Part shown: positions 1-64,000 of the stretch, in pieces
How the letters are laid out: each line of letters begins with the position of its first letter
How positions within the stretch are numbered: the stretch's first letter is position 1
IMG/VR virus record: IMGVR_UViG_3300010883_026915
Span: 1 to 64,000 of that record
Source: a virus
Direction: 5' to 3' (one strand)
Length of the DNA: 64,000 bases
Made by a program: the position numbers and the translations under genes
The notes under the pieces: model-generated
Told to the model about the DNA's origin: nothing
The model's input: the letters and a program-made list of their open reading frames with translations, nothing else
The model's database searches: none

Positions 1-2
1 AA

Positions 3-1061
3 TCAGGCGAAAGTGTTTCAATTATCCTTAATAGCCGCCCTAATATTGCTAGTACAAGCAGGATTGTATGGGACACAAATACTGACGGTGCATATGCACC
101 TGATGCACAAATTTATGAAACCGCAGGGGATCTTTATTTATCTGCCTCTGATGATATTAGAATTCGCGGAAATTTTGGAGACGTTGTTGTACAATCTGGC
201 GATGATATATTATTCCGCCCTGGTGATATACTTACCATAACTGAAGATTCTTCTGCATCTGGTAAATTTGTCGAGGTTTTTGCACAGCCTAGCAACTCTA
301 CATTCCACAACGTATTTGACATAGATGGTAGCAATGGAATTATAATAAATGATGCTGGTGAGTCTGCTTATGACTTTAGGGTTGAATCTAATCTTTTACA
401 AGGTATGTTTGTAGTAGATGCTGGTACAAATTGTGCAATTGTAAATTCACTTGTAACAGCAGCAGCTAGCGAAAAGCCAGGTCTTGGACAGGATGTTGCA
501 TTCTTCGTTTCCGGGACTAGGGATGGGATTAATGCAGTGGGCGCAGGTACTGCTCTTATGAGCGGTGACCTATTTGTCTCAGGTGCAATATATGAGGGAG
601 ATCAAGCTCTCTTATCAATGTACACTACTGATCATGCTGATAAGGTCGGTACATCCGCCAACACAGCTAACACAGAGTATGCAGTATTTGATGAAGACTA
701 TTATGATTCCGGCACACCCTTTGGAAGTGTTATTACATCTAAGAATTGTATTCTAACACCCAGTACAGGAATTCTTAGTGTAACTAGTACAAATCATGAC
801 AAGCGATTTATGGAACTTTCATTTACCCTGAGGTTATCTTCAGCCCAGACCGCAGAGGCTATTATAAAGGTCAAAGATAACGGAACACTCGGCAGCCTCA
901 TGTGGCAATCAGGACTTCTTGTAGTGGCAAATAACGAAATACCATTCTCAGCCACTATAATAGTACAAGTTGGTTCGAACCCAACAATTACTGTCCAGGG
1001 CGGCCTCGGCCAAACACTTCATACAAAATCAGGCTCTACACTCACTTATAGAAATGTCTAG
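3..1061 (+). CDS. Tail-fibre-like virion protein, 5'-truncated by the window edge
   Basis: The frame of ORF 405..1061 is open from base 3 (SGESVSIILNSRP...). It contains IINDAGESAYDFRVESNLLQGMFVVDAG, a DFRVES-type repeat typical of phage fibre proteins, and is S/T/G-rich. Confidence 0.65.
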   Translation, partial: SGESVSIILNSRPNIASTSRIVWDTNTDGAYAPDAQIYETAGDLYLSASDDIRIRGNFGDVVVQSGDDILFRPGDILTITEDSSASGKFVEVFAQPSNSTFHNVFDIDGSNGIIINDAGESAYDFRVESNLLQGMFVVDAGTNCAIVNSLVTAAASEKPGLGQDVAFFVSGTRDGINAVGAGTALMSGDLFVSGAIYEGDQALLSMYTTDHADKVGTSANTANTEYAVFDEDYYDSGTPFGSVITSKNCILTPSTGILSVTSTNHDKRFMELSFTLRLSSAQTAEAIIKVKDNGTLGSLMWQSGLLVVANNEIPFSATIIVQVGSNPTITVQGGLGQTLHTKSGSTLTYRNV

Positions 1062-1153
1062 ATAAATTATAAATATAGATTTAAACACTTCACTTTATGC
1101 ACTATAATATTAGTGGTAACTAATAGTCTATAATAGGCTTAAAAGAGGCATAA

Positions 1154-3076
1154 ATGTTTAATTCCCCATTTGGAAAAGAGGATAGCAATATTATAATACC
1201 TGATAGTAGTGATATTATTTTTGTTGCTGATATGTTTGCAGAAGATTATCTTGGCGGAGCAGAACTAACAACAGAGGCGATTATAAATAGCTCGGGAGAT
1301 TTAAAAGTCTTTAAAATAAAATCTTCTGATATTAATATGGATCTATTGTCTGCTGGAGTTGATAAACACTGGATTTTTTCCAATTTTTCACTAATGGATC
1401 CAAATTTAATACCTGCTATAATTGCAAATTTAAAATACTCAATTATAGAATATGATTTTAAGTTTTGCTCATATAGATCTATAGAAAAGCATTTTGCTTC
1501 AAAGAATGTAGATTGTGATTGTCACAATTCAATGCACGGAAAGATGATATCAGCTTTTTATCATGGCTCTCTAAACATATTCTGGATGTCAGAAAGTCAA
1601 AGAGACATATATTTTTCAAGATTTCCATTCCTAGATAATAAAAAATCAACAATTCTTAGCTCAGTTTTTTCAAGTGATTTTTTTGAAACTATTGCCTCCT
1701 TGCAAGACAATAAAAAGAATGAAAGATTTTTAATAATAGGCAGCACATCGTGGATAAAGGGTGTAGAAGACTCAATAGCTTACTGCAATGAAAATAACCT
1801 TGAACATGAGATAGTTTCTGGAGTATCACATAAAGAAATATTAAAAAAGATGTCAGAGTCTAAGGGTTATGTATTTTTACCGCGTGGAGGTGATACATGC
1901 CCAAGAACAGTAATTGAAGCAAAACTGCTTGGCTGTAAAATGATTCTAAATGATAATGTATTGCACAAGGACGAGACATGGTTTAGTACAGATGATGTGA
2001 GTGCTACAGTAGACTGGCTAATGTCAGGTCCATCAAGATTCTGGGCAGAGATCAACAGACAGCTATCTAGGCAGCCTGGAATAAGCGGATACACAACTAC
2101 ATACAATTGTATAGATCAAAACTATCCATTTGAAGCATGCATAGAATCCTTGCTTGGATTTTGTGATCAAGTTGTTATTGTAGATGGAGGATCTACAGAC
2201 GGAACAATTGACAAGCTTAGATCTCTATCTGACAAAAATGATAAAATATTGTTGCATATTCAAAATAGAGATTGGAGCGACAGTAGATTTGCCGTATTTG
2301 ATGGGCTTCAGAAGGCTCTTGCACGAGCAATGTGTACTGGAGAGCTTTGCTGGCAACAAGATTCAGATGAGGTTGTAAATCAAAATGACTATGATAAAAT
2401 TAAACAACTTGTTAGAAAAATTCCAAAAGGAATGGATTTAATAGCATTACCAGTCATTGAATTTTGGGGAAGCAATGGAAAGGTAAGAATAGATTCAACT
2501 CCGTGGAAGTGGAGGCTTTCTAGAAATAGACCACATATAACACATGGAATTCCAGCATCTTTAAGAATGTTTGATGAAGATGGAAAGCTATATGCACTAG
2601 AAGGTACAGACGGATGCGACTACATAAGATCAGATACATATGATCCTATACCGTTTACAAGCTTTTACTCACAAGATGTACATAATTTAAGAATACAAGC
2701 TCTGACAGGTGATGAAAATAGTATTTCTAGATATACAAACTGGTTTTCATCAACATGTATGTCACTACCTCCTGTGATTCACTACTCGTGGTATGATCTT
2801 GAAAGAAAAATTAAAACATATAAAAACTACTGGTCTAAGCATTGGCAAAGTCTTTATAATATAGCACAGGAGGATTTACCAGAAAACAATATGTTTTTCA
2901 ACAAGCCGTGGATAGATGTAACAGATGATGAAATATCTAAGCTATCAGAAAGGCTTGAAAATGAGATGGGTGGGTGGATATTTCATTCAAAAGTTGATTT
3001 TTCAAAACCGACACCATTCATAAAAGTTTCAGAAAGTATTCATCCTGAATGCATAAAGTATTGGCTAAGCAAATGA
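1154..3076 (+). CDS. Two-domain glycosyltransferase (GT-B/GT4-like N-terminus + GT2 C-terminus)
   Basis: N-half: GGAELT and FLPRGGDTCPRTVIEAKLLGC (GT4-like). C-half: YTTTYN...VVIVDGGSTDGT and QDSDE DxD motif (GT2). GAGG RBS upstream. Confidence 0.85.
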   Translation: MFNSPFGKEDSNIIIPDSSDIIFVADMFAEDYLGGAELTTEAIINSSGDLKVFKIKSSDINMDLLSAGVDKHWIFSNFSLMDPNLIPAIIANLKYSIIEYDFKFCSYRSIEKHFASKNVDCDCHNSMHGKMISAFYHGSLNIFWMSESQRDIYFSRFPFLDNKKSTILSSVFSSDFFETIASLQDNKKNERFLIIGSTSWIKGVEDSIAYCNENNLEHEIVSGVSHKEILKKMSESKGYVFLPRGGDTCPRTVIEAKLLGCKMILNDNVLHKDETWFSTDDVSATVDWLMSGPSRFWAEINRQLSRQPGISGYTTTYNCIDQNYPFEACIESLLGFCDQVVIVDGGSTDGTIDKLRSLSDKNDKILLHIQNRDWSDSRFAVFDGLQKALARAMCTGELCWQQDSDEVVNQNDYDKIKQLVRKIPKGMDLIALPVIEFWGSNGKVRIDSTPWKWRLSRNRPHITHGIPASLRMFDEDGKLYALEGTDGCDYIRSDTYDPIPFTSFYSQDVHNLRIQALTGDENSISRYTNWFSSTCMSLPPVIHYSWYDLERKIKTYKNYWSKHWQSLYNIAQEDLPENNMFFNKPWIDVTDDEISKLSERLENEMGGWIFHSKVDFSKPTPFIKVSESIHPECIKYWLSK

Positions 3077-3771
3077 AAGTAGTTTTTATAATACCGTGCT
3101 ATAATGCATCAAGCAACTTAAAAATACTATTTGACTCTCTTTGCTGTCAGAATAATAAAAACTGGTCTGCAATAATAATAGATGACATGTCTGAAGATTC
3201 TACATTTGATACTGCAATATCATTAAATTCTAAAAAAATTGAAGTAATAAAAAACTGTGAGAAAAAATATGCCCTAAAGAATATAGTTGAAACAGCAAGA
3301 AGGTTTCAAGATTCAGATGATACTATAATAGCAGTAGTAGACGGCGACGACTCTCTTTGTAATGAAAACACTGTATCTCTTTTAATCAAAGCATATAAAA
3401 GCAATAGTGATATTGTGTGGACAAAGCACAGATGGGATATAAATAATTTAAACATATCGAAAGAAATACCTCAAAATGTTGATCCATACGCCTGGCCGTG
3501 GTCATCATCACACTTACGAACATTTAAAAGTAATCTTATAAAAAAGGTAAGTGATTTAAATTTTAAAGATCACAATAGAGAATGGTTTAAAAGGGGATAT
3601 GATCAAGCACTAATGCTTCCTTTGTTGCATGTAGCAAGTAATTGGAAATATATTGATGAAGTTTGCTATTTGTATAATATTAACTCTGTTTCAATTCAGC
3701 ATAGAAACTATGAAGAAATTGATCAAATATCTACAATAAATATTGTAAGATCTCGAGGATTTCTTGGGTAG
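3073..3771 (+). CDS. GT2-family glycosyltransferase
   Basis: IIPCYNA...IIIDDMSEDST and VDGDD motifs. Start moved to the ATG at 3073 (ATGA overlap with the upstream stop). Confidence 0.9.
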   Translation: MKVVFIIPCYNASSNLKILFDSLCCQNNKNWSAIIIDDMSEDSTFDTAISLNSKKIEVIKNCEKKYALKNIVETARRFQDSDDTIIAVVDGDDSLCNENTVSLLIKAYKSNSDIVWTKHRWDINNLNISKEIPQNVDPYAWPWSSSHLRTFKSNLIKKVSDLNFKDHNREWFKRGYDQALMLPLLHVASNWKYIDEVCYLYNINSVSIQHRNYEEIDQISTINIVRSRGFLG

Positions 3772-3780
3772 GATAGTTTT

Positions 3781-4701
3781 GTGAATGTTTATCCTATAAA
3801 TTATAACCCAACATCTGACAGCGGCCCAAACTCATTTGCTAGAAGATTATTTTTAAATTTGAAAAACTATAAAGATTTTAATATATCAAACAGCCTTAGT
3901 GATGCTGATATTGAATTTTGCTTAATAGAGTCAAATATTAGAAAGATATCACCAAGAATTACAAGGTTGGATGGAATATACTTTAACAAAGCTCAAGATT
4001 TTAATTTATTAAACACAATAGTTAAGACAAACTATTTACACTCTGACTCTGTAGTATTCCAGACACAGTTTAATAAATTGTTGATTGAGTCGTGGTTTGG
4101 AGAACACAAAAATTCAAGTGTAATAGTAAATAGAGCTGATATGAGAGATATTGAAAAAATACAGCCAGCTGATTTTTCACAAACATTTCCAGGAAAAAAA
4201 GTTTGGTCATGTGCATCTTCATGGAGACCTCATAAAAGACTAAATGAAAATATAAGATACTTTATCGAGAATTCAGATAGTAATACTGTTTTATTAATTT
4301 GCGGCAAGGGTGTAGCAAAAGAGGACTTTTATGGATATGAAAACCTTATAAACAATAGAATATTTTATATTGGTCATTTAAAATGGGAATCTTTGATAAG
4401 TGTGTATAAATCAAGTAGTACCTTTATTCATTTATCATACCTGGATCATTGTCCAAACGTTGTAGTAGACGCTGCAGCATCAGGGTGTAATATTATTTGC
4501 TCTTCATCAGGAGGTACAAAAGAGATATCTTCTCTAAATAAGAAAATAATACATGAAAAAGAGTGGAATTTTGAACCAGTTGAGTTATACAAGCCGCCCA
4601 GGCTTGATTTTAGTAATTTCTCAAATATTTCTGAAGATAATATTAAAACAATAGATGATTCTAAAATAAAATATTATGAACAAATGGAAAAAATATTATG
4701 A
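3781..4701 (+). CDS. GT4-family (GT-B) glycosyltransferase
   Basis: SGPNSF N-terminal loop, WRPHKRL and SYLDHCPNVVVDAAASGC...SSSGGTKEI motifs. Confidence 0.85.
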   Translation: MNVYPINYNPTSDSGPNSFARRLFLNLKNYKDFNISNSLSDADIEFCLIESNIRKISPRITRLDGIYFNKAQDFNLLNTIVKTNYLHSDSVVFQTQFNKLLIESWFGEHKNSSVIVNRADMRDIEKIQPADFSQTFPGKKVWSCASSWRPHKRLNENIRYFIENSDSNTVLLICGKGVAKEDFYGYENLINNRIFYIGHLKWESLISVYKSSSTFIHLSYLDHCPNVVVDAAASGCNIICSSSGGTKEISSLNKKIIHEKEWNFEPVELYKPPRLDFSNFSNISEDNIKTIDDSKIKYYEQMEKIL

Positions 4702-5963
4702 TAAAAAATAGACATCATTCAACATATGAAGACTACGTTGAATTTCAAAAGAAAAAGACTTCCGATCCGGAAAAGAGAAAGAAGTGGCTTGGTGATGAAT
4801 GGGAAACAAAGTTACAAGATTTTAAAAGTGAAATTTCAAAAATATCTCAAGCACTAGATTCATCAAAGAAAGTTTTATGTGTAGGCGCAAGAACAGGACA
4901 AGAAGTCGAAGCATTTAAACAGTTAGGTGTTGAAGATGTAATAGGGATAGATATAGTTCCCAGTCTTCCGCTAGTAAAAGAAGGTGATATGAACTGTATA
5001 GATTTCAAAGATAACACATTTGATATAGTCTATACAAATAGTCTAGAATATGCATATGATATAAAAAATGTAATATCAGAAATTGAAAGAGTTACAAAGA
5101 TAGATGGATTTATATTTATTCAATGTAGAGTTGGCAATGAAGATTCTCAGGCTGAGTACAAGATAGAAAATCCCATATACGATATTTTGACAGTAACAAA
5201 TAGAAGTTTTTGTATGATATCACAACCGTCAGAACCAAACTCTCTTGGCTTAAACTTTGAAATAGTATTAAGAAAAGATAAAAATCTTTCACATTTATAT
5301 GAAAAATATGGAAATATTGAAACAATATCTGTTCCAGATGACTATCTAGAGCTATGGAATGATATAAACTTACCAATACAAACTAGCAAGCTTGATAATG
5401 CAAAGATAAATTCTAAAAAAGCAAGAAATAAAATACTTTCACAACTTTCAAAAAGATCTTATTATCTTACTAGAGTTGCTGAAGTATTTGAATCGAAAAG
5501 ATTTATTGAAGTTGGAACTGCTGAAGGCTGGCAATATTTTACATTTTGTAAATATGTTAAAGATAATTTTGATGATGGAATAGTTTATACATGTGATCCA
5601 AGAGATGTTAGAAATAAAAAATATGCTAGTATGTTCGACCAAGATTCTAGATTTAATTACATTTCAGGAACTAGTAAAGATATAGCATCTAAAAATATAA
5701 AAGCAAATTTCTTTTATATAGACGGTCTTCATGACAAAGATACTGTGATAAGAGATGTATTGACCTTAGAAAATTGTCAGCATAATGATTCTTTAAATAC
5801 ATGGATATTTGATGATTTTGATATAAGGTTTGGATGCTCACAGGATATAATGACATTATCACAGCTTTCAAAGTGTTTCAAAGTATATCACATTGGTGAT
5901 ACTGCCAGTGGACATCAATCACATCAGGTTCTTATGAGGGCAACCTTTCACGGTTCTAGCTAG
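4698..5963 (+). CDS. Tandem class I SAM-dependent methyltransferase (two domains)
   Basis: N-domain: VLCVGARTGQE...GIDIV...FDIVYTNS. C-domain: FIEVGTAEG...FYIDGLH...IFDDF (Methyltransf_24-like). Confidence 0.8.
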   Translation: MIKNRHHSTYEDYVEFQKKKTSDPEKRKKWLGDEWETKLQDFKSEISKISQALDSSKKVLCVGARTGQEVEAFKQLGVEDVIGIDIVPSLPLVKEGDMNCIDFKDNTFDIVYTNSLEYAYDIKNVISEIERVTKIDGFIFIQCRVGNEDSQAEYKIENPIYDILTVTNRSFCMISQPSEPNSLGLNFEIVLRKDKNLSHLYEKYGNIETISVPDDYLELWNDINLPIQTSKLDNAKINSKKARNKILSQLSKRSYYLTRVAEVFESKRFIEVGTAEGWQYFTFCKYVKDNFDDGIVYTCDPRDVRNKKYASMFDQDSRFNYISGTSKDIASKNIKANFFYIDGLHDKDTVIRDVLTLENCQHNDSLNTWIFDDFDIRFGCSQDIMTLSQLSKCFKVYHIGDTASGHQSHQVLMRATFHGSS

Positions 5964-6002
5964 TGCATCAATGAGTATGACAAAAACAACAGTGAGGCTT
6001 TA

Positions 6003-7001
6003 ATGAAAGTTTGTTTTTTAACTTCAAGTCCAAATATTGATATTGGCTCATATAGGATATGGGTTAATGATTTATCAAAAACTATTTCTGATATTGGAAA
6101 TGAATCAATAATTTGCATTAATGACTTGGATGATCAGAAGTACGATGCTATAATACTGTGTAAGTCTGCCTACAAGTGTGCTGACAAAATAAAGGATAAG
6201 TTTAAAAATATAAAAGTAGGAGCTATAAACATACCTTCAAATTATCAAAATCCAAATATAGATTTTGTAATAGTGGGTAGTTATGAAGAAAAGTGTTCAC
6301 TTAGCTTTTATAAAAATGTATTTGTATATCCACTCATAGAAAGACAATTTCAAAATATAGAAAGAAAGATTCATAAAAAAGAAGACATTACTAGAATATG
6401 TTTTCATGGACACTTTCCACATCTTGCCAAGTTTGAACCGTTTCTTAGATCAGCAATAGAGTCTATATCTGGATCTGGAAACAATATAGAGTTAGTTGTT
6501 ATTACCGGTGATAGTAGGTTTGACTGGAAACATGGAAAACCAAAAAATGTTAAAGTAGAAATGCATCAATATGATCAAAAAACAATTACAGAAATTATTA
6601 AATCATGTGATATTGGTGTTGTTCCAAATGTAACAGATATGAGACTTTATAATGGAGATGTTCAAAAACAAAATAGTGTTGAATATGGTCTTTATAGTAC
6701 AGACTACTTTTTAAGATTTAAAAATAAAACAAATGCAGGAAGAGCTTTTGTTTTTTATCAGCATGGAATACCAGTAATACATGATTTAAGCCCGAGTAGT
6801 TTTGAATTTATGGGAAAGTGTGAAAATAAAATTGTTGCACATGATACTGCATCCTGGTGTAGAGAGATACTATACCTTATGGATCACAATACTAGAAACA
6901 CCGTTTCAAAAGAAAATTTTGATGTTTTTAATAATCACTATGATCCACACGATCATGCGAAAAAACTAGTTAAATTTATAGGAGATATACATAATGAGTA
7001 A
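6003..7001 (+). CDS. Putative GT-B fold glycosyltransferase
   Basis: GSYRI N-terminal motif, CDIGVVP, KNKTNAGR...GIPVI resemble a GT-B C-terminal domain; cluster context. Confidence 0.65.
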   Translation: MKVCFLTSSPNIDIGSYRIWVNDLSKTISDIGNESIICINDLDDQKYDAIILCKSAYKCADKIKDKFKNIKVGAINIPSNYQNPNIDFVIVGSYEEKCSLSFYKNVFVYPLIERQFQNIERKIHKKEDITRICFHGHFPHLAKFEPFLRSAIESISGSGNNIELVVITGDSRFDWKHGKPKNVKVEMHQYDQKTITEIIKSCDIGVVPNVTDMRLYNGDVQKQNSVEYGLYSTDYFLRFKNKTNAGRAFVFYQHGIPVIHDLSPSSFEFMGKCENKIVAHDTASWCREILYLMDHNTRNTVSKENFDVFNNHYDPHDHAKKLVKFIGDIHNE

Positions 7002-7758
7002 TAAAGTTGCAGATAGAGGATTTTTATATATAGCATTTGGTGATGCTTTTACAAAAGAGGCACTAATGTCAATAAAGTCTCTTAAGCGGTTTAATGATGA
7101 GCCAGTAGCATTATTCACAGATGCTGAAAAGACACCTGAGATAGATAGTCTTGTAGATGTTTATGCAAAAATTCAACCTACACATACACGCGCAAAAGTT
7201 GACTTTGTCTCGCACTCACCGTTTAACAAAACAGTATATCTTGACTCCGATACTGTAGTTGTAAGAAATATATCTGACATGTTTGACATACTTGATAGAT
7301 TCGATGTAGGATTAACAAATGATTATGCAAGAAAGCGTACAAAGTACTCAAAAATTGTACCAGAGTATGCAGAAATACCATATGCATTTTCAGAAGTAAA
7401 CGGGGGAATTATGGCATATAATTCTTCACTTTCTACTCAGACATTTCTTTCAATGTGGAAAGAGTACTTTTATAAATATTTTAATGAAACAAATGGATGG
7501 GATCAGGTTAGTCTAAGAGTTGCTTTATGGCGTAGCAATGTAAGAATACATCATTTTCCATTTGAGTATAACATAAGAAGCAAGGGCAATAGGGAAAAAC
7601 AGGATAGATTTAAACATGAGTTCGGCGATCAGCACATGGCCCCAAGAGTATATCATCTCCATTATAATAGTGAGGTACACCAGGGAAAATTTAAATATAG
7701 CTTGAGAGACTTTGATGAGTTTGAAAAATCAATAATTGATCAATCTGTGTGGTATTAA
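6994..7758 (+). CDS. GT-A (GT8-like) nucleotide-diphospho-sugar transferase
   Basis: SPFNKTVYLDSDT (DxD), NGGIM, DQVSLR, PFEYN motifs. Confidence 0.8.
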   Translation: MSNKVADRGFLYIAFGDAFTKEALMSIKSLKRFNDEPVALFTDAEKTPEIDSLVDVYAKIQPTHTRAKVDFVSHSPFNKTVYLDSDTVVVRNISDMFDILDRFDVGLTNDYARKRTKYSKIVPEYAEIPYAFSEVNGGIMAYNSSLSTQTFLSMWKEYFYKYFNETNGWDQVSLRVALWRSNVRIHHFPFEYNIRSKGNREKQDRFKHEFGDQHMAPRVYHLHYNSEVHQGKFKYSLRDFDEFEKSIIDQSVWY

Positions 7759-7759
7759 A

Positions 7760-8389
7760 ATGCTATATATTTATGGTGAAAAGCATTGGAATAGTAATGA
7801 TGTTTATAGAAAAAATTTAAGAATTTTAAAAAGATTAAATCTAAATAGAGACTCTATAGTTATCGACGCGGGATTTCATTGCGGTGAAGAACTTCATTAT
7901 TTTAATAATATTGGTAGTATTACTCACGCATTTGAAATAAATAGGTTTCATTGTGAAAACATTTCTGAAATATACAAAGATAATGAAAGAATTAATATTT
8001 ATCAAAAAGCTGTATGGATCGAATATTGTAATATAGATGCATACGAGAAAATAGGAAATCCTCATGCTTCAATGAGTGTTATTTCAGATAAACATAATAT
8101 AGATAAAAATATAAGTTATAAAGTAGAAGCAATAGATCTTTCAGATTTTATTCTTAAGCTTAACAGCCGTGTCAACTTAGTTAAAATGGACATAGAGGGA
8201 GCAGAATATCATGTTATTGAAAAATTAATATATTCAGGTGCAATAGATATGATTGATCTAGTATTATTTGAAGATCATCGGGGGAAAATATCTAAAAAAA
8301 CCAGCCCAGCCTGGCATAGTAAAAGAAAAGAAGTTAAAGCGAAAATTAAAAAATTAAAACTACATGAAAAATTTGGTGATTGGCGGTAG
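7760..8389 (+). CDS. FkbM-family methyltransferase
   Basis: VIDAGFHCG, HAFEIN, KAVW, LVKMDIEGAEY. Start placed at the ATG at 7760, just after the upstream stop. Confidence 0.85.
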   Translation: MLYIYGEKHWNSNDVYRKNLRILKRLNLNRDSIVIDAGFHCGEELHYFNNIGSITHAFEINRFHCENISEIYKDNERINIYQKAVWIEYCNIDAYEKIGNPHASMSVISDKHNIDKNISYKVEAIDLSDFILKLNSRVNLVKMDIEGAEYHVIEKLIYSGAIDMIDLVLFEDHRGKISKKTSPAWHSKRKEVKAKIKKLKLHEKFGDWR

Positions 8390-8423
8390 GTGATTACATA
8401 ATTACTCTATGAGAGGTGATAAT

Positions 8424-9263
8424 ATGGAACCAAAAGAAAAACTTGCTGTGTGTAGTGTTATTAGTAATAGTCATTTAATATATCTTAAAGTTTTTATATA
8501 TTCTATCTTAAGACATAATCCTAAGTTTGATAGAGAGTATGTTGTCTTTTATAAAGATGGAGACATAGCTGAGGTCGACTTTAACCAGTTAAAAAAGATA
8601 TATAAAAATTTTATATTTAAAAAAATACCCACAGAGAAGTATAGAGAAAAAATAGGAGAAACACACGCGAAACAGTCTAAACATTCACAATCAATTAGAC
8701 TGTGGACATACTATAGAATTGAAATGTTCTCACTTATAGAGTATGATCAGATAATATGGTTTGATGTTGATATGCTTGTTATAAACAGCCTAGATGATCT
8801 TTTTAAAATGAGATACAATGAAGGGATTCTTGCCTGCGAAGATATTATTGCAAAGCATATTGTAAAAGATAATAGATATGAAAGAGATCACAAAGTACAA
8901 GGAGGCTTAGTTGTTTTAGGAAAAGATATAATAAGTAGCAATGTGTATAATGATTTGCTAAACTTGCTAAAGCATTCTGACAAATTTAAACTAAATGATC
9001 AATCAATGTTTTCAGAATATTTCGGAAGACAAGGAAAGATAAAGAAATTAAGCATAGTATATAATTGCGGCCAAAAGCTCTACCTAAGAAGACGCGAAAA
9101 TATCAAATTAAATTTAGAAAACACTAAAATAATTCACTTCGCAGGGTCTCAAAAGCCAATGTCTAAAGGCAACCGCCCGGCGAGAAGTGGGTCGCCTCCA
9201 CATAAAATATGGAAAAATTATATGAAAGATATGCTTAGTAAGTATGGATGGAAACAAGGTTGA
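8424..9263 (+). CDS. GT8-family glycosyltransferase
   Basis: YDQIIWFDVDMLV (DxD), NDQS, YN, IIHFAGSQKP. A GAGGTG RBS favours the ATG at 8424 over 8409. Confidence 0.9.
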   Translation: MEPKEKLAVCSVISNSHLIYLKVFIYSILRHNPKFDREYVVFYKDGDIAEVDFNQLKKIYKNFIFKKIPTEKYREKIGETHAKQSKHSQSIRLWTYYRIEMFSLIEYDQIIWFDVDMLVINSLDDLFKMRYNEGILACEDIIAKHIVKDNRYERDHKVQGGLVVLGKDIISSNVYNDLLNLLKHSDKFKLNDQSMFSEYFGRQGKIKKLSIVYNCGQKLYLRRRENIKLNLENTKIIHFAGSQKPMSKGNRPARSGSPPHKIWKNYMKDMLSKYGWKQG

Positions 9264-9270
9264 TTTTTGT

Positions 9271-9303
9271 CATAGATTTATAAAAAACATTTATAAATCT
9301 ATG
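9271..9303. promoter_or_regulatory. Perfect 14-bp inverted repeat (candidate operator or hairpin) upstream of neuB
   Basis: CATAGATTTATAAA-aaaca-TTTATAAATCTATG; the right arm runs into TGGTATCAT (extended -10-like, 9302..9310). Confidence 0.55.
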
Positions 9304-9341
9304 GTATCATGGTTTAATATAAAATTACAAAGAGGAAAAAA

Positions 9342-10178
9342 ATGAATACATTTGTAATAGCAGAAATTGGAATAAACCATAACGGTGATATCGAAATAGC
9401 AAAAAAGCTAATAGACGGAGCATATAAAGCAGGCTGTAATGCTGTAAAGTTTCAAAAAAGAACAATAGATATTGTCTATACACCTGAACAACTAAAGAGT
9501 GAAAGGCAGAGTCCATGGGGTTCAACACATAGAGATCAAAAAGAGGGCCTTGAGTTTGATTTCTCTGAGTATAAGGAGATTGATTTATATTGTAGGTCTT
9601 TAGGTATAGAGTGGTTTGCATCTGCCTGGGATGTTCCTAGTCAGAGATTTCTTTCTAATTTTGATATAAAATATAATAAAATAGCTTCTGCAATGCTAAC
9701 ACATAGAGATCTTTTAATGACAGTGGCAGCTGAGAAAAAGCATACTTTTATTTCTACTGGAATGAGTACTACTGATCAAATATCAAAAGCAATTAAAGTA
9801 TTTGAAAATGCTGGCTGCACTTATGAATTAATGCATTGCAATAGTGAATATCCTATGCCTGCTGAGAAAGCTAATTTAAATGTTATTAATACGCTTAGAG
9901 ATATATTTGATTGTAATGTAGGTTATAGTGGCCATGAAACATGCACAGGAATTAGCCTTGCAGCAGTTGCACTTGGTGCAACATCTATAGAAAGACATAT
10001 AACACTTGATAGATGCATGTATGGTAGTGATCAGGTAGCATCAATAGAAATAAAAAAATTAACATCTCTAGTTAGCGAGATTAGAAAGTTAGAGATTGCT
10101 CTGGGTGATGGTGTAAAAAAAGTAACTGAAAATGAAATCTCAGCAATGAAAAAGCTCAGGATTGTAGACACTCTCTGA
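9342..10178 (+). CDS. neuB: NeuB-family nonulosonate (sialic-acid-type) synthase, short form without the C-terminal SAF/AFP domain
   Basis: IAEIGINHNGD, AVKFQKR, KIASA, ISTGMS, MHCNSEYP, GYSGHE, IERHITLDR...GSD. Confidence 0.95.
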   Translation: MNTFVIAEIGINHNGDIEIAKKLIDGAYKAGCNAVKFQKRTIDIVYTPEQLKSERQSPWGSTHRDQKEGLEFDFSEYKEIDLYCRSLGIEWFASAWDVPSQRFLSNFDIKYNKIASAMLTHRDLLMTVAAEKKHTFISTGMSTTDQISKAIKVFENAGCTYELMHCNSEYPMPAEKANLNVINTLRDIFDCNVGYSGHETCTGISLAAVALGATSIERHITLDRCMYGSDQVASIEIKKLTSLVSEIRKLEIALGDGVKKVTENEISAMKKLRIVDTL

Positions 10179-10179
10179 G

Positions 10180-10899
10180 ATGATTGACAGGTTTAAAATA
10201 CTTGAAGGTAAAAATGTATTAGTAACTGGGGCAACTGGCGGAATAGGATTTTCAATTTGCAAGCTATTTTCATATTTTGGATCTAATGTTTTTGCAACTG
10301 GGAGAAATAAAGACAAGCTTAAATTACTTTCAAGAAGCATTCCAGACATAGTGACATATTGCTCTGATCTTTCTTCACTTAAATCGATTGAAGATTTAAA
10401 TAAAAAAGTATACAAAGATTCATCAGGAATTGATATACTTGTTAATAATGCAGGATTTTTTTCAATAGTCCCTATGGACAAGATTTCAAATATTGAGTAT
10501 AATAAATTTTTTAATATAAATGTAAGAGCTCCAATTCTACTTTCCAGTTTTCACTCTAGTTATATGAAAAATAAATTATGGGGAAGGATATTTAATATAG
10601 GTTCTTCATCTTGTTATAATGGAGGAAAGGATACATCACTTTACTGTTCATCAAAACACGCACTTCTAGGTTTTAGTAAATCGATATCTGATGAATTAAA
10701 AGACTATAATGTGAGAGTTGTGAATCTATCACCAAGTTCCACAAAAACAGATATGGGTAAAGTGCCACTTGTAACACCTCAAGACTATAATACTTTTATA
10801 AATCCAGATGAGATTGCAGAAATGCTAGTATTCCTATGCTGTTTTAATGATAATATGGAAGTTAGAGAGTTACTTTTAAACAGAGTAAGAGTTCAATGA
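10180..10899 (+). CDS. Short-chain dehydrogenase/reductase
   Basis: TGATGGIG, LVNNAG, YCSSK catalytic motif. Confidence 0.92.
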   Translation: MIDRFKILEGKNVLVTGATGGIGFSICKLFSYFGSNVFATGRNKDKLKLLSRSIPDIVTYCSDLSSLKSIEDLNKKVYKDSSGIDILVNNAGFFSIVPMDKISNIEYNKFFNINVRAPILLSSFHSSYMKNKLWGRIFNIGSSSCYNGGKDTSLYCSSKHALLGFSKSISDELKDYNVRVVNLSPSSTKTDMGKVPLVTPQDYNTFINPDEIAEMLVFLCCFNDNMEVRELLLNRVRVQ

Positions 10900-11318
10900 G
10901 TGTAACACTTAGACATATTGGCATTGCTACTGACAAAATTAATGAATCTATTGAGTTTTATTCAAAATTCTTTAATTTTACAATTGTCAATGATAATCAT
11001 GAATCTGGAAATTTTATAAATACAATTCTTGGAAAAAAATGTGAAGTTAGAACAGTAAAAATGACTAATGGAGATTTTATGATAGAGTTTCTACATTTTA
11101 ATTCTTTTCAAAATTCTAAATTTAATATATTCACACTAGGTTGTACACATTTTGCACTAACAGTTAGTGATGTAGACAATATCTTTTCCAGGCTATCTTT
11201 GGAAAATGTAGAGTTCATTAGCAAACCAAAGTTATCAGATACAAAATGTGCAAAAGTATGCTTTTTAAAAGATCCCAATAACAATATTTTTATAGAACTG
11301 GTCGAAGAAATCATATAG
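10896..11318 (+). CDS. VOC/glyoxalase-family protein
   Basis: RHIGIAT...FY, THFALTVSD, FLKDPNNNIFIELVE. Confidence 0.85.
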   Translation: MSVTLRHIGIATDKINESIEFYSKFFNFTIVNDNHESGNFINTILGKKCEVRTVKMTNGDFMIEFLHFNSFQNSKFNIFTLGCTHFALTVSDVDNIFSRLSLENVEFISKPKLSDTKCAKVCFLKDPNNNIFIELVEEII

Positions 11319-11319
11319 C

Positions 11320-12099
11320 ATGAAATTAGGAATAATTCAAGGAAGATTATCACAGCCAGTTCATGGTCATCAAACAACACCTGAAAATTGGCAAAAAGAA
11401 TTTGATATTTTAAAAAAGCTAGGACTGAACCACATAGAGTGGAATATTGACAATAATAAACTTTTTAAAAACCCAATTTTGATATCAGATATAGATTTAA
11501 AAATAATAGAAAAAATTTCCTCTATATGTTTTGATAATTTAGTTACAGATAGAGTATATGATGAAGATTTTTTAAATTTAAACTTGACTAACATTGTTGA
11601 ATTGCTATATACAAAAAATATTTTATCTATAACAATACCATTAGTTGAATCAGCTACTATAAAAAATAGCTCAGATGTATCAAAAATAAGGGCGGCTCTT
11701 GACAATATTTTTGAAAAGTATCCAGAGCTAATAGTCAATATTGAATCTGATGCAAGAATATCTCTTGTATCAGAAGTGCTAGGTTCAAATAAAAATATCA
11801 GATTTACATATGATACTGGTAATATTACAGCATCAAATTTTAATCATGAGAGATACATTGATGCTATTTTTGATAAAATAAATAATATTCATCTTAAAGA
11901 TAGAGTTTATAATCATGGTCCTTCTGTACAATACGGTATGGGAGATACAGATTTTGATGCTATCTTTTCTCAACTTTCAGAATTAAAATATAATAATCTT
12001 TTTACCTTGCAAATGATAAGAGGTGAGACGGGAAAAGAGATGGAATATATTACTGACTTATCTAAAATTTTTAGGAGATTACATGAAAAATATTTTTAG
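11320..12099 (+). CDS. TIM-barrel sugar-phosphate isomerase/epimerase (xylose-isomerase-like fold)
   Basis: MKLGIIQGRLS, HIEW, YDTGN, IHLKDR, GDTDF. Confidence 0.85.
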   Translation: MKLGIIQGRLSQPVHGHQTTPENWQKEFDILKKLGLNHIEWNIDNNKLFKNPILISDIDLKIIEKISSICFDNLVTDRVYDEDFLNLNLTNIVELLYTKNILSITIPLVESATIKNSSDVSKIRAALDNIFEKYPELIVNIESDARISLVSEVLGSNKNIRFTYDTGNITASNFNHERYIDAIFDKINNIHLKDRVYNHGPSVQYGMGDTDFDAIFSQLSELKYNNLFTLQMIRGETGKEMEYITDLSKIFRRLHEKYF

Positions 12100-12901
12100 T
12101 CTAACAGGAAAGGTTGCACTAATAACTGGTGCAGGAGGGCTTCTCGGTCCTAAGCATGCAGAAGCAATACTTGATTATGGCGGAAAGGTAATTTTGACTG
12201 ATCATCATGCTGATCGAGTTAAGGAGAAGGAAGACCAGCTAAATCAAAAATATGGCGAAGGCTCTGCAATTTCATATCACATGGATGTAACAGACCCACA
12301 TTCAGTTAGCACAATTGTTAATCTAGTTGATAGAATAGACATTCTCATTAATAATGCTGCAAAAGATCCCAAAGTGAAAAAAGGCGAAAGTCTAACACCT
12401 TCTAGTAGATTTGAAACAATGACACCAGAATACTGGAATCAAGGTATTGATGCAGCTCTTAACGGAACCTTTTATTGTTCTCAGGCAGTTGCAAATAAAA
12501 TGATATCACAAAGAATAGAAGGTGTGATTCTTAATATAGCTTCTGATCTAGGTGTAATAGCACCCGATCAGAGAATATACAGAAAGCCAGATACACCTGA
12601 AGATATGCAAAATGTAAAGCCGATAACATACTCTGCAGCAAAATGGGCAATTGTAGGAATGACAAAGTACATGGGAGTATATTTCGCTAAGCAGGGAATA
12701 AGAGTCAACTGCCTAAGCCCAACTGGTGTTTATAATGATCATCCGGAAGAATTTGTTAAAAAGTTATCAAATATTATTCCAATGGGAAGAATGGCAGATA
12801 TTAATGAGTACAAAGGAGCAATAGTATTTCTATGCTCAGATGCTAGCTCTTATATGACTGGTGAAAATATGGTTATTGATGGAGGAAAAACAGTATGGTA
12901 G
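12083..12901 (+). CDS. SDR oxidoreductase of the PtmA/flagellin-modification type
   Basis: ITGAGGLLG, LINNAA, YSAAK, IPMGRMA...EYKGAIVFL, DGG. An AGGAG RBS supports the ATG at 12083. Confidence 0.88.
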   Translation: MKNIFSLTGKVALITGAGGLLGPKHAEAILDYGGKVILTDHHADRVKEKEDQLNQKYGEGSAISYHMDVTDPHSVSTIVNLVDRIDILINNAAKDPKVKKGESLTPSSRFETMTPEYWNQGIDAALNGTFYCSQAVANKMISQRIEGVILNIASDLGVIAPDQRIYRKPDTPEDMQNVKPITYSAAKWAIVGMTKYMGVYFAKQGIRVNCLSPTGVYNDHPEEFVKKLSNIIPMGRMADINEYKGAIVFLCSDASSYMTGENMVIDGGKTVW

Positions 12902-13266
12902 ATAAATCAAAACTTCACAGTCCTATCAAATTTGTTAAAAAGGGCTGGGGCTATGAAAAATGGATTGTTAATAAGTCACTTTATTGCGGAAAGCTTTTAT
13001 TTTTCATTTCAGGAAAAAAGTGCTCATGGCACTATCATGTTAATAAAGATGAAGTATTCTATTTACAATCAGGAAGAATGATAGTGCGATATTCAGATGA
13101 GGACTCGCTAGAGACAGCAGAAGAAATTATGCTGGAGCCTGGCATGAATTTCTACATCTATCCTGGATTGAGACATCAAATGGAAGCCCTTGAAAATTCT
13201 GAGCTCTATGAATTTTCAACAGAACACTTTGATGAAGATAGTCATAGAGTTGTAAAAGGCGACTAG
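12895..13266 (+). CDS. Cupin (mannose-6-phosphate isomerase / sugar isomerase-like)
   Basis: KGWGYEKW, SWHYH..KDEVFY, PGLRH cupin metal motifs. Confidence 0.85.
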   Translation: MVDKSKLHSPIKFVKKGWGYEKWIVNKSLYCGKLLFFISGKKCSWHYHVNKDEVFYLQSGRMIVRYSDEDSLETAEEIMLEPGMNFYIYPGLRHQMEALENSELYEFSTEHFDEDSHRVVKGD

Positions 13267-13968
13267 ATGAAAGATATAAAAGATATATGCTTTATAATAC
13301 AGGCAAGACTTAGCTCTGAAAGAGTCCCTAGAAAGATGATGAAACCTTTTGGAGAAACAACACTTGTCGATATAGCATGTAAAAAAATAAATAAATCAAA
13401 AATAATACCGAGAGAAAATTTCTTTTTCTCTGCATATGATAAAGAGATAAAAGATGTAGTAGAAAAAAATAATTTACAAATATTTCATAGAAGCAAAGCT
13501 TCTGCATTTTCTGAAGGACCGATGCAAGAAGTTATGGAATATCATGATAAGCTAAATTTCAAATATTCTGTAGTGATTAGTGCATGCTGCCCAATGCTCT
13601 CTATAGAGTCTATTGATAGTTTTGTTAGGCACTATGTAGATTCTCCGCACGACGGTTTGTTTGCCGTAGTAGAAAAGAAAAATTATTTCTGGGATAGTAG
13701 AATGGAAATGATAACTGAGTGGCCAGATTGTGATGTTCTTAATACAAAAAAAGTAGGAGTAACATATGAGGCAGCACACTGCTTGTATGCTGGGAAAATG
13801 GATACCATAAGATCAGGAATATGGATGGCACCTGTGCCATTTAGTAAAAACAAGCCAGAGCTTTTTGCTATTCCAGAAGATGAAACATTTGATATTGATT
13901 ATAATTGGCAATTTAAAGTTGCAGAATCAATTTATTTAAATGGAATCAAGGATAGCTTTTGTGAATAG
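13267..13968 (+). CDS. NeuA/KdsB-family acylneuraminate cytidylyltransferase
   Basis: IIQARLSSERVPRKMMKPF, CCPML, FDIDY. Confidence 0.85.
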   Translation: MKDIKDICFIIQARLSSERVPRKMMKPFGETTLVDIACKKINKSKIIPRENFFFSAYDKEIKDVVEKNNLQIFHRSKASAFSEGPMQEVMEYHDKLNFKYSVVISACCPMLSIESIDSFVRHYVDSPHDGLFAVVEKKNYFWDSRMEMITEWPDCDVLNTKKVGVTYEAAHCLYAGKMDTIRSGIWMAPVPFSKNKPELFAIPEDETFDIDYNWQFKVAESIYLNGIKDSFCE

Positions 13969-14710
13969 TTTTAAAGATATGAAAGGCTGCTTTAGCGACA
14001 AGAAAGCTCTTATCATTGGAAATGGACCATCACTAGACAATATAGATTTTGATCTATTAAAAGGAGATGACAATATTGTAACTTTTTCTACAAACCAGAT
14101 TGCAGATATTTGTAAAAAAAATATATGGTTTCCAGATTTTTATACTTCTTTTTTCTGTGGACCATTGAGAGGAAGATCATATTCTTTCTCTGATGGAACT
14201 TTAATAAACTACAACGGATCATATGAAAAAGCACTAGAAGCACAAGAGGATATAAAATACATAGTAGAAAATGAAAAAACTACTTGCTTTATTCATGAGT
14301 GGTATCATAAATTTATTTCCAAATCAAATAATACAAGATTTATAAAGCCGCAACTTTGGAATAGACATACACATTTCCCAGAGAATGGATTCGAAAAATT
14401 TAAGATACCTGATAATTTTCTATGGCATAATGCAACAACCCCGCTATTTCAATTATGTTTCTTTTTTGGATTTAAAAAAATTGCTATAATAGGCCAGGAT
14501 GGATATAAAATAGATAGGGAGAATCATTTTTCTAACTATAGAGGTAATGAAGGTACAAATTTTGAACGTGCAAATAGCTCAATAAACTTACTTCACAATG
14601 CTGTCTACTTTTATGCACAAAAAAATAAAATTGATACATTCAACTTGTCAAACATTTCTATATTAAACCAGCATACTAATATTGACCTAGAAAAGTTCGC
14701 AAGTCTATAA
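13940..14710 (+). CDS. Maf/DUF115/GT42-like protein (candidate CMP-nonulosonate transferase)
   Basis: ALIIGNGPSL, FSTN, FFGFKKIAIIGQD, HF..Y, NLS motifs shared with CstII/Maf-type folds. Confidence 0.7.
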   Translation: MESRIAFVNSFKDMKGCFSDKKALIIGNGPSLDNIDFDLLKGDDNIVTFSTNQIADICKKNIWFPDFYTSFFCGPLRGRSYSFSDGTLINYNGSYEKALEAQEDIKYIVENEKTTCFIHEWYHKFISKSNNTRFIKPQLWNRHTHFPENGFEKFKIPDNFLWHNATTPLFQLCFFFGFKKIAIIGQDGYKIDRENHFSNYRGNEGTNFERANSSINLLHNAVYFYAQKNKIDTFNLSNISILNQHTNIDLEKFASL

Positions 14711-14732
14711 GAATAAAGGAGTTATAGGATAA

Positions 14733-15503
14733 ATGTTTAATAGAAATATTTTTCAAGAAATAGATCTTGATAAAGACTACAGAAGTATTATTGAAGGAAA
14801 GACTATTGCAATAGTTGGACCAGCAAGCTATTTAGAGAAATCCAAGCTTGGAAATGAAATAGATAGCCATGATTTAGTAATAAGGATAAACAGGGGTTGC
14901 GAGTTAATAGGTAAATATTCTGAAGATATAGGTGTAAAAACAGATGTACTTTACTCATGCCTAATAGAGAAACCTGAGAATGCAGGAAAGATAGACATAG
15001 ATGCTTTAAAAGAAGACTACGGTATAAAGTATTTATGCACAACACCCCCACCGCAGCAAGACGGTACATCACTTGTTACAGATATACATCCTATGATAGA
15101 TAGAGATAAGTTTAATAAAATTTCAAAATCTATCCCGACAAGAATAGTTGATCATATATTCTGGAGCTCAATTGCTAGAGAGATAAAATCTAGGCCTACT
15201 ACTGGGTATGTTGCAATATTTGACCAAATGAGATTTAATCCTGCAAGTATTTCTGTATATGGCTATAGCTTTTATCTAACAGGAATTTTAAAAGGATATA
15301 AAGATGGAATAGTTGGAACTACAGAGTCTGAATTGTGTGAAAAGTCATTTAAGTCTCAGAGGCACAATCAGGAAAACATGTGGTTATATGCAAAAAAACA
15401 ACTTCTAAAAAACCCAAATGTAAATTTAGATTTAAATCTTTATAATATCCTTAGTATGAAAACTTTTGATAAAAATAATGATATTATAAGCGGTATAATA
15501 TAA
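14733..15503 (+). CDS. GT29-like sialyltransferase
   Basis: Sialylmotif-L-like IAIVGPASYL...GNEIDSHDLVIRINRG...DIGVKTD; motif-S-like PTTG...VYGYSF; C-terminal His (HNQENM). Confidence 0.8.
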   Translation: MFNRNIFQEIDLDKDYRSIIEGKTIAIVGPASYLEKSKLGNEIDSHDLVIRINRGCELIGKYSEDIGVKTDVLYSCLIEKPENAGKIDIDALKEDYGIKYLCTTPPPQQDGTSLVTDIHPMIDRDKFNKISKSIPTRIVDHIFWSSIAREIKSRPTTGYVAIFDQMRFNPASISVYGYSFYLTGILKGYKDGIVGTTESELCEKSFKSQRHNQENMWLYAKKQLLKNPNVNLDLNLYNILSMKTFDKNNDIISGII

Positions 15504-15519
15504 ACTAAAAGGATTTATT

Positions 15520-16125
15520 ATGAATATGAAAATTAATTTTGAAAATATAGAAAAGAGATGTTTTGATGCAATTGCTTCTAGTGAGTATAAAGAGCTAGTA
15601 TTAAAAGTTTCAAAGGCAAAGAGAATCTTTTTGCTTGGAAATGGTGGTCTGCACTTTGTAGCTAGCCACATGGCAACAGATCTTTCAAGATTAATACCCG
15701 ATAAATCTGTATATTCTTTTGATAGTGTTGGGTTTATTACTTCAAATGCAAATGATCATGGATTTGAACAACTTTTTGTCAGGTGGCTGGAGACAATAGC
15801 ATCTATTGAAAATCCGGAAGAGTGCCTTGTAATAGGAATGTCATGTTCTGGAAATTCTTCAAATGTTATTAATGCTCTTCATTGGGCAAGTGATAGAAGC
15901 ATAGATACATTTATGGTATCTGGGCAGAAGTCAGATATACTTAGACAGTGTGTCTCTGAAATGAGTTTTGAATGTGAGTATTTTCACACAGTAGAAGTCA
16001 TGTGTATGATTATATTTTATGATCTCATTCATCAGACAGATAACAAGTGTCCATCAATAAGAGGCGAAAAAGCTAGACTTAAAGATTCATCATTACGAGG
16101 TGCAATTGAGTCAAAAGAAGAGTAG
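15520..16125 (+). CDS. SIS-domain sugar-phosphate isomerase (GmhA-like)
   Basis: LGNGG...ASHMATD, TSNANDHGFEQLF, MSCSGNSSNV. Confidence 0.82.
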   Translation: MNMKINFENIEKRCFDAIASSEYKELVLKVSKAKRIFLLGNGGLHFVASHMATDLSRLIPDKSVYSFDSVGFITSNANDHGFEQLFVRWLETIASIENPEECLVIGMSCSGNSSNVINALHWASDRSIDTFMVSGQKSDILRQCVSEMSFECEYFHTVEVMCMIIFYDLIHQTDNKCPSIRGEKARLKDSSLRGAIESKEE

Positions 16126-17245
16126 TATAGAAAAAGTTATAATGATACCAGCTCGTGCCGGTAGCAAGAGAATTAAGAAAAAAAACATTAGGCTTCTTAG
16201 TGGCAAGCCGCTTATATCATATGCTATTAAGGCTTCCCTAGAGACAGGGCTTAAGGTTTATGTAAATTCTGACTGTGAAGTTATTCTAAAGCTAGCTGCG
16301 GATATGGGATGTATACCGTATAGAAGAGATGACTCACTATGCACAGACTTTTCTACAAATGATGAGTTTATGAATGACTTTATAGATAATATAAAATCAG
16401 AGTATGTTTTACAGATTCTTCCAACGTCGCCGTTTATAACAAGAGATGAAATATTAAATTTTTCAAAAGAGATGAATAATTTTGATACACTTATTTCAGT
16501 TAAGGATGCACAGATTGGATGTGTATATAATAGTAACCCTGTAAACTTTGACAAAACTAAGCAAAACCCGCCTTCACAGGAAATAGAGCCAGTAAAGATA
16601 TATGCAACGTCTTTAATGGGATGGAAATGTTCAACATTTAAAGATAATATGTCAATGTTTGGTTGTGCATATCATGGCGGAAGTAAAAATACTGGATATT
16701 TTACACTTACAGGATGGTCTACTGTAGATATAGATAATGAGTCTGATTTTATGATTGCTGAGTCTATAGCACAGATGATACCATTTGAAAAATTATACAA
16801 GCCATCATATCATGAACCAGAAACTTATTCTGACGATTTTGTTCCAAGGGTTTTAAAACAAGACGGAATACATGATGGAAATCCATCAACACCAAATAAA
16901 AACATAATATCAGTTACAAATCTTATGAATAGTGGAGTTGATAAAAGTGCATGGTATCATACCCTTGTAGATACTGAGAATAATTCATGTACTCTAATAA
17001 ACCAGATGCCTGGTGAGGGAAATAGACGTCATTACCATGCAAAATGGAATGAGTGGTGGTATATTCTTAGGGGAGAGTGGAAATTTGAAATAGGCGACGA
17101 TATTCACAAAGTAAAATCTGGTGATCTTGTTTTTATAGAAAAGGGCCACCGCCATAAAATAACTGCAGCTGGAGATAAAATTGCATCAAGGCTTGCTGTA
17201 TCCAGATATGATGTAGAGCACATATATAGAAAAGATGAAATATGA
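16100..17245 (+). CDS. neuA: NeuA-type cytidylyltransferase fused to a C-terminal cupin
   Basis: IPARAGSKRIKKKNIRLL, PTSPF, VDIDNESDF; cupin HYH...EWWY...G..W...H. The start may be the TTG at 16106. Confidence 0.85.
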   Translation: MQLSQKKSSIEKVIMIPARAGSKRIKKKNIRLLSGKPLISYAIKASLETGLKVYVNSDCEVILKLAADMGCIPYRRDDSLCTDFSTNDEFMNDFIDNIKSEYVLQILPTSPFITRDEILNFSKEMNNFDTLISVKDAQIGCVYNSNPVNFDKTKQNPPSQEIEPVKIYATSLMGWKCSTFKDNMSMFGCAYHGGSKNTGYFTLTGWSTVDIDNESDFMIAESIAQMIPFEKLYKPSYHEPETYSDDFVPRVLKQDGIHDGNPSTPNKNIISVTNLMNSGVDKSAWYHTLVDTENNSCTLINQMPGEGNRRHYHAKWNEWWYILRGEWKFEIGDDIHKVKSGDLVFIEKGHRHKITAAGDKIASRLAVSRYDVEHIYRKDEI

Positions 17246-17952
17246 AAATAGATTATTTGGGAAAAAAAGTTCTTGTAACTGGTGGAACTAGGGGAATTGG
17301 AAAAAGCCTTGTTGATAATTTTAAAAATCTCGGCGCAAGTGTCTGGTATACAGGAAGAAAACTAGACTTAAATGAAAAAGGTTATATTCAGGTAGATTTT
17401 TCAAAAAAACGTCAAATGGAAAAATTTCTTAAAAAAATAGCAAGTATTGACTTTGACGTTGTAATAAACAATGCGGGTACAAACAAAATTGGACCAATTG
17501 AAGAGTATAGTGAAAATGACTATAGCTTGATTATTGATTTAAATCTAACATCATGTTTTAAGATAATGAAAGCTGTCATTCCGGGAATGAAGGCAAGGGG
17601 TTACGGAAGAATAGTTAACATTACATCTATATCTAGTGAGATTAGTATGCCACTGAGAACAGCTTATTGCTCAAGTAAGTTTGGACTAGTTGGGTTAACA
17701 AAAGCAGCTGCAGTAGAATCTGCAAGACATGGAATTCTTATAAACTCCGTGGGACCGGGAGTTACAGAAACTGAATTAACAGTAGATATTCTCGGAAAAG
17801 ATAAGATGGCTGAAATAGCTAAAAATATTCCGGCAGGAAGGCTAGCATGTGTTCAAGATATAGCATCTACTGTAATGTTTGTCGCTAGTGATCTTAATTC
17901 TTATATTGTAGGTCAAAATATTCTTGTTGACGGAGGTTACACGTGTGTCTAG
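17242..17952 (+). CDS. Short-chain dehydrogenase/reductase (FabG-like)
   Basis: TGGTRGIG, NNAG, YCSSK, GQNILVDGG. Confidence 0.92.
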   Translation: MKIDYLGKKVLVTGGTRGIGKSLVDNFKNLGASVWYTGRKLDLNEKGYIQVDFSKKRQMEKFLKKIASIDFDVVINNAGTNKIGPIEEYSENDYSLIIDLNLTSCFKIMKAVIPGMKARGYGRIVNITSISSEISMPLRTAYCSSKFGLVGLTKAAAVESARHGILINSVGPGVTETELTVDILGKDKMAEIAKNIPAGRLACVQDIASTVMFVASDLNSYIVGQNILVDGGYTCV

Positions 17953-19027
17953 TATAATATCAATTAAATCGTATATTGGTAAGTACACTGTATCTGTATA
18001 TGATACAGAGCAATGTAAAAATGCACGATCTCAAGCTCTAGAAAAGCTTTCTTGTAATACTTTTTTAGTAATTGATAGAAAGGTAGCTAGTCTATATCCA
18101 GAGATTACTGAATACTGGAGTGATAATAACATTCATAAAATAGATGCTCTTGAATCAAATAAAGAGCTAGCGACATGCGAAATTTTATTAAAAAAATTAA
18201 ATGATGCTTCTTTTAAAAAAAATATGAAATTAGTTGCAATTGGCGGCGGAATTATACAGGATATTACTTCGTTTACAGCTTCAATATTATATAGAGGTGT
18301 TGATTGGATTTTTATACCTACAACACTTTTGGCCCAGGCAGATAGTTGTATCGGCAGCAAAACTTCTATTAATTTTAATGGAGCTAAAAATATTTTAGGA
18401 AATTTCTACCCACCTATGGAGGTTTACTGTTTTACGGATTTTCTTAGCTCACTGTCTAAGAATGATATAAAAAGCGGAATAGGAGAAATATTACACTATT
18501 ATATTGTCGACAATAGTCAGCATTCTAAAGAAATTATAAGAGATTATGATAAAATTCTAGAAAATCCTGGAGTAATATATTCTCACATTTTAGAAAGTCT
18601 GTCAATTAAAAAGAGAATGATTGAAATAGATGAGTTTGATAAAAAACAGCGAAGGATTTTTAATTATGGACATACTTTTGGGCATGCAATAGAGGTGTTA
18701 AGTGACTTTAAAATCTCACACGGACAGGCTGTCACACTGGGCATGGATATTGCAAACTTTGTTTCATTCTCACTGGGGATGATACCGATCGAGAGATATA
18801 AATCTTTATGTGAGATTTTATCAAAAAATATTCCTATCTTTAGAATAGAAAGTAAAAAAATAGATGATTTTATTAGACTGCTTCAAAAAGATAAAAAAAG
18901 TATAAAGGACAATATTGTTTGTATACTTCCTGTTGGAGATAGTGATGTATCAGTTATAACAATTTCACATATTGATACATTAAGATCTCTAATAAAAGAG
19001 TATACAATGCTAAGTGTAGAGATTTGA
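17945..19027 (+). CDS. AroB/3-dehydroquinate-synthase-related sugar-phosphate cyclase
   Basis: AIGGGIIQD, PTTLLAQADSCIGSKT, KN..G.FYPP, SGIGE, NYGHTFGHAIE, HGQAV, DKK. The GTG at 17945 follows GGAGG (the ORF track starts at 17924). Confidence 0.88.
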   Translation: MSSIISIKSYIGKYTVSVYDTEQCKNARSQALEKLSCNTFLVIDRKVASLYPEITEYWSDNNIHKIDALESNKELATCEILLKKLNDASFKKNMKLVAIGGGIIQDITSFTASILYRGVDWIFIPTTLLAQADSCIGSKTSINFNGAKNILGNFYPPMEVYCFTDFLSSLSKNDIKSGIGEILHYYIVDNSQHSKEIIRDYDKILENPGVIYSHILESLSIKKRMIEIDEFDKKQRRIFNYGHTFGHAIEVLSDFKISHGQAVTLGMDIANFVSFSLGMIPIERYKSLCEILSKNIPIFRIESKKIDDFIRLLQKDKKSIKDNIVCILPVGDSDVSVITISHIDTLRSLIKEYTMLSVEI

Positions 19028-19341
19028 TGAAAGTTTATGTAGACATAGATGAGACAATATGCTATTATGATGGATTGCGAGAATATGAGCTTGCTATCCC
19101 AATTAGGAAAAATATTAAAAAAGTTAACAAGCTCTTTGAAGAAGGTCATGAGATAACATACTGGACAGCAAGAGGATCTACAACAGGAATTGACTGGTAC
19201 AATATTACAAAAGATCAGTTAGAAAAATGGAATTGCAAGTATCACATATTAAGTGTGGGTGAAAAACCAGATTACGATATTTTAATATGTGATAAAGCAC
19301 ACAACTCAAAATCTTTTTTTAGCAACTTAGACGACGGATAA
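19024..19341 (+). CDS. Small capless HAD-superfamily phosphatase
   Basis: VDIDETIC (DxDxT), WTARG, KP.YD...DK. Confidence 0.85.
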   Translation: MMKVYVDIDETICYYDGLREYELAIPIRKNIKKVNKLFEEGHEITYWTARGSTTGIDWYNITKDQLEKWNCKYHILSVGEKPDYDILICDKAHNSKSFFSNLDDG

Positions 19342-19344
19342 AAC

Positions 19345-20103
19345 ATGCTATATAATAATATTAATGATTTTAAATCAAAATATGCTATCTTTAAATCAAA
19401 ATACGAAAATAATGATACATTTGAATCAACTGATCTATGTACAATATTAGACTCTAACAGGTCAGATAAATCATACCCTAGCGATTCAAAAGATAGGATT
19501 GATGATTATACAGAGCTTGTTCTAAAGAAAAAGAGATCTTTTCACAATTATTCTCTGTTCTATCATGAGTTTTTTTCACATATTAGAGAGGACAACATGT
19601 CAATATTTGAAGTAGGCCTGGGAAGTAATAATAGCGATGTTCGAGGGTTTATGGGAAATGATGCAAGACCTGGTGCATCTCTATATGCATGGTCAGAATA
19701 CTTTAAAAATGGAAGGATATACGGTGCTGATATTGATAAAAGAATAATATTTAATGACGATAACAAAAGAATAAAGACATACTGTTTTGATCAAGCAAAT
19801 AGAGATAGTGTAAGAAGAGCTTTTGATGAAATTGGTCACAAAGTTGATATTATAATAGATGACGGATTACACTTTCCAGAATACAATATGAAATTTTTTG
19901 AAAATTCATTTCAATATTTGGAAGAGGGCGGACTTTTTATAATAGAAGATTTGTTTTTGGCAAGACATACAACAAAAAACTTTAATAAACAACACAAGAG
20001 AAATCTAGAAAAAATAAGAGGTACATGTAGATTTGCAGATATACTAACACTAAAGTCTACATTTAATAAGAAAGATAATAACCTAATGGTGATTTTAAAA
20101 TGA
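19345..20103 (+). CDS. Class I SAM-dependent methyltransferase (sugar O-methyltransferase-like)
   Basis: SDK...HNY, FEVGLG, GASL..W..YF, YGADID, DQ, DIIIDDGLH, GGLFIIED. Confidence 0.8.
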   Translation: MLYNNINDFKSKYAIFKSKYENNDTFESTDLCTILDSNRSDKSYPSDSKDRIDDYTELVLKKKRSFHNYSLFYHEFFSHIREDNMSIFEVGLGSNNSDVRGFMGNDARPGASLYAWSEYFKNGRIYGADIDKRIIFNDDNKRIKTYCFDQANRDSVRRAFDEIGHKVDIIIDDGLHFPEYNMKFFENSFQYLEEGGLFIIEDLFLARHTTKNFNKQHKRNLEKIRGTCRFADILTLKSTFNKKDNNLMVILK

Positions 20104-21002
20104 AAAATGTAGTAGTTACAGGTGGTGCTGGGTTCATAGGATCAAATTTAGTAAAAGAACTTATTAAAATAGACATAAATGTAAAAATAATAGATGACTT
20201 TTCAAGCGGAAAAAGATCAAACATACCAAAGAGCAAAAATATTCATGTATGGAATCAGGATATATCAGATGCATCTGCAGAAGATCTTTTAAGCTTTATG
20301 AAAGACGTCGATGTTGTCTTTCACATGGCAGCAAGAGCACGAGTACAACCGTCTATTGATGATCCAGTGCCATTTAACAAGGCTAATGTTGATTCTACAC
20401 TAAAGATACTTGTTGCTGCAAAAGACTCAAATGTCAAAAGAGTTGTATATAGTGCTAGTAGTTCATGCTATGGTGATACAAAAATAATACCAACACCTGA
20501 GACAGCAGCTAAAAACCCTCTATCACCATATGGTCTTCAGAAATATATAGGCGAGCAATATTGTAAACTATTTAGTGAAATTTATGATATAGATACAGTT
20601 TCATTAAGATATTTTAACATATATGGAAGCGGAATGTCTAGCGATGGTGCATATTCTCTAGTTCTTGCAATATGGAAAAAACAATTCAATGAAGGCTACC
20701 CATTAACAATAACAAACGACGGAAATCAAAGAAGAGACTTTACACATGTAGATGATGTTATTAGTGCAAACATTCTTGCAGCAACATCTAAGAATAATTT
20801 TAAAGGCAAGTCATATAATATTGGAAATGGAAGATCCCTATCTATGAATGAAGTTTCAGATATGATAGGTGGAAAAGTAATATATTGTGAGAATAGAATG
20901 GAACCATTTGAAACATGTGCTGATAATACTAGTGCTATAAAAGATCTAGGGTGGAATCCAACAGGAAGTTTAAGTAATTTTATTAATAAGAATTTTAAAT
21001 GA
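20100..21002 (+). CDS. NAD-dependent nucleotide-sugar epimerase/dehydratase
   Basis: TGGAGFIGS, SPYGLQK, LRYFNIYG, RDFTHVDD. Confidence 0.93.
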   Translation: MKNVVVTGGAGFIGSNLVKELIKIDINVKIIDDFSSGKRSNIPKSKNIHVWNQDISDASAEDLLSFMKDVDVVFHMAARARVQPSIDDPVPFNKANVDSTLKILVAAKDSNVKRVVYSASSSCYGDTKIIPTPETAAKNPLSPYGLQKYIGEQYCKLFSEIYDIDTVSLRYFNIYGSGMSSDGAYSLVLAIWKKQFNEGYPLTITNDGNQRRDFTHVDDVISANILAATSKNNFKGKSYNIGNGRSLSMNEVSDMIGGKVIYCENRMEPFETCADNTSAIKDLGWNPTGSLSNFINKNFK

Positions 21003-21976
21003 GTAGTCTAATAGTATCAAGAACACCCTTGAGAATAAGTTTAATAGGTGGTGGAAGTGATCTATATTCTTACTATTCAAAAGCTGGGTTTGGAAAAGTA
21101 ATAAGTGTAACTATTGACAAGTATATATACATAACTGCCCACAGTAGATACGACGGATTAATAAGAGCAAGCTATTCCAAAACAGAAATTGAAAAAAATG
21201 TAAGCGAGATAAAGCACGATCTAATAAGAGAATCAATGAATCTATTGAGAATAGAATCAGGTATAGAAGTTACCTCTATATCAGACGTAACTGCATATGG
21301 TACAGGTTTGGGGTCTTCTAGCGCGTATACTGCTGGTGTACTAAATGCTTTATCAAATCTATGTGGAAAAAAATATAGTAGATTCAATCTTGCAAATGAC
21401 GCGTGCATTGTGGAAATTGAAAAATGCATGCAGCCAATAGGAAAACAAGATCAATTTTCATCAGTTTTTGGAGGACTAAATGAGATTAAATTTACAAACA
21501 ATAATGTATTTGTAAGTGAGATCAATACAAGTTCAGAAAATTTAGATAATCTATCAGAAAATTTATTATTATTTGACACAGGAATAAAAAGAAAAGCTTC
21601 TACAATATTAGCAAGACAGAAAAAAGGATATGAAAACAATAAATTAGAAATAACAAGAAAACTAGTAGATTTAGTCCCACTAATGAAAAATGCTATAGTC
21701 GAAGACATAAGCCTTGTTGGAGAGATACTTGACGAAAGCTGGAATATAAAAAAAACAGTAACTAGTGGAATATCTAATGATATAATAGACGAGTATTATA
21801 AGATAGCAATGAAAAATGGAGCATCTGGTGGAAAGCTCTGCGGCGCTGGCGGTGGCGGCTTTTTGCTTTTTTATGCAAATAAAAAAGATCATAAAAGATT
21901 GAGAAGTGCACTATGCAATATGAAAGAATTAAATTTTAAATTTGACTATGGGGGAGCAAAAATATTATGCAGCTAG
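20999..21976 (+). CDS. hddA: GHMP kinase, D-glycero-D-manno-heptose-7-phosphate 1-kinase-like
   Basis: RTPLRISLIGGGSD, GTGLGSSS, GKQDQ...FGG, GGKLCGAGGGGF. Confidence 0.88.
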   Translation: MSSLIVSRTPLRISLIGGGSDLYSYYSKAGFGKVISVTIDKYIYITAHSRYDGLIRASYSKTEIEKNVSEIKHDLIRESMNLLRIESGIEVTSISDVTAYGTGLGSSSAYTAGVLNALSNLCGKKYSRFNLANDACIVEIEKCMQPIGKQDQFSSVFGGLNEIKFTNNNVFVSEINTSSENLDNLSENLLLFDTGIKRKASTILARQKKGYENNKLEITRKLVDLVPLMKNAIVEDISLVGEILDESWNIKKTVTSGISNDIIDEYYKIAMKNGASGGKLCGAGGGGFLLFYANKKDHKRLRSALCNMKELNFKFDYGGAKILCS

Positions 21977-22461
21977 ATAGGCTAAAGCTTGAAATAGATA
22001 ATATAAAATCATATGTAGGCAAGCTAACAAATCTAGTTGAGTCTCATGATAGAGTTATAATAATAGGGAATGGTGGAAGTAACTCTATTGCATCTCATAT
22101 ATCACAGGATTACACAAAAGCTTTGGGAAAAAATGCAATATGCTTCTCAGATCCTTCAAGACTTACATGCTATATTAACGATTACGGAATGAAAAATGCA
22201 TATAGAGTTTTTATAGAAGAATTTTCAACAAAAGACACACTAGTAATTGCAATATCATCCTCTGGTAATTCTGACAATATAATAAATGCTGTTAAATATT
22301 GCAATAAAAATAACATAAAGACTGTTACCCTTTCCGGATTCGAAAAAGATAATAAGCTTAATATGCTAGACAGCGAAATTAATTACTGGGTAGACTCTAG
22401 AGATTATGGTGTTATTGAATGCGCACATCTTGTATTTCTTCATTCTATAATAAAATATTAG
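21967..22461 (+). CDS. gmhA: SIS-domain phosphoheptose isomerase-like protein
   Basis: IGNGGSNSIASH, TCYINDYG, ISSSGNSDNI, YGVIECAH; adjacent to hddA. Confidence 0.8.
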   Translation: MQLDRLKLEIDNIKSYVGKLTNLVESHDRVIIIGNGGSNSIASHISQDYTKALGKNAICFSDPSRLTCYINDYGMKNAYRVFIEEFSTKDTLVIAISSSGNSDNIINAVKYCNKNNIKTVTLSGFEKDNKLNMLDSEINYWVDSRDYGVIECAHLVFLHSIIKY

Positions 22462-22467
22462 GAAAAA

Positions 22468-22773
22468 ATGAGAATATTTGTAGATATCGATGGAACTATT
22501 TGTAAAACATTAAAAGATGATGGAGCTTGGGATTATAGGAATTCAAAGCCTATCCATACAAATATTGAAAAAATAAATAAGCTGAAGGCTGATGGCAATG
22601 AGATAGTTTATTGGACTGCAAGAGGTAGTACTTCTGGAATAGACTGGCATGATTTTACACATAATCAGCTTATGCTGTGGGGTTGTTTATTTGATGATCT
22701 TATATGTGGCAAAAAAAAGGGAGCCTTTGATATGATAATTGATGATAAAGCAAAGAGAATTGAAGAGATATGA
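22468..22773 (+). CDS. Small capless HAD phosphatase (paralogue of 19024..19341)
   Basis: VDIDGTIC, YWTARGSTSGIDW, IDDKA. Confidence 0.85.
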   Translation: MRIFVDIDGTICKTLKDDGAWDYRNSKPIHTNIEKINKLKADGNEIVYWTARGSTSGIDWHDFTHNQLMLWGCLFDDLICGKKKGAFDMIIDDKAKRIEEI

Positions 22774-23651
22774 AAATAGGGATAATAGGCCAGGGATTTG
22801 TAGGATCTGCTATAAAGGCGGGACTAAAGAATTTTTATGACATTAGAACATATGATATTGATGAGTCAAGATGTAACAGTACCCATCAAGCAGTTTGTTA
22901 TGAGTCAGATATTATTTTTGTATGTCTCCCTACACCAATGAGAAAAGATGGCAGCTGTGATACTAGAATGCTAGAATTCGCAATTGATAAAGCTTATAAT
23001 GTTTTAAAGGATGAGCACAAAATACCTAAACATTCTGATTTTCTAAATAAGCAAAATCATAAAAAGATCTTTGTAATAAAATCAACTGTACCTCCCGGGA
23101 CAACAGCAAGAATAGCTTCTAGCTATAAGGGTATTGACATTTGCTTTAGTCCAGAATTCCTTACTGAGGCGAATTCTTTTGAAGACTTTAAGAATCAGAG
23201 CAGAATTATCATAGGCGGCCCAAGACCGGCAACGGGCACAGTAAAACAAATGTTTAGAAAAGCATTCCCTACAATACCTATTGTTAAAACAGGAACAAAG
23301 ACTGCAGAAATGGTAAAGTACTTTACAAACTGTTTTCTTGCAACAAAAGTGACTTTTGCAAATGAAATGTATGATATATGCACTGCTGCAAATGTAGATT
23401 TTGACAAAGTTACAGAATATGCTCTACACGATAAAAGAATTGGAAATAGTCATTTAACTGTTCCTGGGCCAGATGGCGACAGGGGTTTTGGCGGCCATTG
23501 TTTTCCAAAAGACACAAAAGCAATTGTTTATTTCGCAAAAACACTAGGTATAGATGCAGAAGTTTTAAAAAGTGTTCTTAACAAAAATGATAAGATTAGA
23601 AGTGATAGAGATTGGGAAAAGATGAAAGGTAGAGCTATAAGTGAAGACTAG
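22770..23651 (+). CDS. ugd: UDP-glucose/GDP-mannose 6-dehydrogenase family, short form lacking the C-terminal domain
   Basis: GIIGQGFVG, VCLPTP, IKSTVPPG, SPEFLTE, AEMVKY..N.FLA, GFGGHCFPKD. Confidence 0.88.
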   Translation: MKIGIIGQGFVGSAIKAGLKNFYDIRTYDIDESRCNSTHQAVCYESDIIFVCLPTPMRKDGSCDTRMLEFAIDKAYNVLKDEHKIPKHSDFLNKQNHKKIFVIKSTVPPGTTARIASSYKGIDICFSPEFLTEANSFEDFKNQSRIIIGGPRPATGTVKQMFRKAFPTIPIVKTGTKTAEMVKYFTNCFLATKVTFANEMYDICTAANVDFDKVTEYALHDKRIGNSHLTVPGPDGDRGFGGHCFPKDTKAIVYFAKTLGIDAEVLKSVLNKNDKIRSDRDWEKMKGRAISED

Positions 23652-24063
23652 AATTATCAAAGGAATTATAGCCGGAAGCTTTGACCTAATTCACCCAGGC
23701 TACATAAAAATGTTTGAAGATGCTAGAAAAAATGCATGTGATTATCTAGTCATAGCTTTACAGAGTGATCCCACAGTCGAGAGGCCTGAAAAGTGTAAGC
23801 CTGTTCAGAGTGTAAGTGATAGAGAGTATATTTTAAGATCAATAAGATATATTGACGATATTGTTCATTATACAACTGAGGTCGAGCTGCTTGATATCTT
23901 AAAGAATTATGATTATGACGTCAGAATAATTGGTAGTGATTATTCAACTGATACTGGATTTACAGGTTGTGAAATTGATAAGCATGTGTATTTTCATAAG
24001 AGAGATCACTGCTACTCTCTAACAGACCTAAAGAAAAGAATAATAAATAGCGGAGTGTTATAA
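23641..24063 (+). CDS. HxGH-superfamily cytidylyl/adenylyltransferase (TagD/RfaE-II-like)
   Basis: AGSFDLIHPGY, K.KPVQS..DR, IIGSDY, RDH.YS.T. Confidence 0.85.
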   Translation: MKTRIIKGIIAGSFDLIHPGYIKMFEDARKNACDYLVIALQSDPTVERPEKCKPVQSVSDREYILRSIRYIDDIVHYTTEVELLDILKNYDYDVRIIGSDYSTDTGFTGCEIDKHVYFHKRDHCYSLTDLKKRIINSGVL

Positions 24064-24064
24064 T

Positions 24065-24958
24065 ATGAAAAATATAAGCCTGGTAACTGGAGGTTGTGGC
24101 TTTATTGGAAGTCACATCGTAGATAAACTTATAACATTGGGTAATGAAGTAAGAGTAATTGATGACCTGTCAGCACAAGAAAATGAGGAGTTTTACTATA
24201 ATGAAAAAGCTACCTACTGGAAGAAAGATATATCTAAAGATGACTGTAGCAATATTTTTAATAATGTTGACTATGTTTTTCATCTTGCCGCCCGCAGTCG
24301 CATTCAGCCTACTATTGAAAATCCCGGGGCTTGCTTCGATGTTAACGTAGTAGGTACACAGAGGGTCCTGGAATGGTCCAGGTTGAACTCTGTTAAGAAG
24401 CTTATATATTCTAGTACGTCTTCACTATACGGCCAACAGAATTCAATTCCGTTCCAGCCAAATATGCCTCCATATTGCCTAAATCCATACTCAATGTCAA
24501 AATGGATGGGAGAGCAAGTTTGCAAATTATATTTTCAGCTATATGATTTAAATTCAATAGTTTTAAGATATTTTAATGTTTATGGCCCAAGGGAGCCAAT
24601 CAAGGGCCAGTATGCTCCTGTTATTGGCCTTTTTAAAAGACAGTCAGCTGAAGGAGAAAGAATAACTATTGTGGGTGATGGATTGCAAAGAAGAGACTTT
24701 ACTTACATTGAAGATGTTGTTAATGCAAATATTTGCTCAATTGAGTCAAACATAGATCATAAAATTTACAATGTTGGAACTGGTAAAAATTATTCAATAA
24801 TAGAAATAGCAGATATGATAAATAACGGAAACGGAATTGAGCATATTAGTGAAAGACCAGCTGAAGTAAGAGAAACACTTGCAGATATTACTAAAACAGA
24901 GGTAGATCTTGGCTGGCGACCATTGCACTCGCTAGAAGAAAAGATCAGCAAGTATTAA
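24065..24958 (+). CDS. NAD-dependent nucleotide-sugar epimerase/dehydratase (paralogue of 20100..21002)
   Basis: TGGCGFIGSH, NPYSMSK, LRYFNVYG, RRDFTYIED. Confidence 0.93.
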   Translation: MKNISLVTGGCGFIGSHIVDKLITLGNEVRVIDDLSAQENEEFYYNEKATYWKKDISKDDCSNIFNNVDYVFHLAARSRIQPTIENPGACFDVNVVGTQRVLEWSRLNSVKKLIYSSTSSLYGQQNSIPFQPNMPPYCLNPYSMSKWMGEQVCKLYFQLYDLNSIVLRYFNVYGPREPIKGQYAPVIGLFKRQSAEGERITIVGDGLQRRDFTYIEDVVNANICSIESNIDHKIYNVGTGKNYSIIEIADMINNGNGIEHISERPAEVRETLADITKTEVDLGWRPLHSLEEKISKY

Positions 24959-24960
24959 GA

Positions 24961-25584
24961 ATGTCTGAGTTGATTTATCCTGTTTGTATTGGAATGGAAA
25001 GATCTGGATCTACAGTTGTATGGCAAATAGCATCACTAGTACTAAAAAATAGATTGGAAAAAACACATGACTATGTTGATGGCACATGTGATTGTATCTA
25101 CACCTATAGAGATCCAATAGCATGCTATATCTCACTAAGAAGAGTTTTTCTAGATGTATATCCTAGAGGTATAGCAGAAAATCATGCTATAAGAAGACTA
25201 TATAGCCATGCACAGTATTATAAAAACCTTCTAAGGGATAAGCGAAGAGGTCGAAGAGTTTTATTTTTAAAATACGAAGATTTCTACAACATGCAAGAAG
25301 AAAGAATTATTTATATTTCCAGGTTTTTAAATAAAAAACTTTCCGCAGAAGAAGTCAAAAAAATACTAAATCAGACTTCCATAGAGGAAAATCTTAAAAA
25401 AAGTAATAATAGAAACTTTGGAATAGTTGATAAAGATAGTAATTTACATGGATTTCATATAAATCCAGTAACGCTTGGCAACCCTGAAAGCTCTCTATCA
25501 AAAAAAGAAAATTATACACAAATAGCAGAAATAAAGAGTGATCCAAGAATGGTAGAGCTAAGAAAGATTTTCTGCTATTATTAA
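24961..25584 (+). CDS. Sulfotransferase-domain protein
   Basis: 5'-PSB-like GMERSGST, KTH, 3'-PB-like YRDPIACYIS, LKYEDF. Confidence 0.75.
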   Translation: MSELIYPVCIGMERSGSTVVWQIASLVLKNRLEKTHDYVDGTCDCIYTYRDPIACYISLRRVFLDVYPRGIAENHAIRRLYSHAQYYKNLLRDKRRGRRVLFLKYEDFYNMQEERIIYISRFLNKKLSAEEVKKILNQTSIEENLKKSNNRNFGIVDKDSNLHGFHINPVTLGNPESSLSKKENYTQIAEIKSDPRMVELRKIFCYY

Positions 25585-25598
25585 TAGTAAACACCAAT

Positions 25599-25627
25599 TT
25601 GAAAAATATTGTTTCTTATAGTAAAAT
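25599..25627 (+). promoter_or_regulatory. Sigma70-type promoter candidate upstream of the nuclease gene
   Basis: TTGAAA-17 nt-TAAAAT, followed by an AGGAG RBS and the ATG at 25644. Confidence 0.5.
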
Positions 25628-25643
25628 ATAACTAGGAGAAATA

Positions 25644-26495
25644 ATGGAAAAATTAATTACAAGCAGTTTTCCAACTGGGAAAAAACATATATCTTTTTCT
25701 GAAATAAAGATATGGAAAGAGTGTTCATGGAGACATAAGCTAGTATATATTGATAAAATAGACATGTTCGAACCGTCACCTTACCTAGATTTTGGAACTG
25801 CAGTTCACGAAGGCTGTGAGACATATTTAAAAAATAGATCTGTTAATGTTGAAAAGCTTAAGGAAAATATAGTTTCTGCATGGGAAAAGTATGGATTTGA
25901 TAATCCTGAATGGGTAGCTAAGCAACCATCATGGTATTTGAAATCATCTAATGTAGGTGTGGAAAAATGGTGTGAGTGGGCAGAAAATATGTGGGCAGAA
26001 GTTCCAGAATTTTTAGAAGAAACTTTTCCCGGATGGGAATGCTTTGATGCTGAGGAGACACTATATGAATCAATAGATAAAAAAGATATATTATTTAAAG
26101 GATTTATTGATGGTATTATAAAAGTGCCAAAGAAAAGAGGTGAAGGGAGCATTTATTGGATTATTGATTGGAAAACTTCTGGAGCCTATGGGTGGAGAAG
26201 AGATAAGAAGCAAGATCTAGGGATGACAGCACAATTAATTCTTTATAAGCATTTCTGGGCTAGAAAGCACGGAATCGATATAAAAGATGTTAGGTGTGGG
26301 TTTGTACTTTTAAAACGAGGGGGTAAGCAAGGCAAAATATGTGAACTAGTAACAGTCTCAGTAGGCCCAAAATCTCTTGAAAAAGGAAAAAAATTAATGA
26401 ACAATATGGTGGGATCTGTTCAGAATCAACTATTTCTAAAAAATAGAAATAGTTGTAAGTATTGTCCATACGAAAATACAAACTACTGTACATAG
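25644..26495 (+). CDS. PD-(D/E)XK nuclease, Cas4/RecB/AddB-like, with Fe-S cysteines
   Basis: HISFS...C, FGTAVH, E...FKGFIDG...IIDWKT, QL..Y, terminal CKYCPYENTNYC. Confidence 0.88.
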   Translation: MEKLITSSFPTGKKHISFSEIKIWKECSWRHKLVYIDKIDMFEPSPYLDFGTAVHEGCETYLKNRSVNVEKLKENIVSAWEKYGFDNPEWVAKQPSWYLKSSNVGVEKWCEWAENMWAEVPEFLEETFPGWECFDAEETLYESIDKKDILFKGFIDGIIKVPKKRGEGSIYWIIDWKTSGAYGWRRDKKQDLGMTAQLILYKHFWARKHGIDIKDVRCGFVLLKRGGKQGKICELVTVSVGPKSLEKGKKLMNNMVGSVQNQLFLKNRNSCKYCPYENTNYCT

Positions 26496-26562
26496 TATTC
26501 AAATTATTAACAATACTTCTTTTTATAGTATTATTTTTTAAACAAAGAGTGAAAATTTCTAG

Positions 26563-27804
26563 ATGAAAAAGAAAATATTAATTTTATCTGACCATGCATT
26601 ATCAACGTCAGGAGTTGGAACACAGACAAGACATTTAATAGAGGGCCTTCTCAAGAATAATAAGTATACATTTAGGCAATTTGGCGCCGCATTAAAGCAT
26701 AATGATTATAGGACAGTAGTTGTAAATGAAGACTTTATAATAAAACCCATTGACGGCTTTGGCGATAGAGATTTGCTTAGAGTTACACTTGCAACAGAAA
26801 AGCCAGATGCACTTATTATATTTACAGATCCAAGATTTTTTATATGGCTATTTGAAATGGAAGATGAGATACACCAGATATGCCCAATTGCATGGTGGCA
26901 TGTATGGGACAATACTCCGTATCCTAGATATAATGAGCCGCTTTATAATGCAACAGACTTAATAAATTGTCACTCTCATCATACATACAAGCAACTGTAT
27001 GATAAGTTTCCAGATAAGGTTAATTTTGTACCTCATTCAATTCCAGAGGAAATATTTAAACCTCTTCCTGAAAACATGGTAATAGATGAAAAGAGGAAAA
27101 TACTAGGAAAATCTAAAGAAAATCATTTTGTTGGAATATGGGTTAATAGAAATGCAAAAAGAAAGAGATCTGCTGATGTTCTTGAATCTTGGAAGCTATT
27201 TTTAGATAATTTAGAAAAAGATCATGGTCATAAAAATGCTACACTTATTATGCATTGTGACCCTCTTGATCACGAAGGACCAAATTTATTATCTGTTTCA
27301 GACATGCTTGGGATAAGTGAAAACGTAATGTTTTCAAAAGAAAGATTAGACTTTGATCAAATGAACGTACTATATAATATTTCAGATTTTTGTCTAAATA
27401 TTAGTTTTGCTGAGGGATTTGGTCTATCAACACTTGAGTCAATGCAGGCAGGAACACCTATAATTGCTCAAAAAACAGGAGGTCTGACAAGACAAGTAGA
27501 GGATCATCGTGATGGATCACAAAACGGTGTTGCACTTGATGTTGAGCTAAGAACATTAGTAGGCTCACAGCAAGTTCCCTATATATACGAGGATTATGTT
27601 TCAAATGAAACAACGTCGAAAGCAATTATGAAAATATACAATCTTGACGAAGACGAGAGGGAAGAATTATCAAATAAGGTTATTGACTATGTAAATAGTG
27701 AATTCAATCATCAGACTATGATTGATAAATGGGATACAACACTTTCCAGTTTAATTGATAACTGGAAAGATAACTATAAGAGATTTGAAATTACAACATT
27801 ATGA
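26563..27804 (+). CDS. GT4-family glycosyltransferase
   Basis: LSD...SGVG, NRNAKRK, SFAEGFGLSTLESMQAGTPII...TGG (EX7E). Confidence 0.92.
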   Translation: MKKKILILSDHALSTSGVGTQTRHLIEGLLKNNKYTFRQFGAALKHNDYRTVVVNEDFIIKPIDGFGDRDLLRVTLATEKPDALIIFTDPRFFIWLFEMEDEIHQICPIAWWHVWDNTPYPRYNEPLYNATDLINCHSHHTYKQLYDKFPDKVNFVPHSIPEEIFKPLPENMVIDEKRKILGKSKENHFVGIWVNRNAKRKRSADVLESWKLFLDNLEKDHGHKNATLIMHCDPLDHEGPNLLSVSDMLGISENVMFSKERLDFDQMNVLYNISDFCLNISFAEGFGLSTLESMQAGTPIIAQKTGGLTRQVEDHRDGSQNGVALDVELRTLVGSQQVPYIYEDYVSNETTSKAIMKIYNLDEDEREELSNKVIDYVNSEFNHQTMIDKWDTTLSSLIDNWKDNYKRFEITTL

Positions 27805-28982
27805 AAAAAATAAGAGCAATTATAAGAGCACCGCTACTTTCTGTAAGTGGATATGGAGTTCATTCAAGACAGCTACTTACATATCTTGAAAAGTCTGATT
27901 TAAATTTTGATATTGAAACACAGACTGTAAACTGGGGAAATACTCCATGGCTGCTTAATCCTGATCTAGAAAACGGACAGGTTGGAAGAGTTATGGAAAA
28001 AAGTATGAAAAAAGATGAAATAGCTGATGTTTCATTCCAAGTTCAGCTACCAGATGAATGGGATCCGAATCTTGCAAAGATAAATATCGGTCTATCAGCA
28101 ATACTAGAGACAAATCTTTGTAACAAGGAGTGGGTAACTGCTTGCAATAATATGGATGCAGTTATAGTTCCATCACAACATGCAAAAGAAGTTCTAGAGA
28201 TGTCTGGTAACCTTGAAACAGAACTATATGTTGTTCCAGAATGGTTTTTTCCAGAAATAATTGAAGAAAATTCAGCAGACGAATATTTTAAAAATTATAA
28301 TTTCGGTACAGATTTTAACTTTTTAATTGTATCTCAGCTAACAGGTCAAAATACTGACACTGATAGAAAAAATATATTTTATACACTAAAGTGGTTTTGT
28401 GAAGTTTTCAAAGATGATCCTAGTGTTGGAATTATATTAAAAACAAACCATGGAAGGGGGACATCTATAGACAGAATGCTAACTGAGAGCCTTCTAAAAA
28501 ATGTTCTATCAGATATTGGAAAGAAAGATTTTCCAAAAATACATTTCCTTCATGGAAATTTAACACCATCTGAGATGGCAGGGCTATATTCCAACAAGTC
28601 TGTCAAAGCATTTGTAAGTCTAACAAGGGGCGAAGGCTTTGGATTACCATTACTTGAGTCAGCTGCAGCAGGAATACCCGTTATAGCGACAAACTGGTCA
28701 GCTCACACAGAATTTTTATCAATGGGAAGATTTTTATCTATAAATTATGACTTAATAGATGTACCAGAGTCAAAAATTGACGGAAGGATATTTGTTAATG
28801 GAATAAAATGGGCCGACCCACACGAGAAAGATTTTAAGAAAAAAATAGCAAAGTTTAGAGAAAAATCTGAAATACCAACAGAGTGGGCAAAAGAACTATC
28901 TGCTAAAATAAGAAATAAATACTCTTCTAGTTCAATATGCAAGATGTATGACAGTGTTATCAAAGAGATATTAGAGGTATGA
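27801..28982 (+). CDS. GT4-family glycosyltransferase
   Basis: SGYGVHSR, VIVPS, DRKN, TRGEGFGLPLLESAAAGIPVIATNWSAH (EX7E). Confidence 0.92.
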   Translation: MKKIRAIIRAPLLSVSGYGVHSRQLLTYLEKSDLNFDIETQTVNWGNTPWLLNPDLENGQVGRVMEKSMKKDEIADVSFQVQLPDEWDPNLAKINIGLSAILETNLCNKEWVTACNNMDAVIVPSQHAKEVLEMSGNLETELYVVPEWFFPEIIEENSADEYFKNYNFGTDFNFLIVSQLTGQNTDTDRKNIFYTLKWFCEVFKDDPSVGIILKTNHGRGTSIDRMLTESLLKNVLSDIGKKDFPKIHFLHGNLTPSEMAGLYSNKSVKAFVSLTRGEGFGLPLLESAAAGIPVIATNWSAHTEFLSMGRFLSINYDLIDVPESKIDGRIFVNGIKWADPHEKDFKKKIAKFREKSEIPTEWAKELSAKIRNKYSSSSICKMYDSVIKEILEV

Positions 28983-29308
28983 TTGAATTGCTAGCTATTT
29001 CTAAGATTGTATTTTTTATACTCTTAGTGTTAGCTCTTTTATATTCTATCAGGCTAAATATAAAATTAGGTATCTATCTACTAGATGTTGAAGATTCAAT
29101 AGAAGAGTCACTTGATATTCTAGATGCTCAGTACAAATCTATATCATCAATATTAGAAATACCAATATTTTTTGATTCTATGGAAGTTCGACGTGTAATT
29201 GGAGATATAGAAAGAGCAAAGATAGCAGTATTAAAAGTAGCAAATGTTCTATCATCTGTAAGCGAAGTAGAGCAATATGAAGAAGTAGAGCAATCTGAAA
29301 AGGATTAG
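28979..29308 (+). CDS. Hypothetical protein with an N-terminal transmembrane helix
   Basis: Hydrophobic IVFFILLVLALLYSI followed by an acidic helical tail; ATGA overlap and GAGG RBS. Confidence 0.65.
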   Translation: MIELLAISKIVFFILLVLALLYSIRLNIKLGIYLLDVEDSIEESLDILDAQYKSISSILEIPIFFDSMEVRRVIGDIERAKIAVLKVANVLSSVSEVEQYEEVEQSEKD

Positions 29309-29315
29309 AATAAAA

Positions 29316-30059
29316 GTGGCAATTGTAGCAAAGAAAAAAACAAGAAAAAGAAGATCAAAGAGTAAGAAGAATGATTACTTTACGCAAGCTACTCATGATG
29401 CAATTAGAGAGTTTCAAAATACTGAAGCAAATTCAGGTAAACATAAAATATATGTTGAAAATATACTCCCGGCGTTTAACAAGCTAGCAGAAAATTTAAT
29501 TTTTATACATAGGTTTGCGAAGACTGCTGATTCATTTGATAGATTAAAAAATGACTGTGTTACATTTTTATATGAAACATTGCATAAATTTGACCCAGAT
29601 AGAGGTACAAAGGCATTTTCTTATTTTAATGTTGTTGCAAAAAACTGGCTAATTATTCAAAGCAAAAAACAAGCAAAGCAAGTTAGAAGAAATATAAGCC
29701 TCGAAGATATTCAAGAAAATCAGGGAAGTGAACTAGCACAACACGCAGCATTCAAAGTCGCTGCAGTTCAAGAAAGGAATATGATAAAAAGAGAGTCAAA
29801 AGCTGACTTGGAAAAAATGTTACATGAGATAAAAAACAGGCTAAGAACAGAAAAGGAAAATTCTTGTATTGATGCAATTATATCACTTTTTGAAAGAGTT
29901 GATGACCTTGAGCTACTTAATAAAAGAGCAGTGTTCATATACTTAAGGGATATATCAAACCTGTCACCAAAACAACTTTCTGTTACAATGTCAACAATTA
30001 GAAAACACTATAGAGATATTACAGGAAGGGATGATTTTTCACTTATTCTTGGAGATTAA
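29316..30059 (+). CDS. Phage late-transcription sigma factor (T4 gp55-like)
   Basis: Sigma region-2-like LHKFDPDRGTKAFSYFNVVAKNWL resembles the gp55 F.P....F.YF motif; basic N-terminus with KNDYF; sits in front of the structural module. Confidence 0.7.
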   Translation: MAIVAKKKTRKRRSKSKKNDYFTQATHDAIREFQNTEANSGKHKIYVENILPAFNKLAENLIFIHRFAKTADSFDRLKNDCVTFLYETLHKFDPDRGTKAFSYFNVVAKNWLIIQSKKQAKQVRRNISLEDIQENQGSELAQHAAFKVAAVQERNMIKRESKADLEKMLHEIKNRLRTEKENSCIDAIISLFERVDDLELLNKRAVFIYLRDISNLSPKQLSVTMSTIRKHYRDITGRDDFSLILGD

Positions 30060-30061
30060 AA

Positions 30062-30442
30062 ATGATTAAAAAAGATGGTAAGCGTTTTTCAGAAAAGATA
30101 ACTGAGCTAGAATTGAAAATAACAAGATTTTCTGAATTACTTGAGTCTTTGGAAAACACTGAAGATAAGAAGAAGCTTTTGTGGAAAGAGATTTATGAAA
30201 ATTCTCTAAGTGATAGAGAGAATGCAAGTATACTCCTTACAGACTTACTAATGCAAACTAGGGGAAATCTTGCAAACCATGGTACATACGGATCAATTTT
30301 ATCAAAATATCTTGAAAGGATGTCAAAAAGCAATGATCAGATACTAAGACTTGCAGAGATTATAGGCAAAGAAGAAGAAAAGTCAGTAGATATAAACGAT
30401 ATATACTCTAAAATTAGTGAGAGCCAAGATGGGCCAGTTTAA
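30062..30442 (+). CDS. Hypothetical helical phage protein
   Basis: 126-aa ORF tightly packed between the sigma and spike genes; GGAG RBS. Confidence 0.7.
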   Translation: MIKKDGKRFSEKITELELKITRFSELLESLENTEDKKKLLWKEIYENSLSDRENASILLTDLLMQTRGNLANHGTYGSILSKYLERMSKSNDQILRLAEIIGKEEEKSVDINDIYSKISESQDGPV

Positions 30443-31880
30443 AAGTTTTAATTCTCCTGAGTGCAAAAAACCTGAGGCTGGTAGACCAAATAAAGAAACG
30501 AAAAAAACCGTAGAAAAAACAGGTTCCGGAAGGCTTCTATATCAAGCTGTTGTTTTAGATTTCTTTTCAAATCCTGAATCTGATTTAGAAAAATCGTATA
30601 ATGGATCAACGGTAAGAGAAACACTAGGTCTCCTTGCAAATGGGTCAACAATGCCTCGTGGCTCAATTCTTGCAAAAATTGTATCTGATGATTTGGCATC
30701 TGACTCAAAGCCTGATGTTGCTGTTAAAGGTTCTATATTTCTCCCAATGTTTCCTCATCTTGCTATGCCAGTCAAGCCTGGCGAAAGAGTATGGGTGATA
30801 TATGAAACATTAAACAAGTCGACTGCAAAGGTGGGATACTGGTTGTCAAGAATCTCTTCTGATGTTCGAGTTGATGATATTAACTATACACACTATTCTA
30901 GGGAAGCTTTATATGGCGGCGGAATAGATGGAATAACAGATGCTCAGGCATATGGATTTGCCCCAGCTGGCACGACAGATGAGATTCCAGGTAGTGATTC
31001 TTATAATTTACTATGCAATAATTCATTCTCGTATAATGAGCAATTTGTAGGTGAACCGGTTCCCAGATTCTCTCAGAGGGTTGGAGACTTAGTTCTGCAA
31101 GGATCAAATAATACGCTTATATGTCTTGGACAAGATAGAAAAGATCTCTCTGGGCCAGAAAAAGACACCGATCACCTTGACAAATCAGGAACAATAGATA
31201 TGGTCACTGGTCGTGGTCAGCCAGCCACTTTGCCCGCCACCAGCACTGCACCTTCAAAAGAGGTAGATCTGTCTACAGTTCTAAAAAGTGAAATTAGAGA
31301 TTATTCAGAGATAGATAAATTTCCAAGTCATAGCAAAACTCCTTCAAATATAGCAGAGGGCAACCCTGATTACACAAATGATCTATCAAGAGTTTATGTC
31401 TCATCAAACACAGACGGCGATGTAAAGTTTGGCGGAACTGTTGCTGATCTAGTGCTTGGTGGTACAACTGGAGCAAACTCAAGTACAGGACCTTATGTTG
31501 TCGTAAAATCAACACACCCTAGAATCATAGCACGCAGCGACGGAAGTGTAAAGATTGTACACCAGGGCGGCTCTAGCATATCGATGGACAGCTCTGGAAA
31601 CGTTCAGATTGTGGCAGCTGGGAATATAAGCATGGGAACAGCAACCGCACTAAAAATGCAACCATTTGTAAGAGCAGATGATCTAGAGATTGAACTTGCA
31701 AAGATAGTTGCAGCAATCACTGCAGTTGCAGCAGCAGCAGGAACTGCAATCGCAGCAACCCCAGCCAACATCACCCCCGCCACCGCAACCACTGCGGGTG
31801 TAACTGTCAGCGCTTCTGCATCTGGTCTTTCAGCCTACCTTGCAGCAAACTTTAAGTCAAGTATCATAAAAGGTGAGTAG
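30429..31880 (+). CDS. Baseplate central spike/hub protein (gp5/gpV-like)
   Basis: OB-fold-like PMFPHLAMPVKPGERVWV...GYW, GDLVLQG, beta-repeat-like GSVKIVHQGGSSISMDSSGNVQI, QPFVRAD; just upstream of the gp25-like gene. ORF track start is 30417. Confidence 0.6.
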   Translation: MGQFKSFNSPECKKPEAGRPNKETKKTVEKTGSGRLLYQAVVLDFFSNPESDLEKSYNGSTVRETLGLLANGSTMPRGSILAKIVSDDLASDSKPDVAVKGSIFLPMFPHLAMPVKPGERVWVIYETLNKSTAKVGYWLSRISSDVRVDDINYTHYSREALYGGGIDGITDAQAYGFAPAGTTDEIPGSDSYNLLCNNSFSYNEQFVGEPVPRFSQRVGDLVLQGSNNTLICLGQDRKDLSGPEKDTDHLDKSGTIDMVTGRGQPATLPATSTAPSKEVDLSTVLKSEIRDYSEIDKFPSHSKTPSNIAEGNPDYTNDLSRVYVSSNTDGDVKFGGTVADLVLGGTTGANSSTGPYVVVKSTHPRIIARSDGSVKIVHQGGSSISMDSSGNVQIVAAGNISMGTATALKMQPFVRADDLEIELAKIVAAITAVAAAAGTAIAATPANITPATATTAGVTVSASASGLSAYLAANFKSSIIKGE

Positions 31881-31966
31881 GTATCATTTTTTACAACAGC
31901 ACTATATACGACATGACAATGCTTGTTACAATAATTTTATAATACCCATAAAGGAAAGATTTAAAA

Positions 31967-32149
31967 ATGGAAAAAGATGAAGTAATGAAGCTTGCTAAGC
32001 TTAGAAGCTATTTAATAACCTATTATAACAAACTCGAAAACCCAGGAAACCAAACTTCTTTGACTTCGACAAAGGATGTTGCATACCTATGTGAGACTGT
32101 AATTAAGAGCATGGATGACATTCTTAAGGAATTTGTTAATTTTGAATAA
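31967..32149 (+). CDS. Small hypothetical protein
   Basis: 60-aa ORF with AAGGA RBS filling the intergenic gap. Confidence 0.6.
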   Translation: MEKDEVMKLAKLRSYLITYYNKLENPGNQTSLTSTKDVAYLCETVIKSMDDILKEFVNFE

Positions 32150-32192
32150 ATAAAAATCTAGCATATGTATAGTCTCAGTTTCACAATGCTGT

Positions 32193-32199
32193 ATAATTA
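32193..32199 (+). promoter_or_regulatory. Candidate phage late-promoter element ATAWTTA
   Basis: ATAATTA ends 16 nt before the gp25-like start; the same motif at similar spacing occurs at 8398, 50272 and 51019. Confidence 0.35.
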
Positions 32200-32215
32200 A
32201 TACTGGAGGCTTTAC

Positions 32216-32704
32216 ATGCCATCACCACCAGACGATGAAGAATTTAGATCTTCTGGTCTTTATTTTACAAGCGGATCATTATTAAGCGAGGTTGAAGCCC
32301 TCGCTGTTGGTGTTAGATTACCAATTGAAGTAGGAACAGAACGATCTGATTTATTTCAAATGAATTATGATGCTGCTTCTCAAGTTGGCGATAACTTTAA
32401 AAATCTTGTAAATACTGATCATAATGAAAGGCTTGGGAGTCCAAGCTACGGTGCAAATCTTGGTCCGCTAATATCAGAGTATCAGGAGTTAGGTGATGAT
32501 TTTGAGTCAGCAGCGATGGATAGAATACAAGCAGCAGTTACAAAATGGATGCCAACAGTCCAGCTTAACACTTTTACTTCGAAATTTGTCGAAGATAGAG
32601 ATCCTGGAATGCTCAGGCTTGATATATCAATAGGCTACAGTGTCACATCGCCCACAGTAAGCTTTTCAGGAAGGAAATTAAATGTATCGTTTATGCTTCT
32701 ATAA
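32216..32704 (+). CDS. Baseplate wedge subunit, gp25/GPW-like
   Basis: NFKNLVNTDHNERLGSPSYGANL, I..AV.KWMP.V; GGAGG RBS. Confidence 0.85.
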   Translation: MPSPPDDEEFRSSGLYFTSGSLLSEVEALAVGVRLPIEVGTERSDLFQMNYDAASQVGDNFKNLVNTDHNERLGSPSYGANLGPLISEYQELGDDFESAAMDRIQAAVTKWMPTVQLNTFTSKFVEDRDPGMLRLDISIGYSVTSPTVSFSGRKLNVSFMLL

Positions 32705-32723
32705 TTTATACGTGAGAGTTTAA

Positions 32724-34577
32724 ATGTCAAATAATAAAAAAAACACAGTTCAATCAATTAGAGAATCACAGAGAACATATTTAAATAGAGATTTTGATTC
32801 ATTCAGATCTTCACTTTCTTCATATGGAAAAGCTTTTTTTAGTGAAAAAAATGCTGACTTTGGCCCAAATGGATTTGCTGGAATGATGATTGAGCTAGCA
32901 GCATATGTTGGTGACACACTTTCTTATTATATGGATCATCAATTCCAAGAATTAGATCTTTCAGAAGCTGTCGAGCCTTCTAATGTTGAGAGGCTTATAC
33001 GGAATACAGGTATGAAAATAACTGGCGCCTCTCCTGCAACAGTTCTCGTCGATTTTTATATTGAAGTTCCAGCAATACTTGAAAGGAGAAAATATGTTCC
33101 TAAATCAACCCTTTTACCTGTAATAAAGGAAGGAACTACAGTTTCATCTGGTGGCGGAATTATCTTTACACTATACGAAACACTTGATTTTAGTAGAAAA
33201 AGCTCAATGGGAAATATTATTGCAACTTATGTTACTATGAAATCAGATTCATCTGGAAATCCAACGTCATTTTCTGTAAAAATGTCAGGAATGTGTATAT
33301 CATCAACAACTCAAAAAGAACAGTTTGTCATACCCAATAGGTTTGAACCTTTTAGAAAGATAATGTTATCAAATGCAAATGTAACTGAAATAATTGATAT
33401 AATAGATTCAGAGGGCAATGAATATTATGAAGTTGAAAGCTTAACGCAGGATACAGTTTTTAAAAGGGTTGACAATCTTGCATATGATTCTGAATCTGTT
33501 GCAGAAAACATAGAGCTTCTTCCAGCTCCAAGAAGATTTATTACGTCAACATCAATAAAATCAAAAAAGACACAAATTCAGTTTGGCGGCGGAAATGCAA
33601 AATCTACTGATAACGATTTAATGCCAGACCCTTCTGAGCTATCAATTCCATTTTACGGAAAGAGAACATCTGTTTCAAATTTTGCTATTGATCCAAACAG
33701 GCTTTTAAATACAATTACACTTGGAATCTCACCACAAGGCACAACAATTTCAGTAAGGTATAGAGCAGGAGGCGGCATTAAGCATAATGTTTCTGCTGGG
33801 TCAATTAGAAATGTAAACAATCTTAAGGTAAAGTTTGGATCAAATATATCAGCTCCTAGTGTTTCATCAATACGATCATCACTAGAAGTTGATAATCAAA
33901 AAGCTGCAGCTGGCGGAGAAAATGCACCAACATTGAATGAAATGAGATCAATAGCACTGTCATATAGAAACTCACAATCGAGAATAGTTACAAAGGATGA
34001 TCTTGTAGCAAGAATATATACTATGCCAAATAAGTTTGGAAGGGTCTTTAGAGTTGGAATTAGGGCAAATAATAATAATCCGCTTGCAAGTGTTATTTCA
34101 ATATTAAGTCGTGACTCTGATGGGAAGTTAACAATATCATCAGACTCGCTTAAGCAAAATTTAGCAACATATATAAATGAATCAAGATTAATATCAGATG
34201 CAATAGATATAGTTGATGGTGCCGTCATAAATATTGCAGTAGCATATGGTGTTACAGTTTCTGGAAATTGTAACCCAGAGACAGTTATTCAAAAAATAAA
34301 TACATCAATATACTCATACATGAATATTGAAAATTTTCAAATAGAGCAGCCAATTATAACATCTGATATAGTAAATATAATATTAAATACTCAAGATGTA
34401 GTCTCTATAGTAAATTTGAAATTTACGAATAGATATGGTGTTATTGGTGATAATGTATATAGCGGCATATCATATCCGATCGATCAAAACACTAGTAGAG
34501 GAATGATAATATCACCACCGGGCTCTATATTTGAGTTAAAATATCCAAATGAAGATATAGTTGGAACAATAAGGTAA
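32724..34577 (+). CDS. Baseplate wedge protein, T4 gp6/baseplate-J-like
   Basis: YLNRDFDS, MMIELAAYVGDTLSYYMD.Q..E, IQFGGG, YRAGGG..HN, AAGGE, SQSRIVTKDD. Confidence 0.88.
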   Translation: MSNNKKNTVQSIRESQRTYLNRDFDSFRSSLSSYGKAFFSEKNADFGPNGFAGMMIELAAYVGDTLSYYMDHQFQELDLSEAVEPSNVERLIRNTGMKITGASPATVLVDFYIEVPAILERRKYVPKSTLLPVIKEGTTVSSGGGIIFTLYETLDFSRKSSMGNIIATYVTMKSDSSGNPTSFSVKMSGMCISSTTQKEQFVIPNRFEPFRKIMLSNANVTEIIDIIDSEGNEYYEVESLTQDTVFKRVDNLAYDSESVAENIELLPAPRRFITSTSIKSKKTQIQFGGGNAKSTDNDLMPDPSELSIPFYGKRTSVSNFAIDPNRLLNTITLGISPQGTTISVRYRAGGGIKHNVSAGSIRNVNNLKVKFGSNISAPSVSSIRSSLEVDNQKAAAGGENAPTLNEMRSIALSYRNSQSRIVTKDDLVARIYTMPNKFGRVFRVGIRANNNNPLASVISILSRDSDGKLTISSDSLKQNLATYINESRLISDAIDIVDGAVINIAVAYGVTVSGNCNPETVIQKINTSIYSYMNIENFQIEQPIITSDIVNIILNTQDVVSIVNLKFTNRYGVIGDNVYSGISYPIDQNTSRGMIISPPGSIFELKYPNEDIVGTIR

Positions 34578-34580
34578 AAC

Positions 34581-36125
34581 ATGTATAGAATACTGACAGC
34601 TAGCAAAGATACATACGTTACTAATAAGATTATTAATAATAGTTTTAGAGCAACAGATGCAAATGTAGGAATGGCATCTACTCTTGATTTATATAAATTA
34701 TATGGAGAGTCTACGTCTGGATCTGTTGAAAATCCAATCGAAATAAGTAGAATATTATTAAAGTTTAATTTAAATCCATTACGTGCACTTACTGGATCAA
34801 TACTTGACTTAGATTCAAGTACTTTTAAAGCAACATTAAATCTATATGATGTATACGGAGGTCAAACAACACCTAGTAATTTTAAATTAATAGTATTTCC
34901 ACTTTCAAAATCTTTTGATGAGGGTATAGGTAGAAATATAGTAGATTTTTCTGACTTAGATTCTTCTAACTTTATAACAGCATCTGTATCAAATAGTTCT
35001 GCTGATGCCTGGCATCTAAGCGGCGCAAACAAGCAAGGTTTTCTAGGATCAAGTAATATTGATATTATATCAAGCGGAACGCTGAGTGGAAGTAGTGAAA
35101 CAGAGAATATTAATATCTGGAAATCGCAAACTTTTAGTACAGGAGATGAGAATCTATCTATAGACGTAACTACAATAGTATCTGGAACACTAGTAGGTTT
35201 AATACCCGATTGTGGCTTTAGGATTTCATTTAGCGGAAGCCAGGAAACAGATAAGAAAACAAGATTTGTAAAAAGATTTGCATCTAGACATACTACAAAC
35301 TATATCAAAAGGCCTTCAATTGTTATTCATTACGATGATTCTGTACAAGATCATCACGAAGTTTTTTACTTTGACATGACGGGAAGCGTATTTTTAAATA
35401 ATAGTGCAAGAGGCACAAGAAGAAATTTCAGATCAGGATCAGCTGCAACTGAAATAACAGGTTCAGACTGCCTATATCTTGAGCTTGTATCAGGATCTAA
35501 TCTAAGCGGAACATTATTCCAGAAAACAATAACTGGATCTCAGCATAAAATTGGAAAAAACTTTATAACAGGTGTATATTCTGCATCATTTGCAATAAGT
35601 GAGTTCGAAAGTGGCACTTTATATCACCATGTTAAAAGTGCAGGATCAGCAAGCTTTACTGCTGTATGGTCATCAATGGATAAAACTGTTCCATTTCTAA
35701 CATCTTCACTAGTTATTTTTAGAACTGATAGATCTGCATTTGATAATGATCAAAAAAGACTTATTGTTACAGTAACAAATGTTCAACCTACATATGGCTT
35801 AAATGATAAAGTTAGATTTAGAGTATTTGCTGAAAATATAGATAGAGATGTTGTATATAAGAAGGTTCCAATGGAAACAAAGAGCCAGATATTTACAAAA
35901 ATGTACTATAGAATTAGGGATGCAATATCTTCAGATATAATAATACCATTTGAAAAATCAAACAATGCAACTCTTTGTTCTACTGATAGTGATGGAATGT
36001 ATTTTGATATATATATGGATTCACTTAATGAGGGTAGACTTTATACTATAGACTTTTTAATAAAAGACATGGGTGAGGATCTTCTCTTTACAGATGTTGC
36101 AGCAAAATTTCGACTAGAGAAATAG
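34581..36125 (+). CDS. Virion structural protein (DNRLRE-like N-terminus)
   Basis: ASKDTY...SRILLKF, DVTTIV, KRFASR...P.IVIHYDD; beta-rich; directly follows gp6. Confidence 0.6.
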   Translation: MYRILTASKDTYVTNKIINNSFRATDANVGMASTLDLYKLYGESTSGSVENPIEISRILLKFNLNPLRALTGSILDLDSSTFKATLNLYDVYGGQTTPSNFKLIVFPLSKSFDEGIGRNIVDFSDLDSSNFITASVSNSSADAWHLSGANKQGFLGSSNIDIISSGTLSGSSETENINIWKSQTFSTGDENLSIDVTTIVSGTLVGLIPDCGFRISFSGSQETDKKTRFVKRFASRHTTNYIKRPSIVIHYDDSVQDHHEVFYFDMTGSVFLNNSARGTRRNFRSGSAATEITGSDCLYLELVSGSNLSGTLFQKTITGSQHKIGKNFITGVYSASFAISEFESGTLYHHVKSAGSASFTAVWSSMDKTVPFLTSSLVIFRTDRSAFDNDQKRLIVTVTNVQPTYGLNDKVRFRVFAENIDRDVVYKKVPMETKSQIFTKMYYRIRDAISSDIIIPFEKSNNATLCSTDSDGMYFDIYMDSLNEGRLYTIDFLIKDMGEDLLFTDVAAKFRLEK

Positions 36126-36126
36126 T

Positions 36127-39100
36127 ATGAAAAAACGAATAGTTTCAAAATCAAAAAGACCTTCTCTATTTAAAAATGAAAAATCAATAAATAAACTGAC
36201 TTCAAAAAAAGAAATAAGTCTTTCTAGTATGATGGATACAAATATACAGTCAGATGAATCATTTAGATATGATTCTTATTCAGAAGCTATAAAAAACACA
36301 CAACAGCTTAACATTGACTATACAAAATTCAAAAATCATACATTTTTCAATTCTGCGCAAGCAAAGACAAATATTGCAATATCTAAAATAATTAATGAGT
36401 ATCCGTTTGATCAAAATAAAAAATCAATAGAGTCATTTTTTGATTCACTTACTGGATTTGAAAATTATGTTTTTAACATATTTCCAAAATATACTGGCTA
36501 TTTACATTTTTCAGGAACAGTCTCTGGTGAACCAGCTAGTAATGGAACAATATTAGAAATATTTGATTCAAGCGGCTATAAGTTCCCACAATTCTCTACA
36601 AAAAATGATGGAAATGCAGAGATAGATTTCGAATATAATCCGATCACAGTAGAGTTTCAAACATATATACCGGATCAGGTAAATGAAAATCAAATAATTA
36701 TTCAAAAACAAAAAGAAGCAGGCTTCGGAGTAAATATTGCACTAAGCAGAAGCCTTGATACTTCAAGATGTAATATTATATGGTCTGTTGTTTCTGGTGG
36801 CATACACACATCTGTATCAAGTAGTATAGAAAAGGGAAAATGGGTTAATGTAGGTTGTATATATGATAGGGGAAATGAAAACAATCTGCACTTATTTTTT
36901 GACGGTGAGCTTCAAGGAACTTCTTCAAATAAAGCAGAGTTTAGTATACTTTCTTTTGACAAGTCTCCGCTTTATATTGGGACCGGATCTATATTCAATA
37001 TTGATTCAAGATTTCAAAAAGGAGGAGAATCTACATTTTCACCTCAGGTATCTCTTTCTGGAAATTTAGATGAAGTTAGAGTGTTCCATGATGTTAGAAC
37101 TGCAGATGAGCTAAAAGAGTTTAGACAAAAGAGTATCTTTCCTGAGCCAAACCTAGTATGCTATTTAAAGTTTAATGAACCATCGGGAAGCTATAAGGGA
37201 AATAAAATTATATTAGACTCTTCTGGAAACTCAAATCATGCTTTAATTCAAAACTTTACTAGTGAGCTAAGATTTACAGGATCACTTAGCTCGCCCTTGC
37301 TATTTGAAAAGAAAAACCTAACCCCGATTTTATTTCCTGATCACTACCTTGTTAAAGATCTAAATACAAAAATGCTTATATCAGCATCTAGGTATGACGA
37401 GATAAATCCAAATCTTATAACAAGATTAATACCAAAGCACTTTTTCGTCGAAGGTCAGGCAAATGAGGGATTTTCAACACAGGCTGGAGAAATTGTAAAA
37501 GCCATAACAGGAAATTCAATGCCAGGATCAGCAAAGCTTGGAAGTGCGCAGCTTATGACATCATTTCTACTAGTTTATGCAAAATTCTTTGATGAATTGA
37601 AGATAGTAATTGATAGCATTAGTAATTTTCTTAATGTAAACTATGAAAACGAAGAGACTATACCAGATCAGCTATTGCCAGCACTTGGGAGGTATTACGG
37701 AATAGATTTGCCTAGCTTGTTTACAAATGCTGATATATATCAATTTATTGATGGAGAAAGACTGGGAGAGAGCTGGGGTGCTAGTCCAAGATCACTTAGG
37801 GAATTACAAAACGCACTCTGGAAAAGATTTTTGATAAATATTCCCTATATAACTAGATCAAAGGGAACAATAAGAAGTATAAAGTCTACATTATCATCAT
37901 TTGGAATAGATCCAGATGATATTGTTAATATAAGAGAGTTTGGAGGACCTACTAAGAAGACACTAGATAATAAACGTATAAGAAAAATCAAGGCAATATC
38001 CTTTCTAGACTTTACTGGATCTTTTGGTCATGAGAATGATACAGTTAACTATCAAGGCTACTCAAGCACATCTCCGATTTTTATTAGCAAATATCTTAGC
38101 TCTTCAAGAGTTGAACCAGGATATCCTGAAATAAAGGGCAACTTTATAAATAAATCTAGTACAAATAGAAATGGTATATCAAATAATAAAAGTGATGGAC
38201 AGCACACATCAGGATCTTTTACATATGAAGCATATTATAGATTTCTAGAGAAGCCCAGGCTGGGTGGAAAAACACATTATGCAACACAGAGCCTAGCTAG
38301 ACTTCATGTTACAGGATCACATGATGGAGTAGGTGGGGGAGCACATATTCTTAACATTCTGGCAACATCTGCTTCTATCCCTACAGAAAACAATAGATTA
38401 ACTCTATTTGTTAGAGATGCCATCGACATCGCCACCCCTGGCCTAAAGATACAGATAAATGATAAAAATTTAGACCTGTTTAATGGTGAGCCCTGGTACA
38501 TATCATTTGGAAAAGTCAGGTCAGATGACATCATAACTTCAGTATCAGAGAGTCTTGTTGGGTCAAAAGTTAGATCTCCGTTTTCAACGCCTAAGATTTC
38601 AACTAACATGACATCATCATGGTTTATTAGGGCAGCAAGGTCTGCAAACGGGCGAGTTACAGAGTCTTACGTAAGTAAATCATTCTTTGCTTACGATGAC
38701 CACAACCTGCTCGAAAATATCGCGCCCAGCGGTGAGACAGGCTATAATCCTAGTGGAACTTTTATAGCGATAGGCTCACAAAGCATGCCTCTTCCGACAA
38801 CAATTTCACAAGAGAGATTTTTAATTAGTGATCGATCTTCTATTGAAGGATTGCCAAATTGGTCAAGTGGTGATCGAGACCTGGCAATGTCAACAAAATT
38901 CTCGGGCCAGGTTGGAAAGATAAGATTCTGGTCTTCTGCACTTGATGAAAAATCATTTAAAGATCATGTTAGAAATCCTGATTCTATAGGTTCACTAGAC
39001 CCTGTAAAGAGTTATGATTTTATAACTCAGGAAACAGGTTCTTTCCAGCGACTTAGAGTTGATCATCAGATGTCACAAGAAGTTCTCACATCTTCTGCAA

Positions 39101-39804
39101 CAGGTGAGCTTATGATAACAAACTTTACACAGACTACAGCAGCTACAGCACGCGGATTTGAGAAAAATAAACAAATTATAAAAAATGAAAATATATTCTA
39201 CTCTATGCTTTCTCCAAAGTTTGATCTCTCACAAACAGATGAGAAAGTTAGAGTTAGAGGTTTCTCAGATTCTAAAAATATAGATAGTGAAGATTATGCA
39301 TATGCATCACCAGTATATGAAGTGCTGAGAAGTGAAAGCCCAGATGATGATACAAGATTTGCTATAGAGTTTTCAGCAATAAAAGCAGTTGAAGATGATA
39401 TAATGTCTTTGTTTTCGTCTCTTGAGTTTTTTGATAATGCACTTGGAAATCCAAATTTATTATTTGATGAATTTTATCCTGATTTAGAGCAAATGAGAAA
39501 GATTTACTTTAGAAGACTATTAGCAAAACCTGAATTTGATTCATACTATAGGATGTTTAAATGGTTCACTAGTTCTCTAGGCAATATACTAGAGCAGCTT
39601 GTCCCAAAGAAGACAAAGTTTCTTGGAATAGATTTTATATATGAGTCACATCCGTTGGAAAGAAATAGATTTAGATACCTATATGATGAGATTTATCTAG
39701 GGCAAGCCGAAAGATCATTTGATAAACCCCCAGATAAGCCTACAGAATATCCTGATAATCCTGCTGCTGGGCAACTCAAGTCTGGCCAAATTAAGAAGTT
39801 TTAA
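36127..39804 (+). CDS. Large baseplate/tail protein with LamG-like domain(s) and a P2 gpI/gp7-like wedge motif
   Basis: LamG-like KWVNVGCIYD...LFFDGEL...SGNLDEVRVF; KGTIRSIKSTLSSFGI...IREFGG; C-terminal ESHPLERNRF. Confidence 0.7.
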   Translation: MKKRIVSKSKRPSLFKNEKSINKLTSKKEISLSSMMDTNIQSDESFRYDSYSEAIKNTQQLNIDYTKFKNHTFFNSAQAKTNIAISKIINEYPFDQNKKSIESFFDSLTGFENYVFNIFPKYTGYLHFSGTVSGEPASNGTILEIFDSSGYKFPQFSTKNDGNAEIDFEYNPITVEFQTYIPDQVNENQIIIQKQKEAGFGVNIALSRSLDTSRCNIIWSVVSGGIHTSVSSSIEKGKWVNVGCIYDRGNENNLHLFFDGELQGTSSNKAEFSILSFDKSPLYIGTGSIFNIDSRFQKGGESTFSPQVSLSGNLDEVRVFHDVRTADELKEFRQKSIFPEPNLVCYLKFNEPSGSYKGNKIILDSSGNSNHALIQNFTSELRFTGSLSSPLLFEKKNLTPILFPDHYLVKDLNTKMLISASRYDEINPNLITRLIPKHFFVEGQANEGFSTQAGEIVKAITGNSMPGSAKLGSAQLMTSFLLVYAKFFDELKIVIDSISNFLNVNYENEETIPDQLLPALGRYYGIDLPSLFTNADIYQFIDGERLGESWGASPRSLRELQNALWKRFLINIPYITRSKGTIRSIKSTLSSFGIDPDDIVNIREFGGPTKKTLDNKRIRKIKAISFLDFTGSFGHENDTVNYQGYSSTSPIFISKYLSSSRVEPGYPEIKGNFINKSSTNRNGISNNKSDGQHTSGSFTYEAYYRFLEKPRLGGKTHYATQSLARLHVTGSHDGVGGGAHILNILATSASIPTENNRLTLFVRDAIDIATPGLKIQINDKNLDLFNGEPWYISFGKVRSDDIITSVSESLVGSKVRSPFSTPKISTNMTSSWFIRAARSANGRVTESYVSKSFFAYDDHNLLENIAPSGETGYNPSGTFIAIGSQSMPLPTTISQERFLISDRSSIEGLPNWSSGDRDLAMSTKFSGQVGKIRFWSSALDEKSFKDHVRNPDSIGSLDPVKSYDFITQETGSFQRLRVDHQMSQEVLTSSATGELMITNFTQTTAATARGFEKNKQIIKNENIFYSMLSPKFDLSQTDEKVRVRGFSDSKNIDSEDYAYASPVYEVLRSESPDDDTRFAIEFSAIKAVEDDIMSLFSSLEFFDNALGNPNLLFDEFYPDLEQMRKIYFRRLLAKPEFDSYYRMFKWFTSSLGNILEQLVPKKTKFLGIDFIYESHPLERNRFRYLYDEIYLGQAERSFDKPPDKPTEYPDNPAAGQLKSGQIKKF

Positions 39805-39819
39805 AAATAAGAGTAAAAT

Positions 39820-40692
39820 ATGCCAATTAAACCGTTTATAGATAGAAAAGAGATAAATCTAAGCACTAATGACTCTCTGCTGGCGTTGGCATCTGCTGCA
39901 TCTGGATCTTTCGCTGCACCATGTATAGATGCATTTAAGCAAGGTGTAAGCCTAAAGACTTCAAAAGATGTATTCTCAAGACTGCTTCCTTTCGTAGGAT
40001 CTAAAGGTCTACCTTTAAATTTTTATGATACTATTGACTTCTCACTTGAAAGAACAACATATGGAAATGTTGAACTATTTAGTGAATCTAGCAATGGATC
40101 AACAGTTGATCCATTTGATGATATATCATCATTAAATAATCCTGTTACTTTTCTTAAAGATGATGGTCTTACAGCTTACCCACAAGTTATGCTTAGTCCA
40201 AATTGGCTTGATCCAGGGCTCATGAACGGAATAATAGAGCCTTTAGATCTTAGGGGAACATTGCCAGGTGCTAGTGTTGACTCTCCCTTTGTAGCAAGAA
40301 CAATAAAGGCAAGCATTATGGATAATCCCTATCCGTATAGGTGCGATAGAGTGTTTGATAAAAAGTCTACATTTGATGTAGACGTTGCATTTATAGATTC
40401 TCAAAATCTAGGTCCATCAAAGGATAATTTTCATATGTTCTCTGAGCCTATAGGTGATTTCGGTAGATCAAAAATATCACCATATGACGAGCTAATTGAC
40501 AGCTATATTGTAAATGATCTAAAGACTATGAGTGATACTAATTTTAACGATACTATTGGACTTGGAATAATATCAAGGGGAGTAGGAACAATAATGAATT
40601 ATAATTCTTCTAAAATTGTTCAAAGAGGTGAGTCTGGATTTAGAAATCTAACAGTAGTTGACTCAATAGCATTTGGAGGCTTAGTTAAGTAA
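39820..40692 (+). CDS. Hypothetical structural-module protein
   Basis: 290-aa ORF, translationally coupled (TAATG) to the next gene. Confidence 0.65.
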   Translation: MPIKPFIDRKEINLSTNDSLLALASAASGSFAAPCIDAFKQGVSLKTSKDVFSRLLPFVGSKGLPLNFYDTIDFSLERTTYGNVELFSESSNGSTVDPFDDISSLNNPVTFLKDDGLTAYPQVMLSPNWLDPGLMNGIIEPLDLRGTLPGASVDSPFVARTIKASIMDNPYPYRCDRVFDKKSTFDVDVAFIDSQNLGPSKDNFHMFSEPIGDFGRSKISPYDELIDSYIVNDLKTMSDTNFNDTIGLGIISRGVGTIMNYNSSKIVQRGESGFRNLTVVDSIAFGGLVK

Positions 40693-43600
40693 TGCCAATA
40701 TCAGGTTCAAAAGGATATAGATCGGGAATATTATCACTGCCCAATAGAGTTACAATAAGGATGACAGATAGTGTCAGTGGAACATATCCGACCACTGCTA
40801 GAACTACAGGTAAAACTCATGGATTAATTGGAAAAAATATATTAAGATTTGATGATACTAAAACTAAGATGTTTTTAGGCTCAGATTCAATGGTATATCC
40901 AATTGTTCAGACAGCAGCAAACATATCACAATCTAATACTTCTATACTTATTGCATCGCCTAACAAGCCACCGACTATTATCACACATGGAACATCTTCT
41001 GACGGCCTTTCAATGGACGGGATGATTTCAAATATAGAAAACGGTCTAGTATTTTTACCTTACGATGAAACAAGAATTGTTAATACAGGAAAATCTGATT
41101 CTTTCTATGCTACTGGCACAAAATCAGAAAATCTACCAGGATTTTCAGGTCCACTTAGGGATAAAATAAGTATAACAATACCAATAAATAATTCAAGCCA
41201 GAAAATAGCTACAAGATATAATGTTTCAGGAATAAATGTTGACTCAAGCGGGCATTTTCCTTCGACATCAGACAAATATTCTGGATTTTTATATTATAAC
41301 CCAAGCTTAAATAGGTGGGAGGATATCGGCCTTGTAGATCATTTGCACAACTCATCTACAAACTACAAGATGTACTATCAGAGTACAAGTACAGATGTAA
41401 GCAAAGTTGATTGCTGGATCGCTGGCACACATGTTACAAGCTCCAATCTTGGAGCTGGCACTCCTTCTTATCCCAAAATGCAGCAATTTGCAATGTCAGA
41501 TCATATGGCAGTATATCTTGACTCTGTCGCTGATATATCTTCTGTAAAGGGCTCTAGTAAGTACTCAATATTGACGTCTTCTTTAGATTATCATCTTATT
41601 GGAACACCAACTATAGCAGCATTAGCTCCGGGTGCATCAATATATCATGCTACATCTAGTCAGACTTTGTCTATTGACAATTATATAAATGATCCATTTG
41701 CACTAGAATCTATGGTTCTAGAGATACCAGTTGTAGTTCAAAGAATGAGAGGCACTGTTGCAAAGCCAACAGAAGAGTCTAGGTTTTATGAAGCATGCAG
41801 AGATATTGACAATTATACATTTTTTATATATAGACAGACTAGACCTACTAATTCTAATATTGACTCAGATGAACATATAGAAACCTCAAGAAGATATTTG
41901 ATTGGAAGCGGGTGTGCTACATTTTCAAATACAAATTCACTTTCAGGAAGAATGCCAGCGATTGTTCGTTCAAAGGGCTGGCCACACAAGCCAGCGTTTT
42001 CTCATGACTTTCTCGTTGCCAGTGGCGCTGCAGCAAATGAAAATGTAACTTCTAGTCCCATATCAGTGTTTTCAGGAACACTAGAAATAAAAATAAAACC
42101 AGCAGTAGCAAATGGGCAATATCTAGGGGGTTCTAGGTTTCCTCTAGGCCCAAGTATAGGTGCCGGTCTTGCTGGAGGCAGTGTTTTTTGTACTGATGGT
42201 ATACGAAGCATAGTAACACAAGATTTTTGGCCAGGTGGAACAACTACATTGTCTGGAAATATAAAGCCAGCATCATCTAGACAATATTCACCTCAGATAA
42301 ATACTAGTATTTTTAAAGGTGCTAGAGACCCACAGATTAGTTTCGCAGGATCATTATTACACAGTGAATATAATAACTTGCTTAGTGAGTACAAAGAGCT
42401 AGTTCTTAAAGATAAGCTAGGATTAGTTGATACTAGGCCGCTTGCAAATGGTATCGGCTTAAGATCAACAGGTTCAGTTGAAAATACAGTTTCAGGAACT
42501 ATCGCACTTGGACAAAAAAGTGGAATACTAGGATATACAGCACAATCAACGCCATCTACAAGAAGCTTTCCTGTCGGTCTTGGATCTCTTCCAAACTCAA
42601 AAGAGTCACCATATCTACTGCTACCTGGTGATGAAATAGTTCTGGGTCTTGATGTGGGTGTATCTATGATTCCAAGCTCTGGAACAAACATGACATGGAC
42701 TTCTGGACTTGGGACAATTGATGTTGGGAAAGATTTGGGATTCTATTCTGCATCTAGCGCAGATAATGAATACTTTGGAACAGTTTCAGGATCATTTATG
42801 AAACTAATAAAGGGTCAAGCTAAACTAACACTATACGGATCTCTAGTCAGATGGGGAAAGGGAATAGAAGGTGAATCAAATCAGAATATCACGTCAGATG
42901 CAATACATGAAGCTGTGGGAAACCATAGGGTAACAGATCAGTATGATATTCCAACAAGAAATGATCTATCTTCAAGCTACGTTGATAGATTTATAGTAGG
43001 TGTTATGAAATCTGGCTCAAGAGATGCATACTACTCAGAGAATAGCGGATATTATGAAAACACTATAAATTTTAATTTTGGATATAATCTAAAAAGATCT
43101 GTTAGAGGATTATTTTCTAAAAATAGAACTGGAATATACAGTAATCTTCAAAATACAATATTTTCTAATTATAGTGTTGGTGCTCCACCTAGATTAAAAT
43201 ATTCATCAGTTTTCCCTTCAAATACAAGCGTTGTACTTGACAGATACCATATATCTAGATACGGAGAGTCAATATTTGATTTTGGAAAAGGCTTTCGATC
43301 GCTCCAGAGATTTGTCGGACTAGACTGCAATAAAGAAAGATTTTATGATACTGTTATGCCTGATATTATGCACCTGGCTTTAGCATCACCATCACTATCT
43401 GTAGATCCAATACCTTCCGGAACATATACAAAAAGGATAACACTTGATAAGCATAGAGCTATATCATACCCATATAGTGGTAACCCGGATAGATATGTAG
43501 AACAAAAGTACTATCTTAGAGTTGATGCTTCAAGTGGAACAATTGGAAGCACAATTCAAGATTTTAAATCTGACTATGACAGAAAGCTTGTCAATGTTTG

Positions 43601-44033
43601 CTTATTTCAACGAGGGTGGAATTTTTCTACATATAACGCAAAAACTAGCAAAGTTGCACACTTTAGACATGCTGTATCAGCTAGTTTTGGACCATTATAT
43701 GGAATAATGAGTCCAATGCCCAAGTATACTTCTTCAAAATTTAGAAGAGATACATATGGGCAATTTAGAGATATGCTTGAACAAAGAAAAGACGGAAAGT
43801 TTTTCCATTCAGAAGAGAAAAATAAATCTGTAAATGACTCACCTATTCAAGTAAGTTTTGTTAACAGTTCAGATGGCTTTACTAATGTCCAGCCATCTTC
43901 AACAGACTCTGTTAATTTTAGCAAAGAGTATTCATCTTCTTTTGCATATGTAGAAGGAGATTCATTAAATCCAAAAGGCCAGAATAATGTATCAGTATCA
44001 CTTGGTGCTGGTCCATTTTATAACATGAAATAG
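40692..44033 (+). CDS. Large Ser/Thr/Gly-rich putative virion protein
   Basis: 1113-aa ORF in the tail module; many SGS/SGT tripeptides; C-terminal FRRDTYGQFRDMLEQR. Confidence 0.65.
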   Translation: MPISGSKGYRSGILSLPNRVTIRMTDSVSGTYPTTARTTGKTHGLIGKNILRFDDTKTKMFLGSDSMVYPIVQTAANISQSNTSILIASPNKPPTIITHGTSSDGLSMDGMISNIENGLVFLPYDETRIVNTGKSDSFYATGTKSENLPGFSGPLRDKISITIPINNSSQKIATRYNVSGINVDSSGHFPSTSDKYSGFLYYNPSLNRWEDIGLVDHLHNSSTNYKMYYQSTSTDVSKVDCWIAGTHVTSSNLGAGTPSYPKMQQFAMSDHMAVYLDSVADISSVKGSSKYSILTSSLDYHLIGTPTIAALAPGASIYHATSSQTLSIDNYINDPFALESMVLEIPVVVQRMRGTVAKPTEESRFYEACRDIDNYTFFIYRQTRPTNSNIDSDEHIETSRRYLIGSGCATFSNTNSLSGRMPAIVRSKGWPHKPAFSHDFLVASGAAANENVTSSPISVFSGTLEIKIKPAVANGQYLGGSRFPLGPSIGAGLAGGSVFCTDGIRSIVTQDFWPGGTTTLSGNIKPASSRQYSPQINTSIFKGARDPQISFAGSLLHSEYNNLLSEYKELVLKDKLGLVDTRPLANGIGLRSTGSVENTVSGTIALGQKSGILGYTAQSTPSTRSFPVGLGSLPNSKESPYLLLPGDEIVLGLDVGVSMIPSSGTNMTWTSGLGTIDVGKDLGFYSASSADNEYFGTVSGSFMKLIKGQAKLTLYGSLVRWGKGIEGESNQNITSDAIHEAVGNHRVTDQYDIPTRNDLSSSYVDRFIVGVMKSGSRDAYYSENSGYYENTINFNFGYNLKRSVRGLFSKNRTGIYSNLQNTIFSNYSVGAPPRLKYSSVFPSNTSVVLDRYHISRYGESIFDFGKGFRSLQRFVGLDCNKERFYDTVMPDIMHLALASPSLSVDPIPSGTYTKRITLDKHRAISYPYSGNPDRYVEQKYYLRVDASSGTIGSTIQDFKSDYDRKLVNVCLFQRGWNFSTYNAKTSKVAHFRHAVSASFGPLYGIMSPMPKYTSSKFRRDTYGQFRDMLEQRKDGKFFHSEEKNKSVNDSPIQVSFVNSSDGFTNVQPSSTDSVNFSKEYSSSFAYVEGDSLNPKGQNNVSVSLGAGPFYNMK

Positions 44034-44041
44034 AATATAGA

Positions 44042-46483
44042 ATGTCTAACATTAAAAAAAATCAATTAAAAAAACTTGAAAAAGTAGTAAATGTAAAAAA
44101 GCATACTGGAAATATTGAAAGTGTTACCATTCCTGCAAGATTTCAGGTTGGATATGATGATGACGACTTTAGAAGTGGTGCACTTATACATGGTAATACA
44201 CATGTTTGTGGAAGCATACAGGTAGAACAAAATAAATATTTAAACTTTGGCAATGTTATCGGTGAAGATAGCTACGGATTTAGAGATAATAATGGAACAG
44301 TGCAGTATAAAAATAAGACCGTCGGTCTAAATCCTACTTCATGGATAACTTTTGGGTCAGCTGGAAATCCAGCAGGATCAAATACACAAGTTCAGTTTAA
44401 TAATAATTCTTCATTTGGTGCTGATTCTAACTTTACATTTAATAGCACTACAGATACACTTACTGTTACAAATTTATCTGCAGCTATGACAAACTTGCCA
44501 GACGGCTCTTCTTTTATTGCAGGTGGTTCAAATATAACAGTAGTTTCGGAGTCTAATGGTCGAATAACAATTTCATCACAAGCTGGCGGAGGCGCTTCAC
44601 TTACTGTTGTATCACAATCAGTTTCAGTATCCAGTGTAACTACATTGGCAGCATCAGACGGGTTTCTAGTTGTAAATGAGGGCTCTGGTAGAGCAGCTCT
44701 ATCTGCTTCAATTGGTGTACCAGAGGACGGATCTTATGCTGATGGCCTCTTTACAGATTTCACTGCACAGACCAGACTTGGAATTGCAATTGATAGATTT
44801 AATGAAGTTCTTAAGGGGTTAGCACCTAGTGCAGCCCCGGGTTTAGACGATATGGACTCAGACAGTACCGGCACTAGTGCAAAGCTTAGTTTTGGCTCAT
44901 CTCAGTCAATATCAGGATATACAAACACTCAACCTTCAACATTATCATCACCGGCTTCATCTCTATCTAATGTAGATATAAACGGATCGTATAGTTCAAC
45001 TACAGTTAATAATGATATAAGGGCAGCTTGCTTTAATAAAGGTACAACTATTGAAGGAACACTAAATGAAGATGTTACCGCAGACGGTGTAAATTATCCT
45101 GCAAACTCTTTTGGCGATGGAGATCAGGGAACACTTTATCTTTATATTAATAATAATACTAGTGAGAGTCACTCTTTAGACTTAAGCACTTTTGGTTCTG
45201 GAAATTCACTAACGGGAAACGGATCTGGGTTTATAAACCTAAGCTCAGCAAATTCAGGTCATTTTTCTGATGGAAGCAGCTTTACAACTTTTAAAAATAG
45301 AACAGGATCATTTAGAGTTTCAACAACAGATCAAAGAAATGGGTGGAACTATGTAAGAGTTTCTCACACAGTTGGATCATCTACTTCTACTTGCAACTTT
45401 ACTGAATGGGTAAATGATAACAATGGTGATGCTTTAGCAGCAGCTGGGTCAGCTCTAGATACACTTGCAATGTCAGGCTTGAATAGATTATCAGGTGCAA
45501 GATACAATACAGGAGGGACAGCTGTATACAGGGTAAGAGCAACAAATGCATACAAGAATATATACTCTACAAATACAATAACATTTAATGGAACAAATTG
45601 TACTTTATCATCTCAAGCATTTCCGATAATAGACTATGGATCTGGTGAAAGTGAATCTAAAATATTACACATTACACAGTCTGCTACTATAAATGCAGAC
45701 CCTATTTTGAATTCATCTATAACTGTTAGCTCAAACATCCCTCATCCTCTAAAATCTAATCTATCTTCAGCGGGCTCTGTTTCAGTAGCTGGAATACTTT
45801 TATATAATTTATCAAATACATCTACAGTTCTATCTGAAACATTTCGTACAGAATCATATAGAAAAATATCTGGAAGTTATGGAACTCAAGCTACTATCAC
45901 AGACAATGCAAATACTTGGAATTCTTCTAATCATATGAGCGGAACAAATACTGGACATACAGATGGATTGTTATTCTATAACTCAAGATTGTATGCACCA
46001 GTACAGGGCGCAGCTTCTGGAGATTTTAGAAATTCAGCTGATGGTGGATCTATAGCAAACGGCCCTAGTGATAATGTAAACTATAGTGGAATAAGTTCTG
46101 GAAAAAGAACATTTTATAGATATTTTCAAAATAATTCAGGAGGATCAAAGACAGATTTCGCATTAACTATTCAGGGCTCTGCCGCTATAGTTTCGCAAGG
46201 AACAAGTTTGGGAACTGGTAATATATCTGCTCTAGTAAAAATCCCAACTACTTCTGGAAATCAATCTACAGGATGGATGGATATTTCACTATCTTTTTCA
46301 ACTGGACAAACATCTGATGGTAATGGATGCCTTGTCGGATCTCTAGATAGCTCTCTGAATGCTACAAATAACGGAACATTTGGAACAGCCTTTGTTGCAG
46401 ATAATGAGTATATAATGCTAAAAATTGAAGCGGACGCCTCTTTTACAGGTTATATTAGCTCAATTAGTATATCGTGGTCATAG
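44042..46483 (+). CDS. Fibre-like virion protein
   Basis: PAGSNTQVQFNNNSSFGADSNFTF repeat typical of phage fibres; GGSNITVVSESNGRITIS; very S/T/G/N-rich. Confidence 0.7.
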   Translation: MSNIKKNQLKKLEKVVNVKKHTGNIESVTIPARFQVGYDDDDFRSGALIHGNTHVCGSIQVEQNKYLNFGNVIGEDSYGFRDNNGTVQYKNKTVGLNPTSWITFGSAGNPAGSNTQVQFNNNSSFGADSNFTFNSTTDTLTVTNLSAAMTNLPDGSSFIAGGSNITVVSESNGRITISSQAGGGASLTVVSQSVSVSSVTTLAASDGFLVVNEGSGRAALSASIGVPEDGSYADGLFTDFTAQTRLGIAIDRFNEVLKGLAPSAAPGLDDMDSDSTGTSAKLSFGSSQSISGYTNTQPSTLSSPASSLSNVDINGSYSSTTVNNDIRAACFNKGTTIEGTLNEDVTADGVNYPANSFGDGDQGTLYLYINNNTSESHSLDLSTFGSGNSLTGNGSGFINLSSANSGHFSDGSSFTTFKNRTGSFRVSTTDQRNGWNYVRVSHTVGSSTSTCNFTEWVNDNNGDALAAAGSALDTLAMSGLNRLSGARYNTGGTAVYRVRATNAYKNIYSTNTITFNGTNCTLSSQAFPIIDYGSGESESKILHITQSATINADPILNSSITVSSNIPHPLKSNLSSAGSVSVAGILLYNLSNTSTVLSETFRTESYRKISGSYGTQATITDNANTWNSSNHMSGTNTGHTDGLLFYNSRLYAPVQGAASGDFRNSADGGSIANGPSDNVNYSGISSGKRTFYRYFQNNSGGSKTDFALTIQGSAAIVSQGTSLGTGNISALVKIPTTSGNQSTGWMDISLSFSTGQTSDGNGCLVGSLDSSLNATNNGTFGTAFVADNEYIMLKIEADASFTGYISSISISWS

Positions 46484-46491
46484 GTTTATAA

Positions 46492-47475
46492 ATGTCTTTA
46501 TCTGATGCTAGTAAAATAAACATTTCAATAAAGAAGCTTAGCGGCAAAGCTCAAACATCAAATGATAAAGACCTTGCAAACGAAGGCCTGACATCAGGTA
46601 TAACTATAACTTCAGAGACAGTATTTGGAGATGCTATATCTAAAGATCCATCAAATGTCGCACTATACAATATAACTAGCACATCTGTTGAGCTTATAAG
46701 ATTTCAAGCATCGTTCATAGCTGGAACTGATACATCATCCGGAAGACATGGATTTGAGTTAAAGTTACCATCAGATTATGAGGAAAGCTCTTCAAATACA
46801 AAAGCAGGAACATATCCGTTTACAAATAGTCAGTCAGTAAATATTACATCCGGTGCATTACAGCTCATTCCAACATCATTTGCCTCATCATATGAGGCAA
46901 AGCCATTTTATGGTGGCAGCGGCATAAAAAACTCTGGGACTCAAATTCCTATTTTAGACTCTAGAGACTGGTCATTAGATTTTTTTAATGGAGTATTCTT
47001 TCAACAAGACCCACCAGGAACAGGTGATCATTCAAATAATCCTGACTACGTAGAGGCATTTTTGTATATAGGCTCTTTCGTAAGTGATAAAGTTCAAAAT
47101 GTTGCAGCTGCAGAGTACGTTGTTACAGCACTTACAGGAACACTTACTAATGAAAAGCTTCTTACTGCAGGAACCGGAATATCAATAGCAACATCAAGTA
47201 ATTCAGTTACTATTGCATCAGATGCATCACATTCAATAAGATCAAAATCTCACACAAGATTGACATCTTCGATATCAGCTGGTAGTGATTGTAACCTTTT
47301 AATAGACTTCTCTTCAGTATCATATAATATAAATAGAGTGGATGTATTAATAAATGGTCAACTGCTAGTAAGCGGAACAAATGAAGATTATATTCTAAAT
47401 ACTTCAAAAACAGGAAGTATTCAATTCGCTTTCGACCTATTTAAAGATGATACTGTAATAGCAACATTGGCATAG
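46492..47475 (+). CDS. Putative virion protein with a C-terminal INGQLL.SG...DY...FAFDL domain
   Basis: AEYVV...LTNEKLLTAGTGISI fibre-type segment; C-terminal domain shared with 47817..49655. Confidence 0.65.
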   Translation: MSLSDASKINISIKKLSGKAQTSNDKDLANEGLTSGITITSETVFGDAISKDPSNVALYNITSTSVELIRFQASFIAGTDTSSGRHGFELKLPSDYEESSSNTKAGTYPFTNSQSVNITSGALQLIPTSFASSYEAKPFYGGSGIKNSGTQIPILDSRDWSLDFFNGVFFQQDPPGTGDHSNNPDYVEAFLYIGSFVSDKVQNVAAAEYVVTALTGTLTNEKLLTAGTGISIATSSNSVTIASDASHSIRSKSHTRLTSSISAGSDCNLLIDFSSVSYNINRVDVLINGQLLVSGTNEDYILNTSKTGSIQFAFDLFKDDTVIATLA

Positions 47476-47484
47476 GAGCAAAAG

Positions 47485-47706
47485 TTGAAGAACAATTACG
47501 AAACATCAGATATAGGATTGTCTGCATACCTGATGCTCAAGGGCGCAAAGTTATTATCTGTTGACAAGGGAACATATGGCTATAAGATAGTATTTGATAA
47601 TAGTAATGGTTCATGCACACAGCATTCACTTGATTATGTAAATTCAGAATTTTTAAGATATGACATGTATTCAAAAAACTTAAGAGTTTTATTAAAAAAT
47701 AAGTAG
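47485..47706 (+). CDS. Small DUF5659-like phage protein
   Basis: YETSDIGLSAYLMLKG N-terminal motif; AGGAG RBS before the TTG start. Confidence 0.6.
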   Translation: MKNNYETSDIGLSAYLMLKGAKLLSVDKGTYGYKIVFDNSNGSCTQHSLDYVNSEFLRYDMYSKNLRVLLKNK

Positions 47707-47816
47707 AAATTACATAAGTTTCTAATATGTAATTACGTTGACTAGATTAGATTAAATTTGTAAATATTTGTTGTTTTCCTATAACACGGCTTTTTTAAAT
47801 ATAAAGGAGAACAAAA

Positions 47817-49655
47817 ATGCCTAATAGAACACAATTAAGACTGAACCAGATTACAGGTTCAGCAGTAGAAATAAAACCCACAGCACTCACACGAGGGTCA
47901 ACTGCAGCACTTCTGGTAGCTGGTGACATATCAGGATCACTATCATATCTTGCTCAAGCAATTTCAAACATCCATGGTGGCGTTGAGTTTGGTAACTCAC
48001 CAATTGGACAAATTAGTATACCAGACGGGACCAATGTAGACGTTGTATTGCAAAATATGGATACTGGCCAGAAAATACTTATTGACGCTAAGGGAACAGG
48101 CGCAGCAGGAGTAGACATATTGTCTGGTAAGTCGATGGAGATAAAAGTACCTGATGCTGATGGTGTCATTGTAATGGGTAATGTTACTAAAGATACATAC
48201 TTTAAACTTGTTTCACACGCAACCCCGGCTAATGAGCTTGTTTCAGTGGTCAACTTAGCTGGTACTGCTGTATCAGATACAGCTGCTGCAGTTCAGGTTA
48301 CTTCAGCTGCCGGAGCTGTTACTTTGAATGCTGGTGTAGCTGATGCAGCTGCTGTAAGAATCTTTTCTTCAAACGCTGCAGGTGGTGTGGATATTGATGC
48401 TGGAACAGGTGGTCTTACACTTGATTCAACTGGTATAGTCTCCATTGATGCTGCCGATGACCTGAACTTGACGGTCACGTCTGGCCAAGATGGTGAAGAT
48501 CTAACCATCGCACAAATCGGCGGTAATGATTCATCTATCATTATAACTGCTGCTGGTACTGGTACCGATGCTATCGACATCAATGCTACTGCTGGTGACA
48601 TGCTTATCGGTAAAGCTCTGCTTGATGGAAAGACGCTTAAGCTTGGTAAGAACGCTGCTGTTGAGATGGTTTTAGCTCCTCACGGCACTCCTACTAGTGA
48701 GGTTTTCTCTGTTACAAACACAGGTGGTACTAATGACAACTGTATTGAGCTTGACGCGGTCGCTGGTGGTATTAAGCTAGAAGCAGCCAAGTCTATCCTT
48801 TTTGAATCAGAACAAGGCGAAGATGATGCAATTCAGATTTCGGCAACTAATGCTTCAGGTGGTATTCAATTAAAGGTAAACACCAATGTGCTAATGGAAG
48901 TCGATGCTGACCAAGTGGATTTCACTTCCACTGCTGCGACAGTTAATGTTGCTGGTCAGCTTAATGCTGATGCAACTACAGTATCTACTTCTAAGACAAC
49001 TGGTGCTCTTGTTGTTGACGGTGGTGCTGGTATTGCTCTTGATCTCTTCGTTGGTGATGATATCTTTCTTAAATCTGACGGAGCAGCTATCTTCCTGGGT
49101 GATGGCAATGATGTCCAGATAGCACATAATGGCTTGACTGGTCTTAATGTTTCTTCAGCTGGTCCGGCAGTAGTGTCAGGTACTTTCATCGGCCTCTCGG
49201 GAGCTATTTCATTCTCTACTGATGGTGCAATGACTTCCGACCCAGCTGGGAATATGGCTTTTGGTGCATATTCTGACTTTATTACATTTAGATCACAAGG
49301 AATATTCAGCGCTGGTACAACAGTCGTTGGTGCTCTTAATGCTCTAGCTACAGCTGCTGGCGGTGGTTTTGTTGGAAAGCAACTGATAACATCTTCTGTT
49401 GATTCACCAGATATATTCTCATTGCAAACCCTTCAGAATACACCAGGTTTTACAACTGAGATAGATCTTTCTGAGGCCTCACCTGCAAATACAGAGCTCT
49501 ATATTAACGGTCAGCTCTTAATGTCAGGATCAGTACTTGGAGCAAATGCAGACTATCTTGTATTCGGACATCAGAAGCCAGGATTGCTCAAGTTCGCATT
49601 CGATCTCGTTCAGCACGATGTCCTTGTTATTAAGACAACATCAGAGCAGGGATAA
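47817..49655 (+). CDS. Beta-repeat fibre/decoration-type virion protein
   Basis: Repeats of (D/A)A(I/V).I.A.AGG..(I/L); STSKTTGALVVDGGAGIALDLFVG fibre motif; AAGGAG RBS, TAATAA stop and its own terminator. Confidence 0.7.
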   Translation: MPNRTQLRLNQITGSAVEIKPTALTRGSTAALLVAGDISGSLSYLAQAISNIHGGVEFGNSPIGQISIPDGTNVDVVLQNMDTGQKILIDAKGTGAAGVDILSGKSMEIKVPDADGVIVMGNVTKDTYFKLVSHATPANELVSVVNLAGTAVSDTAAAVQVTSAAGAVTLNAGVADAAAVRIFSSNAAGGVDIDAGTGGLTLDSTGIVSIDAADDLNLTVTSGQDGEDLTIAQIGGNDSSIIITAAGTGTDAIDINATAGDMLIGKALLDGKTLKLGKNAAVEMVLAPHGTPTSEVFSVTNTGGTNDNCIELDAVAGGIKLEAAKSILFESEQGEDDAIQISATNASGGIQLKVNTNVLMEVDADQVDFTSTAATVNVAGQLNADATTVSTSKTTGALVVDGGAGIALDLFVGDDIFLKSDGAAIFLGDGNDVQIAHNGLTGLNVSSAGPAVVSGTFIGLSGAISFSTDGAMTSDPAGNMAFGAYSDFITFRSQGIFSAGTTVVGALNALATAAGGGFVGKQLITSSVDSPDIFSLQTLQNTPGFTTEIDLSEASPANTELYINGQLLMSGSVLGANADYLVFGHQKPGLLKFAFDLVQHDVLVIKTTSEQG

Positions 49656-49690
49656 TAATTAACTGTCTAGAGTAATATCTAGTATTTTCT

Positions 49691-49727
49691 TGAGGGGTCC
49701 AGTTTAACTGGGCCCCTCATTTTTATT
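49691..49727 (+). terminator. Rho-independent terminator
   Basis: TGAGGGGTCCAGT-tta-ACTGGGCCCCTCA (13-bp stem with one G:U pair) followed by TTTTTATT. Confidence 0.85.
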
Positions 49728-49758
49728 ATAATATTATTAACCTCATGTTGGAGAAAAA

Positions 49759-50235
49759 ATGGATTTTGAATATTACCTTAATAATCTTTTAAAGCTATCA
49801 AGAGAGAGAAAACAAAAAATATCAAAAATGAGATCAGATGGTGCATACTATAAAAATGAAATAACAAAAAATATTAATGAAAATTTAAAAAAATATTTCA
49901 AAAGTGAAGACAGCACCGCTGCAATATCACAAGTTATAACTGAGGTTCCAAACTATGTCGAAGATATAGTCGAGTCAGTAAAAATTGCAGATATTAGAGC
50001 ATTAGAATCAATTAAGACAATTGAAATGGTAATTGCAGAATTTAGAAAATATAAAATTAAATATGAAGAAAGCAAGCCAGCTAAAGAAGAAAATAATATA
50101 AATTCAAAAGATAAAGATAAAAAAGATAAACCAAAGTCAATTAGAAATACAAAGTCTATAAAGCGAAAAGTTAGAGATATCGGCCAAAAACCAGTAGATA
50201 GAATAGCAGCAAGAAAAAATAAAAACACTGACTAG
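49759..50235 (+). CDS. Hypothetical protein with a lysine-rich C-terminus
   Basis: 158-aa ORF with GGAG RBS. Confidence 0.65.
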   Translation: MDFEYYLNNLLKLSRERKQKISKMRSDGAYYKNEITKNINENLKKYFKSEDSTAAISQVITEVPNYVEDIVESVKIADIRALESIKTIEMVIAEFRKYKIKYEESKPAKEENNINSKDKDKKDKPKSIRNTKSIKRKVRDIGQKPVDRIAARKNKNTD

Positions 50236-50294
50236 TTTTAGATTTAATAATTTGCTTACCTATAGTCTCTAATATTTAAAAATGAGGTTTTACA

Positions 50295-50972
50295 ATGAGT
50301 AAGTCTGAAAAAAGGAATACTAGCAGAAAGCTAAGAAGAGCAAAATCAGAATTAAAGTACTTTATCAATCTATTGAATGATATGAGAGAAGAGAGTGATA
50401 ATTATAATATAGAATGGTACTCTGATTTTAATTTTATAGTAAAGGAACTCGATCTTTGTGATAGAGATAAGAAAGATTTAGAATATAAACATTTAGAAAA
50501 AATTACAAACAAAAAAATAAAAATAGAATCAATAGAAGCAATTGAAGAAAAGATTATAAATAATGAAAAACCAGATTGGGCAAAAAAGCTCTATAGAAAA
50601 ATTGCTAAAACATCACATCCTGATAAAACAATAGATACATATAATTCTAAAAAAATGAATGATATTTTTCAAAAAGCTTCAACAGCATTTAACAAAGAAG
50701 ACTTTAACGTACTTATAGAGATAGCTATAGATTTAGAAATTCAAGTAGAAATATCAAATAGAGATCTACTAGAAAAAGTAAACAAAAGAATAAAATCAGC
50801 AAAAAAAGATATAGCTGATATAGAAAATAGTCCTTACTGGCTGTGGGGCGAAAGCTTAGGTATGGATGATTTACGATTAACACTTTTAGAAAAAATTTTA
50901 AGTAATAAATTTTCAACAAAAGTTAAAAGAGAAAAAATTTTAAACGCACTGGGTGTTTTAAATAATACTTAG
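50295..50972 (+). CDS. J-domain (DnaJ-like co-chaperone) protein
   Basis: AKKLYRKIAKTSHPDK...FQKASTAF: HPD motif between J-domain helices II and III. Confidence 0.75.
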   Translation: MSKSEKRNTSRKLRRAKSELKYFINLLNDMREESDNYNIEWYSDFNFIVKELDLCDRDKKDLEYKHLEKITNKKIKIESIEAIEEKIINNEKPDWAKKLYRKIAKTSHPDKTIDTYNSKKMNDIFQKASTAFNKEDFNVLIEIAIDLEIQVEISNRDLLEKVNKRIKSAKKDIADIENSPYWLWGESLGMDDLRLTLLEKILSNKFSTKVKREKILNALGVLNNT

Positions 50973-51045
50973 TATAAGGATAATAAGACAAATGTCAGCG
51001 TATAAATTCATCGTATGTATATTTACTGTTAAGGAAAACTAAAAA

Positions 51046-52290
51046 GTGTCAGGAATTCTAGATTCAAAGAAGAGAGTTATAGATGCAGTTGTAACTCAAG
51101 AGGGTAAGCGGCAAATATCACTAGGTGGTTTACGAGCTGTATATGCAACTGTTTCTGATAAATGTAGCTATTATGAGAAAGATATTGTAAGCGGATCCGC
51201 AGATGCAACAAAAAGAATATATTTTGAATCACCTATAGAAAATATAAATGATTCAATAACAATGGAAACAGATGACTCTGGTAAACTTCTTGGGTATCCT
51301 GTTAGAGGTGAAGCTTTTTATAATATCGACGGCGCTGTAGAGGGATTGTCCTCTATTAGTGGAACACTAGTGTTAGCTACAAATGATACAGCAACTGGCT
51401 TTGCATCTCTTGCAACTGGAATTATAACTCAATCTCTTGATAGGTTTAGAAATCTAATGTCACTAGGCACAAGAGATTCAAATGAACCTGATAACTTAGC
51501 TACAAGGCTAAATAGAGATAACTATACGTTTACACTAACAAACAATTCACCGTTTTTTCAAGGAAAGCTAAAAGCAATAACAGATGTAGACTTTCTTGAA
51601 CCACTATTTTTTGATGAGAGATTGAGCAATGTTATAAATTTTAAATTTTTACCGCCTATAATAAAAGACTTAACAAAAAAAGAAAAGAAAGATCTAGACG
51701 TAAGAGGTAAAATTCCAAATAGGAAGAAATTTGGAAACTATACTAAGGTTAGCAGACCGTGGAAACTAACATACCAGGATATAATTAGACACTTAAATAC
51801 ACCGACAACAAATGATGTAATACCTACAGGGGGAGTTCCAACTGTAATTACCCTTGAGACGCCTACCGGGTACACCATCGAGCCAGCGGAATTATTAGAA
51901 GAACCTACTGGAAGCCCAGATGCCGACGCAGACGCAGATTTCGATGCCGAAGATGATGAACCTAGTGAGCCATCACTTCCCTATGAGGCTCCTCCAAGCG
52001 AGTCTTATGATGGGTCTACTGTTCTTATAACTATGGATCAACCGTCTAGAGAAAGAGTGCCAGTTATCTTTAAGTCAACATCAAATACAAATAATTTAGT
52101 TATGCAACTTTTTGAACTTAACGAAACAGAAAATAAACTTAAAAAGCTAGACGTAATTGATTTCGGAATTGTTGAAGTCCCTAGTGATAAAAGACACCCT
52201 ACAAAGCAGATATTCTTTGCAGGGAAAATATTTATAAATTCAATAAATTTACCATGTTACGTTAATTTATTTACAATTATTATGGATTAA
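51046..52290 (+). CDS. Putative tail/baseplate protein (N-terminus related to 61568..62284)
   Basis: GILDSKKRVIDAVVTQEGKRQIS N-terminus; internal acidic Pro-rich segment; AAGGA RBS with GTG start. Confidence 0.6.
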   Translation: MSGILDSKKRVIDAVVTQEGKRQISLGGLRAVYATVSDKCSYYEKDIVSGSADATKRIYFESPIENINDSITMETDDSGKLLGYPVRGEAFYNIDGAVEGLSSISGTLVLATNDTATGFASLATGIITQSLDRFRNLMSLGTRDSNEPDNLATRLNRDNYTFTLTNNSPFFQGKLKAITDVDFLEPLFFDERLSNVINFKFLPPIIKDLTKKEKKDLDVRGKIPNRKKFGNYTKVSRPWKLTYQDIIRHLNTPTTNDVIPTGGVPTVITLETPTGYTIEPAELLEEPTGSPDADADADFDAEDDEPSEPSLPYEAPPSESYDGSTVLITMDQPSRERVPVIFKSTSNTNNLVMQLFELNETENKLKKLDVIDFGIVEVPSDKRHPTKQIFFAGKIFINSINLPCYVNLFTIIMD

Positions 52291-52291
52291 A

Positions 52292-55126
52292 ATGATAATA
52301 AGAAAGAAATCAATAAAAGTTCTAAGTAATTCTAAAAGTATATCATCACTTATAGAAAACATAACAGAAAGACAAATTACTAAATCATCCAAATCTAGAT
52401 CTATTAATGGGCAGGCAGTAAATAGCAATACTAAAAAAACAAAAAAAACTAGAGATTTCCATTACTGCATTTTCTTTAATATAGATACAAGGCTTGCAAT
52501 ATCTACAAGTCTTTCAAAAGTAAATTTTAAAATTTTTAAAAACAAGCAAGAATCTGGATTTAAATATTTATCAAATATGCCAAAGAATAATGGGCTAGGA
52601 GTAATTGCAGCAATTTTGGGATCGAAGACTGACAGGAAGAGAAAACTATATGAAATCAACAATCTATCAGTTCTAAATGGTGAAATAGATATAACTTCAA
52701 TAATATTTGAAAAAAGAATAAATTTTAATAAAAGTCAAGACAAGATTTCAAACAAATCTGCACTTGGAGTTTCAAGATACTCAAAAATTGTCAATGTTGG
52801 TAGGCAAAAAAAATTAAAAAAAGATTCAAGATTATATCAGATACACTCACCAACCTCAGATTCTAACCTTATTGAGAATTCTACGTTTGGCTCACTCTAT
52901 CTAAGCTCTTTGGAACTTGGAAAAGATTCTGCATCAATGCTGTCTCCAGTTGTAAATACAACTGGTAAAAATTTTGGGTCACTTATAAAGACAATGAATC
53001 ATAGCAATAACTTCGAATCTGATAAAGTTAAAAATTCTATAAGGGGCATTGTTGAAAACATTCAAAACATTCAAAATACAGATTTAAATAAAATAGCCAA
53101 TAATTCAGAAAATGTTTCAATTATGGCTAAATCTGCAGATAATAAGATTAGTTGTGCTTATAAGCTTATAATTCCAGAAGAGCTTATAGGTAGTAGCACA
53201 GATTCATTTATATTCGAGCTTTCTGTAAGAGATAGTATAACAGGTTTGACTATTCAAAAAATAAATATTCCTATTTTGCATAAAGAAAATATTTCAAACT
53301 ATTATATTCCAGATGAAATTCCAAGAATAAGATTAAACAAGGAGTCAAGAAATAGTAGGACATTTGAATCTTTTTTAAATATTTCTGATACAGATATTGA
53401 TAAAATATCATCAGTTAATCTATCAATAAGAAAAATATCTAGAGATCAGAGATTGGGTGATTCATCTTTTACAAAACCTTTTAAGATTGAACAGCCAGAC
53501 TATATAAAATATCAAAATCAAAAAGGGTATAAAAATGATAATGGATCTTTTAAAATGAATGGATTTTTGCAAAGTTCTGAAAGTACAATGGTCATTGTTA
53601 GGGCTAGTCCTGTAACTAGACTTGGTGAAAATATTTCAAACTTTGATAGTGCAGCTATAGTTGGAAGTCAGTTTGATCTTGGGTATGGTTCATACGATGC
53701 TGTTGTAACATCTGGAGGTATACATATAGATTATATGTGTAATTCTCACTCACTTTCAGGAACCACTATTTTAAAAAGACAAATAGGTAATGAATACGCA
53801 GAGCTTGGCAAATATCCGTCTTCTATATGTAATAATAGTGATATTTATAATAAAGCCTCTCCTAATCATAATGATTTTATTGCGCGTTACGATGATGGTA
53901 ATTCACTTGGTCTCGGAGCATCTTCTATAGTTGATCCTTTTACACAAGAGGGTAAAATTGTAGAATATAGAATGCTACTTCACTTAAAAAACGGCGGCAG
54001 TAGACTACTTGGAAAAACTGTAACAGTTCTTGATAAGAGACCTATGAATTATTTAAAAGTTAAAGCTACTGATAGAGAAGTTTTCGCAATGCTAAATAAA
54101 AATAGCCCTAGTGACACACATGTTGAGGCTAAGAGTAATTCAGTAAGTATTGGAGTAAAGTTTAAAATAGATTTCGATATGGTAAAGACATCTACTGATA
54201 TGATACTTGACACACTTAGATCTATTGGCAATGAAGAAATATTTTCAAAAGATGTTAATAATATCAAGTCAGCTCTTAGCGACATGGTATTGTTTGGTGT
54301 AACAAGAGTAAACTTGTCTAACACTACGTCAGATTTTCTTGGATACTATAGCCAGGGTGAATTTTTAGATGATGGATCAATTGTATCCGGAGTATTATAT
54401 AGGTACTATATAAGAGCATATCTTATTAATCCTGAGCTAGTATCTAAAAGCAAGACTATTGCGCAGGCTTATAAAAAAGAAAAATCTCTAAAAATAAGCG
54501 AAATTATAATTCCGAGAAAGCTAAATGAAATACAAAACTCAGCAATGAATAGCAACGAGTCTTTAGCTTCAAATGACGAAATTTCACAAGGTATGTCTGC
54601 AAATAGTGCAAATATTATTAAGAATAGATTTCAAATGTTAAAAACATATAAAAACTTTTCTGAAAAAGGGTTACTTAAATCTACCCTAGATGATAATATT
54701 GCAAGTGATCAAGAATATGATATTTCTAAATTTTGTACTGGAGACTACCTCTCATTTGAAGTAGAAAAATCATCATCAAATTTTTCAATTACTTCAAAAA
54801 ACTCTTCATTTACAAGATCTTCATCAGGTATACCAGTATTAAGATTTTCAGTAAATACAATCGATGAATTTTCATCAATTTCAAAAATAGACTATTTTGT
54901 AATAACATGTAAACGACAGGATAATATATCAATTTGCGGAACTTGTCACAATGATATGTCAGGTAAGATTACATTTGTAGATTATATAAACAAAGATTAT
55001 ATAGGGACTGTTGAATACTCTGTAGCTATAGTTCTTGTAGACGGATCAATAAAGGCTGGAAATGTACTTGGAAAATTTATACTAAAAAATATGAAACCGG
55101 AAAAAATACTAATGAGTAGCTACTGA
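52292..55126 (+). CDS. Large hypothetical protein (structural module)
   Basis: 944-aa ORF; FN3-end-like segments (D....GKIVEYRM, D....GVLYRYYI, DY....IGTVEYSV). Confidence 0.65.
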   Translation: MIIRKKSIKVLSNSKSISSLIENITERQITKSSKSRSINGQAVNSNTKKTKKTRDFHYCIFFNIDTRLAISTSLSKVNFKIFKNKQESGFKYLSNMPKNNGLGVIAAILGSKTDRKRKLYEINNLSVLNGEIDITSIIFEKRINFNKSQDKISNKSALGVSRYSKIVNVGRQKKLKKDSRLYQIHSPTSDSNLIENSTFGSLYLSSLELGKDSASMLSPVVNTTGKNFGSLIKTMNHSNNFESDKVKNSIRGIVENIQNIQNTDLNKIANNSENVSIMAKSADNKISCAYKLIIPEELIGSSTDSFIFELSVRDSITGLTIQKINIPILHKENISNYYIPDEIPRIRLNKESRNSRTFESFLNISDTDIDKISSVNLSIRKISRDQRLGDSSFTKPFKIEQPDYIKYQNQKGYKNDNGSFKMNGFLQSSESTMVIVRASPVTRLGENISNFDSAAIVGSQFDLGYGSYDAVVTSGGIHIDYMCNSHSLSGTTILKRQIGNEYAELGKYPSSICNNSDIYNKASPNHNDFIARYDDGNSLGLGASSIVDPFTQEGKIVEYRMLLHLKNGGSRLLGKTVTVLDKRPMNYLKVKATDREVFAMLNKNSPSDTHVEAKSNSVSIGVKFKIDFDMVKTSTDMILDTLRSIGNEEIFSKDVNNIKSALSDMVLFGVTRVNLSNTTSDFLGYYSQGEFLDDGSIVSGVLYRYYIRAYLINPELVSKSKTIAQAYKKEKSLKISEIIIPRKLNEIQNSAMNSNESLASNDEISQGMSANSANIIKNRFQMLKTYKNFSEKGLLKSTLDDNIASDQEYDISKFCTGDYLSFEVEKSSSNFSITSKNSSFTRSSSGIPVLRFSVNTIDEFSSISKIDYFVITCKRQDNISICGTCHNDMSGKITFVDYINKDYIGTVEYSVAIVLVDGSIKAGNVLGKFILKNMKPEKILMSSY

Positions 55127-55127
55127 T

Positions 55128-58100
55128 ATGCCTAGAAAAACAACAGAAATACCAATTGAAGTTCATTCTTTGCCAGTTGTTGAAGAACCTGGAGCGATTA
55201 CTGAAATAAAACCTTCTTCATATTCCCTGGGATCTAGTATTGTGGTCAGCGGACCAACACTTCCGTGGTCGTCTCCTGAAGATATTGATACTCTACCTCC
55301 GGGGGATCCTGTTTTCACATCAGGCGGCGGTGGTAGCAGTTATGACATGGGAAGTCTTTCAATAGATTTTAATTATGATAGCTTCTATCTAAATCCATCT
55401 CTTGAAACCATGCTAAATAGAAGAGGATTTTCAACACAGCGTGCAGAAATTTTAGGAATGTTTAATTATAAGGCACCGCTTGAATCAGGCGATCCTGCAT
55501 ACGGCCCTGATGCTAATTATCTAATAACTCCATATGGTGAACTATTCGACTATCAGTGTCAACTAAAGCAATTACGATATAATGATGCAATGTATTTTTT
55601 AACTACTCTTTTAGGGTTTGATTTATCACCGCAAACTCTTGGTTATATTTTAACTCCTGGATCTAGCCCAGGGCTATTTGCTAATCAAGAAGATCAGGAG
55701 ATGTACTTACAAGAATATCAAAATGAAATGTCTCTTGCAAAAGATGTTCTTGATTATTTAAGAATTATATACAATGCTGTTACAGAATTTATAAATGCAC
55801 AGCAAATAATATATGATACACACAGAATATTTTATCCAAGCGAAGATCTTAGTGCAGGCTACAGCAGCGGCGAGCTTGGAGATAGTTATCTTAATGTCTC
55901 AAATAACTTACCATCTGTTAGTTTTGATTACAATGGTAGTCATCTGACTGGCAAACTTCCTAATATTTTTATATCTGCAGAATATCAAGGTATGAGAGAT
56001 TTTTTTGAAGATTTTGGACTTGGTTACTCATGGGCTAGACATGCATCTTGTACAACACAAGTTGCTCAAATAGCAAGAATTGCTCTTTCTTCTGTAGCAG
56101 TAGAGAATTTTAAAGTACCTGGTTCTTCTTGGACACCGATCGAGACAATGTCTGATAGATTTTCTGAAAACTGGTATTCTAATAAGATAGCGGGTATTGG
56201 GTGGTACCGCGATTCAACAAATTCAGCATACGAAAAAAATGCTTTTAATGTAAGGCGAGCTAAAAGTGACGGTACAAAGATTAATTTTTGGAATATGTGC
56301 TCTGACGGTGAAGTAAGGCCGCTAGACTCTGGAGACTCTAATCGGATGAGTGAGTTGTTGGACACTTTTTCCCGAGGTGAGGCTTCATCACCTGAAGATT
56401 CACAAAGATCAAATTTGTTATATGCATCAACAATCGACTATATACAGGGCATCTATATTAGCAGCCTAAGAGATGCTGGTCAGACACTTGGACAGTTTCC
56501 AGTAGCTTCATTGCACCAGAATAGTATTGTAAAGAGTCTTGTAAATAAGCACTTTGGAACTGAAGCAAGTAATTTTACAGGTACCCATGGACTATTAGAT
56601 AATCTACCTAGAAATCCAAATTGCTTAATTAGATCAATTGTTGGAAAAAATAGAGATCCAGCAATAAATGATAATAGAGATGCAATTGAAAACTATACAT
56701 CTTCAAACTATAATCTTGCAAAAACAGTAACATTATCAAGAAATGGAAGATCATATTATTGCGATGAAGTTACAACAGTAGAGGTAGACGAAGTTCAGGA
56801 AAGGCTAGTAGCTTTAATGGATAGTCTAAGAATGGGCGGAGAAACACTTGGAGATTTCGCACGACTCACATGTATAGAGGGTACAGCAAGTATAAATGTA
56901 ATTGATGGAGATTCATCCACAACACTTGATATAGAGGACATTTCGCAACCAGCATACGAGTCTGGTACTGACTCTGGTTTTATCCAGCCAAGCTCTATTA
57001 TGCACTTTATAGCGTTAGCTATTCAAAGAATAACCAGTGCCCATCTCGATCATAATGAGGCTGATCTCGGCGCTGACACATCATCTAATGTCGCAGTCAC
57101 AACCCTATCTGGTTTCACTCCAATGCTTATTACAACATTGGCAATGGAAAGTAAGAAAATCAAAGCAAGCCTTCTCGGACTTTTAATTGCAAGGTGGAAT
57201 TGGTATTATAAAGTTGGCGGCGAAGCTGGCGATCGTGATGAAGACTTGAAAAATTTGCAAGATGTCGCAAGGACACTTATGAACCAGGTCGTACATGCTG
57301 TCTATAATGATTTTTATGATCATATAGCATGGACCGTTTCCGATGACCCAGACATGGCCGGTGAAGAGAGAGTCAGTGCCTTTGACTCAGGTCGTGTTCG
57401 TCACCCAATGTGTAAATGGGGATATGCAACATCAGCTGATGATAAGAAGATAACGCAGACGAATTTTAAATACAAGCTAAATTCAGGCTGGTCAGTATAT
57501 CCAAGAGGATCTATTGGTGTGGTAGTGACCCTCGAATCCAGTGAGAGCACCGACTGGTCCAAAGCGGCGTTTAAAGATTACATCGATTTTTCTAAGTTTG
57601 GTCCACAGATTGAGTATGCACTATTTGGTAATCAGGAAGACGGAAGGTGTACAGTTCTTGAGTCTAAAAGCTGGGGCGACGATATTGATCACCTATTTTT
57701 TGATGCACCACTTATTGCTGTTAGGGATTTTGAGACGATGGTATGTGATGCAGCAGGTGTTAGTAGGGATACTGAATATACATCTAGAAATCATTCATCT
57801 CAATCAAGGATAATTGCTGCATTTAATTCTTGTTGCAACATATGGCATAATGGATTGAGAATGGGATTTGCTTCTAGCACAACTTCAGGCAGTAGCCACG
57901 TAATCGACACCGAAGTCCTAACAGCTGGTGGTCCCGCTCCAGAGACAGGGCTTTCAGGCCACTTCAAAAAAGTCTGGCTAGCATATAATGAAAGGGCACT
58001 TTTTAGCATGTACAATGCATGTCAAAATTTTACAAAACATTTTCCACCATGTTATGGAGCAAGCTACTCAGACTTTCAAGTTACTGATATTAAAAATGAT

Positions 58101-59510
58101 CCCTGGGATGTAGATGGAGAATATATTCTTGATAGAGAAGAGTTTCAAGCAGACGATTCCAGAGAGTTCTCTCCACCGTCTGTAAGAGGATATGACTATG
58201 ATATACGTAAAATTTATTCTGCAATCAGTGATGATTACTGTGCAATGGTGATGAAGGAAAGAACATCACATAGTCTTATGCTATTTACTGCAAAGTTATT
58301 TGATAGGCTAAGTGCAGCAGCAGGAAATCTTTATGATACAATTGTTGGAACATCAATCGAGCAGGATACATATCAATCTGCTCTAGAAAATATATTTGCA
58401 GATGAAAGGTTTCAAAGTTCAACAATGCTATCAATATCAAGAGACCAGCTTTGTACAAATTGGGCATTATACGATTCTCTTAGCGTTCCAAATAGAGAGT
58501 ATCCGTATGTCCCAGCAACAAAAATAGCAACAACTAATCAGTCAATAAATCTTGCCGGATTTGTGAAAGATGAACGGCTTCTAAATACATCTGATATGAG
58601 AAGAAGATATATTATGCCAATAGGTATTACAGCTGGTTTAATTGAAGCACTACGATATAGAATGATGGATGAGACTGGAGATCTTAGCTATAGATTTTCA
58701 AACTTGATAGAAGTATCTGTTTTTAAAAGAGATCTTCTTGATGAATCAAAGCTCTATTATCCAAAAAGGTTTCCATTTGATACTTCAAAATATATAATTA
58801 CAGGCAGACCAAATCCAACATCAGTGGGAGATGATCTAGACGGTGATTCACAAACAGCAAGTCCGCAAGACTATGCTCGCGTTAGAGAGAGTATGGTCTA
58901 TAGGACATATACTCCTGATGGCAATATAGAGACTTTGGTAGGAACTAGTTACCCAACACTATGGAAAACTGCGGATGAATCTATCAGTAGCGGCGATGTT
59001 GACAAAAACCACGCCATGGATCATCAGCTTAAAACACTTATGAAGTTAACAACGGGTTTTGATCTTTCTGAGGATGTATTTCCCTTTCTTGAGAATTTTG
59101 TATTTTTTGATGAGCCTGATGATAATAGACAGGATATATACGAGTCATTAGTAGACACAGCTCAGGTTTCATTTACAGATAATGATCTTGAAACAGCACT
59201 AAATTATGATAGACTTATAGGGGAAATAAAACGGTCAATAATTGTAAGCCCTAAGAAGTATAGAAATAGAATAGTATATCCAAAAGTATTTGCAAGAACA
59301 TTTTGTATTTTTATAGATCCTAATGAGTTTGAAGTTATGCCTGATAAGGAAGATGAAGACTCAGATGCAACTTTTACTGTCCTAGATGGCACGATATCTG
59401 ATGAATATACACAATATTATGTTACAATTAAGCTTCTTCCTGACTTTACTTCCCCAGGAGCGTACACAGAGTATTCGTATTCTGTATTCACCGCCACTGA
59501 GGCAGAATAA
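55128..59510 (+). CDS. Very large acidic hypothetical protein
   Basis: 1460-aa ORF with no recognised motif; coupled (TAATG) to the next gene. Confidence 0.7.
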   Translation: MPRKTTEIPIEVHSLPVVEEPGAITEIKPSSYSLGSSIVVSGPTLPWSSPEDIDTLPPGDPVFTSGGGGSSYDMGSLSIDFNYDSFYLNPSLETMLNRRGFSTQRAEILGMFNYKAPLESGDPAYGPDANYLITPYGELFDYQCQLKQLRYNDAMYFLTTLLGFDLSPQTLGYILTPGSSPGLFANQEDQEMYLQEYQNEMSLAKDVLDYLRIIYNAVTEFINAQQIIYDTHRIFYPSEDLSAGYSSGELGDSYLNVSNNLPSVSFDYNGSHLTGKLPNIFISAEYQGMRDFFEDFGLGYSWARHASCTTQVAQIARIALSSVAVENFKVPGSSWTPIETMSDRFSENWYSNKIAGIGWYRDSTNSAYEKNAFNVRRAKSDGTKINFWNMCSDGEVRPLDSGDSNRMSELLDTFSRGEASSPEDSQRSNLLYASTIDYIQGIYISSLRDAGQTLGQFPVASLHQNSIVKSLVNKHFGTEASNFTGTHGLLDNLPRNPNCLIRSIVGKNRDPAINDNRDAIENYTSSNYNLAKTVTLSRNGRSYYCDEVTTVEVDEVQERLVALMDSLRMGGETLGDFARLTCIEGTASINVIDGDSSTTLDIEDISQPAYESGTDSGFIQPSSIMHFIALAIQRITSAHLDHNEADLGADTSSNVAVTTLSGFTPMLITTLAMESKKIKASLLGLLIARWNWYYKVGGEAGDRDEDLKNLQDVARTLMNQVVHAVYNDFYDHIAWTVSDDPDMAGEERVSAFDSGRVRHPMCKWGYATSADDKKITQTNFKYKLNSGWSVYPRGSIGVVVTLESSESTDWSKAAFKDYIDFSKFGPQIEYALFGNQEDGRCTVLESKSWGDDIDHLFFDAPLIAVRDFETMVCDAAGVSRDTEYTSRNHSSQSRIIAAFNSCCNIWHNGLRMGFASSTTSGSSHVIDTEVLTAGGPAPETGLSGHFKKVWLAYNERALFSMYNACQNFTKHFPPCYGASYSDFQVTDIKNDPWDVDGEYILDREEFQADDSREFSPPSVRGYDYDIRKIYSAISDDYCAMVMKERTSHSLMLFTAKLFDRLSAAAGNLYDTIVGTSIEQDTYQSALENIFADERFQSSTMLSISRDQLCTNWALYDSLSVPNREYPYVPATKIATTNQSINLAGFVKDERLLNTSDMRRRYIMPIGITAGLIEALRYRMMDETGDLSYRFSNLIEVSVFKRDLLDESKLYYPKRFPFDTSKYIITGRPNPTSVGDDLDGDSQTASPQDYARVRESMVYRTYTPDGNIETLVGTSYPTLWKTADESISSGDVDKNHAMDHQLKTLMKLTTGFDLSEDVFPFLENFVFFDEPDDNRQDIYESLVDTAQVSFTDNDLETALNYDRLIGEIKRSIIVSPKKYRNRIVYPKVFARTFCIFIDPNEFEVMPDKEDEDSDATFTVLDGTISDEYTQYYVTIKLLPDFTSPGAYTEYSYSVFTATEAE

Positions 59511-61495
59511 TGACAACAGCAGAAACATTTTATGAGCTATTGCAGGATGAGCTAGGCCTCACAGAGACAAATCAATACCCATCAGCACCTGTGACAACAG
59601 TTGATCTAAGAGAGCCCATAAGTGTATCATCAGATTTTTTTTATAATTACTATACACGAGATGAAAGAACAGCAGATCCTGATACAAGTGGTATAATTGA
59701 TATATCACCTGAATCTGAATCTCTTGAGATAGCAAAGAAGCGTCAAAAAGCGCCGAGATCAGCTATAATAAATATCAAAGTTCCAGCAAAGTTGCCCCCG
59801 GATAGTTCATATGTAGATGTTCAGGCAAGAAAGTTTATTATTGAAAATTATATAACTAGATTTCCAAAAAAGATAGTCTTTGAAGGTGCTGTTGCAAATA
59901 CAAGATTTTCTTCTATAATACTTCAAGATAATCAAATAGACGATACATTTTATAAGACTCTTAGTCAATCTGTTGCATTTAAAGAATCATACTCAAAAAC
60001 ATCAACAGCTAGTGAACTAGGAAATGTTCTTGATAGATACTTTACATCACCTATGGCATATGCTAGTGCGACGCCATCTACAATAAGAAAAGTTATGTCA
60101 AACTATCAGCCAGCAGGTGTTGCATATGCACCGACAGATGCTAGGCGAGAAGTTATAGCTGAAGCTCTTAGGGACGTAAGGTTTGTAGAATATAATTTTA
60201 CTATAAACAATGCAATTGCTCATAATGTAATACTAGGGGGTCTTGAAGATAGAGGAAATATTTATCAAGATGAACTAATAGGTGTTGAAGATGATGCAAA
60301 AGATGTTCAAAGATTTTTTCTTTCAACGATAAATCCGGCAATAATAGATGGATCAGAATTTGAGCTTGAACTAGCTGCTATGACAGTAGAGACGAAAGGA
60401 GATATTGAATCTGCTGGATTATCTGTTGACGAAAGCTCAGTTCCTATTGGGTTGTACATCGAGAAGCACGAAATTCAGACTATGGGAGACGGATCATTTA
60501 AAACTACAAGATGTGACCCAATAGTTATTAAAGACTATGGAAACTTTAATATTTTCGACAGTCGGATAAGATACGGAGCTACTTATATATACAGGGTTAG
60601 AATTATATACTGCACTGTTTATGAAGCTACTGCAATAGATCCAGAATCAATTACTGAATCAGAGATAGTATTTGCAACATCTATGGTTGCATCTCAAGGT
60701 ATAAAAACACAAGTTATGTGTGTAGAAAATATACCGCCTGATCCTCCTAGAAATTTAAGATTTAATTATGACTTTTTTGATAATAGTCTTGACATATTTT
60801 GGGAAGAACCGACAAATCCTCAGAGAGACGTTGTAAGATATCAAATATTTAAAAGAGGATCACTTGATGTTCCATTTACACTTGTAAGAGAGCTAGATTT
60901 TGACAAATCTACAAGTAAGGTTGTACCTCTAGAGAAAGCTCCAAAGAGTAAACTAACCAAAGTGTCAGGACCAAGAAAATTTCTTAAAGATAGAACGTTC
61001 AAGAGAGAAACACCAGAAATTTATGCACTTGCCTGTGTAGATGCAAGAGGTTTAACATCATTGTACTCAGAGCAAATATTAGTTTCTTTTGATAGATATA
61101 AAAATAAAATAGAGCGTGAAAGAATTTCACCTCCAAAAGCACCAAAGCCATACCCTAATCTATATTTGAATCGTGATTTGTTCGTAGATACAATGAGATC
61201 TTCAGATGCATCAAGAATGAGAATATATTTTGATCCAGAATATTTCGATGTTCAGCAAAGTACGATGTATGAAGCAACTATAACTACATATGACGAAAAG
61301 ACAGGCGCAGCCATACATTCTACAAAAGAATACACAGGGACATCATCTCTAGAGCTTATAAAAGCTAAATATAAGTTGCAGCTTATAAATGTAGATTTGC
61401 AAGATGCAAATATTTTTGATATAAATATTAACAACCTTACATTTGATATAACTGAGATTCCAGTAACTAGTGCAACAATTAAAACTGTATTTTAA
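59510..61495 (+). CDS. Fibronectin-type-III-containing virion protein
   Basis: D.RIRYGATYIYRVR and PPDPPRNL.F...W..P......RYQIFKR...IYALACVDARG..S.YS. Confidence 0.7.
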   Translation: MTTAETFYELLQDELGLTETNQYPSAPVTTVDLREPISVSSDFFYNYYTRDERTADPDTSGIIDISPESESLEIAKKRQKAPRSAIINIKVPAKLPPDSSYVDVQARKFIIENYITRFPKKIVFEGAVANTRFSSIILQDNQIDDTFYKTLSQSVAFKESYSKTSTASELGNVLDRYFTSPMAYASATPSTIRKVMSNYQPAGVAYAPTDARREVIAEALRDVRFVEYNFTINNAIAHNVILGGLEDRGNIYQDELIGVEDDAKDVQRFFLSTINPAIIDGSEFELELAAMTVETKGDIESAGLSVDESSVPIGLYIEKHEIQTMGDGSFKTTRCDPIVIKDYGNFNIFDSRIRYGATYIYRVRIIYCTVYEATAIDPESITESEIVFATSMVASQGIKTQVMCVENIPPDPPRNLRFNYDFFDNSLDIFWEEPTNPQRDVVRYQIFKRGSLDVPFTLVRELDFDKSTSKVVPLEKAPKSKLTKVSGPRKFLKDRTFKRETPEIYALACVDARGLTSLYSEQILVSFDRYKNKIERERISPPKAPKPYPNLYLNRDLFVDTMRSSDASRMRIYFDPEYFDVQQSTMYEATITTYDEKTGAAIHSTKEYTGTSSLELIKAKYKLQLINVDLQDANIFDININNLTFDITEIPVTSATIKTVF

Positions 61496-61567
61496 AATAT
61501 AACTAATCATATTTTATATTTACAGAAGCTTATAAGCGTAATATATAATCAATAAGGAGTTTTTAAA

Positions 61568-62284
61568 TTGGGATTTTTAGATCATTCAACAAACAATGTT
61601 ATTATCGATGCAGTATTAACAGATCAGGGTAGAAAGCTCTTAGCTGGTGGACTTGGAAATTTTACAATTTCAAAGTTTGCATTTGCAGACGACGAAGTCG
61701 ATTATACTATAATAAAAAAATTCGGAAGAACAGTAGGCAGGGAGAAGATTGAGAAAAATACTCCTGTCCTTGAGGCTCCTACAAGTGGATATCTTGGCTT
61801 AAAGTTTAAAAATACTAGCTTTAACAATAATTCAATGATTAGGTTGCCAACACTAACCATATCAAAAGGTATAGATGCATCTGGTGCTGCTTCTGTAACA
61901 AGAAGTAGAACTTCATCACAAATTGATACATCAATTTCAATTACTGCAGAGCAGAAGTTAATCACAGGCGGAGTTGCAGATCATGATGTAACAAACTATT
62001 CATATCAGATAACTTTAGATCATTTATTTTTAAGAGTACAAGGGTATACGCCTGACTACGTCGATGCTTATAATAATGCAACGTATACTATAAGAGCAGC
62101 AAACTCTCTTTCTAATCAAAGATGCTCAAGTGTAACATTTTCTCTGGTTCCAAATCTACTCAATGATATAACATTTCGCCAGTACTCATATACAACCCAG
62201 GGTACATCAATTGTAACAAGACCGGTTTCTGTTACTGGGTTAAATGATGGACAATCTGTATCATTTAACATAAACATTTACTAA
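61568..62284 (+). CDS. Conserved phage tail protein (tail-collar/DUF3751-like N-terminal half)
   Basis: MGFLD...IIDAVLTDQGRKLLA...F.ISKFAFADDEVDY; AAGGAG RBS with TTG start. Confidence 0.65.
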   Translation: MGFLDHSTNNVIIDAVLTDQGRKLLAGGLGNFTISKFAFADDEVDYTIIKKFGRTVGREKIEKNTPVLEAPTSGYLGLKFKNTSFNNNSMIRLPTLTISKGIDASGAASVTRSRTSSQIDTSISITAEQKLITGGVADHDVTNYSYQITLDHLFLRVQGYTPDYVDAYNNATYTIRAANSLSNQRCSSVTFSLVPNLLNDITFRQYSYTTQGTSIVTRPVSVTGLNDGQSVSFNINIY

Positions 62285-62298
62285 AATAGGAATTTAAG

Positions 62299-63534
62299 GT
62301 GGCAGTATTTAAACAAATAGGACCAGGTGATATATCTACAGCCCAGTCTTTTCTAACACAATTAGTAGATGTAATTGCGTCCGATGTTTCTGGATCTACA
62401 ACCTGCAGGAAGTATCAAGTATTTGTGACTGGTGCAAACGGTCGAGGCGCAGGAGTTACCTCATCTTTGTTTCAAACAGTTTGTGATCAAGATTATACGC
62501 TACAAACTTCTAATGAGATATTAGATATGACAGTAGGGCTTAGAGACGATTCATTGCTGGTCAAATCAGCTTCAACGGGAAAAGATACTGCTGGCAAAAA
62601 GCTTTTCCCATCTGAATCTTTGATGATGAGGGAAAAAATATCAATCTATAGTCAGTATTCTCTTCTATTACTCGGCGCGTCAGGATCTGCTTTTAAATCA
62701 CCTCAGAATTCAACTCTAGAGTCTGACAAGATTGATAATGCAATGTTTATAAGCTTTAAGCGACTATTTTCTAGAGATTCTATTAAGGAAAATAGTTTTG
62801 CACTTGAAGTTGCATCAAGCGGATGTAAATCAGAAGGCTCTTCAGGAGCAGACTCCCGACCAAACATTAATAGAACATCAAACTCAGGTACTATGTTTAA
62901 TGTATATACTGATGCAGGGTTATCGACATCAACATTGGTCAAATTTGGAGGTACATGCAGTGATATTGTCAATGCTACAAATACTGCTGAGAAAGTTGGA
63001 AATATATTCTACCAGCACGGAATAGTAGTTCTCGATATTGAAAAAGTTTTTTCAGGTAGTCAGAAGATATCAGGAACAATTGATGCTGTGACTTCTGAAG
63101 GTAATGGTAAAGTCGTCTTAGGTGCTTTGAACACGCCTGGCTCAAATAAGCAGGCAAAGCTTGTTCCAGATCTAATGGTTTCAGGATCTATAGATGATAT
63201 CTTAGATTTTTACAGGACTACTAGATTTAAGTCAGGCTCTCAGACTTGTTATACCTTTATGAATCGTACAAATATTAATTCAACACTTATATGGTGTAGG
63301 GCAACAGCAGATGAATTTAACTATTCTTCAAATCCTACTTATGTAGATCCATCAACGAATAGAATAAATGTCATAGAAGTAGGGCAAGAAAACTTTCAAA
63401 GTGCTTTTTCATATATAACAACCGTCGGCTTGTATGATCCAAATGATAATTTAGTTGCAATTGCAAAAATGTCTAGGCCGATTGCGAAAAACAATGAGAA
63501 GGATATTACCATTAGGGTAAGGCTCGACTTCTAG
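62299..63534 (+). CDS. Conserved phage tail/baseplate protein (DUF3751-like C-terminal motif)
   Basis: VGNIFYQHGIVV, EFNYSSNPTY, YITTVGLYD..DNLVAIAKMSRPI.K.....IRVRLDF. Confidence 0.7.
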   Translation: MAVFKQIGPGDISTAQSFLTQLVDVIASDVSGSTTCRKYQVFVTGANGRGAGVTSSLFQTVCDQDYTLQTSNEILDMTVGLRDDSLLVKSASTGKDTAGKKLFPSESLMMREKISIYSQYSLLLLGASGSAFKSPQNSTLESDKIDNAMFISFKRLFSRDSIKENSFALEVASSGCKSEGSSGADSRPNINRTSNSGTMFNVYTDAGLSTSTLVKFGGTCSDIVNATNTAEKVGNIFYQHGIVVLDIEKVFSGSQKISGTIDAVTSEGNGKVVLGALNTPGSNKQAKLVPDLMVSGSIDDILDFYRTTRFKSGSQTCYTFMNRTNINSTLIWCRATADEFNYSSNPTYVDPSTNRINVIEVGQENFQSAFSYITTVGLYDPNDNLVAIAKMSRPIAKNNEKDITIRVRLDF

Positions 63535-63548
63535 AAAAGGGCTCAATA

Positions 63549-64000
63549 ATGGCAATAGTTAAAATACCCAAAGAAAGGGAAGAATATTTTACATTAACAA
63601 CTCACCCAGATGTTATTTATGTAAGTGGATGTAACCCATCAGTAGTCGAAGGAGCAATGTCTCTAAGGGGCAGGTCAAGCCCAATAGTAAAAGAGTATAT
63701 TGCAGTCAACGCATACTATGAGTTGACAGATGATTGGCGAGCAGGCACAACATCAAGACCGTGGAACCTAAGCGACTTCGATATCCCAACCAGCCTGGGC
63801 ACCGCCTGCTGGGACCGCGCTGTGGCTGATTTTTACGAAACGACAGCTAATATCTCAAAATATATTAAAGTCTACATGGCTGCGGCGAACGCCGCACCTA
63901 GATCAATATCTGATACAAAAAATATTTATATTACAAGATTTGATACACCATTTCTTTTCAACAGCACAGCAATAAAAAAGTCAATTATTCAAAATAACTT
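63549..64000 (+). CDS. Hypothetical protein, 3'-truncated by the window edge
   Basis: The ATG at 63549 opens MAIVKIPKEREEYFTLTTHP... with no stop before base 64000; absent from the ORF track because it has no stop codon. Confidence 0.7.
   Translation, partial: MAIVKIPKEREEYFTLTTHPDVIYVSGCNPSVVEGAMSLRGRSSPIVKEYIAVNAYYELTDDWRAGTTSRPWNLSDFDIPTSLGTACWDRAVADFYETTANISKYIKVYMAAANAAPRSISDTKNIYITRFDTPFLFNSTAIKKSIIQNN

Follow-up and report, generated by a model that had tools for sequence, protein, structure and literature searches.

Organization of the glycan island

The window analysed here (64,000 nucleotides, positions 1 to 64,000 of IMG/VR record IMGVR_UViG_3300010883_026915) contains a 28-kb glycan island at 1154-28982, in which Pfam, NCBIfam and Atlas annotation places 33 co-oriented glycan genes with few gaps. 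The genes of the locus are as follows.

3-1061, + strand: left flank, 5'-truncated fibre-like structural ORF (composition, weak repeats)
1154-3076, + strand: left frame gene, 640-aa bifunctional glycosyltransferase (Pfam GT2; AF2 pLDDT 91.5)
3049-3771 and 3781-4701, + strand: GT2 and GT4 genes (Pfam), semi-conserved after the left frame gene
4698-9263, + strand: cassette part 1 (Pfam), with double methyltransferase (4698), GT-B-like (6003), GT8-like/Nucleotid_trans (6994), FkbM methyltransferase (7736) and GT8 (8409) genes
9342-15503, + strand: cassette part 2, nonulosonic-acid module (Pfam), in order short NeuB (9342), SDR, VOC, TIM-barrel epimerase-like, SDR, cupin, CMP-transferase (13267), MptE/Maf-like (13940) and GT29-like (14733) genes
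15520-19341, + strand: cassette part 3 (Pfam), with SIS isomerase, CMP-transferase-cupin fusion, SDR, AroB-related cyclase and a 105-aa ORF
19345-25584, + strand: cassette part 4 (Pfam, NCBIfam, Atlas), with class I methyltransferase (19345), epimerase, HddA-like GHMP kinase, GmhA-like SIS, HAD phosphatase, short NDP-sugar dehydrogenase-like (22770), RfaE-II/TagD-like nucleotidyltransferase, epimerase and sulfotransferase (24961) genes
25644-26495, + strand: Cas4-like PD-(D/E)XK nuclease, core gene (Pfam PDDEXK_1, E 6e-18; 55 of 80 loci)
26563-27804 and 27801-28982, + strand: core GT4 pair, right frame (Pfam; 68 and 77 of 80 loci)
28979-29308, + strand: 109-aa core protein with an N-terminal TM anchor (hydropathy; 79 of 80 loci)
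29316-31880, + strand: gp55-like sigma candidate (29316-30059), then core ORFs of 126 and 487 aa
32216-32704 and 32724-34577, + strand: gp25-like and gp6-like baseplate wedge genes (Pfam, PHROG)
34581-63534, + strand: baseplate/fibre module with large ORFs of 514 to 1460 aa

From 1154 to 25584, 31 genes follow in a row, 30 of them with a predicted glycan-related role; the sole interruption of the glycan run is the nuclease, after which come the two GT4 genes (26563-28982). The original observation of about 33 co-oriented glycan genes, some 10 of them glycosyltransferases, was thus borne out. The 10 glycosyltransferase genes start at 1154, 3049, 3781, 6003, 6994, 8409, 13940, 14733, 26563 and 27801 and encode 11 glycosyltransferase domains, two of them in the gene at 1154. 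Also encoded are four methyltransferase domains, NulO, heptose-type and AroB-like sugar pathways, and one sulfotransferase, and the acidic, methylated and sulfated glycan chemistry that had been proposed can fairly be inferred from these enzymes. Several assignments within the cassette deserve comment. The GT-B-like gene at 6003 was assigned from Atlas features (0.97) and TM (0.8). The NeuB at 9342 matches NCBIfam NeuB_NnaB with 260 bits, under the cut-off of 400, and a TIGR04425 match in cassette part 3 falls just short of its cut-off (399.2 bits; cut-off 400). In the GT29-like gene at 14733, motif L matches ST6Gal1 and ST3Gal1.

The flanking genes were less uniformly recognizable. The left-flank ORF (3-1061), originally called a fibre gene, is rich in Gly, Ser, Thr and Asp and shows weak repeated matches to fibre-like ORFs of 2432 and 1946 aa, which lie upstream of the same glycosyltransferase in relatives; it is therefore fibre-like by composition and weak repeats, with zero Pfam or PHROG matches. 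Similarly, what had been described as a late sigma factor is a probable sigma factor, on the basis of a phrog_234 match (E 7e-4) and, in our own reading of the family consensus, a region-2-like motif (KFDPSRG..FSYFNVVAKNW). The order of this gene and the 126-aa and 487-aa ORFs is identical in Microcystis phage Mel-JY01 and Flavobacterium phage immuto. At the right flank, the proposed baseplate/tail module is upheld by the gp25-like and gp6-like genes; the large ORFs beyond them have collinear homologues in one related contig (G005) and partial homologues among the Mel-JY01 structural genes, and one (36127-39804) carries a ConA-like Laminin_G_3 domain (Pfam).

Identity of the contig and search for membrane components

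The window belongs to an 80-kb contig, itself a fragment, which encodes a terminase, a gp20-like portal, a prohead protease and gp25/gp6 baseplate genes. The gene map comprises 57 ORFs of at least 80 aa, all on the + strand. The contig is phage, not cellular or chimeric, and independent related contigs preserve synteny across both island borders. Its source is an uncultured, abundant, large marine myophage, a distant relative of immuto and Mel-JY01; 513 related viral contigs match the sigma-candidate region of this lineage. The portal is 26-27% identical to cyanophage gp20. Given that the largest relatives measure 160 kb (CheckV estimate, 58%) and that homologues occur on contigs as long as 285 kb, the 'jumbo' size originally ascribed to this phage is plausible.

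Pfam and hydropathy analyses supported the earlier reading that the island lacks Wzx/Wzy, an ABC exporter, a polyprenyl-phosphate transferase and any multi-pass protein. No ORF matched Wzx, Wzy, ABC2, Bac_transf or Glycos_transf_4, and a hydropathy scan of the whole 80-kb contig found no multi-pass membrane protein, the lone N-terminal TM segment being that of the 28979-29308 protein. Export families and multi-pass membrane proteins were likewise absent from four related islands and a 160-kb related contig, and export or polymerase genes were found nowhere else in the available lineage sequences; since all of these are fragments, such genes could lie elsewhere.

A conserved frame around a variable cassette slot

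The island is a cassette slot inside a conserved frame, a finding that is new here and that agrees with the earlier expectation of a variable island at a conserved position. The frame consists, on the left, of the bifunctional GT-B plus GT-A enzyme and, on the right, of the nuclease, the GT4 pair, the small anchored protein and the sigma-like gene, and it was found in all relatives spanning the site. Between its two sides the slot ranges from 0 to about 27 kb across relatives (about 22 kb of genes in this phage), with a span of 2.8 to 30 kb and an empty slot in some relatives. Among 80 loci, core genes occur in 55-80 and cassette genes in 0-24, apart from gene 22770 of cassette part 4, which recurs in 40 (gene 24065 recurs in 24). 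Cassette part 1 is missing in nearly every relative. In three related contigs (G001 to G003), synteny holds at the borders and homology is lost in the middle, with homologues of the GT2 and GT4 genes (3049-4701) again following the 640-aa enzyme. Cassettes of other relatives encode DegT aminotransferases, a carbamoyltransferase and a B12-radical-SAM enzyme. Small early-type genes occupy the corresponding position in immuto, and Mel-JY01 lacks the island. Frame enzymes are 53-76% identical between phages carrying different cassettes, a degree of conservation which suggests that the acceptor is conserved as well.

The left frame enzyme has more than 2188 homologues of about 640 aa and forms the left island border in every relative spanning that border. 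It comprises a GT-B/GT4-like domain (residues 17-306; Z 20.5 against GT-B enzymes) and a GT-A/GT2 domain with a helical C-terminal domain (residues 310-640). The best match of the GT-A half is SunS (Z 15.3, 218 residues, rmsd 4.3; next match, 12.3), and SunS/ThuS peptide glycosyltransferases occupy the top six Foldseek places. This likeness between a predicted model and a known fold is not evidence of function or substrate. The two GT4 proteins are predicted to pair as a heterodimer (ipSAE 0.87 against 0.00 for the best control; contact agreement at least 96%, partner pLDDT at least 90); 58 of 80 solved complexes attain the ipSAE mark, as do 2 of 110 mismatched pairs.

Promoters and timing

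Four promoter candidates bear on when these genes are expressed.

1080-1108, + strand: sigma70-like candidate at the island head, TTTAAA-17-TATAAT (10/12 match; 92-nt gap)
25599-25627, + strand: sigma70-like promoter of the nuclease (10/12; TGnTATAAT conserved in relatives)
26507-26534, + strand: promoter of the GT4 pair (TTTACT-N17-TAATAT conserved upstream in relatives)
32193, + strand: late-type motif ATAATTA ahead of the gp25-like gene

By their sequences, the candidate island promoters are of a sigma70-like, pre-late class unlike that of the virion operons, which is also new here. The motif ATA[TA]TTA heads the baseplate and head operons and lies upstream of 50 of 66 gp25 homologues (76%), whereas it was absent from positions -50 to -8 in the island, nuclease and GT4-pair upstream regions (0/11, 0/15, 0/45 and 0/50). 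Upstream regions of island-head homologues contain a -10-like hexamer in 64% of cases and no late motif at -50 to -8; the exception, in G001, is an ATA[TA]TTA at -60 from its 640-aa glycosyltransferase. The stretch from the GT4 pair to the sigma gene is gapless, and these genes appear to be cotranscribed.

Possible targets of the glycan

That this phage lineage encodes a strain-variable, export-free glycan factory is well supported. The virion is our leading guess for the target, at somewhat less than an even chance, and the best overall explanation, which we hold about as tentatively, is a cytoplasmic glycan-assembly system of frame and cassette with the virion as its likely acceptor. The enzymes would be produced ahead of the late genes, via the sigma70-like promoters. 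In the cytoplasm, the frame transferases would attach a core glycan, itself conserved, to a conserved acceptor that the phage determines, most likely fibre or baseplate proteins of the particle, and cassette enzymes would lengthen and decorate this core in a strain-specific way to give an acidic, methylated, sulfated glycan. Donors would come from an NDP-heptose-type path, an N-free nonulosonate route with two CMP-transferases, an AroB-like branch and dehydrogenase/epimerase steps, with six further transferases, four methyltransferase domains and a sulfotransferase serving assembly and tailoring.

Consistent with a virion target, the island adjoins fibre and baseplate genes, encodes an MptE/Maf-like protein and has a frame enzyme whose GT-A half most resembles the SunS/ThuS peptide glycosyltransferases. 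There are precedents in the O-glycosylation of mycobacteriophage virions and in the autonomous glycosylation clusters of chloroviruses and Megavirinae. On the other hand, LPS and capsule synthesis typically involves GT2, GT4 and GT8 enzymes and heptose/ulosonate sugars; the sigma70-like promoters, the linkage of the GT4 pair to the sigma gene and the early-type slot genes of immuto also count against a virion target, as does the conserved membrane-anchored protein directly after the GT4 pair. No Ser/Thr-rich acceptor tracts were found in virion proteins, and none of the island enzymes belongs to a glycosyltransferase family known only from protein glycosylation. We considered [ST]-G-[ST] as a glycosylation sequon, as it is enriched in ORFs 34581, 36127, 40692 and 62299, and rejected it: the enrichment is equally strong in the island-less Mel-JY01, so it is not specific to island-bearing phages and is probably a structural motif.

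Several of these observations would suit a different target, the host envelope. Soluble enzymes could alter the lipid-linked LPS, capsule or teichoic-type intermediates of the host at the inner membrane face, and a host flippase or ABC exporter would then display the altered glycan, blocking superinfection or grazing. We regard this as possible, if somewhat doubtful. The prophage enzyme TarP, which is soluble, modifies wall teichoic acid without an exporter of its own. Soluble phage enzymes can therefore modify lipid-linked host polymers before export, which makes the missing membrane parts compatible with a host-surface target. The enzyme content (GT8, GT2, GT4, heptose, ulosonate and NDP-sugar dehydrogenase) is that of LPS/capsule loci, pre-late promoters would suit an early need, a TM-anchored protein adjoins the GT4 pair, and host-envelope modification is the published reading for the pelagimyophage/cyanomyophage cluster (PMC7029224) and for P-SSM2, S-SCSM1 and S-SCSM2R (PMC12801897). 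However, none of the lineage sequences yielded a flippase, a polymerase, a ligase or a polyprenyl-phosphate transferase for the initiating step. Host Wzx/Wzy systems discriminate in favour of the repeat units that they normally handle, and a foreign glycan built by 11 glycosyltransferase domains would be a poor substrate for them. Moreover, the island is located in the fibre/baseplate region, and its frame enzymes are conserved among phages whose hosts are probably different strains, which would fit a phage-determined acceptor better than variable O-antigens.

Alternatively, the frame may have a separate function and the slot may be a permissive insertion hotspot that gathers horizontally acquired bacterial glycan genes as auxiliary metabolic genes. 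Retention of the frame around empty slots, the patchy distribution of cassette genes and the frequent breaks of assemblies within the slot would all agree with this, but we consider it unlikely: the cassettes of all four large islands form coherent glycan pathways that include transferases of their own, and the cassette is co-oriented and nearly gap-free with the frame and shares one enzyme class with it. Slightly less probable still is hypermodification of DNA, in which the conserved GT-B enzymes would glycosylate modified phage bases in the manner of the T4 alpha/beta-glucosyltransferases, with the cassette supplying donors. GT-B enzymes and a Cas4-like nuclease do lie together in the core block, with early-type promoters ahead of them, T4 alpha-glucosyltransferase is among many GT-B fold matches (Z 16.7), and there are known phage glycosyltransferases that add diverse glycans to DNA (bioRxiv 10.1101/2023.12.21.572611; PMC13326640). 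Yet about 500 kb of lineage contigs (fragments, in which the Tet_JBP control matched nowhere) yielded neither a C5-methyltransferase nor a TET/JBP dioxygenase nor a hydroxylase/hydroxymethylase of the thymidylate-synthase type; the nuclease belongs to a type common in phage recombination; and eleven glycosyltransferase domains plus methylation and sulfation go far beyond any known DNA glycan.

Comparison with known systems

Like the GtfA/GtfB O-GlcNAc transferase complex, the GT4 pair consists of two adjacent GT-B proteins with a predicted heterocomplex. GtfB is non-catalytic, whereas both phage proteins keep the EX7E catalytic motif; similarity in sequence is remote, and the virion proteins here contain no serine-rich repeat acceptor like the adhesins that GtfA/GtfB modify. 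SunS and ThuS glycosylate peptides in the cytoplasm. The 640-aa enzyme shares with these glycocin S-glycosyltransferases a GT-A domain and helical C-terminal half (PDB 7msp, 7msn and 7msk; Z 15.3), at 13% identity and with an added N-terminal GT-B domain, the fold matches of which include GtfA (4pqg; Z 17.1). No glycocin-like precursor peptide gene was seen.

The system also resembles the O-glycosylation of mycobacteriophage virions (Freeman et al. 2023, Cell Host Microbe, cited in PMC12619734), where soluble, export-free phage glycosyltransferases, joined in some phages by a methyltransferase, act in the cytoplasm on structural proteins of the phage that encodes them. Mycobacteriophages are reported to use 1-4 enzymes and host-made donors, with glycans placed by mass spectrometry on the C-terminal tails of tail-tube and capsid subunits; the present island has 33 genes, supplies its own donors and has a putative acceptor. 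With the autonomous glycosylation clusters of giant viruses (chlorovirus A064R-type enzymes; fibril-glycan clusters of Megavirinae, PMC10117803; review, PMC9614988), the island shares the synthesis of rare bacterial-type sugars, multidomain soluble glycosyltransferases and sugar methyltransferases, and like them it is clade specific and swappable; the product of those clusters coats the virus particle. Those viruses, unlike this phage, have eukaryotic hosts, belong to an unrelated realm and make chemically characterized glycans.

Comparable hypervariable glycan islands have already been published for pelagi- and cyanomyophages and interpreted as host-surface modification, a proposed change to host O-chains (PMC7029224; PMC12801897). 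The host recognition cluster of Zaragoza-Solas et al. (2020; PMC7029224) is also a large non-syntenic island in the structural region near tail fibres. Both it and the 'LPS/cell-wall' clusters of P-SSM2, S-SCSM1 and S-SCSM2R (PMC12801897) combine glycosyltransferases with rfaE-type and UDP-glucose dehydrogenase-type genes, and these islands, too, belong to marine T4-type myophages, are under-recruiting and vary among close relatives. The present phage is of another lineage, as its portal indicates, and its slot runs from fibre-like genes to the sigma/gp25 genes rather than from VrlC to gp14. It further differs from both published sets in having a defined frame (bifunctional glycosyltransferase, nuclease and predicted GT4 heterodimer), and its nonulosonate, GT29-like, AroB-like and sulfotransferase genes set the island apart.

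The island and its gene content

Our analysis gives good support to the presence, in an abundant marine phage lineage, of a phage-encoded, soluble and export-free glycan factory, in which a conserved frame of border genes encloses an exchangeable cassette in the neighborhood of fiber and baseplate genes. The gene content was described correctly in the original prediction: Pfam, NCBIfam and Atlas annotation found 31 consecutive genes at 1154-25584, 30 of them glycan-related, followed by a PD-(D/E)XK nuclease and two additional GT4 genes.

Glycosyltransferase (GT) genes of the island, by start position
1154, + strand, GT with two domains
3049, + strand, GT2
3781, + strand, GT4
6003, + strand, GT-B, from Atlas features and structure
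6994, + strand, GT8-like
8409, + strand, GT8
13940, + strand, MptE/Maf-like GT
14733, + strand, GT29-like, with a match to sialyl-motif L in ST6Gal1 and ST3Gal1
26563 and 27801, + strand, two GT4 genes

The donor genes comprise a short NeuB with two CMP-transferases (no aminotransferase or acetyltransferase accompanies this NeuB module) and a heptose path of the GmhA/HddA/HAD/RfaE-II type with two epimerases; tailoring functions are represented by four methyltransferase domains and a sulfotransferase. An AroB-related cyclase, "sugar phosphate phospholyase (cyclizing)" (17924-19027; TIGR04425, 399.2 bits, cut-off 400), shares a tight unit at 15520-19341 with an SIS isomerase, a CMP-transferase-cupin fusion and an SDR; this unit may produce a CMP-activated carbocyclic or otherwise unusual sugar.

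Two further products deserve description in their own right. The GT29-like (eukaryote-type sialyltransferase) protein encoded by this phage at 14733-15503 has 256 aa and no membrane anchor; it matches only in the sialyl-motif L region (Pfam E 2e-13; PDB ST6Gal1 E 8e-4) and has no homologue among the 80 related loci. A short NDP-sugar dehydrogenase-like protein (22770-23651; 293 aa) matches only positions 68-297 of a 413-position profile and is without the C-terminal UDP-binding domain; its gene is kept in 40 of the 80 relatives and is present in two copies in the relative G003.

Phage identity and lineage

The virus record is 80,014 bp long, with the window as its first 64 kb; every real gene runs along the + strand, and GC content ranges from 0.28 to 0.41.

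Phage hallmark genes of the contig
32216-32704, + strand, gp25-like, inside the window
32724-34577, + strand, gp6/Baseplate_J-like, inside the window
within the 16 kb after the window, + strand: RuvC-like resolvase, primase, SbcC-like nuclease and large terminase
within the 16 kb after the window, + strand: gp20-type portal (phrog_213, E 2e-75)
within the 16 kb after the window, + strand: gp21-type prohead protease

The major capsid gene is interrupted by the contig end. Because of the terminase, portal, protease and baseplate genes, and of the phage relatives, the contig is a phage fragment and not cellular DNA, and a chimeric assembly is excluded because synteny with relatives crosses both island borders; the phage origin originally proposed thus holds. 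By portal, the closest cultured phages are Microcystis phage Mel-JY01 (43% identity) and the Flavobacterium "immuto" phages (40%), with an uncultured phage of 484 kb (LR756508.1) as a further relative; portal identity to cyanophage gp20 is just 26-27%, indicating distant kinship. The portal itself (L001:10524-12560, contig 73524-75563) has about 210 additional aa at its C terminus, a charged extension that lies outside the matches to all other phage portals, these being confined to the initial 68% of the query.

This is a large marine lineage. Relatives of the sigma-like protein occur on 513 IMG/VR contigs, the 640-aa transferase at the left border has more than 2188 homologues on contigs of up to 285 kb (another such contig measures 226 kb), and seawater metagenomes from several studies contain partial matches. 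The matching Logan contigs are short, of low depth and from seawater metagenomes, and none bridges the island borders usefully. All sequences of the lineage are fragments. That this is a jumbo phage is plausible from the CheckV estimates of relatives, which imply genomes of about 280 kb or more and are mutually inconsistent. No published description of the lineage was found in the literature on Mel-JY01 or on phage nonulosonic acids. In the sequence, no tRNAs were found and no Rfam family reached its gathering score.

A conserved frame around an exchangeable cassette

The original prediction expected a variable island at a conserved position, and this is what the relatives display: the flanks are conserved, and cassette content is non-syntenic. 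Gene frequencies were obtained by tblastn of all window proteins against 80 related loci.

Frequency of right-flank genes among 80 related loci
25644-26495, + strand, nuclease: 55 of 80
26563-27804 and 27801-28982, + strand, GT4 pair: 68 and 77 of 80
28979-29308, + strand, anchored protein: 79 of 80
29316-30059, + strand, sigma-like gene: 80 of 80
two ORFs after the sigma-like gene, + strand: 80 and 79 of 80
gp25 and gp6, + strand: 80 of 80 each

Genes at 4698-21976, by comparison, occur in just 0 to 24 of these loci. Four longer relatives (G001-G004) span the site, bordered on the left by the 640-aa transferase (53-58% identity) and on the right by the nuclease and GT4 pair. In three of them (G001-G003) the borders enclose 26-29 kb of mostly nonhomologous genes; in G004 just two genes lie between them, one epimerase-type and one dehydrogenase-like. 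Several loci have an empty slot, the nuclease directly following the 640-aa gene over a span of 2.8 kb, and spans overall range from 2.8 to 30 kb. DegT aminotransferases, a carbamoyltransferase, a B12-radical-SAM enzyme, a DUF4910/DUF2172 protein and nucleotidyltransferase-kinase fusions are found in other cassettes, which represent different sugar chemistries. Many related contigs (L002, L054, L078 and others) start or stop less than 10 kb upstream of the sigma-like gene, within the slot, a pattern to be expected if variability in the population disrupts short-read assembly there.

Upstream of the left border, relatives encode fiber-like giants of 1946 and 2432 aa (G002 and G004 have fiber-like flanks), with which the truncated ORF at 3-1061 has short repeats in common. 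To the right of the island follow the sigma-like gene, gp25 and gp6, and a 160-kb relative (G005) is collinear with the window from the right frame on. No cultured member has the island: in Mel-JY01 and immuto, sigma, gp25 and gp6 follow one another in this order with no transferases at the site, small early-type genes occupying the place in immuto; Mel-JY01 has two GT2 genes elsewhere in its genome.

Frame enzymes

The 640-aa protein (1154-3076) has a confidently predicted fold (pLDDT 91.5). Residues 17-306 form a complete GT-B fold (Z 20.5, 272 aligned residues, rmsd 3.1 to 6kih, many GT4 enzymes scoring only slightly lower), and the remainder, which reached pLDDT 93.2 when folded alone, consists of a GT-A domain and a helical C-terminal domain. 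Among 48,161 representative chains, the top match of the GT-A half was SunS, the glycocin S-glycosyltransferase (Z 15.3, 218 residues, rmsd 4.3; runner-up 12.3), and Foldseek likewise put SunS and ThuS on top. SunS-type enzymes glycosylate peptides, and the modeled likeness is a lead to a protein acceptor, not proof of one. A match of the same enzyme to GmaR (E 0.02) was too weak to use.

Both GT4 proteins, which together with the 640-aa enzyme give the frame four GT domains, retain the EX7E catalytic motif (GEGFG...LEA). They were predicted to form a heterodimer with an ipSAE of 0.87, versus 0.00 for the best of three controls; the mark applied is attained by 58 of 80 solved complexes and by 2 of 110 mismatched pairs. 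Runs shared at least 96% of contacts, partner pLDDT was at least 90, and the predicted interface draws on the first protein's C-terminal tail. The model favors an association of the pair, and it may possibly reflect memory of the solved GtfA/GtfB GT-B heterocomplex.

Membrane and export components

The absence of multi-pass membrane proteins, originally claimed for the island, extends to the whole 80 kb, where a Kyte-Doolittle scan found zero proteins with two or more hydrophobic segments; the sole membrane anchor is N-terminal, in the 109-aa product of 28979-29308. Flippases, polymerases, ABC exporters and initiating polyprenyl-phosphate sugar transferases, all of which are multi-pass membrane proteins, likewise had no Pfam match in any ORF of this fragmentary contig. 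No multi-pass membrane protein or export family was found in the four related islands, whose contigs are fragments too, and in the 160-kb fragment G005 no protein has more than four TM-like segments, every protein with such segments being at most 182 aa long. As far as its fragments extend, then, the lineage does not have the makeup of a Wzx/Wzy- or ABC-transporter-dependent O-antigen or capsule locus.

A small membrane protein with 2 to 5 TM segments sits between a 487-aa core ORF and gp25 in relatives (G004 42088-42942, G005 11989-12537 and G003 49262-50479, in concatenated coordinates). The equivalent place in the window, 31881-32215, is a 335-nt gap with a 60-aa ORF only.

Candidate promoter classes and timing

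Alignment of upstream regions yielded two promoter-like classes.

Promoter-like sites
1080-1108, 25599-25627 and 26507-26534: sigma70-like sites scoring 10/12, at island heads
window 32193, 50272, 51019 and 61516; contig 67642, 68059, 71462, 77003 and 77487: ATA[TA]TTA, candidate late-promoter motif, ahead of the starts of baseplate, head and terminase operons

The ATA[TA]TTA motif lies 20-50 nt ahead of the start codon and is found upstream of 50 of 66 distinct gp25 homologues (76%). In the -50 to -8 window it preceded none of 11 homologues of the 640-aa transferase, 15 of NeuB, 45 of the nuclease and 50 of the first GT4; one relative, G001, has it 60 nt upstream of its 640-aa gene, just beyond that window. 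Nine of 39 sites in the contig fall within its 1767 nt of intergenic DNA. Intergenic sites precede gp25 and the genes starting at 50295, 51046, 61568, 67674, 68097 and 77511, and two additional sites lie immediately before 71488 (the terminase/portal operon) and 77023. G005 has the motif at orthologous positions, and there it serves 17 of 63 gapped genes, versus about 2 expected by chance. Relatives have a conserved TGnTATAAT ahead of the nuclease and a conserved TTTACT-N17-TAATAT ahead of the GT4 pair. From the genes served, on which the class assignment rests, we infer that the island, nuclease, GT4 pair and sigma gene are a pre-late class and the baseplate and head operons a late class. There is no terminator between the fiber gene and the island, so late read-through is possible. 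The T4-type late promoter TATAAATA was discarded as a candidate; its 10 sites per 80 kb approximate the base-composition expectation, and the one at 1068 is no evidence.

The sigma-like gene (29316-30059) resembles the gp55 family at phrog_234 E 6.8e-4, with no single stretch passing. It has no Pfam or PDB profile match, and tblastn against phages returned unannotated relatives only. The family consensus has a region-2-like motif, and the gene's position ahead of baseplate genes is conserved.

The acceptor of the glycan

The acceptor is probably itself conserved and phage-determined, given that cassettes and neighboring fibers vary around a constant set of frame enzymes. Virion proteins are our leading candidate, at somewhat less than an even chance. 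A sequon did not emerge: the enrichment of [ST]-G-[ST] is real (13 sites in the product of 34581, where 1.6 would be expected; z 8.9) and extends to 36127, 40692, 62299 and 63549, yet baseplate and fiber proteins of Mel-JY01, which has no island at its site, are equally enriched (z up to 8.1). We therefore rejected the motif as a sequon and read it best as a structural feature of these fibers. Virion proteins of the contig, which includes only part of the major capsid gene, showed no Ser/Thr-rich or mucin-like tract, no 25-aa window exceeding 52% Ser plus Thr. Two features of structural proteins may be recorded here. The 1225-aa baseplate/fiber protein at 36127-39804 has a ConA-like lectin/glucanase domain (Laminin_G_3, E 4e-14), possibly a glycan-binding module on the particle. 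The C-terminal 85 or so residues of the fiber-like protein at 62299-63534 recur at the C termini of five consecutive Mel-JY01 structural proteins (34-44% identity) and may be a shared fiber attachment or chaperone module.

The main competing reading is that the glycan remodels the host envelope by way of host export machinery. Synthesis of the glycan enzymes early in infection is compatible with virion glycosylation, because enzymes persist, and fits host remodeling or DNA modification at least as well. We consider host remodeling possible, and less likely than a virion target. Glycosylation of phage DNA would share the support from timing, and we hold it to be very unlikely: no ThyA-type, TET/JBP or C5-methyltransferase (PF00303, PF12851, PF00145) was found in the fragments G000-G005, PF12851 being a family whose control also gave no match. 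That frame and cassette are functionally unrelated seems to us unlikely.

If virion proteins are indeed the acceptor, the fullest picture, offered tentatively, is that a glycan which is acidic, methylated, sulfated and specific to the strain covers the lineage's own fibers and baseplate. It would be made wholly in the cytoplasm by the frame (SunS-like bifunctional enzyme and GT4 heterodimer) together with exchangeable donor and transferase cassettes, including the GT29 homologue and possibly a new ulosonate, carbocyclic or of another kind, activated with CMP, as a phage "serotype" system mirroring bacterial O-antigen diversity. A glycan on the particle would give large marine phages a variable sugar coat, affecting adsorption, host range, aggregation, grazing and ocean sinking, and virion glycosylation, so far a matter of a few actinophages, would then include a complex and self-sufficient system. 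A glycan on the host would be an unusually elaborate superinfection-exclusion device of a lytic phage. Either way, the small conserved enzyme set (1154-3076 and 26563-28982) is suited to expression and testing and makes testable the long-standing question of what the "LPS genes" of marine myophages are for, and the cassettes are a source of rare sugar pathways.

Comparison with known systems

Zaragoza-Solas et al. (PMC7029224) described a "host recognition cluster" that is hypervariable and lies among the structural genes of pelagimyophages and cyanomyophages. It holds fibers, many glycosyltransferases and LPS-type sugar genes, and they read it as serving to modify O-chains. As many as 13 transferases and 22 "cell-wall" genes are known from S-SCSM2R, S-SCSM1 and P-SSM2 (PMC12801897). 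Like that cluster, the present island lies inside the virion structural region, adjoins fiber genes, and is non-syntenic among close relatives with conserved flanks. It differs in its slot, which is between fiber-like genes and the sigma-like gene and gp25, whereas the cluster of Tevenvirinae-like genomes is flanked by VrlC and gp14.

Only for mycobacteriophages is glycosylation of the virion by phage enzymes established (Freeman et al. 2023, cited in PMC12619734), the glycans there sitting on capsid or tail subunits; with these phages the island shares soluble phage GTs in or beside structural genes. For giant viruses, autonomous, clade-specific glycosylation clusters are established (PMC10117803, PMC9614988). 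Like GtfA/GtfB, a heteromeric complex of two GT-B proteins, the phage GT4 pair is predicted to associate, in silico only (ipSAE 0.87 versus 0.00). However, GtfA/GtfB has one catalytic and one noncatalytic subunit, while both phage GT4 proteins keep EX7E, and no serine-rich repeat protein was found. With Maf flagellin transferases the island shares the MptE-like (DUF115) domain of the 13940 product (PF01973, E 1.1e-9, 38.8 bits, cut-off 34.6), but that protein has only 256 aa, whereas Maf has about 600 aa with flanking substrate-binding domains, and the contig has no flagellin gene. When the Maf-like protein was searched by sequence in the PDB, no Maf matched, the sole hit being a spurious thioredoxin. 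The island is thus distinct from published ones in its lineage, its slot, its clear frame-plus-cassette anatomy, its SunS-like bifunctional enzyme and its predicted GT4 heterodimer, and its cassette is unusually rich, with nonulosonate, GT29-like, AroB-like and sulfotransferase genes.

Follow-up and report, generated by a model that had tools for sequence, protein, structure and literature searches.

An AroB-like enzyme may stand in for a phosphatase in one of two adjacent phage gene modules predicted to make CMP-linked ulosonic sugars

Why does a phage carry, within a single gene island, a NeuB-family synthase and a relative of the shikimate enzyme AroB (dehydroquinate synthase, DHQS), and do the two serve one pathway? 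The genes lie at 9342-19341 of an 80-kb IMG/VR record of an uncultured marine phage, a fragment that is 16 % complete by CheckV and from which our window takes 64,000 nucleotides; all are on the + strand and for the most part overlap. A sequence-only reading of this stretch had proposed that NeuB condenses phosphoenolpyruvate (PEP) with an aldose phosphate, and that the AroB-like enzyme cyclises the product to a carbocyclic unit. Every gene that it listed was recovered, each in its place on the + strand, but the list had omitted two transferase genes, one MptE/Maf-like (13940-14710) and one GT29-like (14733-15503). Its HAD phosphatase was identified by DxDxT, T-A-R-G-S, K and CD motifs and by a paralogue at 22468-22773 of the same record, although no Pfam profile matched it. 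Comparison with more than 200 related loci divides the stretch into two separate modules, A (9342-14710) and B (14733-19341), whose genes, together with one that follows, are given below.

Module A
9342..10178, +, SAF-less NeuB-family PEP-condensing synthase, 278 aa (PF03102, 238 bits, residues 23-259)
10180..10899, +, SDR oxidoreductase (adh_short, 140 bits)
10896..11318, +, VOC/glyoxalase-fold protein (PF00903, 2.6e-11)
11320..12099, +, xylose-isomerase-like TIM barrel of the sugar/sugar-phosphate epimerase/isomerase type (PF01261, AP_endonuc_2, 1.5e-9), with weak L-ribulose-5-P 3-epimerase-like matches
12023..12901, +, SDR, PRK09186-like (adh_short_C2, 139 bits; NF006619, 163 bits); real start probably near 12100
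12895..13266, +, small cupin (Cupin_2, 1.2e-7)
13267..13968, +, CMP-transferase no. 1 (CTP_transf_3, PF02348, 7e-14), with weak PseF and KdsB matches
13940..14710, +, MptE/Maf-like (DUF115) putative CMP-sugar transferase (PF01973, 1.1e-9)
Module B
14733..15503, +, GT29-like transferase with sialyltransferase motif L (PF00777, 2.3e-13, residues 24-74)
15520..16125, +, SIS-domain sugar-phosphate isomerase, weakly GmhA-like (TIGR00441, 56.6 bits, cut-off 209)
16100..17245, +, CMP-transferase no. 2 with C-terminal cupin, one fused protein (CTP_transf_3, 1.3e-16; Cupin_2, 3.8e-13; PseF, 82 bits)
17242..17952, +, SDR, partner of the AroB-like enzyme (adh_short_C2, 166 bits)
17924..19027, +, AroB-like NAD/metal enzyme, TIGR04425-type (DHQ_synthase N- and C-terminal domains)
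19024..19341, +, minimal HAD-type phosphatase, 105 aa (DIDET, WTARGS, K and CD motifs)
Downstream
19345..20103, +, probable class I SAM-dependent methyltransferase, tailoring (ESM Atlas)

The last of these has no Pfam or NCBIfam match, and its call comes from an ESM Atlas feature score of 0.97 and TM values of 0.73-0.79 to methyltransferase clusters; as a possible tailoring enzyme it is a lead only, its belonging to the module being uncertain. The same record also holds a heptose module at 20999-24063.

The gene neighbourhoods of relatives speak for two modules. The phage NeuB, in which a Pfam profile search finds no SAF domain, scores under the NeuB and PseI equivalog cut-offs, and among solved structures its nearest relative is 6ncs, a short NeuB of 290 aa; its metal and PEP motifs are intact. 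It has 27 viral relatives and 323 matches in GTDB species genomes, the best 80 of the 323 being 52-64 % identical. Over 77 long loci, the partners of short NeuB are the TIM barrel (adjoining it in 40 loci), the SDR of 12023 (8/19 viral loci, at 69 % identity, and 33/58 bacterial loci), the cupin (7/19 viral loci, 68 % identity), CMP-transferase, HAD (homologues of the one at 19024 occur in 10 of the 19 viral loci), SIS and DegT proteins, while the VOC gene adjoins it in 12 loci. An AroB-like gene is found near short NeuB in none of the 19 viral and in one of the 58 bacterial NeuB loci. It travels with the SDR, the CMP-transferase-cupin, SIS and the GT29-like gene in seven and about 13 further phage loci, NeuB in none of them, and five other phage records bearing the AroB-like module are without NeuB. 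NeuB and the AroB-like enzyme are thus no conserved pair, and the proposed single route from one to the other is not supported. In Module B, the SIS protein, the best conserved, is 61-85 % identical to those of other phage modules, the CMP-transferase-cupin is 40-58 % identical across 12 further phage loci, GT29-like orthologues lie within the AroB-like module of other phages, the SDR of the 17242 cluster stands directly upstream of the AroB-like gene in 17/20 viral and 28/34 mixed loci, and the HAD gene, translationally coupled to the AroB-like gene, has homologues in Module B of three other phage contigs (L160, L164 and L166).

The Kdn/Kdo-type logic suggested earlier for the NeuB block is supported, as isomerase, PEP synthase, HAD phosphatase and CMP-transferase are all there. 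Both the CMP-Kdo pathway (KdsD/KdsA/KdsC/KdsB) and the CMP-Kdn pathway (Man-6-P, Kdn-9-P synthase, HAD phosphatase, CMP-Kdn synthetase) likewise run from an isomerase through PEP or pyruvate condensation, phosphate removal and CMP activation to transfer, and the CMP-transferase of related bacterial cassettes scores above the KdsB subfamily cut-off (NF009905, 263 vs 255 bits). Unlike these pathways, the 80-kb phage record has no KdsA, its NeuB lacks the SAF domain that in NeuB contacts ManNAc (PMC8208679), its modules add redox and cupin tailoring genes, and the Module B phosphate is proposed to be removed by the AroB-like enzyme and SDR, with no hydrolase. With the Neu5Ac, legionaminic and pseudaminic acid pathways the phage shares a NeuB-family synthase, a CTP_transf_3 activator and Maf- or sialyltransferase-type transferases, but nowhere in the 80 kb of this fragment is there a match to DegT, Aminotran_1_2, _3 or _4, to Epimerase_2 (NeuC), Hexapep or GNAT, nor a PseB/C- or LegB/C-type dehydratase or aminotransferase or an N-acetyltransferase. 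The lack of amino-sugar genes pointed out for 9342-19341 therefore extends across the record, and supports the view that both gene sets, as carried there, would be nitrogen-free.

What, then, is the AroB-like enzyme? It has the same fold and both Pfam domains of AroB (EC 4.2.3.4; TIGR01357; PDB 3CLH, 1DQS), and the NAD-, metal-, phosphate- and carboxylate-binding residues are all conserved; however, its gene sits in glycan cassettes, not near shikimate genes. Against the aroB model TIGR01357 it reaches 245 bits (cut-off 305), whereas its best-scoring family, over the full length, is TIGR04425, at 399.2 bits only 0.8 short of the cut-off of 400. In the tree, the AroB-like clade stands apart from AroB (branch 2.52, support 99/100), and five of five bacterial carrier genomes examined also possess their own aroB above cut-off, of which it is a paralogue. 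From this score, the separate clade and the resident aroB genes we conclude that the enzyme is not a canonical AroB, as had been suspected of the cyclase before. TIGR04425, named 'AroB-related putative sugar phosphate phospholyase (cyclizing)', is a hypothetical equivalog whose function has not been defined experimentally, and we found no paper in the literature that mentions the family.

In the alignment, every DHQS substrate and catalytic residue is kept: R130, D146, K152, N162, E194, K250, R264, N268, H271, H275, H287 and K356 are invariant in 34/34 proteins of the AroB-like set, one of which (L025) the tree later put with canonical AroB. Two active-site positions do vary from DHQS, with L267F in all 34 proteins and K197H in 26. 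K250 and R264 are, we presume from the A. nidulans DHQS-carbaphosphonate structure, the carboxylate binders of DHQS. Since the binders of DAHP carboxylate and phosphate are retained, a PEP- or pyruvate-derived ulosonate phosphate, as assumed in the sequence-only reading, is a reasonable candidate substrate, and because the pocket is fully DHQS-like this would most likely be a seven-carbon, DAHP-like one. The other sugar phosphate cyclases (DOIS BtrC, EEVS ValA, DDGS, EVS, EboD) belong to the same superfamily but are far in sequence, and EEVS/EboD-like paralogues from the same bacterial genomes, to which this comparison was confined, have K250H, R264A, N268D and K356Q/R in place of the carboxylate and phosphate binders kept here. 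Such cyclases are also found outside the shikimate pathway, at times beside aminotransferases (PMC5133447).

Gene exchanges in two sets of closely related cassettes, from phages and from Bacteroidota respectively, bear on function. In the phage set, the contigs L161 and L164 share 93-94 % DNA identity to either side of a slot that holds an SDR and AroB-like gene (1754 nt) in L161 and a HAD of about 103 aa (340 nt) in L164, and their CMP-transferases are 95 % and their aminotransferases 97 % identical; L166, which bears a HAD too, has a GT29-like protein that shares 70 % identity with its L161 counterpart. In the Bacteroidota set, the slot that L183 and L185 fill with SDR and AroB-like genes is taken in L188 by an IMPase-family phosphatase (PDB 5zhh, 9e-34), and the flanking proteins are 65-77 % identical. 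The exchange is not strictly exclusive, as the HAD gene and the SDR and AroB-like pair are both present in the stretch under study and in L160. Most likely, to judge from these comparisons, the AroB-like enzyme stands in for an ordinary phosphatase in Module B. Retention of the GT29-like transferase in cassettes with and without the AroB-like gene argues for an activated product that can be transferred as a glycosyl donor.

We tentatively favour, at somewhat less than even confidence, a reading in which two independent modules would each make, activate and transfer a CMP-linked 2-ulosonic (sialic-acid- or Kdo-like) sugar, with Module B working by phosphate elimination and ketoreduction; we found no published work on this cassette in the literature. 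In Module A, the SAF-less NeuB would join a sugar phosphate to PEP, a minimal HAD phosphatase would remove the phosphate, and the SDRs, VOC protein, TIM barrel and cupin would tailor the product before CMP activation and passage to the Maf-like transferase. The analysis itself shows the gene identities, the division into two modules, the separate clade, the conserved residues and the phosphatase exchanges, while substrate, step order, deoxy product and glycan target we infer. In Module B, the AroB-like enzyme would apply DHQS chemistry to a phosphorylated 2-keto sugar acid, oxidising it with NAD+ beside the acidic C-H, expelling the terminal phosphate by beta-elimination and then re-reducing, and the adjacent SDR would reduce the new ketone, leaving a terminal methyl group. 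The SDR and AroB-like pair would so replace the phosphatase step and yield a terminal-deoxy ulosonic acid, to be activated by the CMP-transferase-cupin and transferred by the GT29-like enzyme. Since no enzyme that forms C-C bonds is encoded in Module B of the phage, its substrate would have to be supplied by the host or by Module A; were it host DAHP, the highly conserved SIS protein would have no evident role.

After phosphate elimination from DAHP, the enol-pyranose closes to a carbocycle spontaneously, as known from Bartlett and Knowles-era DHQS work, so a deoxy sugar would need interception. We consider the carbocycle of the earlier reading unlikely; in it, the enzyme would carry a DAHP-like ulosonate phosphate through the complete DHQS reaction to a dehydroquinate-type ring, which the SDR would turn into a quinate-like acid whose tertiary C1-OH beside the carboxylate mimics the Kdo/sialic acid anomeric centre and is CMP-activated. 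Retention of all catalytic and substrate residues, ring closure as the chemical default, a class III aminotransferase directly after the enzyme in sister phages, as in aminocyclitol pathways, and the 'cyclizing' in the family name all agree with it. However, without a ring oxygen the product is not an ordinary glycosyl donor for a GT29-type enzyme, yet GT29-like genes are co-conserved, and the family-wide L267F and K197H could change the late steps. That closely related cassettes exchange SDR and AroB-like genes for a plain phosphatase, yet keep an orthologous CMP-transferase (95 % identical between L161 and L164) and GT29-like protein (70 % in L166), implies very similar products; it weakens the carbocycle and is a better fit to a deoxy sugar than to an oxygen-free ring.

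Rather improbable is an earlier action of the pair, on a SIS-made aldose 6- or 7-phosphate, by DOIS-like first steps without ring closure; the free terminal-deoxy aldose would then be condensed by NeuB (phage) or an HpcH aldolase (bacteria) to a 9-deoxy nitrogen-free nonulosonic acid, linking the modules in the order B to A. NeuB does lie 8 kb upstream in this phage, class II pyruvate aldolases usually accept unphosphorylated aldehydes, and in bacteria GFO, SIS and either SDR plus AroB-like or IMPase form an optional sub-block on a constant core of HpcH aldolase and KdsB-like genes (56/60 loci), as expected of an acceptor-supply branch. Yet invariant K250 and R264 (34/34) would not be expected if the substrate were a neutral aldose phosphate, most Module B phages have neither NeuB nor aldolase on their contigs, and in known ulosonate pathways phosphate is removed after condensation.

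We hold it very unlikely that the enzyme is an EVS/EEVS-like sedoheptulose-7-phosphate cyclase making a C7 cyclitol that, once reduced, would be attached as a pseudo-sugar. The substrates that CTP_transf_3 enzymes are known to activate are 2-keto acids rather than neutral cyclitols. GmhA-like SIS genes and the heptose module do place sedoheptulose-7-P chemistry nearby, and EVS enzymes are reported to be DHQS-like in trees (PMC5133447), but K250, R264, N268 and K356 are lost in the EEVS/EboD-like paralogues and kept here, and solved EEVS (1e-23) and DDGS (1e-19) are far more distant matches than DHQS (5e-48). Least of all do we credit an ordinary DHQS, an auxiliary metabolic gene boosting host aromatic amino-acid synthesis in an incidental glycan setting, for despite a fully DHQS-like active site and an aroB match of 2e-74, it scores under the aroB cut-off in a distinct clade, invariably lies inside a glycan cassette alongside an SDR and a CMP-transferase, is interchangeable with phosphatases, occurs in bacteria that already own aroB, and has no further shikimate gene among the island ORFs scanned.

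If the two-module reading with phosphate elimination is right, the phage would make both sugars, presumably decorating its own or its host's surface.

Across 34 viral loci, 27 of which were added with the CMP-transferase-cupin and SIS genes as anchors, these two genes form the constant part of the cassette, usually together with a GT29-like gene and a class III (LAT-like) aminotransferase, and the SDR (17242-17952 in the window) and the AroB-like gene (17924-19027) are gained or missing as a pair. Cassettes with and without the AroB-like gene are intermixed in the CMP-transferase tree. Near-isogenic blocks are shared by the phage loci L164 and L161, where positions 1-2467 and 2808-5929 of the former correspond to 8353-10819 and 12574-15695 of the latter with DNA identities of 93.7% and 93.4%, respectively. 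Between these blocks, L161 encodes the SDR and the AroB-like enzyme (10820-12573, 1754 nt), and the same slot of L164 (2468-2807, 340 nt) holds a minimal HAD phosphatase of ~103 aa, a clean replacement. A further phage locus, L166, has the HAD gene as in L164, with a GT29-like protein and a CMP-transferase 70% and 73% identical to those of L161. We rejected the idea that the HAD and the pair never occur together, as both are present in phage locus L160 and in the window. In the window and in phage loci L156 and L157 the aminotransferase is absent, which represents a nitrogen-free version of this cassette, hereafter Module B.

A comparable exchange was found in bacteria, where the constant core consists of a KdsB-like CMP-transferase and an HpcH/HpaI aldolase (56 of 60 loci), and an optional sub-block of GFO/IDH/MocA, SIS, SDR and AroB-like genes occurs in 11 loci. 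In L188, a Pedobacter MAG, a protein of the inositol-monophosphatase family (PDB 5zhh, 9e-34) is encoded between the SIS gene and the one after it (11432-12178), the place taken by the SDR and the AroB-like gene in two Bacteroidota loci (L183 and L185) whose flanking proteins are 65-77% identical. Because phosphatases of two unrelated families occupy the place of the pair, one in each of two lineages, we conclude that the pair would act as the phosphate-removal step.

What kind of enzyme is the AroB-like protein? It contains both DHQ-synthase domains (Pfam) and scores 245.4 bits against the AroB model TIGR01357, below its 305-bit equivalog cut-off, and 399.2 bits against TIGR04425 (model positions 1-345 of 348; cut-off 400), a family named 'AroB-related putative sugar phosphate phospholyase (cyclizing)'. 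Its closest solved relatives are bacterial DHQS structures (3CLH, 4.8e-48), with DOIS, EEVS and DDGS much weaker, and bacterial homologues from the common cassette are 36-54% identical to it and fall into the same clade. The phylogeny of the cyclase, which the sequence-only reading had called for, placed 24 bacterial and 8 viral members in a single clade that a long branch (2.52, support 99/100) sets apart from canonical AroB in a maximum-likelihood tree; bacterial locus L025, fetched as an AroB-like relative, proved to be a plain aroB in that tree. Furthermore, all five bacterial carrier genomes tested encode an additional canonical aroB above the cut-off. The protein keeps the DHQS residues; it differs from AroB in scoring below the cut-off, in lying outside the AroB clade and, in the five genomes tested, in standing beside another aroB. 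Viral copies occupy two positions in the tree (L035/L036, and L030-L034 plus the window), one of these groups adjoining Gamma- and Deltaproteobacterial copies, an indication that phages acquired the gene at least twice. Among GenBank phages (INPHARED) there was no close homologue, the matches of ~30% identity being canonical aroB or bacterial contamination. Literature searches returned no relevant work on TIGR04425 or DHQS-like enzymes in polysaccharide clusters, nor on HpcH plus cytidylyltransferase or caryophyllose plus dehydroquinate.

Twelve DHQS positions (catalytic, metal-, NAD-, phosphate- and carboxylate-binding), whose roles we take to be those in the A. nidulans structure, are invariant, both in the window protein and throughout the 34-protein alignment, L025 included. 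The change L267F is common to 34/34 of the aligned proteins and K197H to 26/34, including all viral members. By comparison, two of the genomes concerned also encode EEVS/EboD-like third paralogues, which carry K250H, R264A, N268D and K356Q/R, and these positions are therefore free to vary with substrate. The AroB-like family keeps K250, R264, N268 and K356, and so lacks the departures from DHQS at carboxylate and phosphate binders expected of EEVS, DDGS and DOIS, the comparison being with the in-genome EEVS/EboD-like paralogues. Taken as a whole, these findings favour a DAHP-like substrate, probably a 2-keto acid that is phosphorylated at its terminus. In this respect we agree with the sequence-only reading, which had proposed an ulosonate phosphate, with sedoheptulose-7-P as an alternative.

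That reading had also assumed a single pathway in which the product of the short NeuB is passed to the AroB-like enzyme, and this part was not supported. We clustered the neighbouring genes of AroB-like relatives (26 bacterial and 7 viral loci) and of NeuB relatives (27 viral loci and 80 of 323 bacterial matches). According to Pfam, the short NeuB is recurrently accompanied by a TIM barrel, an SDR of the 12023 type, a cupin, a CMP-transferase, KdsC-like or minimal HAD phosphatases, SIS and VOC proteins, and frequently by a DegT or ThDP enzyme. The co-occurrence of NeuB and AroB-like genes, proposed as a check, turned out to be rare, with an AroB-like gene near the short NeuB in 0/19 long viral and 1/58 long bacterial NeuB loci. 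Instead, the AroB-like gene directly follows an SDR in 17/20 viral and 28/34 mixed loci, its other companions being the CMP-transferase(-cupin), the SIS protein and the GT29-like transferase, and no NeuB was found in five other phage records bearing Module B. From these neighbourhoods we therefore divide the region into Module A (9342-14710, with the short NeuB) and Module B (14733-19341, with the pair), each equipped with a separate CMP-transferase and a separate transferase. The gene types named before were all borne out by Pfam and NCBIfam at the positions given for them, and two transferases missing from that list lie between the two CMP-transferases. Features of the co-oriented glycan island (1154-28982) are as follows.

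Features of the glycan island, in window coordinates
13940: MptE/Maf-like transferase, newly listed
14733: GT29-like transferase, newly listed
19024-19341: 'HAD phosphatase' without family match, with DxDxT, T-A-R-G-S, K and CD motifs; paralogue at 22468-22773
19345-20103: ORF of 252 aa without Pfam or NCBIfam match, resembling class I SAM methyltransferases in ESM Atlas features (0.97) and in structure (TM up to 0.79)
20100-24958: epimerase, HddA-like GHMP kinase, GmhA, second minimal HAD (GmhB-like position), short NDP-sugar dehydrogenase, TagD/RfaE-II-like nucleotidyltransferase, second epimerase
24961: sulfotransferase, next after the preceding module

Downstream of Module B, the genes at 20100-24958 form a third module, for a nucleotide-heptose. 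Its HddA-like GHMP kinase scores 144 bits against NF049969, below the cut-off. Its NDP-sugar dehydrogenase (22770-23651, 293 aa) covers model positions 68-297 of 413; the C-terminal domain and the first part of the NAD domain are absent, and the enzyme may be truncated or split. Further along the island, a PD-(D/E)XK (Cas4-like) nuclease gene (25644-26495) is flanked by the sulfotransferase and two GT4 genes. In sister phage islands, the AroB-like module is accompanied by a split transketolase, with its N-terminal and pyrimidine-binding halves on different ORFs, and by a B12-binding radical SAM enzyme (L030:1117-2227 and L030:5355-7073), which hints that a sugar undergoes C-branching or C-methylation.

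The record is 80,014 bp long, is rated 16% complete by CheckV, and is represented by its first 64 kb in the window; the G+C content is ~31%. Its viral origin is assigned on account of the IMG/VR classification and of baseplate-type genes downstream of the island, namely a baseplate wedge subunit, the only virion protein named by PHROGs, and weak gp25 and Baseplate_J matches (Pfam). The reported absence of amino-sugar genes extended to the whole 80-kb record at this 16% completeness, where we found no DegT, no aminotransferase of classes I/II, III or IV, no NeuC-type epimerase and no hexapeptide or GNAT acetyltransferase; within the same limits, the gene set for Leg, Pse or Neu5Ac (NeuC-type 2-epimerase or PseB/LegB dehydratase, DegT and N-acetyltransferase) had no match.

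The NeuB of Module A (9342-10178, 278 aa) consists of the NeuB domain alone (PF03102, 238 bits over the full domain), and its metal and PEP motifs align with those of solved NeuB and PseI structures. It scores below the NCBIfam equivalogs for both NeuB (260.5 bits, cut-off 399.65) and PseI (183.7 bits, cut-off 340.25). The protein stops at residue 278 with no match to an SAF (antifreeze-like) domain and lacks the substrate-contacting arginine of that domain. Among solved structures it is closest to 6ncs, a short NeuB of 290 aa determined by structural genomics. SAF-less NeuBs are described as environmental, uncharacterised proteins (PMC8208679). Cassettes of the SIS-HAD-NeuB-VOC-TIM-SDR-SDR-CMP-transferase type recur in Gammaproteobacteria and in Methanoregula (L090, L107). 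With a sugar-phosphate isomerase, a NeuB-type synthase, a HAD phosphatase and a CMP-synthetase, the Kdn-type gene content is complete, and the record has no amino-sugar genes; judged by its genes, Module A would most naturally be read as a route of Kdn/Kdo type that starts from a sugar phosphate. Its second SDR, taken as the longest ORF from 12023, overlaps the TIM-barrel gene by 77 nt (12023-12099), and the Pfam match starts at residue 30, so that the true start is probably further downstream.

How, then, might Module B remove phosphate? Dehydroquinate synthase oxidises its substrate, eliminates phosphate by beta-elimination and re-reduces the product. The AroB-like enzyme would perform the same oxidation, elimination and re-reduction, the resulting ketone would then be reduced by the SDR, and interception ahead of the aldol step would yield a terminal-deoxy ulosonic acid that is still a true glycosyl donor. 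We favour this reading tentatively, at slightly below an even chance; since the deoxy acid would remain a true donor, it would account for the near-identical CMP-transferases and orthologous GT29-like enzymes found in both cassette types. A chain of C7 fits the unchanged pocket, and C9 or C10 acids would be chemically possible. The main rival holds that the ring closes to a quinate-like carbocycle, which has in its favour that the DAHP-derived enol-pyranose closes spontaneously; we regard it as rather unlikely. A fuller version, in which this phage and many bacteria make a CMP-activated, quinate-type carbocyclic mimic of Kdo or sialic acid, is marginally more doubtful still; such a mimic would either reach a glycan through an unusual form of pseudo-glycosyl transfer or block host CMP-sugar transferases as a dead-end inhibitor. 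Kdo-8-P was rejected as a substrate by reasoning, as beta-elimination of the C8 phosphate needs a carbonyl at C6, which in the pyranose form bears the ring oxygen and has no oxidisable hydroxyl.

In phages, Module B encodes an SIS protein and no condensing enzyme. The record of L035, one of the five phage records without NeuB, contains a 268-aa DAHP_synth_1 protein (KdsA or class I-beta DAHP synthase; G010:C1:51150-51884) just past the fetched locus, ~11 kb downstream of the AroB-like gene, and this protein could be the substrate supplier. Overall, the observations from sequence are confirmed and their interpretation is supported in part, for a DAHP-like substrate but not for a single NeuB-to-AroB route; the system is, as predicted from its genes, an uncharacterised variant of CMP-ulosonate pathways in which a putatively repurposed dehydroquinate synthase homologue provides the unusual step.

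If this is true, dehydroquinate synthase would have a second, widespread role as a phosphate lyase acting on sugar acids, an AroB-like lyase would stand in for the phosphatase of CMP-ulosonic-acid pathways, and the hypothetical family TIGR04425 would gain a function. Terminal-deoxy acidic sugars would then arise without a nucleotide-sugar 4,6-dehydratase and would make up a class of sialic-acid-like sugars, on the surfaces of bacteria and perhaps also of phages, that has yet to be described. Marine T4-like phages with two such modules would be relevant to the question of virion glycosylation versus remodelling of the host surface by phages.

What the first reader, a model, noticed from the sequence alone, without database searches (positions are those of the whole stretch)
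34581..63534. Strong [S/T]-[G/A]-[S/T] tripeptide enrichment in a subset of virion proteins: candidate glycosylation sequon
Hand counts: about 17 occurrences (SGS, TGS, SGT, SAS, TAS) in the 514-aa ORF 34581, all in the first ~360 aa, against a rough composition-based expectation near 3. There are 8 in the 411-aa ORF 62299 and roughly a dozen each in ORFs 36127 and 40692. They are dispersed rather than tandem, use varied codons and often follow a hydrophobic residue (LSGS, ITGS, VSGT, FSGS). They are nearly absent from the gp6-like protein and from the island enzymes. A dispersed short motif across unrelated folds suggests selection for a modification site. Inference: it is the acceptor sequon for the adjacent glycosylation machinery.
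Basis: partly seen in the sequence, partly recalled or inferred. Interest (0 to 1): 0.8.

Follow-up and report, generated by a model that had tools for sequence, protein, structure and literature searches.

The report
Ser/Thr-Gly-Ser/Thr tag on phage baseplate proteins
Several unrelated outer tail proteins of this uncultured marine T4-like phage carry the tripeptide Ser/Thr-Gly-Ser/Thr four to six times more often than chance, at conserved positions; it may be where the phage's own enzymes attach sugars, but no sugar has been seen.

Summary
[ST][GA][ST] occurs 17 times in ORF 34581 against 2.7 expected (z about 9). It is also in excess in ORFs 36127, 40692, 62299 and 63549. Pooled over the five, [ST]G[ST] is 45 observed against 11 expected (z 10).

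- The excess is a protein-level effect, not a DNA word.
- It is absent from the gp6-like protein, the island enzymes and all T4 virion proteins.
- All of it sits in conserved alignment columns.
- Substitutions at those sites keep the hydroxyl group 2-3 times more often than at other Ser/Thr.
- The enriched families are not homologous to each other.
- The sites show no preferred secondary-structure context.

A nuclease-GT4-GT4 gene triad accompanies the baseplate module in every relative seen. This includes the cultured Flavobacterium phage immuto and Microcystis phage Mel-JY01, whose outer baseplate proteins are also enriched. Because the triad is always present, its co-occurrence with the motif cannot discriminate between explanations.

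The sequon reading is my leading explanation (about 0.4). It is untested, and a purely structural role (about 0.35) remains open.

Earlier AI notes of this scan describe the same motif on other DNA. Glycoproteomics on immuto or Mel-JY01 virions would settle the question.

The parts
34581..36125 (+). 514-aa all-beta protein directly after the gp6-like gene. It has 17 [ST][GA][ST] sites in residues 6-358 and none in the C-terminal 150 residues.
   Evidence: Counts. The AF2 model has pLDDT 78: an N-terminal CBM/jelly-roll-like domain followed by Ig/FN3-like sandwiches. More than 1800 marine homologues exist; tblastn found none in cultured phages, though profile HMMs later picked up remote homologues in immuto and Mel-JY01. 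Sites are conserved.
36127..39804 (+). 1225-aa baseplate or fibre protein with a ConA-like/Laminin_G_3 domain; 12 sites.
   Evidence: Pfam PF13385, E 3.7e-14. Eleven of the 12 sites are kept in 59-100% of 39 homologues, against a mean column identity of 0.41. Homologues have a median of 19 sites against 5.2 expected.
40692..44033 (+). 1113-aa virion protein; 13 sites. The excess is modest in this genome.
   Evidence: z 2.6. Homologues have a median of 15 against 6.6 (z 3.7). Sites 29 and 141 are kept in 100% although mean identity is 0.24.
62299..63534 (+). 411-aa alpha/beta virion protein; 8 sites.
   Evidence: z 3.7. Six of the 8 sites are kept in at least 55% of 120 homologues. The AF2 model has pLDDT 76.5 and places all sites in loops or at the ends of secondary-structure elements. 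No solved fold matches.
63549..63998 (+). Start of an 853-aa protein that continues to 66110 on the contig. It has 7 sites and shares a C-terminal domain with ORF 62299.
32724..34577 (+). gp6-like baseplate wedge protein; serves as the internal negative control with 0 sites.
   Evidence: phrog_219, and Baseplate_J below Pfam's cut-off. It has 0 sites against 2.5 expected. Eighty homologues have a median of 1 against 2.4.
25644..26495 (+). PD-(D/E)XK (Cas4-like) nuclease, the first gene of the conserved triad.
   Evidence: PF12705, E 6e-18. Synteny.
26563..27804 (+). GT4-A, a retaining GT-B glycosyltransferase with a conserved EX7E motif.
   Evidence: PF00534, E 9e-12. EGFGLSTLE is 100% conserved. 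Orthologues occur in immuto, Mel-JY01, RM378 and LR756508.
27801..28982 (+). GT4-B, the second glycosyltransferase; it also keeps EX7E.
   Evidence: PF00534, E 3e-9. EGFGLPLLE is 100% conserved. Orthologues occur in immuto and Mel-JY01.
1154..25584 (+). Variable sugar-nucleotide and transferase island. It holds a GT2, NeuB, two CMP-transferases, a Maf/MptE-like protein, a GT29, a DHQS-like protein, a GHMP kinase, SDR epimerases, UDP-sugar dehydrogenase and a sulfotransferase.
   Evidence: Pfam and NCBIfam hits. Only genes 22770 and 24065 recur next to the triad in subsets of relatives.

Best explanation
phi-[ST]-G-[ST]-phi (phi = hydrophobic residue; at least one Ser) is a conserved sequence tag. 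It sits at about 10-20 fixed positions in each of several unrelated peripheral baseplate or fibre proteins of this marine T4-like lineage.

The most likely reading is that a trans-acting phage enzyme recognises it. The best candidate is the conserved pair of soluble, catalytically intact GT4 glycosyltransferases, which would O-glycosylate a Ser/Thr of the tag in the cytoplasm before or during baseplate assembly. The variable sugar island would then supply or extend the glycan.

Shown: the excess, its specificity, its conservation and its bias towards keeping the hydroxyl group; the lack of homology between the enriched families; and the constant presence of the GT4 pair.

Inferred: that the tag is modified at all, that the modification is a sugar, and which enzyme adds it.
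For: - **Size and specificity.** The pooled excess is 45 against 11 (z 10.4). Control patterns are flat: [ST]N/D/P[ST] at expectation, TGT at expectation, [DN]G[ST] at 0.14 of expectation. Local Ser/Gly-rich composition therefore does not explain it.
- **Protein level.** The DNA word is almost only codon-aligned.
- **Controls.** There is no excess in gp6, the GT4s or other enzymes, nor in 21 T4 virion proteins.
- **Independent families.** The enriched families are not homologous (HHalign probability below 1.2%; BLASTP).
- **Conservation.** All the excess lies in conserved columns. Chance sites in the non-enriched ORF 30417 are kept in only 0-3% of homologues.
- **Hydroxyl preference.** The share of substitutions that keep the hydroxyl is 0.40-0.73 at most motif positions in four of the five alignments, against 0.15-0.24 at other Ser/Thr. 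It is weaker in the distant ORF 34581 set and at position 1 of ORF 62299.
- **Central residue.** In the ORF 34581 family the central Gly is less conserved than other Gly and swaps with Ala or Ser. The sites sit in strands, helices and loops in the same proportions as all residues. Neither fits a single turn geometry.
- **Deep relatives.** Immuto and Mel-JY01 keep the excess, largely at other positions.
- **Enzymes.** The nuclease-GT4-GT4 triad is present in all of the roughly 60 loci with enough flank, and in immuto and Mel-JY01. Both GT4s keep EX7E.
- **Not DNA.** Immuto DNA shows no glycosylated nucleoside (10.1101/2023.04.13.536721). That argues against DNA as the target.
- **Precedent.** Maf-type O-glycosylation targets Ser/Thr near hydrophobic residues (PMC11339370).
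Against: - No glycan or mass shift has been observed in any member.
- The GT4 pair never varies, so co-occurrence is phylogenetically confounded. In effect the contrast is one clade against T4.
- Fixed, conserved positions with hydrophobic flanks and a small central residue are also what structural residues look like. Outside the conserved columns there is no excess, so there is no sign of selection for glycan density.
- In the ORF 36127 family the motif Gly is strictly conserved (0.91), as a structural Gly would be.
- In ORF 34581 the sites do not prefer loops.
- According to PMC12619734, known phage virion glycosylation sits on the C-terminal ends of capsid and tail-tube proteins. Maf enzymes have no sequon.
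- The very Ser/Thr/Gly-rich ORF 44042 carries no excess.
- Streptomyces phage Blueeyedbeauty has a distantly related GT pair and no clear excess.
- LR756508 lacks GT4-B, yet its ORF 36127 homologue is still enriched (z 3.3).
Confidence: 0.4

Rival explanations
1. The motif is purely structural. Small hydroxyl-Gly-hydroxyl tripeptides between hydrophobic residues act as tight packing or linker elements (strand ends, beta-bulges, helix C-caps) in the beta-rich outer baseplate proteins of this lineage. They are unmodified, and the GT4 pair serves another target such as the host envelope or a polysaccharide.
For: - The excess is confined to conserved columns.
- The flanks are hydrophobic.
- The central residue is small.
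- The motif Gly is highly conserved in the ORF 36127 family.
- All 8 sites of ORF 62299 lie in loops or at element ends.
- Motif density varies while the GT4 pair stays constant.
Against: - It does not explain why at least five non-homologous families share the motif while gp6, gp25 and all T4 baseplate proteins lack it.
- The classic turn formers N-G and D-G are depleted rather than interchangeable with it.
- In ORF 34581 the secondary-structure contexts are heterogeneous and mirror those of all residues.
- In ORF 34581 the motif Gly is less conserved than other Gly.
- In immuto and Mel-JY01 the motif seems rebuilt at other positions (the alignment there is weak).
Confidence: 0.35
2. The tag is read by a different factor. 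Candidates are a kinase or other modifying enzyme, an assembly chaperone for peripheral baseplate proteins, or a hydroxyl-rich surface used to bind host polysaccharide.
For: The same evidence for a trans-read unit applies. Two hydroxyl groups at positions i and i+2 face the same side of a strand (inference).
Against: No kinase or dedicated chaperone gene was recognised among the conserved neighbours. The only conserved enzymes nearby are the nuclease and the two GT4s.
Confidence: 0.1
3. The motif is a chemical-stability dialect. Long-lived extracellular proteins replace deamidation-prone Asn-Gly and isomerisation-prone Asp-Gly turns with Ser-Gly.
For: [DN]G[ST] is 1 against 7.0 expected, and Asp/Asn before Gly is at 0.75 of expectation in the enriched proteins.
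Against: - This should apply to all virion proteins, but gp6 and the other virion proteins show normal Asp/Asn-Gly usage.
- It does not explain the joint requirement for Ser/Thr on both sides of the Gly.
- It does not explain the hydrophobic flanks.
Confidence: 0.07

Closest known systems
Mycobacteriophage virion O-glycosylation by phage-encoded glycosyltransferases (Freeman et al. 2023, as summarised in PMC12619734)
   Same: Both are lytic phages that carry their own soluble glycosyltransferases close to virion genes, with virion proteins as the presumed acceptors.
   Different: There the glycans are demonstrated and sit at the C-termini of capsid and tail-tube subunits. Here nothing has been measured. 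The candidate sites are dispersed and internal, lie at fixed positions, and are on outer baseplate or fibre proteins.
Maf-type nonulosonic-acid O-glycosylation of flagellins (PMC11339370)
   Same: A cytoplasmic transferase acts on Ser/Thr next to hydrophobic residues. The window encodes NeuB, CMP-transferases and an MptE/Maf-like protein.
   Different: Maf enzymes have no defined sequon and recognise flagellin. The Maf-like gene lies in the variable island and is not part of the conserved triad. The motif excess follows the lineage, not that gene.
GtfA/GtfB O-GlcNAc transferase pair of serine-rich repeat adhesins (from my own knowledge)
   Same: Two adjacent GT4-fold genes, with Ser-small-Ser acceptor sequences.
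   Different: GtfB is a non-catalytic partner and the acceptors are long low-complexity Ser repeats. Here both proteins keep EX7E and the sites are isolated tripeptides inside folded domains.
Cytoplasmic heptosylation of autotransporter adhesins (AIDA-I/TibA by Aah/TibC; from my own knowledge)
   Same: Many dispersed Ser sites in a beta-rich adhesin, modified in the cytoplasm by a soluble transferase that reads a short strand-loop-strand context.
   Different: The enzyme family and the sugar differ. The acceptor there is a regular 19-residue repeat rather than unrelated folds.

Membership tests
Phage virion glycosylation system (mycobacteriophage type) | Phage-encoded glycosyltransferases | tested here: met
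   PF00534 lies above its cut-off in ORFs 26563 and 27801. GT2, GT29 and MptE-like hits occur in the island. EX7E is conserved.
Phage virion glycosylation system (mycobacteriophage type) | Glycan shown on virion proteins | not testable with these tools
   This needs glycostaining or mass spectrometry of virions. Cultured relatives exist: immuto and Mel-JY01.
Phage virion glycosylation system (mycobacteriophage type) | Acceptors at the C-terminal ends of capsid and tail-tube subunits | tested here: not met
   The motif sites are internal and lie on post-gp6 baseplate or fibre proteins. The C-terminal 150 residues of ORF 34581 have none. The capsid gene is cut off at the end of the contig.
GtfA/GtfB-type two-protein O-glycosyltransferase | One catalytic subunit and one non-catalytic GT-B subunit | tested here: not met
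   Both families keep EGFGLxxLE at 100%.
GtfA/GtfB-type two-protein O-glycosyltransferase | Acceptor is a long serine-rich repeat region | tested here: not met
   The sites are dispersed, 4-320 residues apart, and not tandem.
Maf-type NulO protein glycosylation | MptE/Maf-like transferase together with NulO synthase and CMP-activating enzyme | tested here: met
   PF01973 (E 1e-9), NeuB (E 1e-70) and CTP_transf_3 twice; TIGR03569.
Maf-type NulO protein glycosylation | The transferase travels with the acceptor proteins across relatives | tested here: inconclusive
   The 10-kb flanks of relatives reach only the triad and genes 22770/24065. Immuto carries a different island. I did not search relatives for Maf-like genes.
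Structural Gly turn or C-cap motif | Central Gly strictly conserved (positive phi angle) | tested here: inconclusive
   Gly retention at motif against non-motif positions is 0.36-0.72 against 0.74-0.84 in the ORF 34581 family. In the ORF 36127 family it is 0.91 against 0.58.
Structural Gly turn or C-cap motif | Interchangeable with other turn formers (N-G, D-G) | tested here: not met
   [DN]G[ST] is 1 against 7.0 expected, and [DN]G[DN] is 2 against 4.7.
Structural Gly turn or C-cap motif | One consistent secondary-structure context | tested here: not met
   In ORF 34581 the sites fall in loops (8), element edges (5), strand interiors (3) and a helix interior (1). This matches the distribution of all residues.

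The most novel reading that the evidence does not exclude
phi-[ST]-G-[ST]-phi is a true O-glycosylation sequon read by a conserved, soluble pair of GT4 enzymes. On this reading a large clade of aquatic T4-like phages, including the culturable immuto and Mel-JY01, sugar-coats its outer baseplate and fibres at defined internal sites. It would be the first defined sequon for phage virion glycosylation, and a short sequon for a cytoplasmic GT-B protein glycosyltransferase.
Probability: 0.35. Interest if true: 0.8.

Novelty: new variant of a known kind. Interest (0 to 1): 0.6.

Why it matters
If the tag is a glycosylation site, a very abundant group of marine phages decorates its host-recognition apparatus with phage-made sugars at genetically encoded positions. 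That would bear on host range, on evasion of defence or grazing, and on particle stability. It would also give glyco-engineers a short acceptor tag for soluble GT-B enzymes.

If the tag is structural, it is still a marked lineage-specific sequence signature of outer baseplate proteins and can be used to recognise them in metagenomes. Two cultured phages make the question directly testable.

Tried and rejected
- **DNA-level motif** (GGATC/GGAAC, Dam-like): rejected, because the word is almost only codon-aligned.
- **A generic property of virion or fibre proteins:** rejected by T4 and by the internal controls.
- **A shared hidden domain:** rejected by BLASTP and HHalign.
- **Known sequons:** Bacteroidota D[ST][AILVMT] shows no excess beyond z 2.0. 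N-x-[ST] reaches only z 2.0-2.2 in ORFs 39820, 40692 and 44042 and is flat in ORFs 34581, 36127 and 62299.
- **A GtfA/GtfB-like active/inactive pair:** rejected, because both proteins keep EX7E.
- **DNA glycosylation by the GT4 pair:** made unlikely by the published nucleoside analysis of immuto.
- **Natural contrasts:** I looked for low-motif ORF 34581 homologues that lack the GT4 pair. Every locus with enough flank has the pair. A scan with P0269 found nothing.
- **No cultured or solved homologues:** DNA and protein searches with ORF 34581 found nothing in cultured phages. PDB sequence searches with ORF 36127 and GT4-B found nothing. Foldseek found no fold for ORF 62299.
- **Surface exposure:** not computed, because model coordinates are not returned.
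Full report
**Context**

The window is the first 64 kb of an 80-kb IMG/VR viral contig, which CheckV estimates at 16% complete. All genes lie on the + strand. GC content is about 33%.

The phage is T4-like. It has a gp21-type prohead protease (PF03420), a gp25-like gene at 32216 and a gp6-like gene at 32724.

Upstream lies a real sugar island. It holds a GT2, NeuB, two CMP-transferases, an MptE/Maf-like protein, a GT29, a DHQS-like enzyme, a GHMP kinase, SDR epimerases, a UDP-sugar dehydrogenase, a sulfotransferase and two GT4 enzymes.

The lineage may be the 'moraphages', aquatic jumbo T4-like phages with four core glycosyltransferase orthogroups (PMC12619734). I did not test that membership.

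**The observation**

Shuffle tests on every ORF confirm the hand counts:

| ORF | Observed | Expected | z |
|---|---|---|---|
| 34581 | 17 | 2.7 | 8.9 |
| 36127 | 12 | 4.1 | 4.0 |
| 40692 | 13 | 6.7 | 2.6 |
| 62299 | 8 | 2.6 | 3.7 |
| 63549 | 7 | 2.5 | 3.1 |
| 32724 (gp6-like) | 0 | 2.5 | - |
| 44042 (very Ser/Thr/Gly-rich) | 6 | 9.8 | - |

The island enzymes are at expectation.

Pooled over the five enriched proteins:
- [ST]G[ST] is 45 against 11.0 (z 10.4).
- SGS, SGT and TGS are each 4-5.4 times expectation.
- TGT is not enriched.
- [ST]A[ST] is only 1.6 times expectation.
- [ST]N[ST], [ST]D[ST], [ST]P[ST] and SSS are at expectation.
- [DN]G[ST] is depleted sevenfold.

These controls rule out local Ser/Gly-rich composition as the cause.

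Positions -1 and +3 are hydrophobic in 55-60% of sites, against 32% in the background. The matching DNA word is almost only codon-aligned.

None of 21 T4 virion proteins exceeds |z| 1.6.

**Conservation**

ORF 34581 has more than 1800 homologues in marine metagenomes. tblastn found none in cultured phages. Profile HMMs later picked up remote homologues in immuto and Mel-JY01 (under 'Cultured relatives').
- At 56-87% identity, most sites are kept in 70-98% of sequences.
- At 30-50% identity, the excess persists: a median of 9 against 2.3, with 79% of homologues at z above 3. Sites 133, 201, 285, 293 and 318 are the best kept.

In the ORF 36127 family, 11 of 12 sites are kept in 59-100% of homologues, against a mean column identity of 0.41. 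In the ORF 40692 family, two sites are kept in 100% at a mean identity of 0.24. Chance sites in the non-enriched ORF 30417 are kept in 0-3%. In ORF 62299, six of 8 sites are kept in at least 55%.

The whole excess lies in 9-22 conserved columns per family. Outside them the counts are at or below the expectation from composition. Selection therefore acts on particular sites, not on overall motif density.

At most motif positions in four of the five alignments, 0.40-0.73 of substitutions keep the hydroxyl group. At other Ser/Thr the share is 0.15-0.24. The effect is weaker in the distant ORF 34581 set and at position 1 of ORF 62299.

The central Gly behaves differently in two families. In the ORF 34581 family it is less conserved than other Gly and swaps with Ala or Ser. 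In the ORF 36127 family it is strictly kept.

**Structure**

The AF2 model of ORF 34581 has pLDDT 78. It is all-beta, with a CBM/jelly-roll-like N-terminal domain followed by Ig/FN3-like sandwiches. Its 17 sites fall in loops (8), element edges (5), strand interiors (3) and a helix (1). These are the same proportions as for all residues.

The model of ORF 62299 has pLDDT 76.5. It places all 8 sites in loops or at element ends.

I could not compute solvent exposure.

The enriched families are not homologous to each other.

**The enzymes**

The following gene order is kept in every IMG/VR locus with enough flank, about 60 of 150:

PD-(D/E)XK nuclease, GT4-A, GT4-B, small ORF, late sigma factor, ORF 30062, ORF 30417, gp25, gp6, ORF 34581, ORF 36127.

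In those loci the ORF 34581 homologues range from z 1.2 to 9.3.

Both GT4s keep the EX7E motif at 100%. They are therefore not a GtfA/GtfB-like active/inactive pair.

**Cultured relatives**
- *Flavobacterium phage immuto.* It carries the orthologous triad (HMM E about 1e-82) about 30 kb from its baseplate genes, followed by a different sugar island. Its post-gp6 proteins have z 2.6-4.7, and its gp6 has z -0.7.
- *Microcystis phage Mel-JY01.* It also has the pair. Its post-gp6 proteins reach z 3-7.7.
- *Site positions.* In both phages the ORF 34581 homologues carry the motif largely at other positions. The alignment at this distance is weak.
- *DNA.* Published nucleoside analysis of immuto DNA shows canonical dA, dC and dT, and dG replaced by formyl-preQ1 (10.1101/2023.04.13.536721). 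This argues against DNA as the GT4 target.
- *T4.* It has neither the pair nor the excess.
- *LR756508.* It has only GT4-A. Its ORF 34581 homologue has no motif, although only 0.5 is expected. Its ORF 36127 homologue still has z 3.3.
- *Streptomyces phage Blueeyedbeauty.* It has a distantly related GT pair and no clear excess.

**Reading**

A specific tripeptide unit that is conserved, prefers the hydroxyl group, occurs in unrelated proteins of one virion module and has no single structural context points to a factor that reads the sequence. The only conserved enzymes at hand are the two GT4s. O-glycosylation is therefore my leading explanation (0.4).

It rests on inference. No sugar has been seen, the co-occurrence has no contrast, and fixed conserved sites with hydrophobic flanks also fit a structural role (0.35). 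Smaller shares go to another reader or modification (0.1) and to avoidance of labile Asn-Gly and Asp-Gly (0.07).

Known sequons show little or no enrichment. Maf enzymes have no sequon but do prefer Ser/Thr near hydrophobic residues (PMC11339370).

**Earlier notes**

Earlier AI notes of this scan report the same [ST]-[GAS]-S excess in related aquatic T4-like phages and in one SPbeta-like clade. They agree with this report but are not independent evidence.

**Limits**

Noticed in passing
window 25644-29308; MW353176 47964-52344; PP395634 about 84-86 kb: The triad PD-(D/E)XK nuclease, GT4, GT4 and a small ORF is a core block of a wide 'far-T4' clade. It is always attached to a sugar island whose content differs between phages. 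In immuto the island holds a GT2, WecE aminotransferases, a methyltransferase and a mannosyltransferase.
   Followed up: partly
ORFs 34581, 36127, 40692, 62299, 63549: Asp/Asn-Gly-Ser/Thr is depleted sevenfold (1 against 7.0) in exactly the proteins where Ser/Thr-Gly-Ser/Thr is enriched. The other virion proteins use Asp/Asn-Gly normally.
   Followed up: partly
motif Gly codons in the five enriched ORFs: Gly inside the motif uses the codon GGA in 31 of 45 cases, against 113 of 253 elsewhere in the same genes.
   Followed up: no
window 63259-63534 and contig 65850-66110: ORFs 62299 and 63549 share a C-terminal domain of about 90 residues. The same domain occurs in Rhodothermus phage RM378 p128, Mel-JY01 and immuto gp164. 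It is probably a common attachment or assembly module.
   Followed up: partly
window 22770-25584: A UDP-sugar 6-dehydrogenase, a cytidylyl/adenylyltransferase-like protein, an SDR epimerase/dehydratase and a sulfotransferase lie directly upstream of the triad. Genes 22770 and 24065 recur there in subsets of relatives. This hints at an acidic, possibly sulfated, sugar donor.
   Followed up: partly
MW353176 97614-100775 (L157 32615-35776): The immuto 'tail spike' gp169 has 56 [ST][GA][ST] against 20.3 expected (z 8.6). I did not check whether this is a low-complexity repeat.
   Followed up: no
LR756508 about 104-108 kb and about 305 kb: A 484-kb uncultured phage keeps the sigma factor, gp6 and homologues of ORFs 34581 and 36127. 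It has only a GT4-A orthologue, located elsewhere in the genome. Its ORF 34581 homologue has no motif.
   Followed up: partly
whole contig (G000): CheckV rates the 80-kb contig as 16% complete, which implies a genome of several hundred kb. Relatives sit on contigs of up to 285 kb.
   Followed up: no
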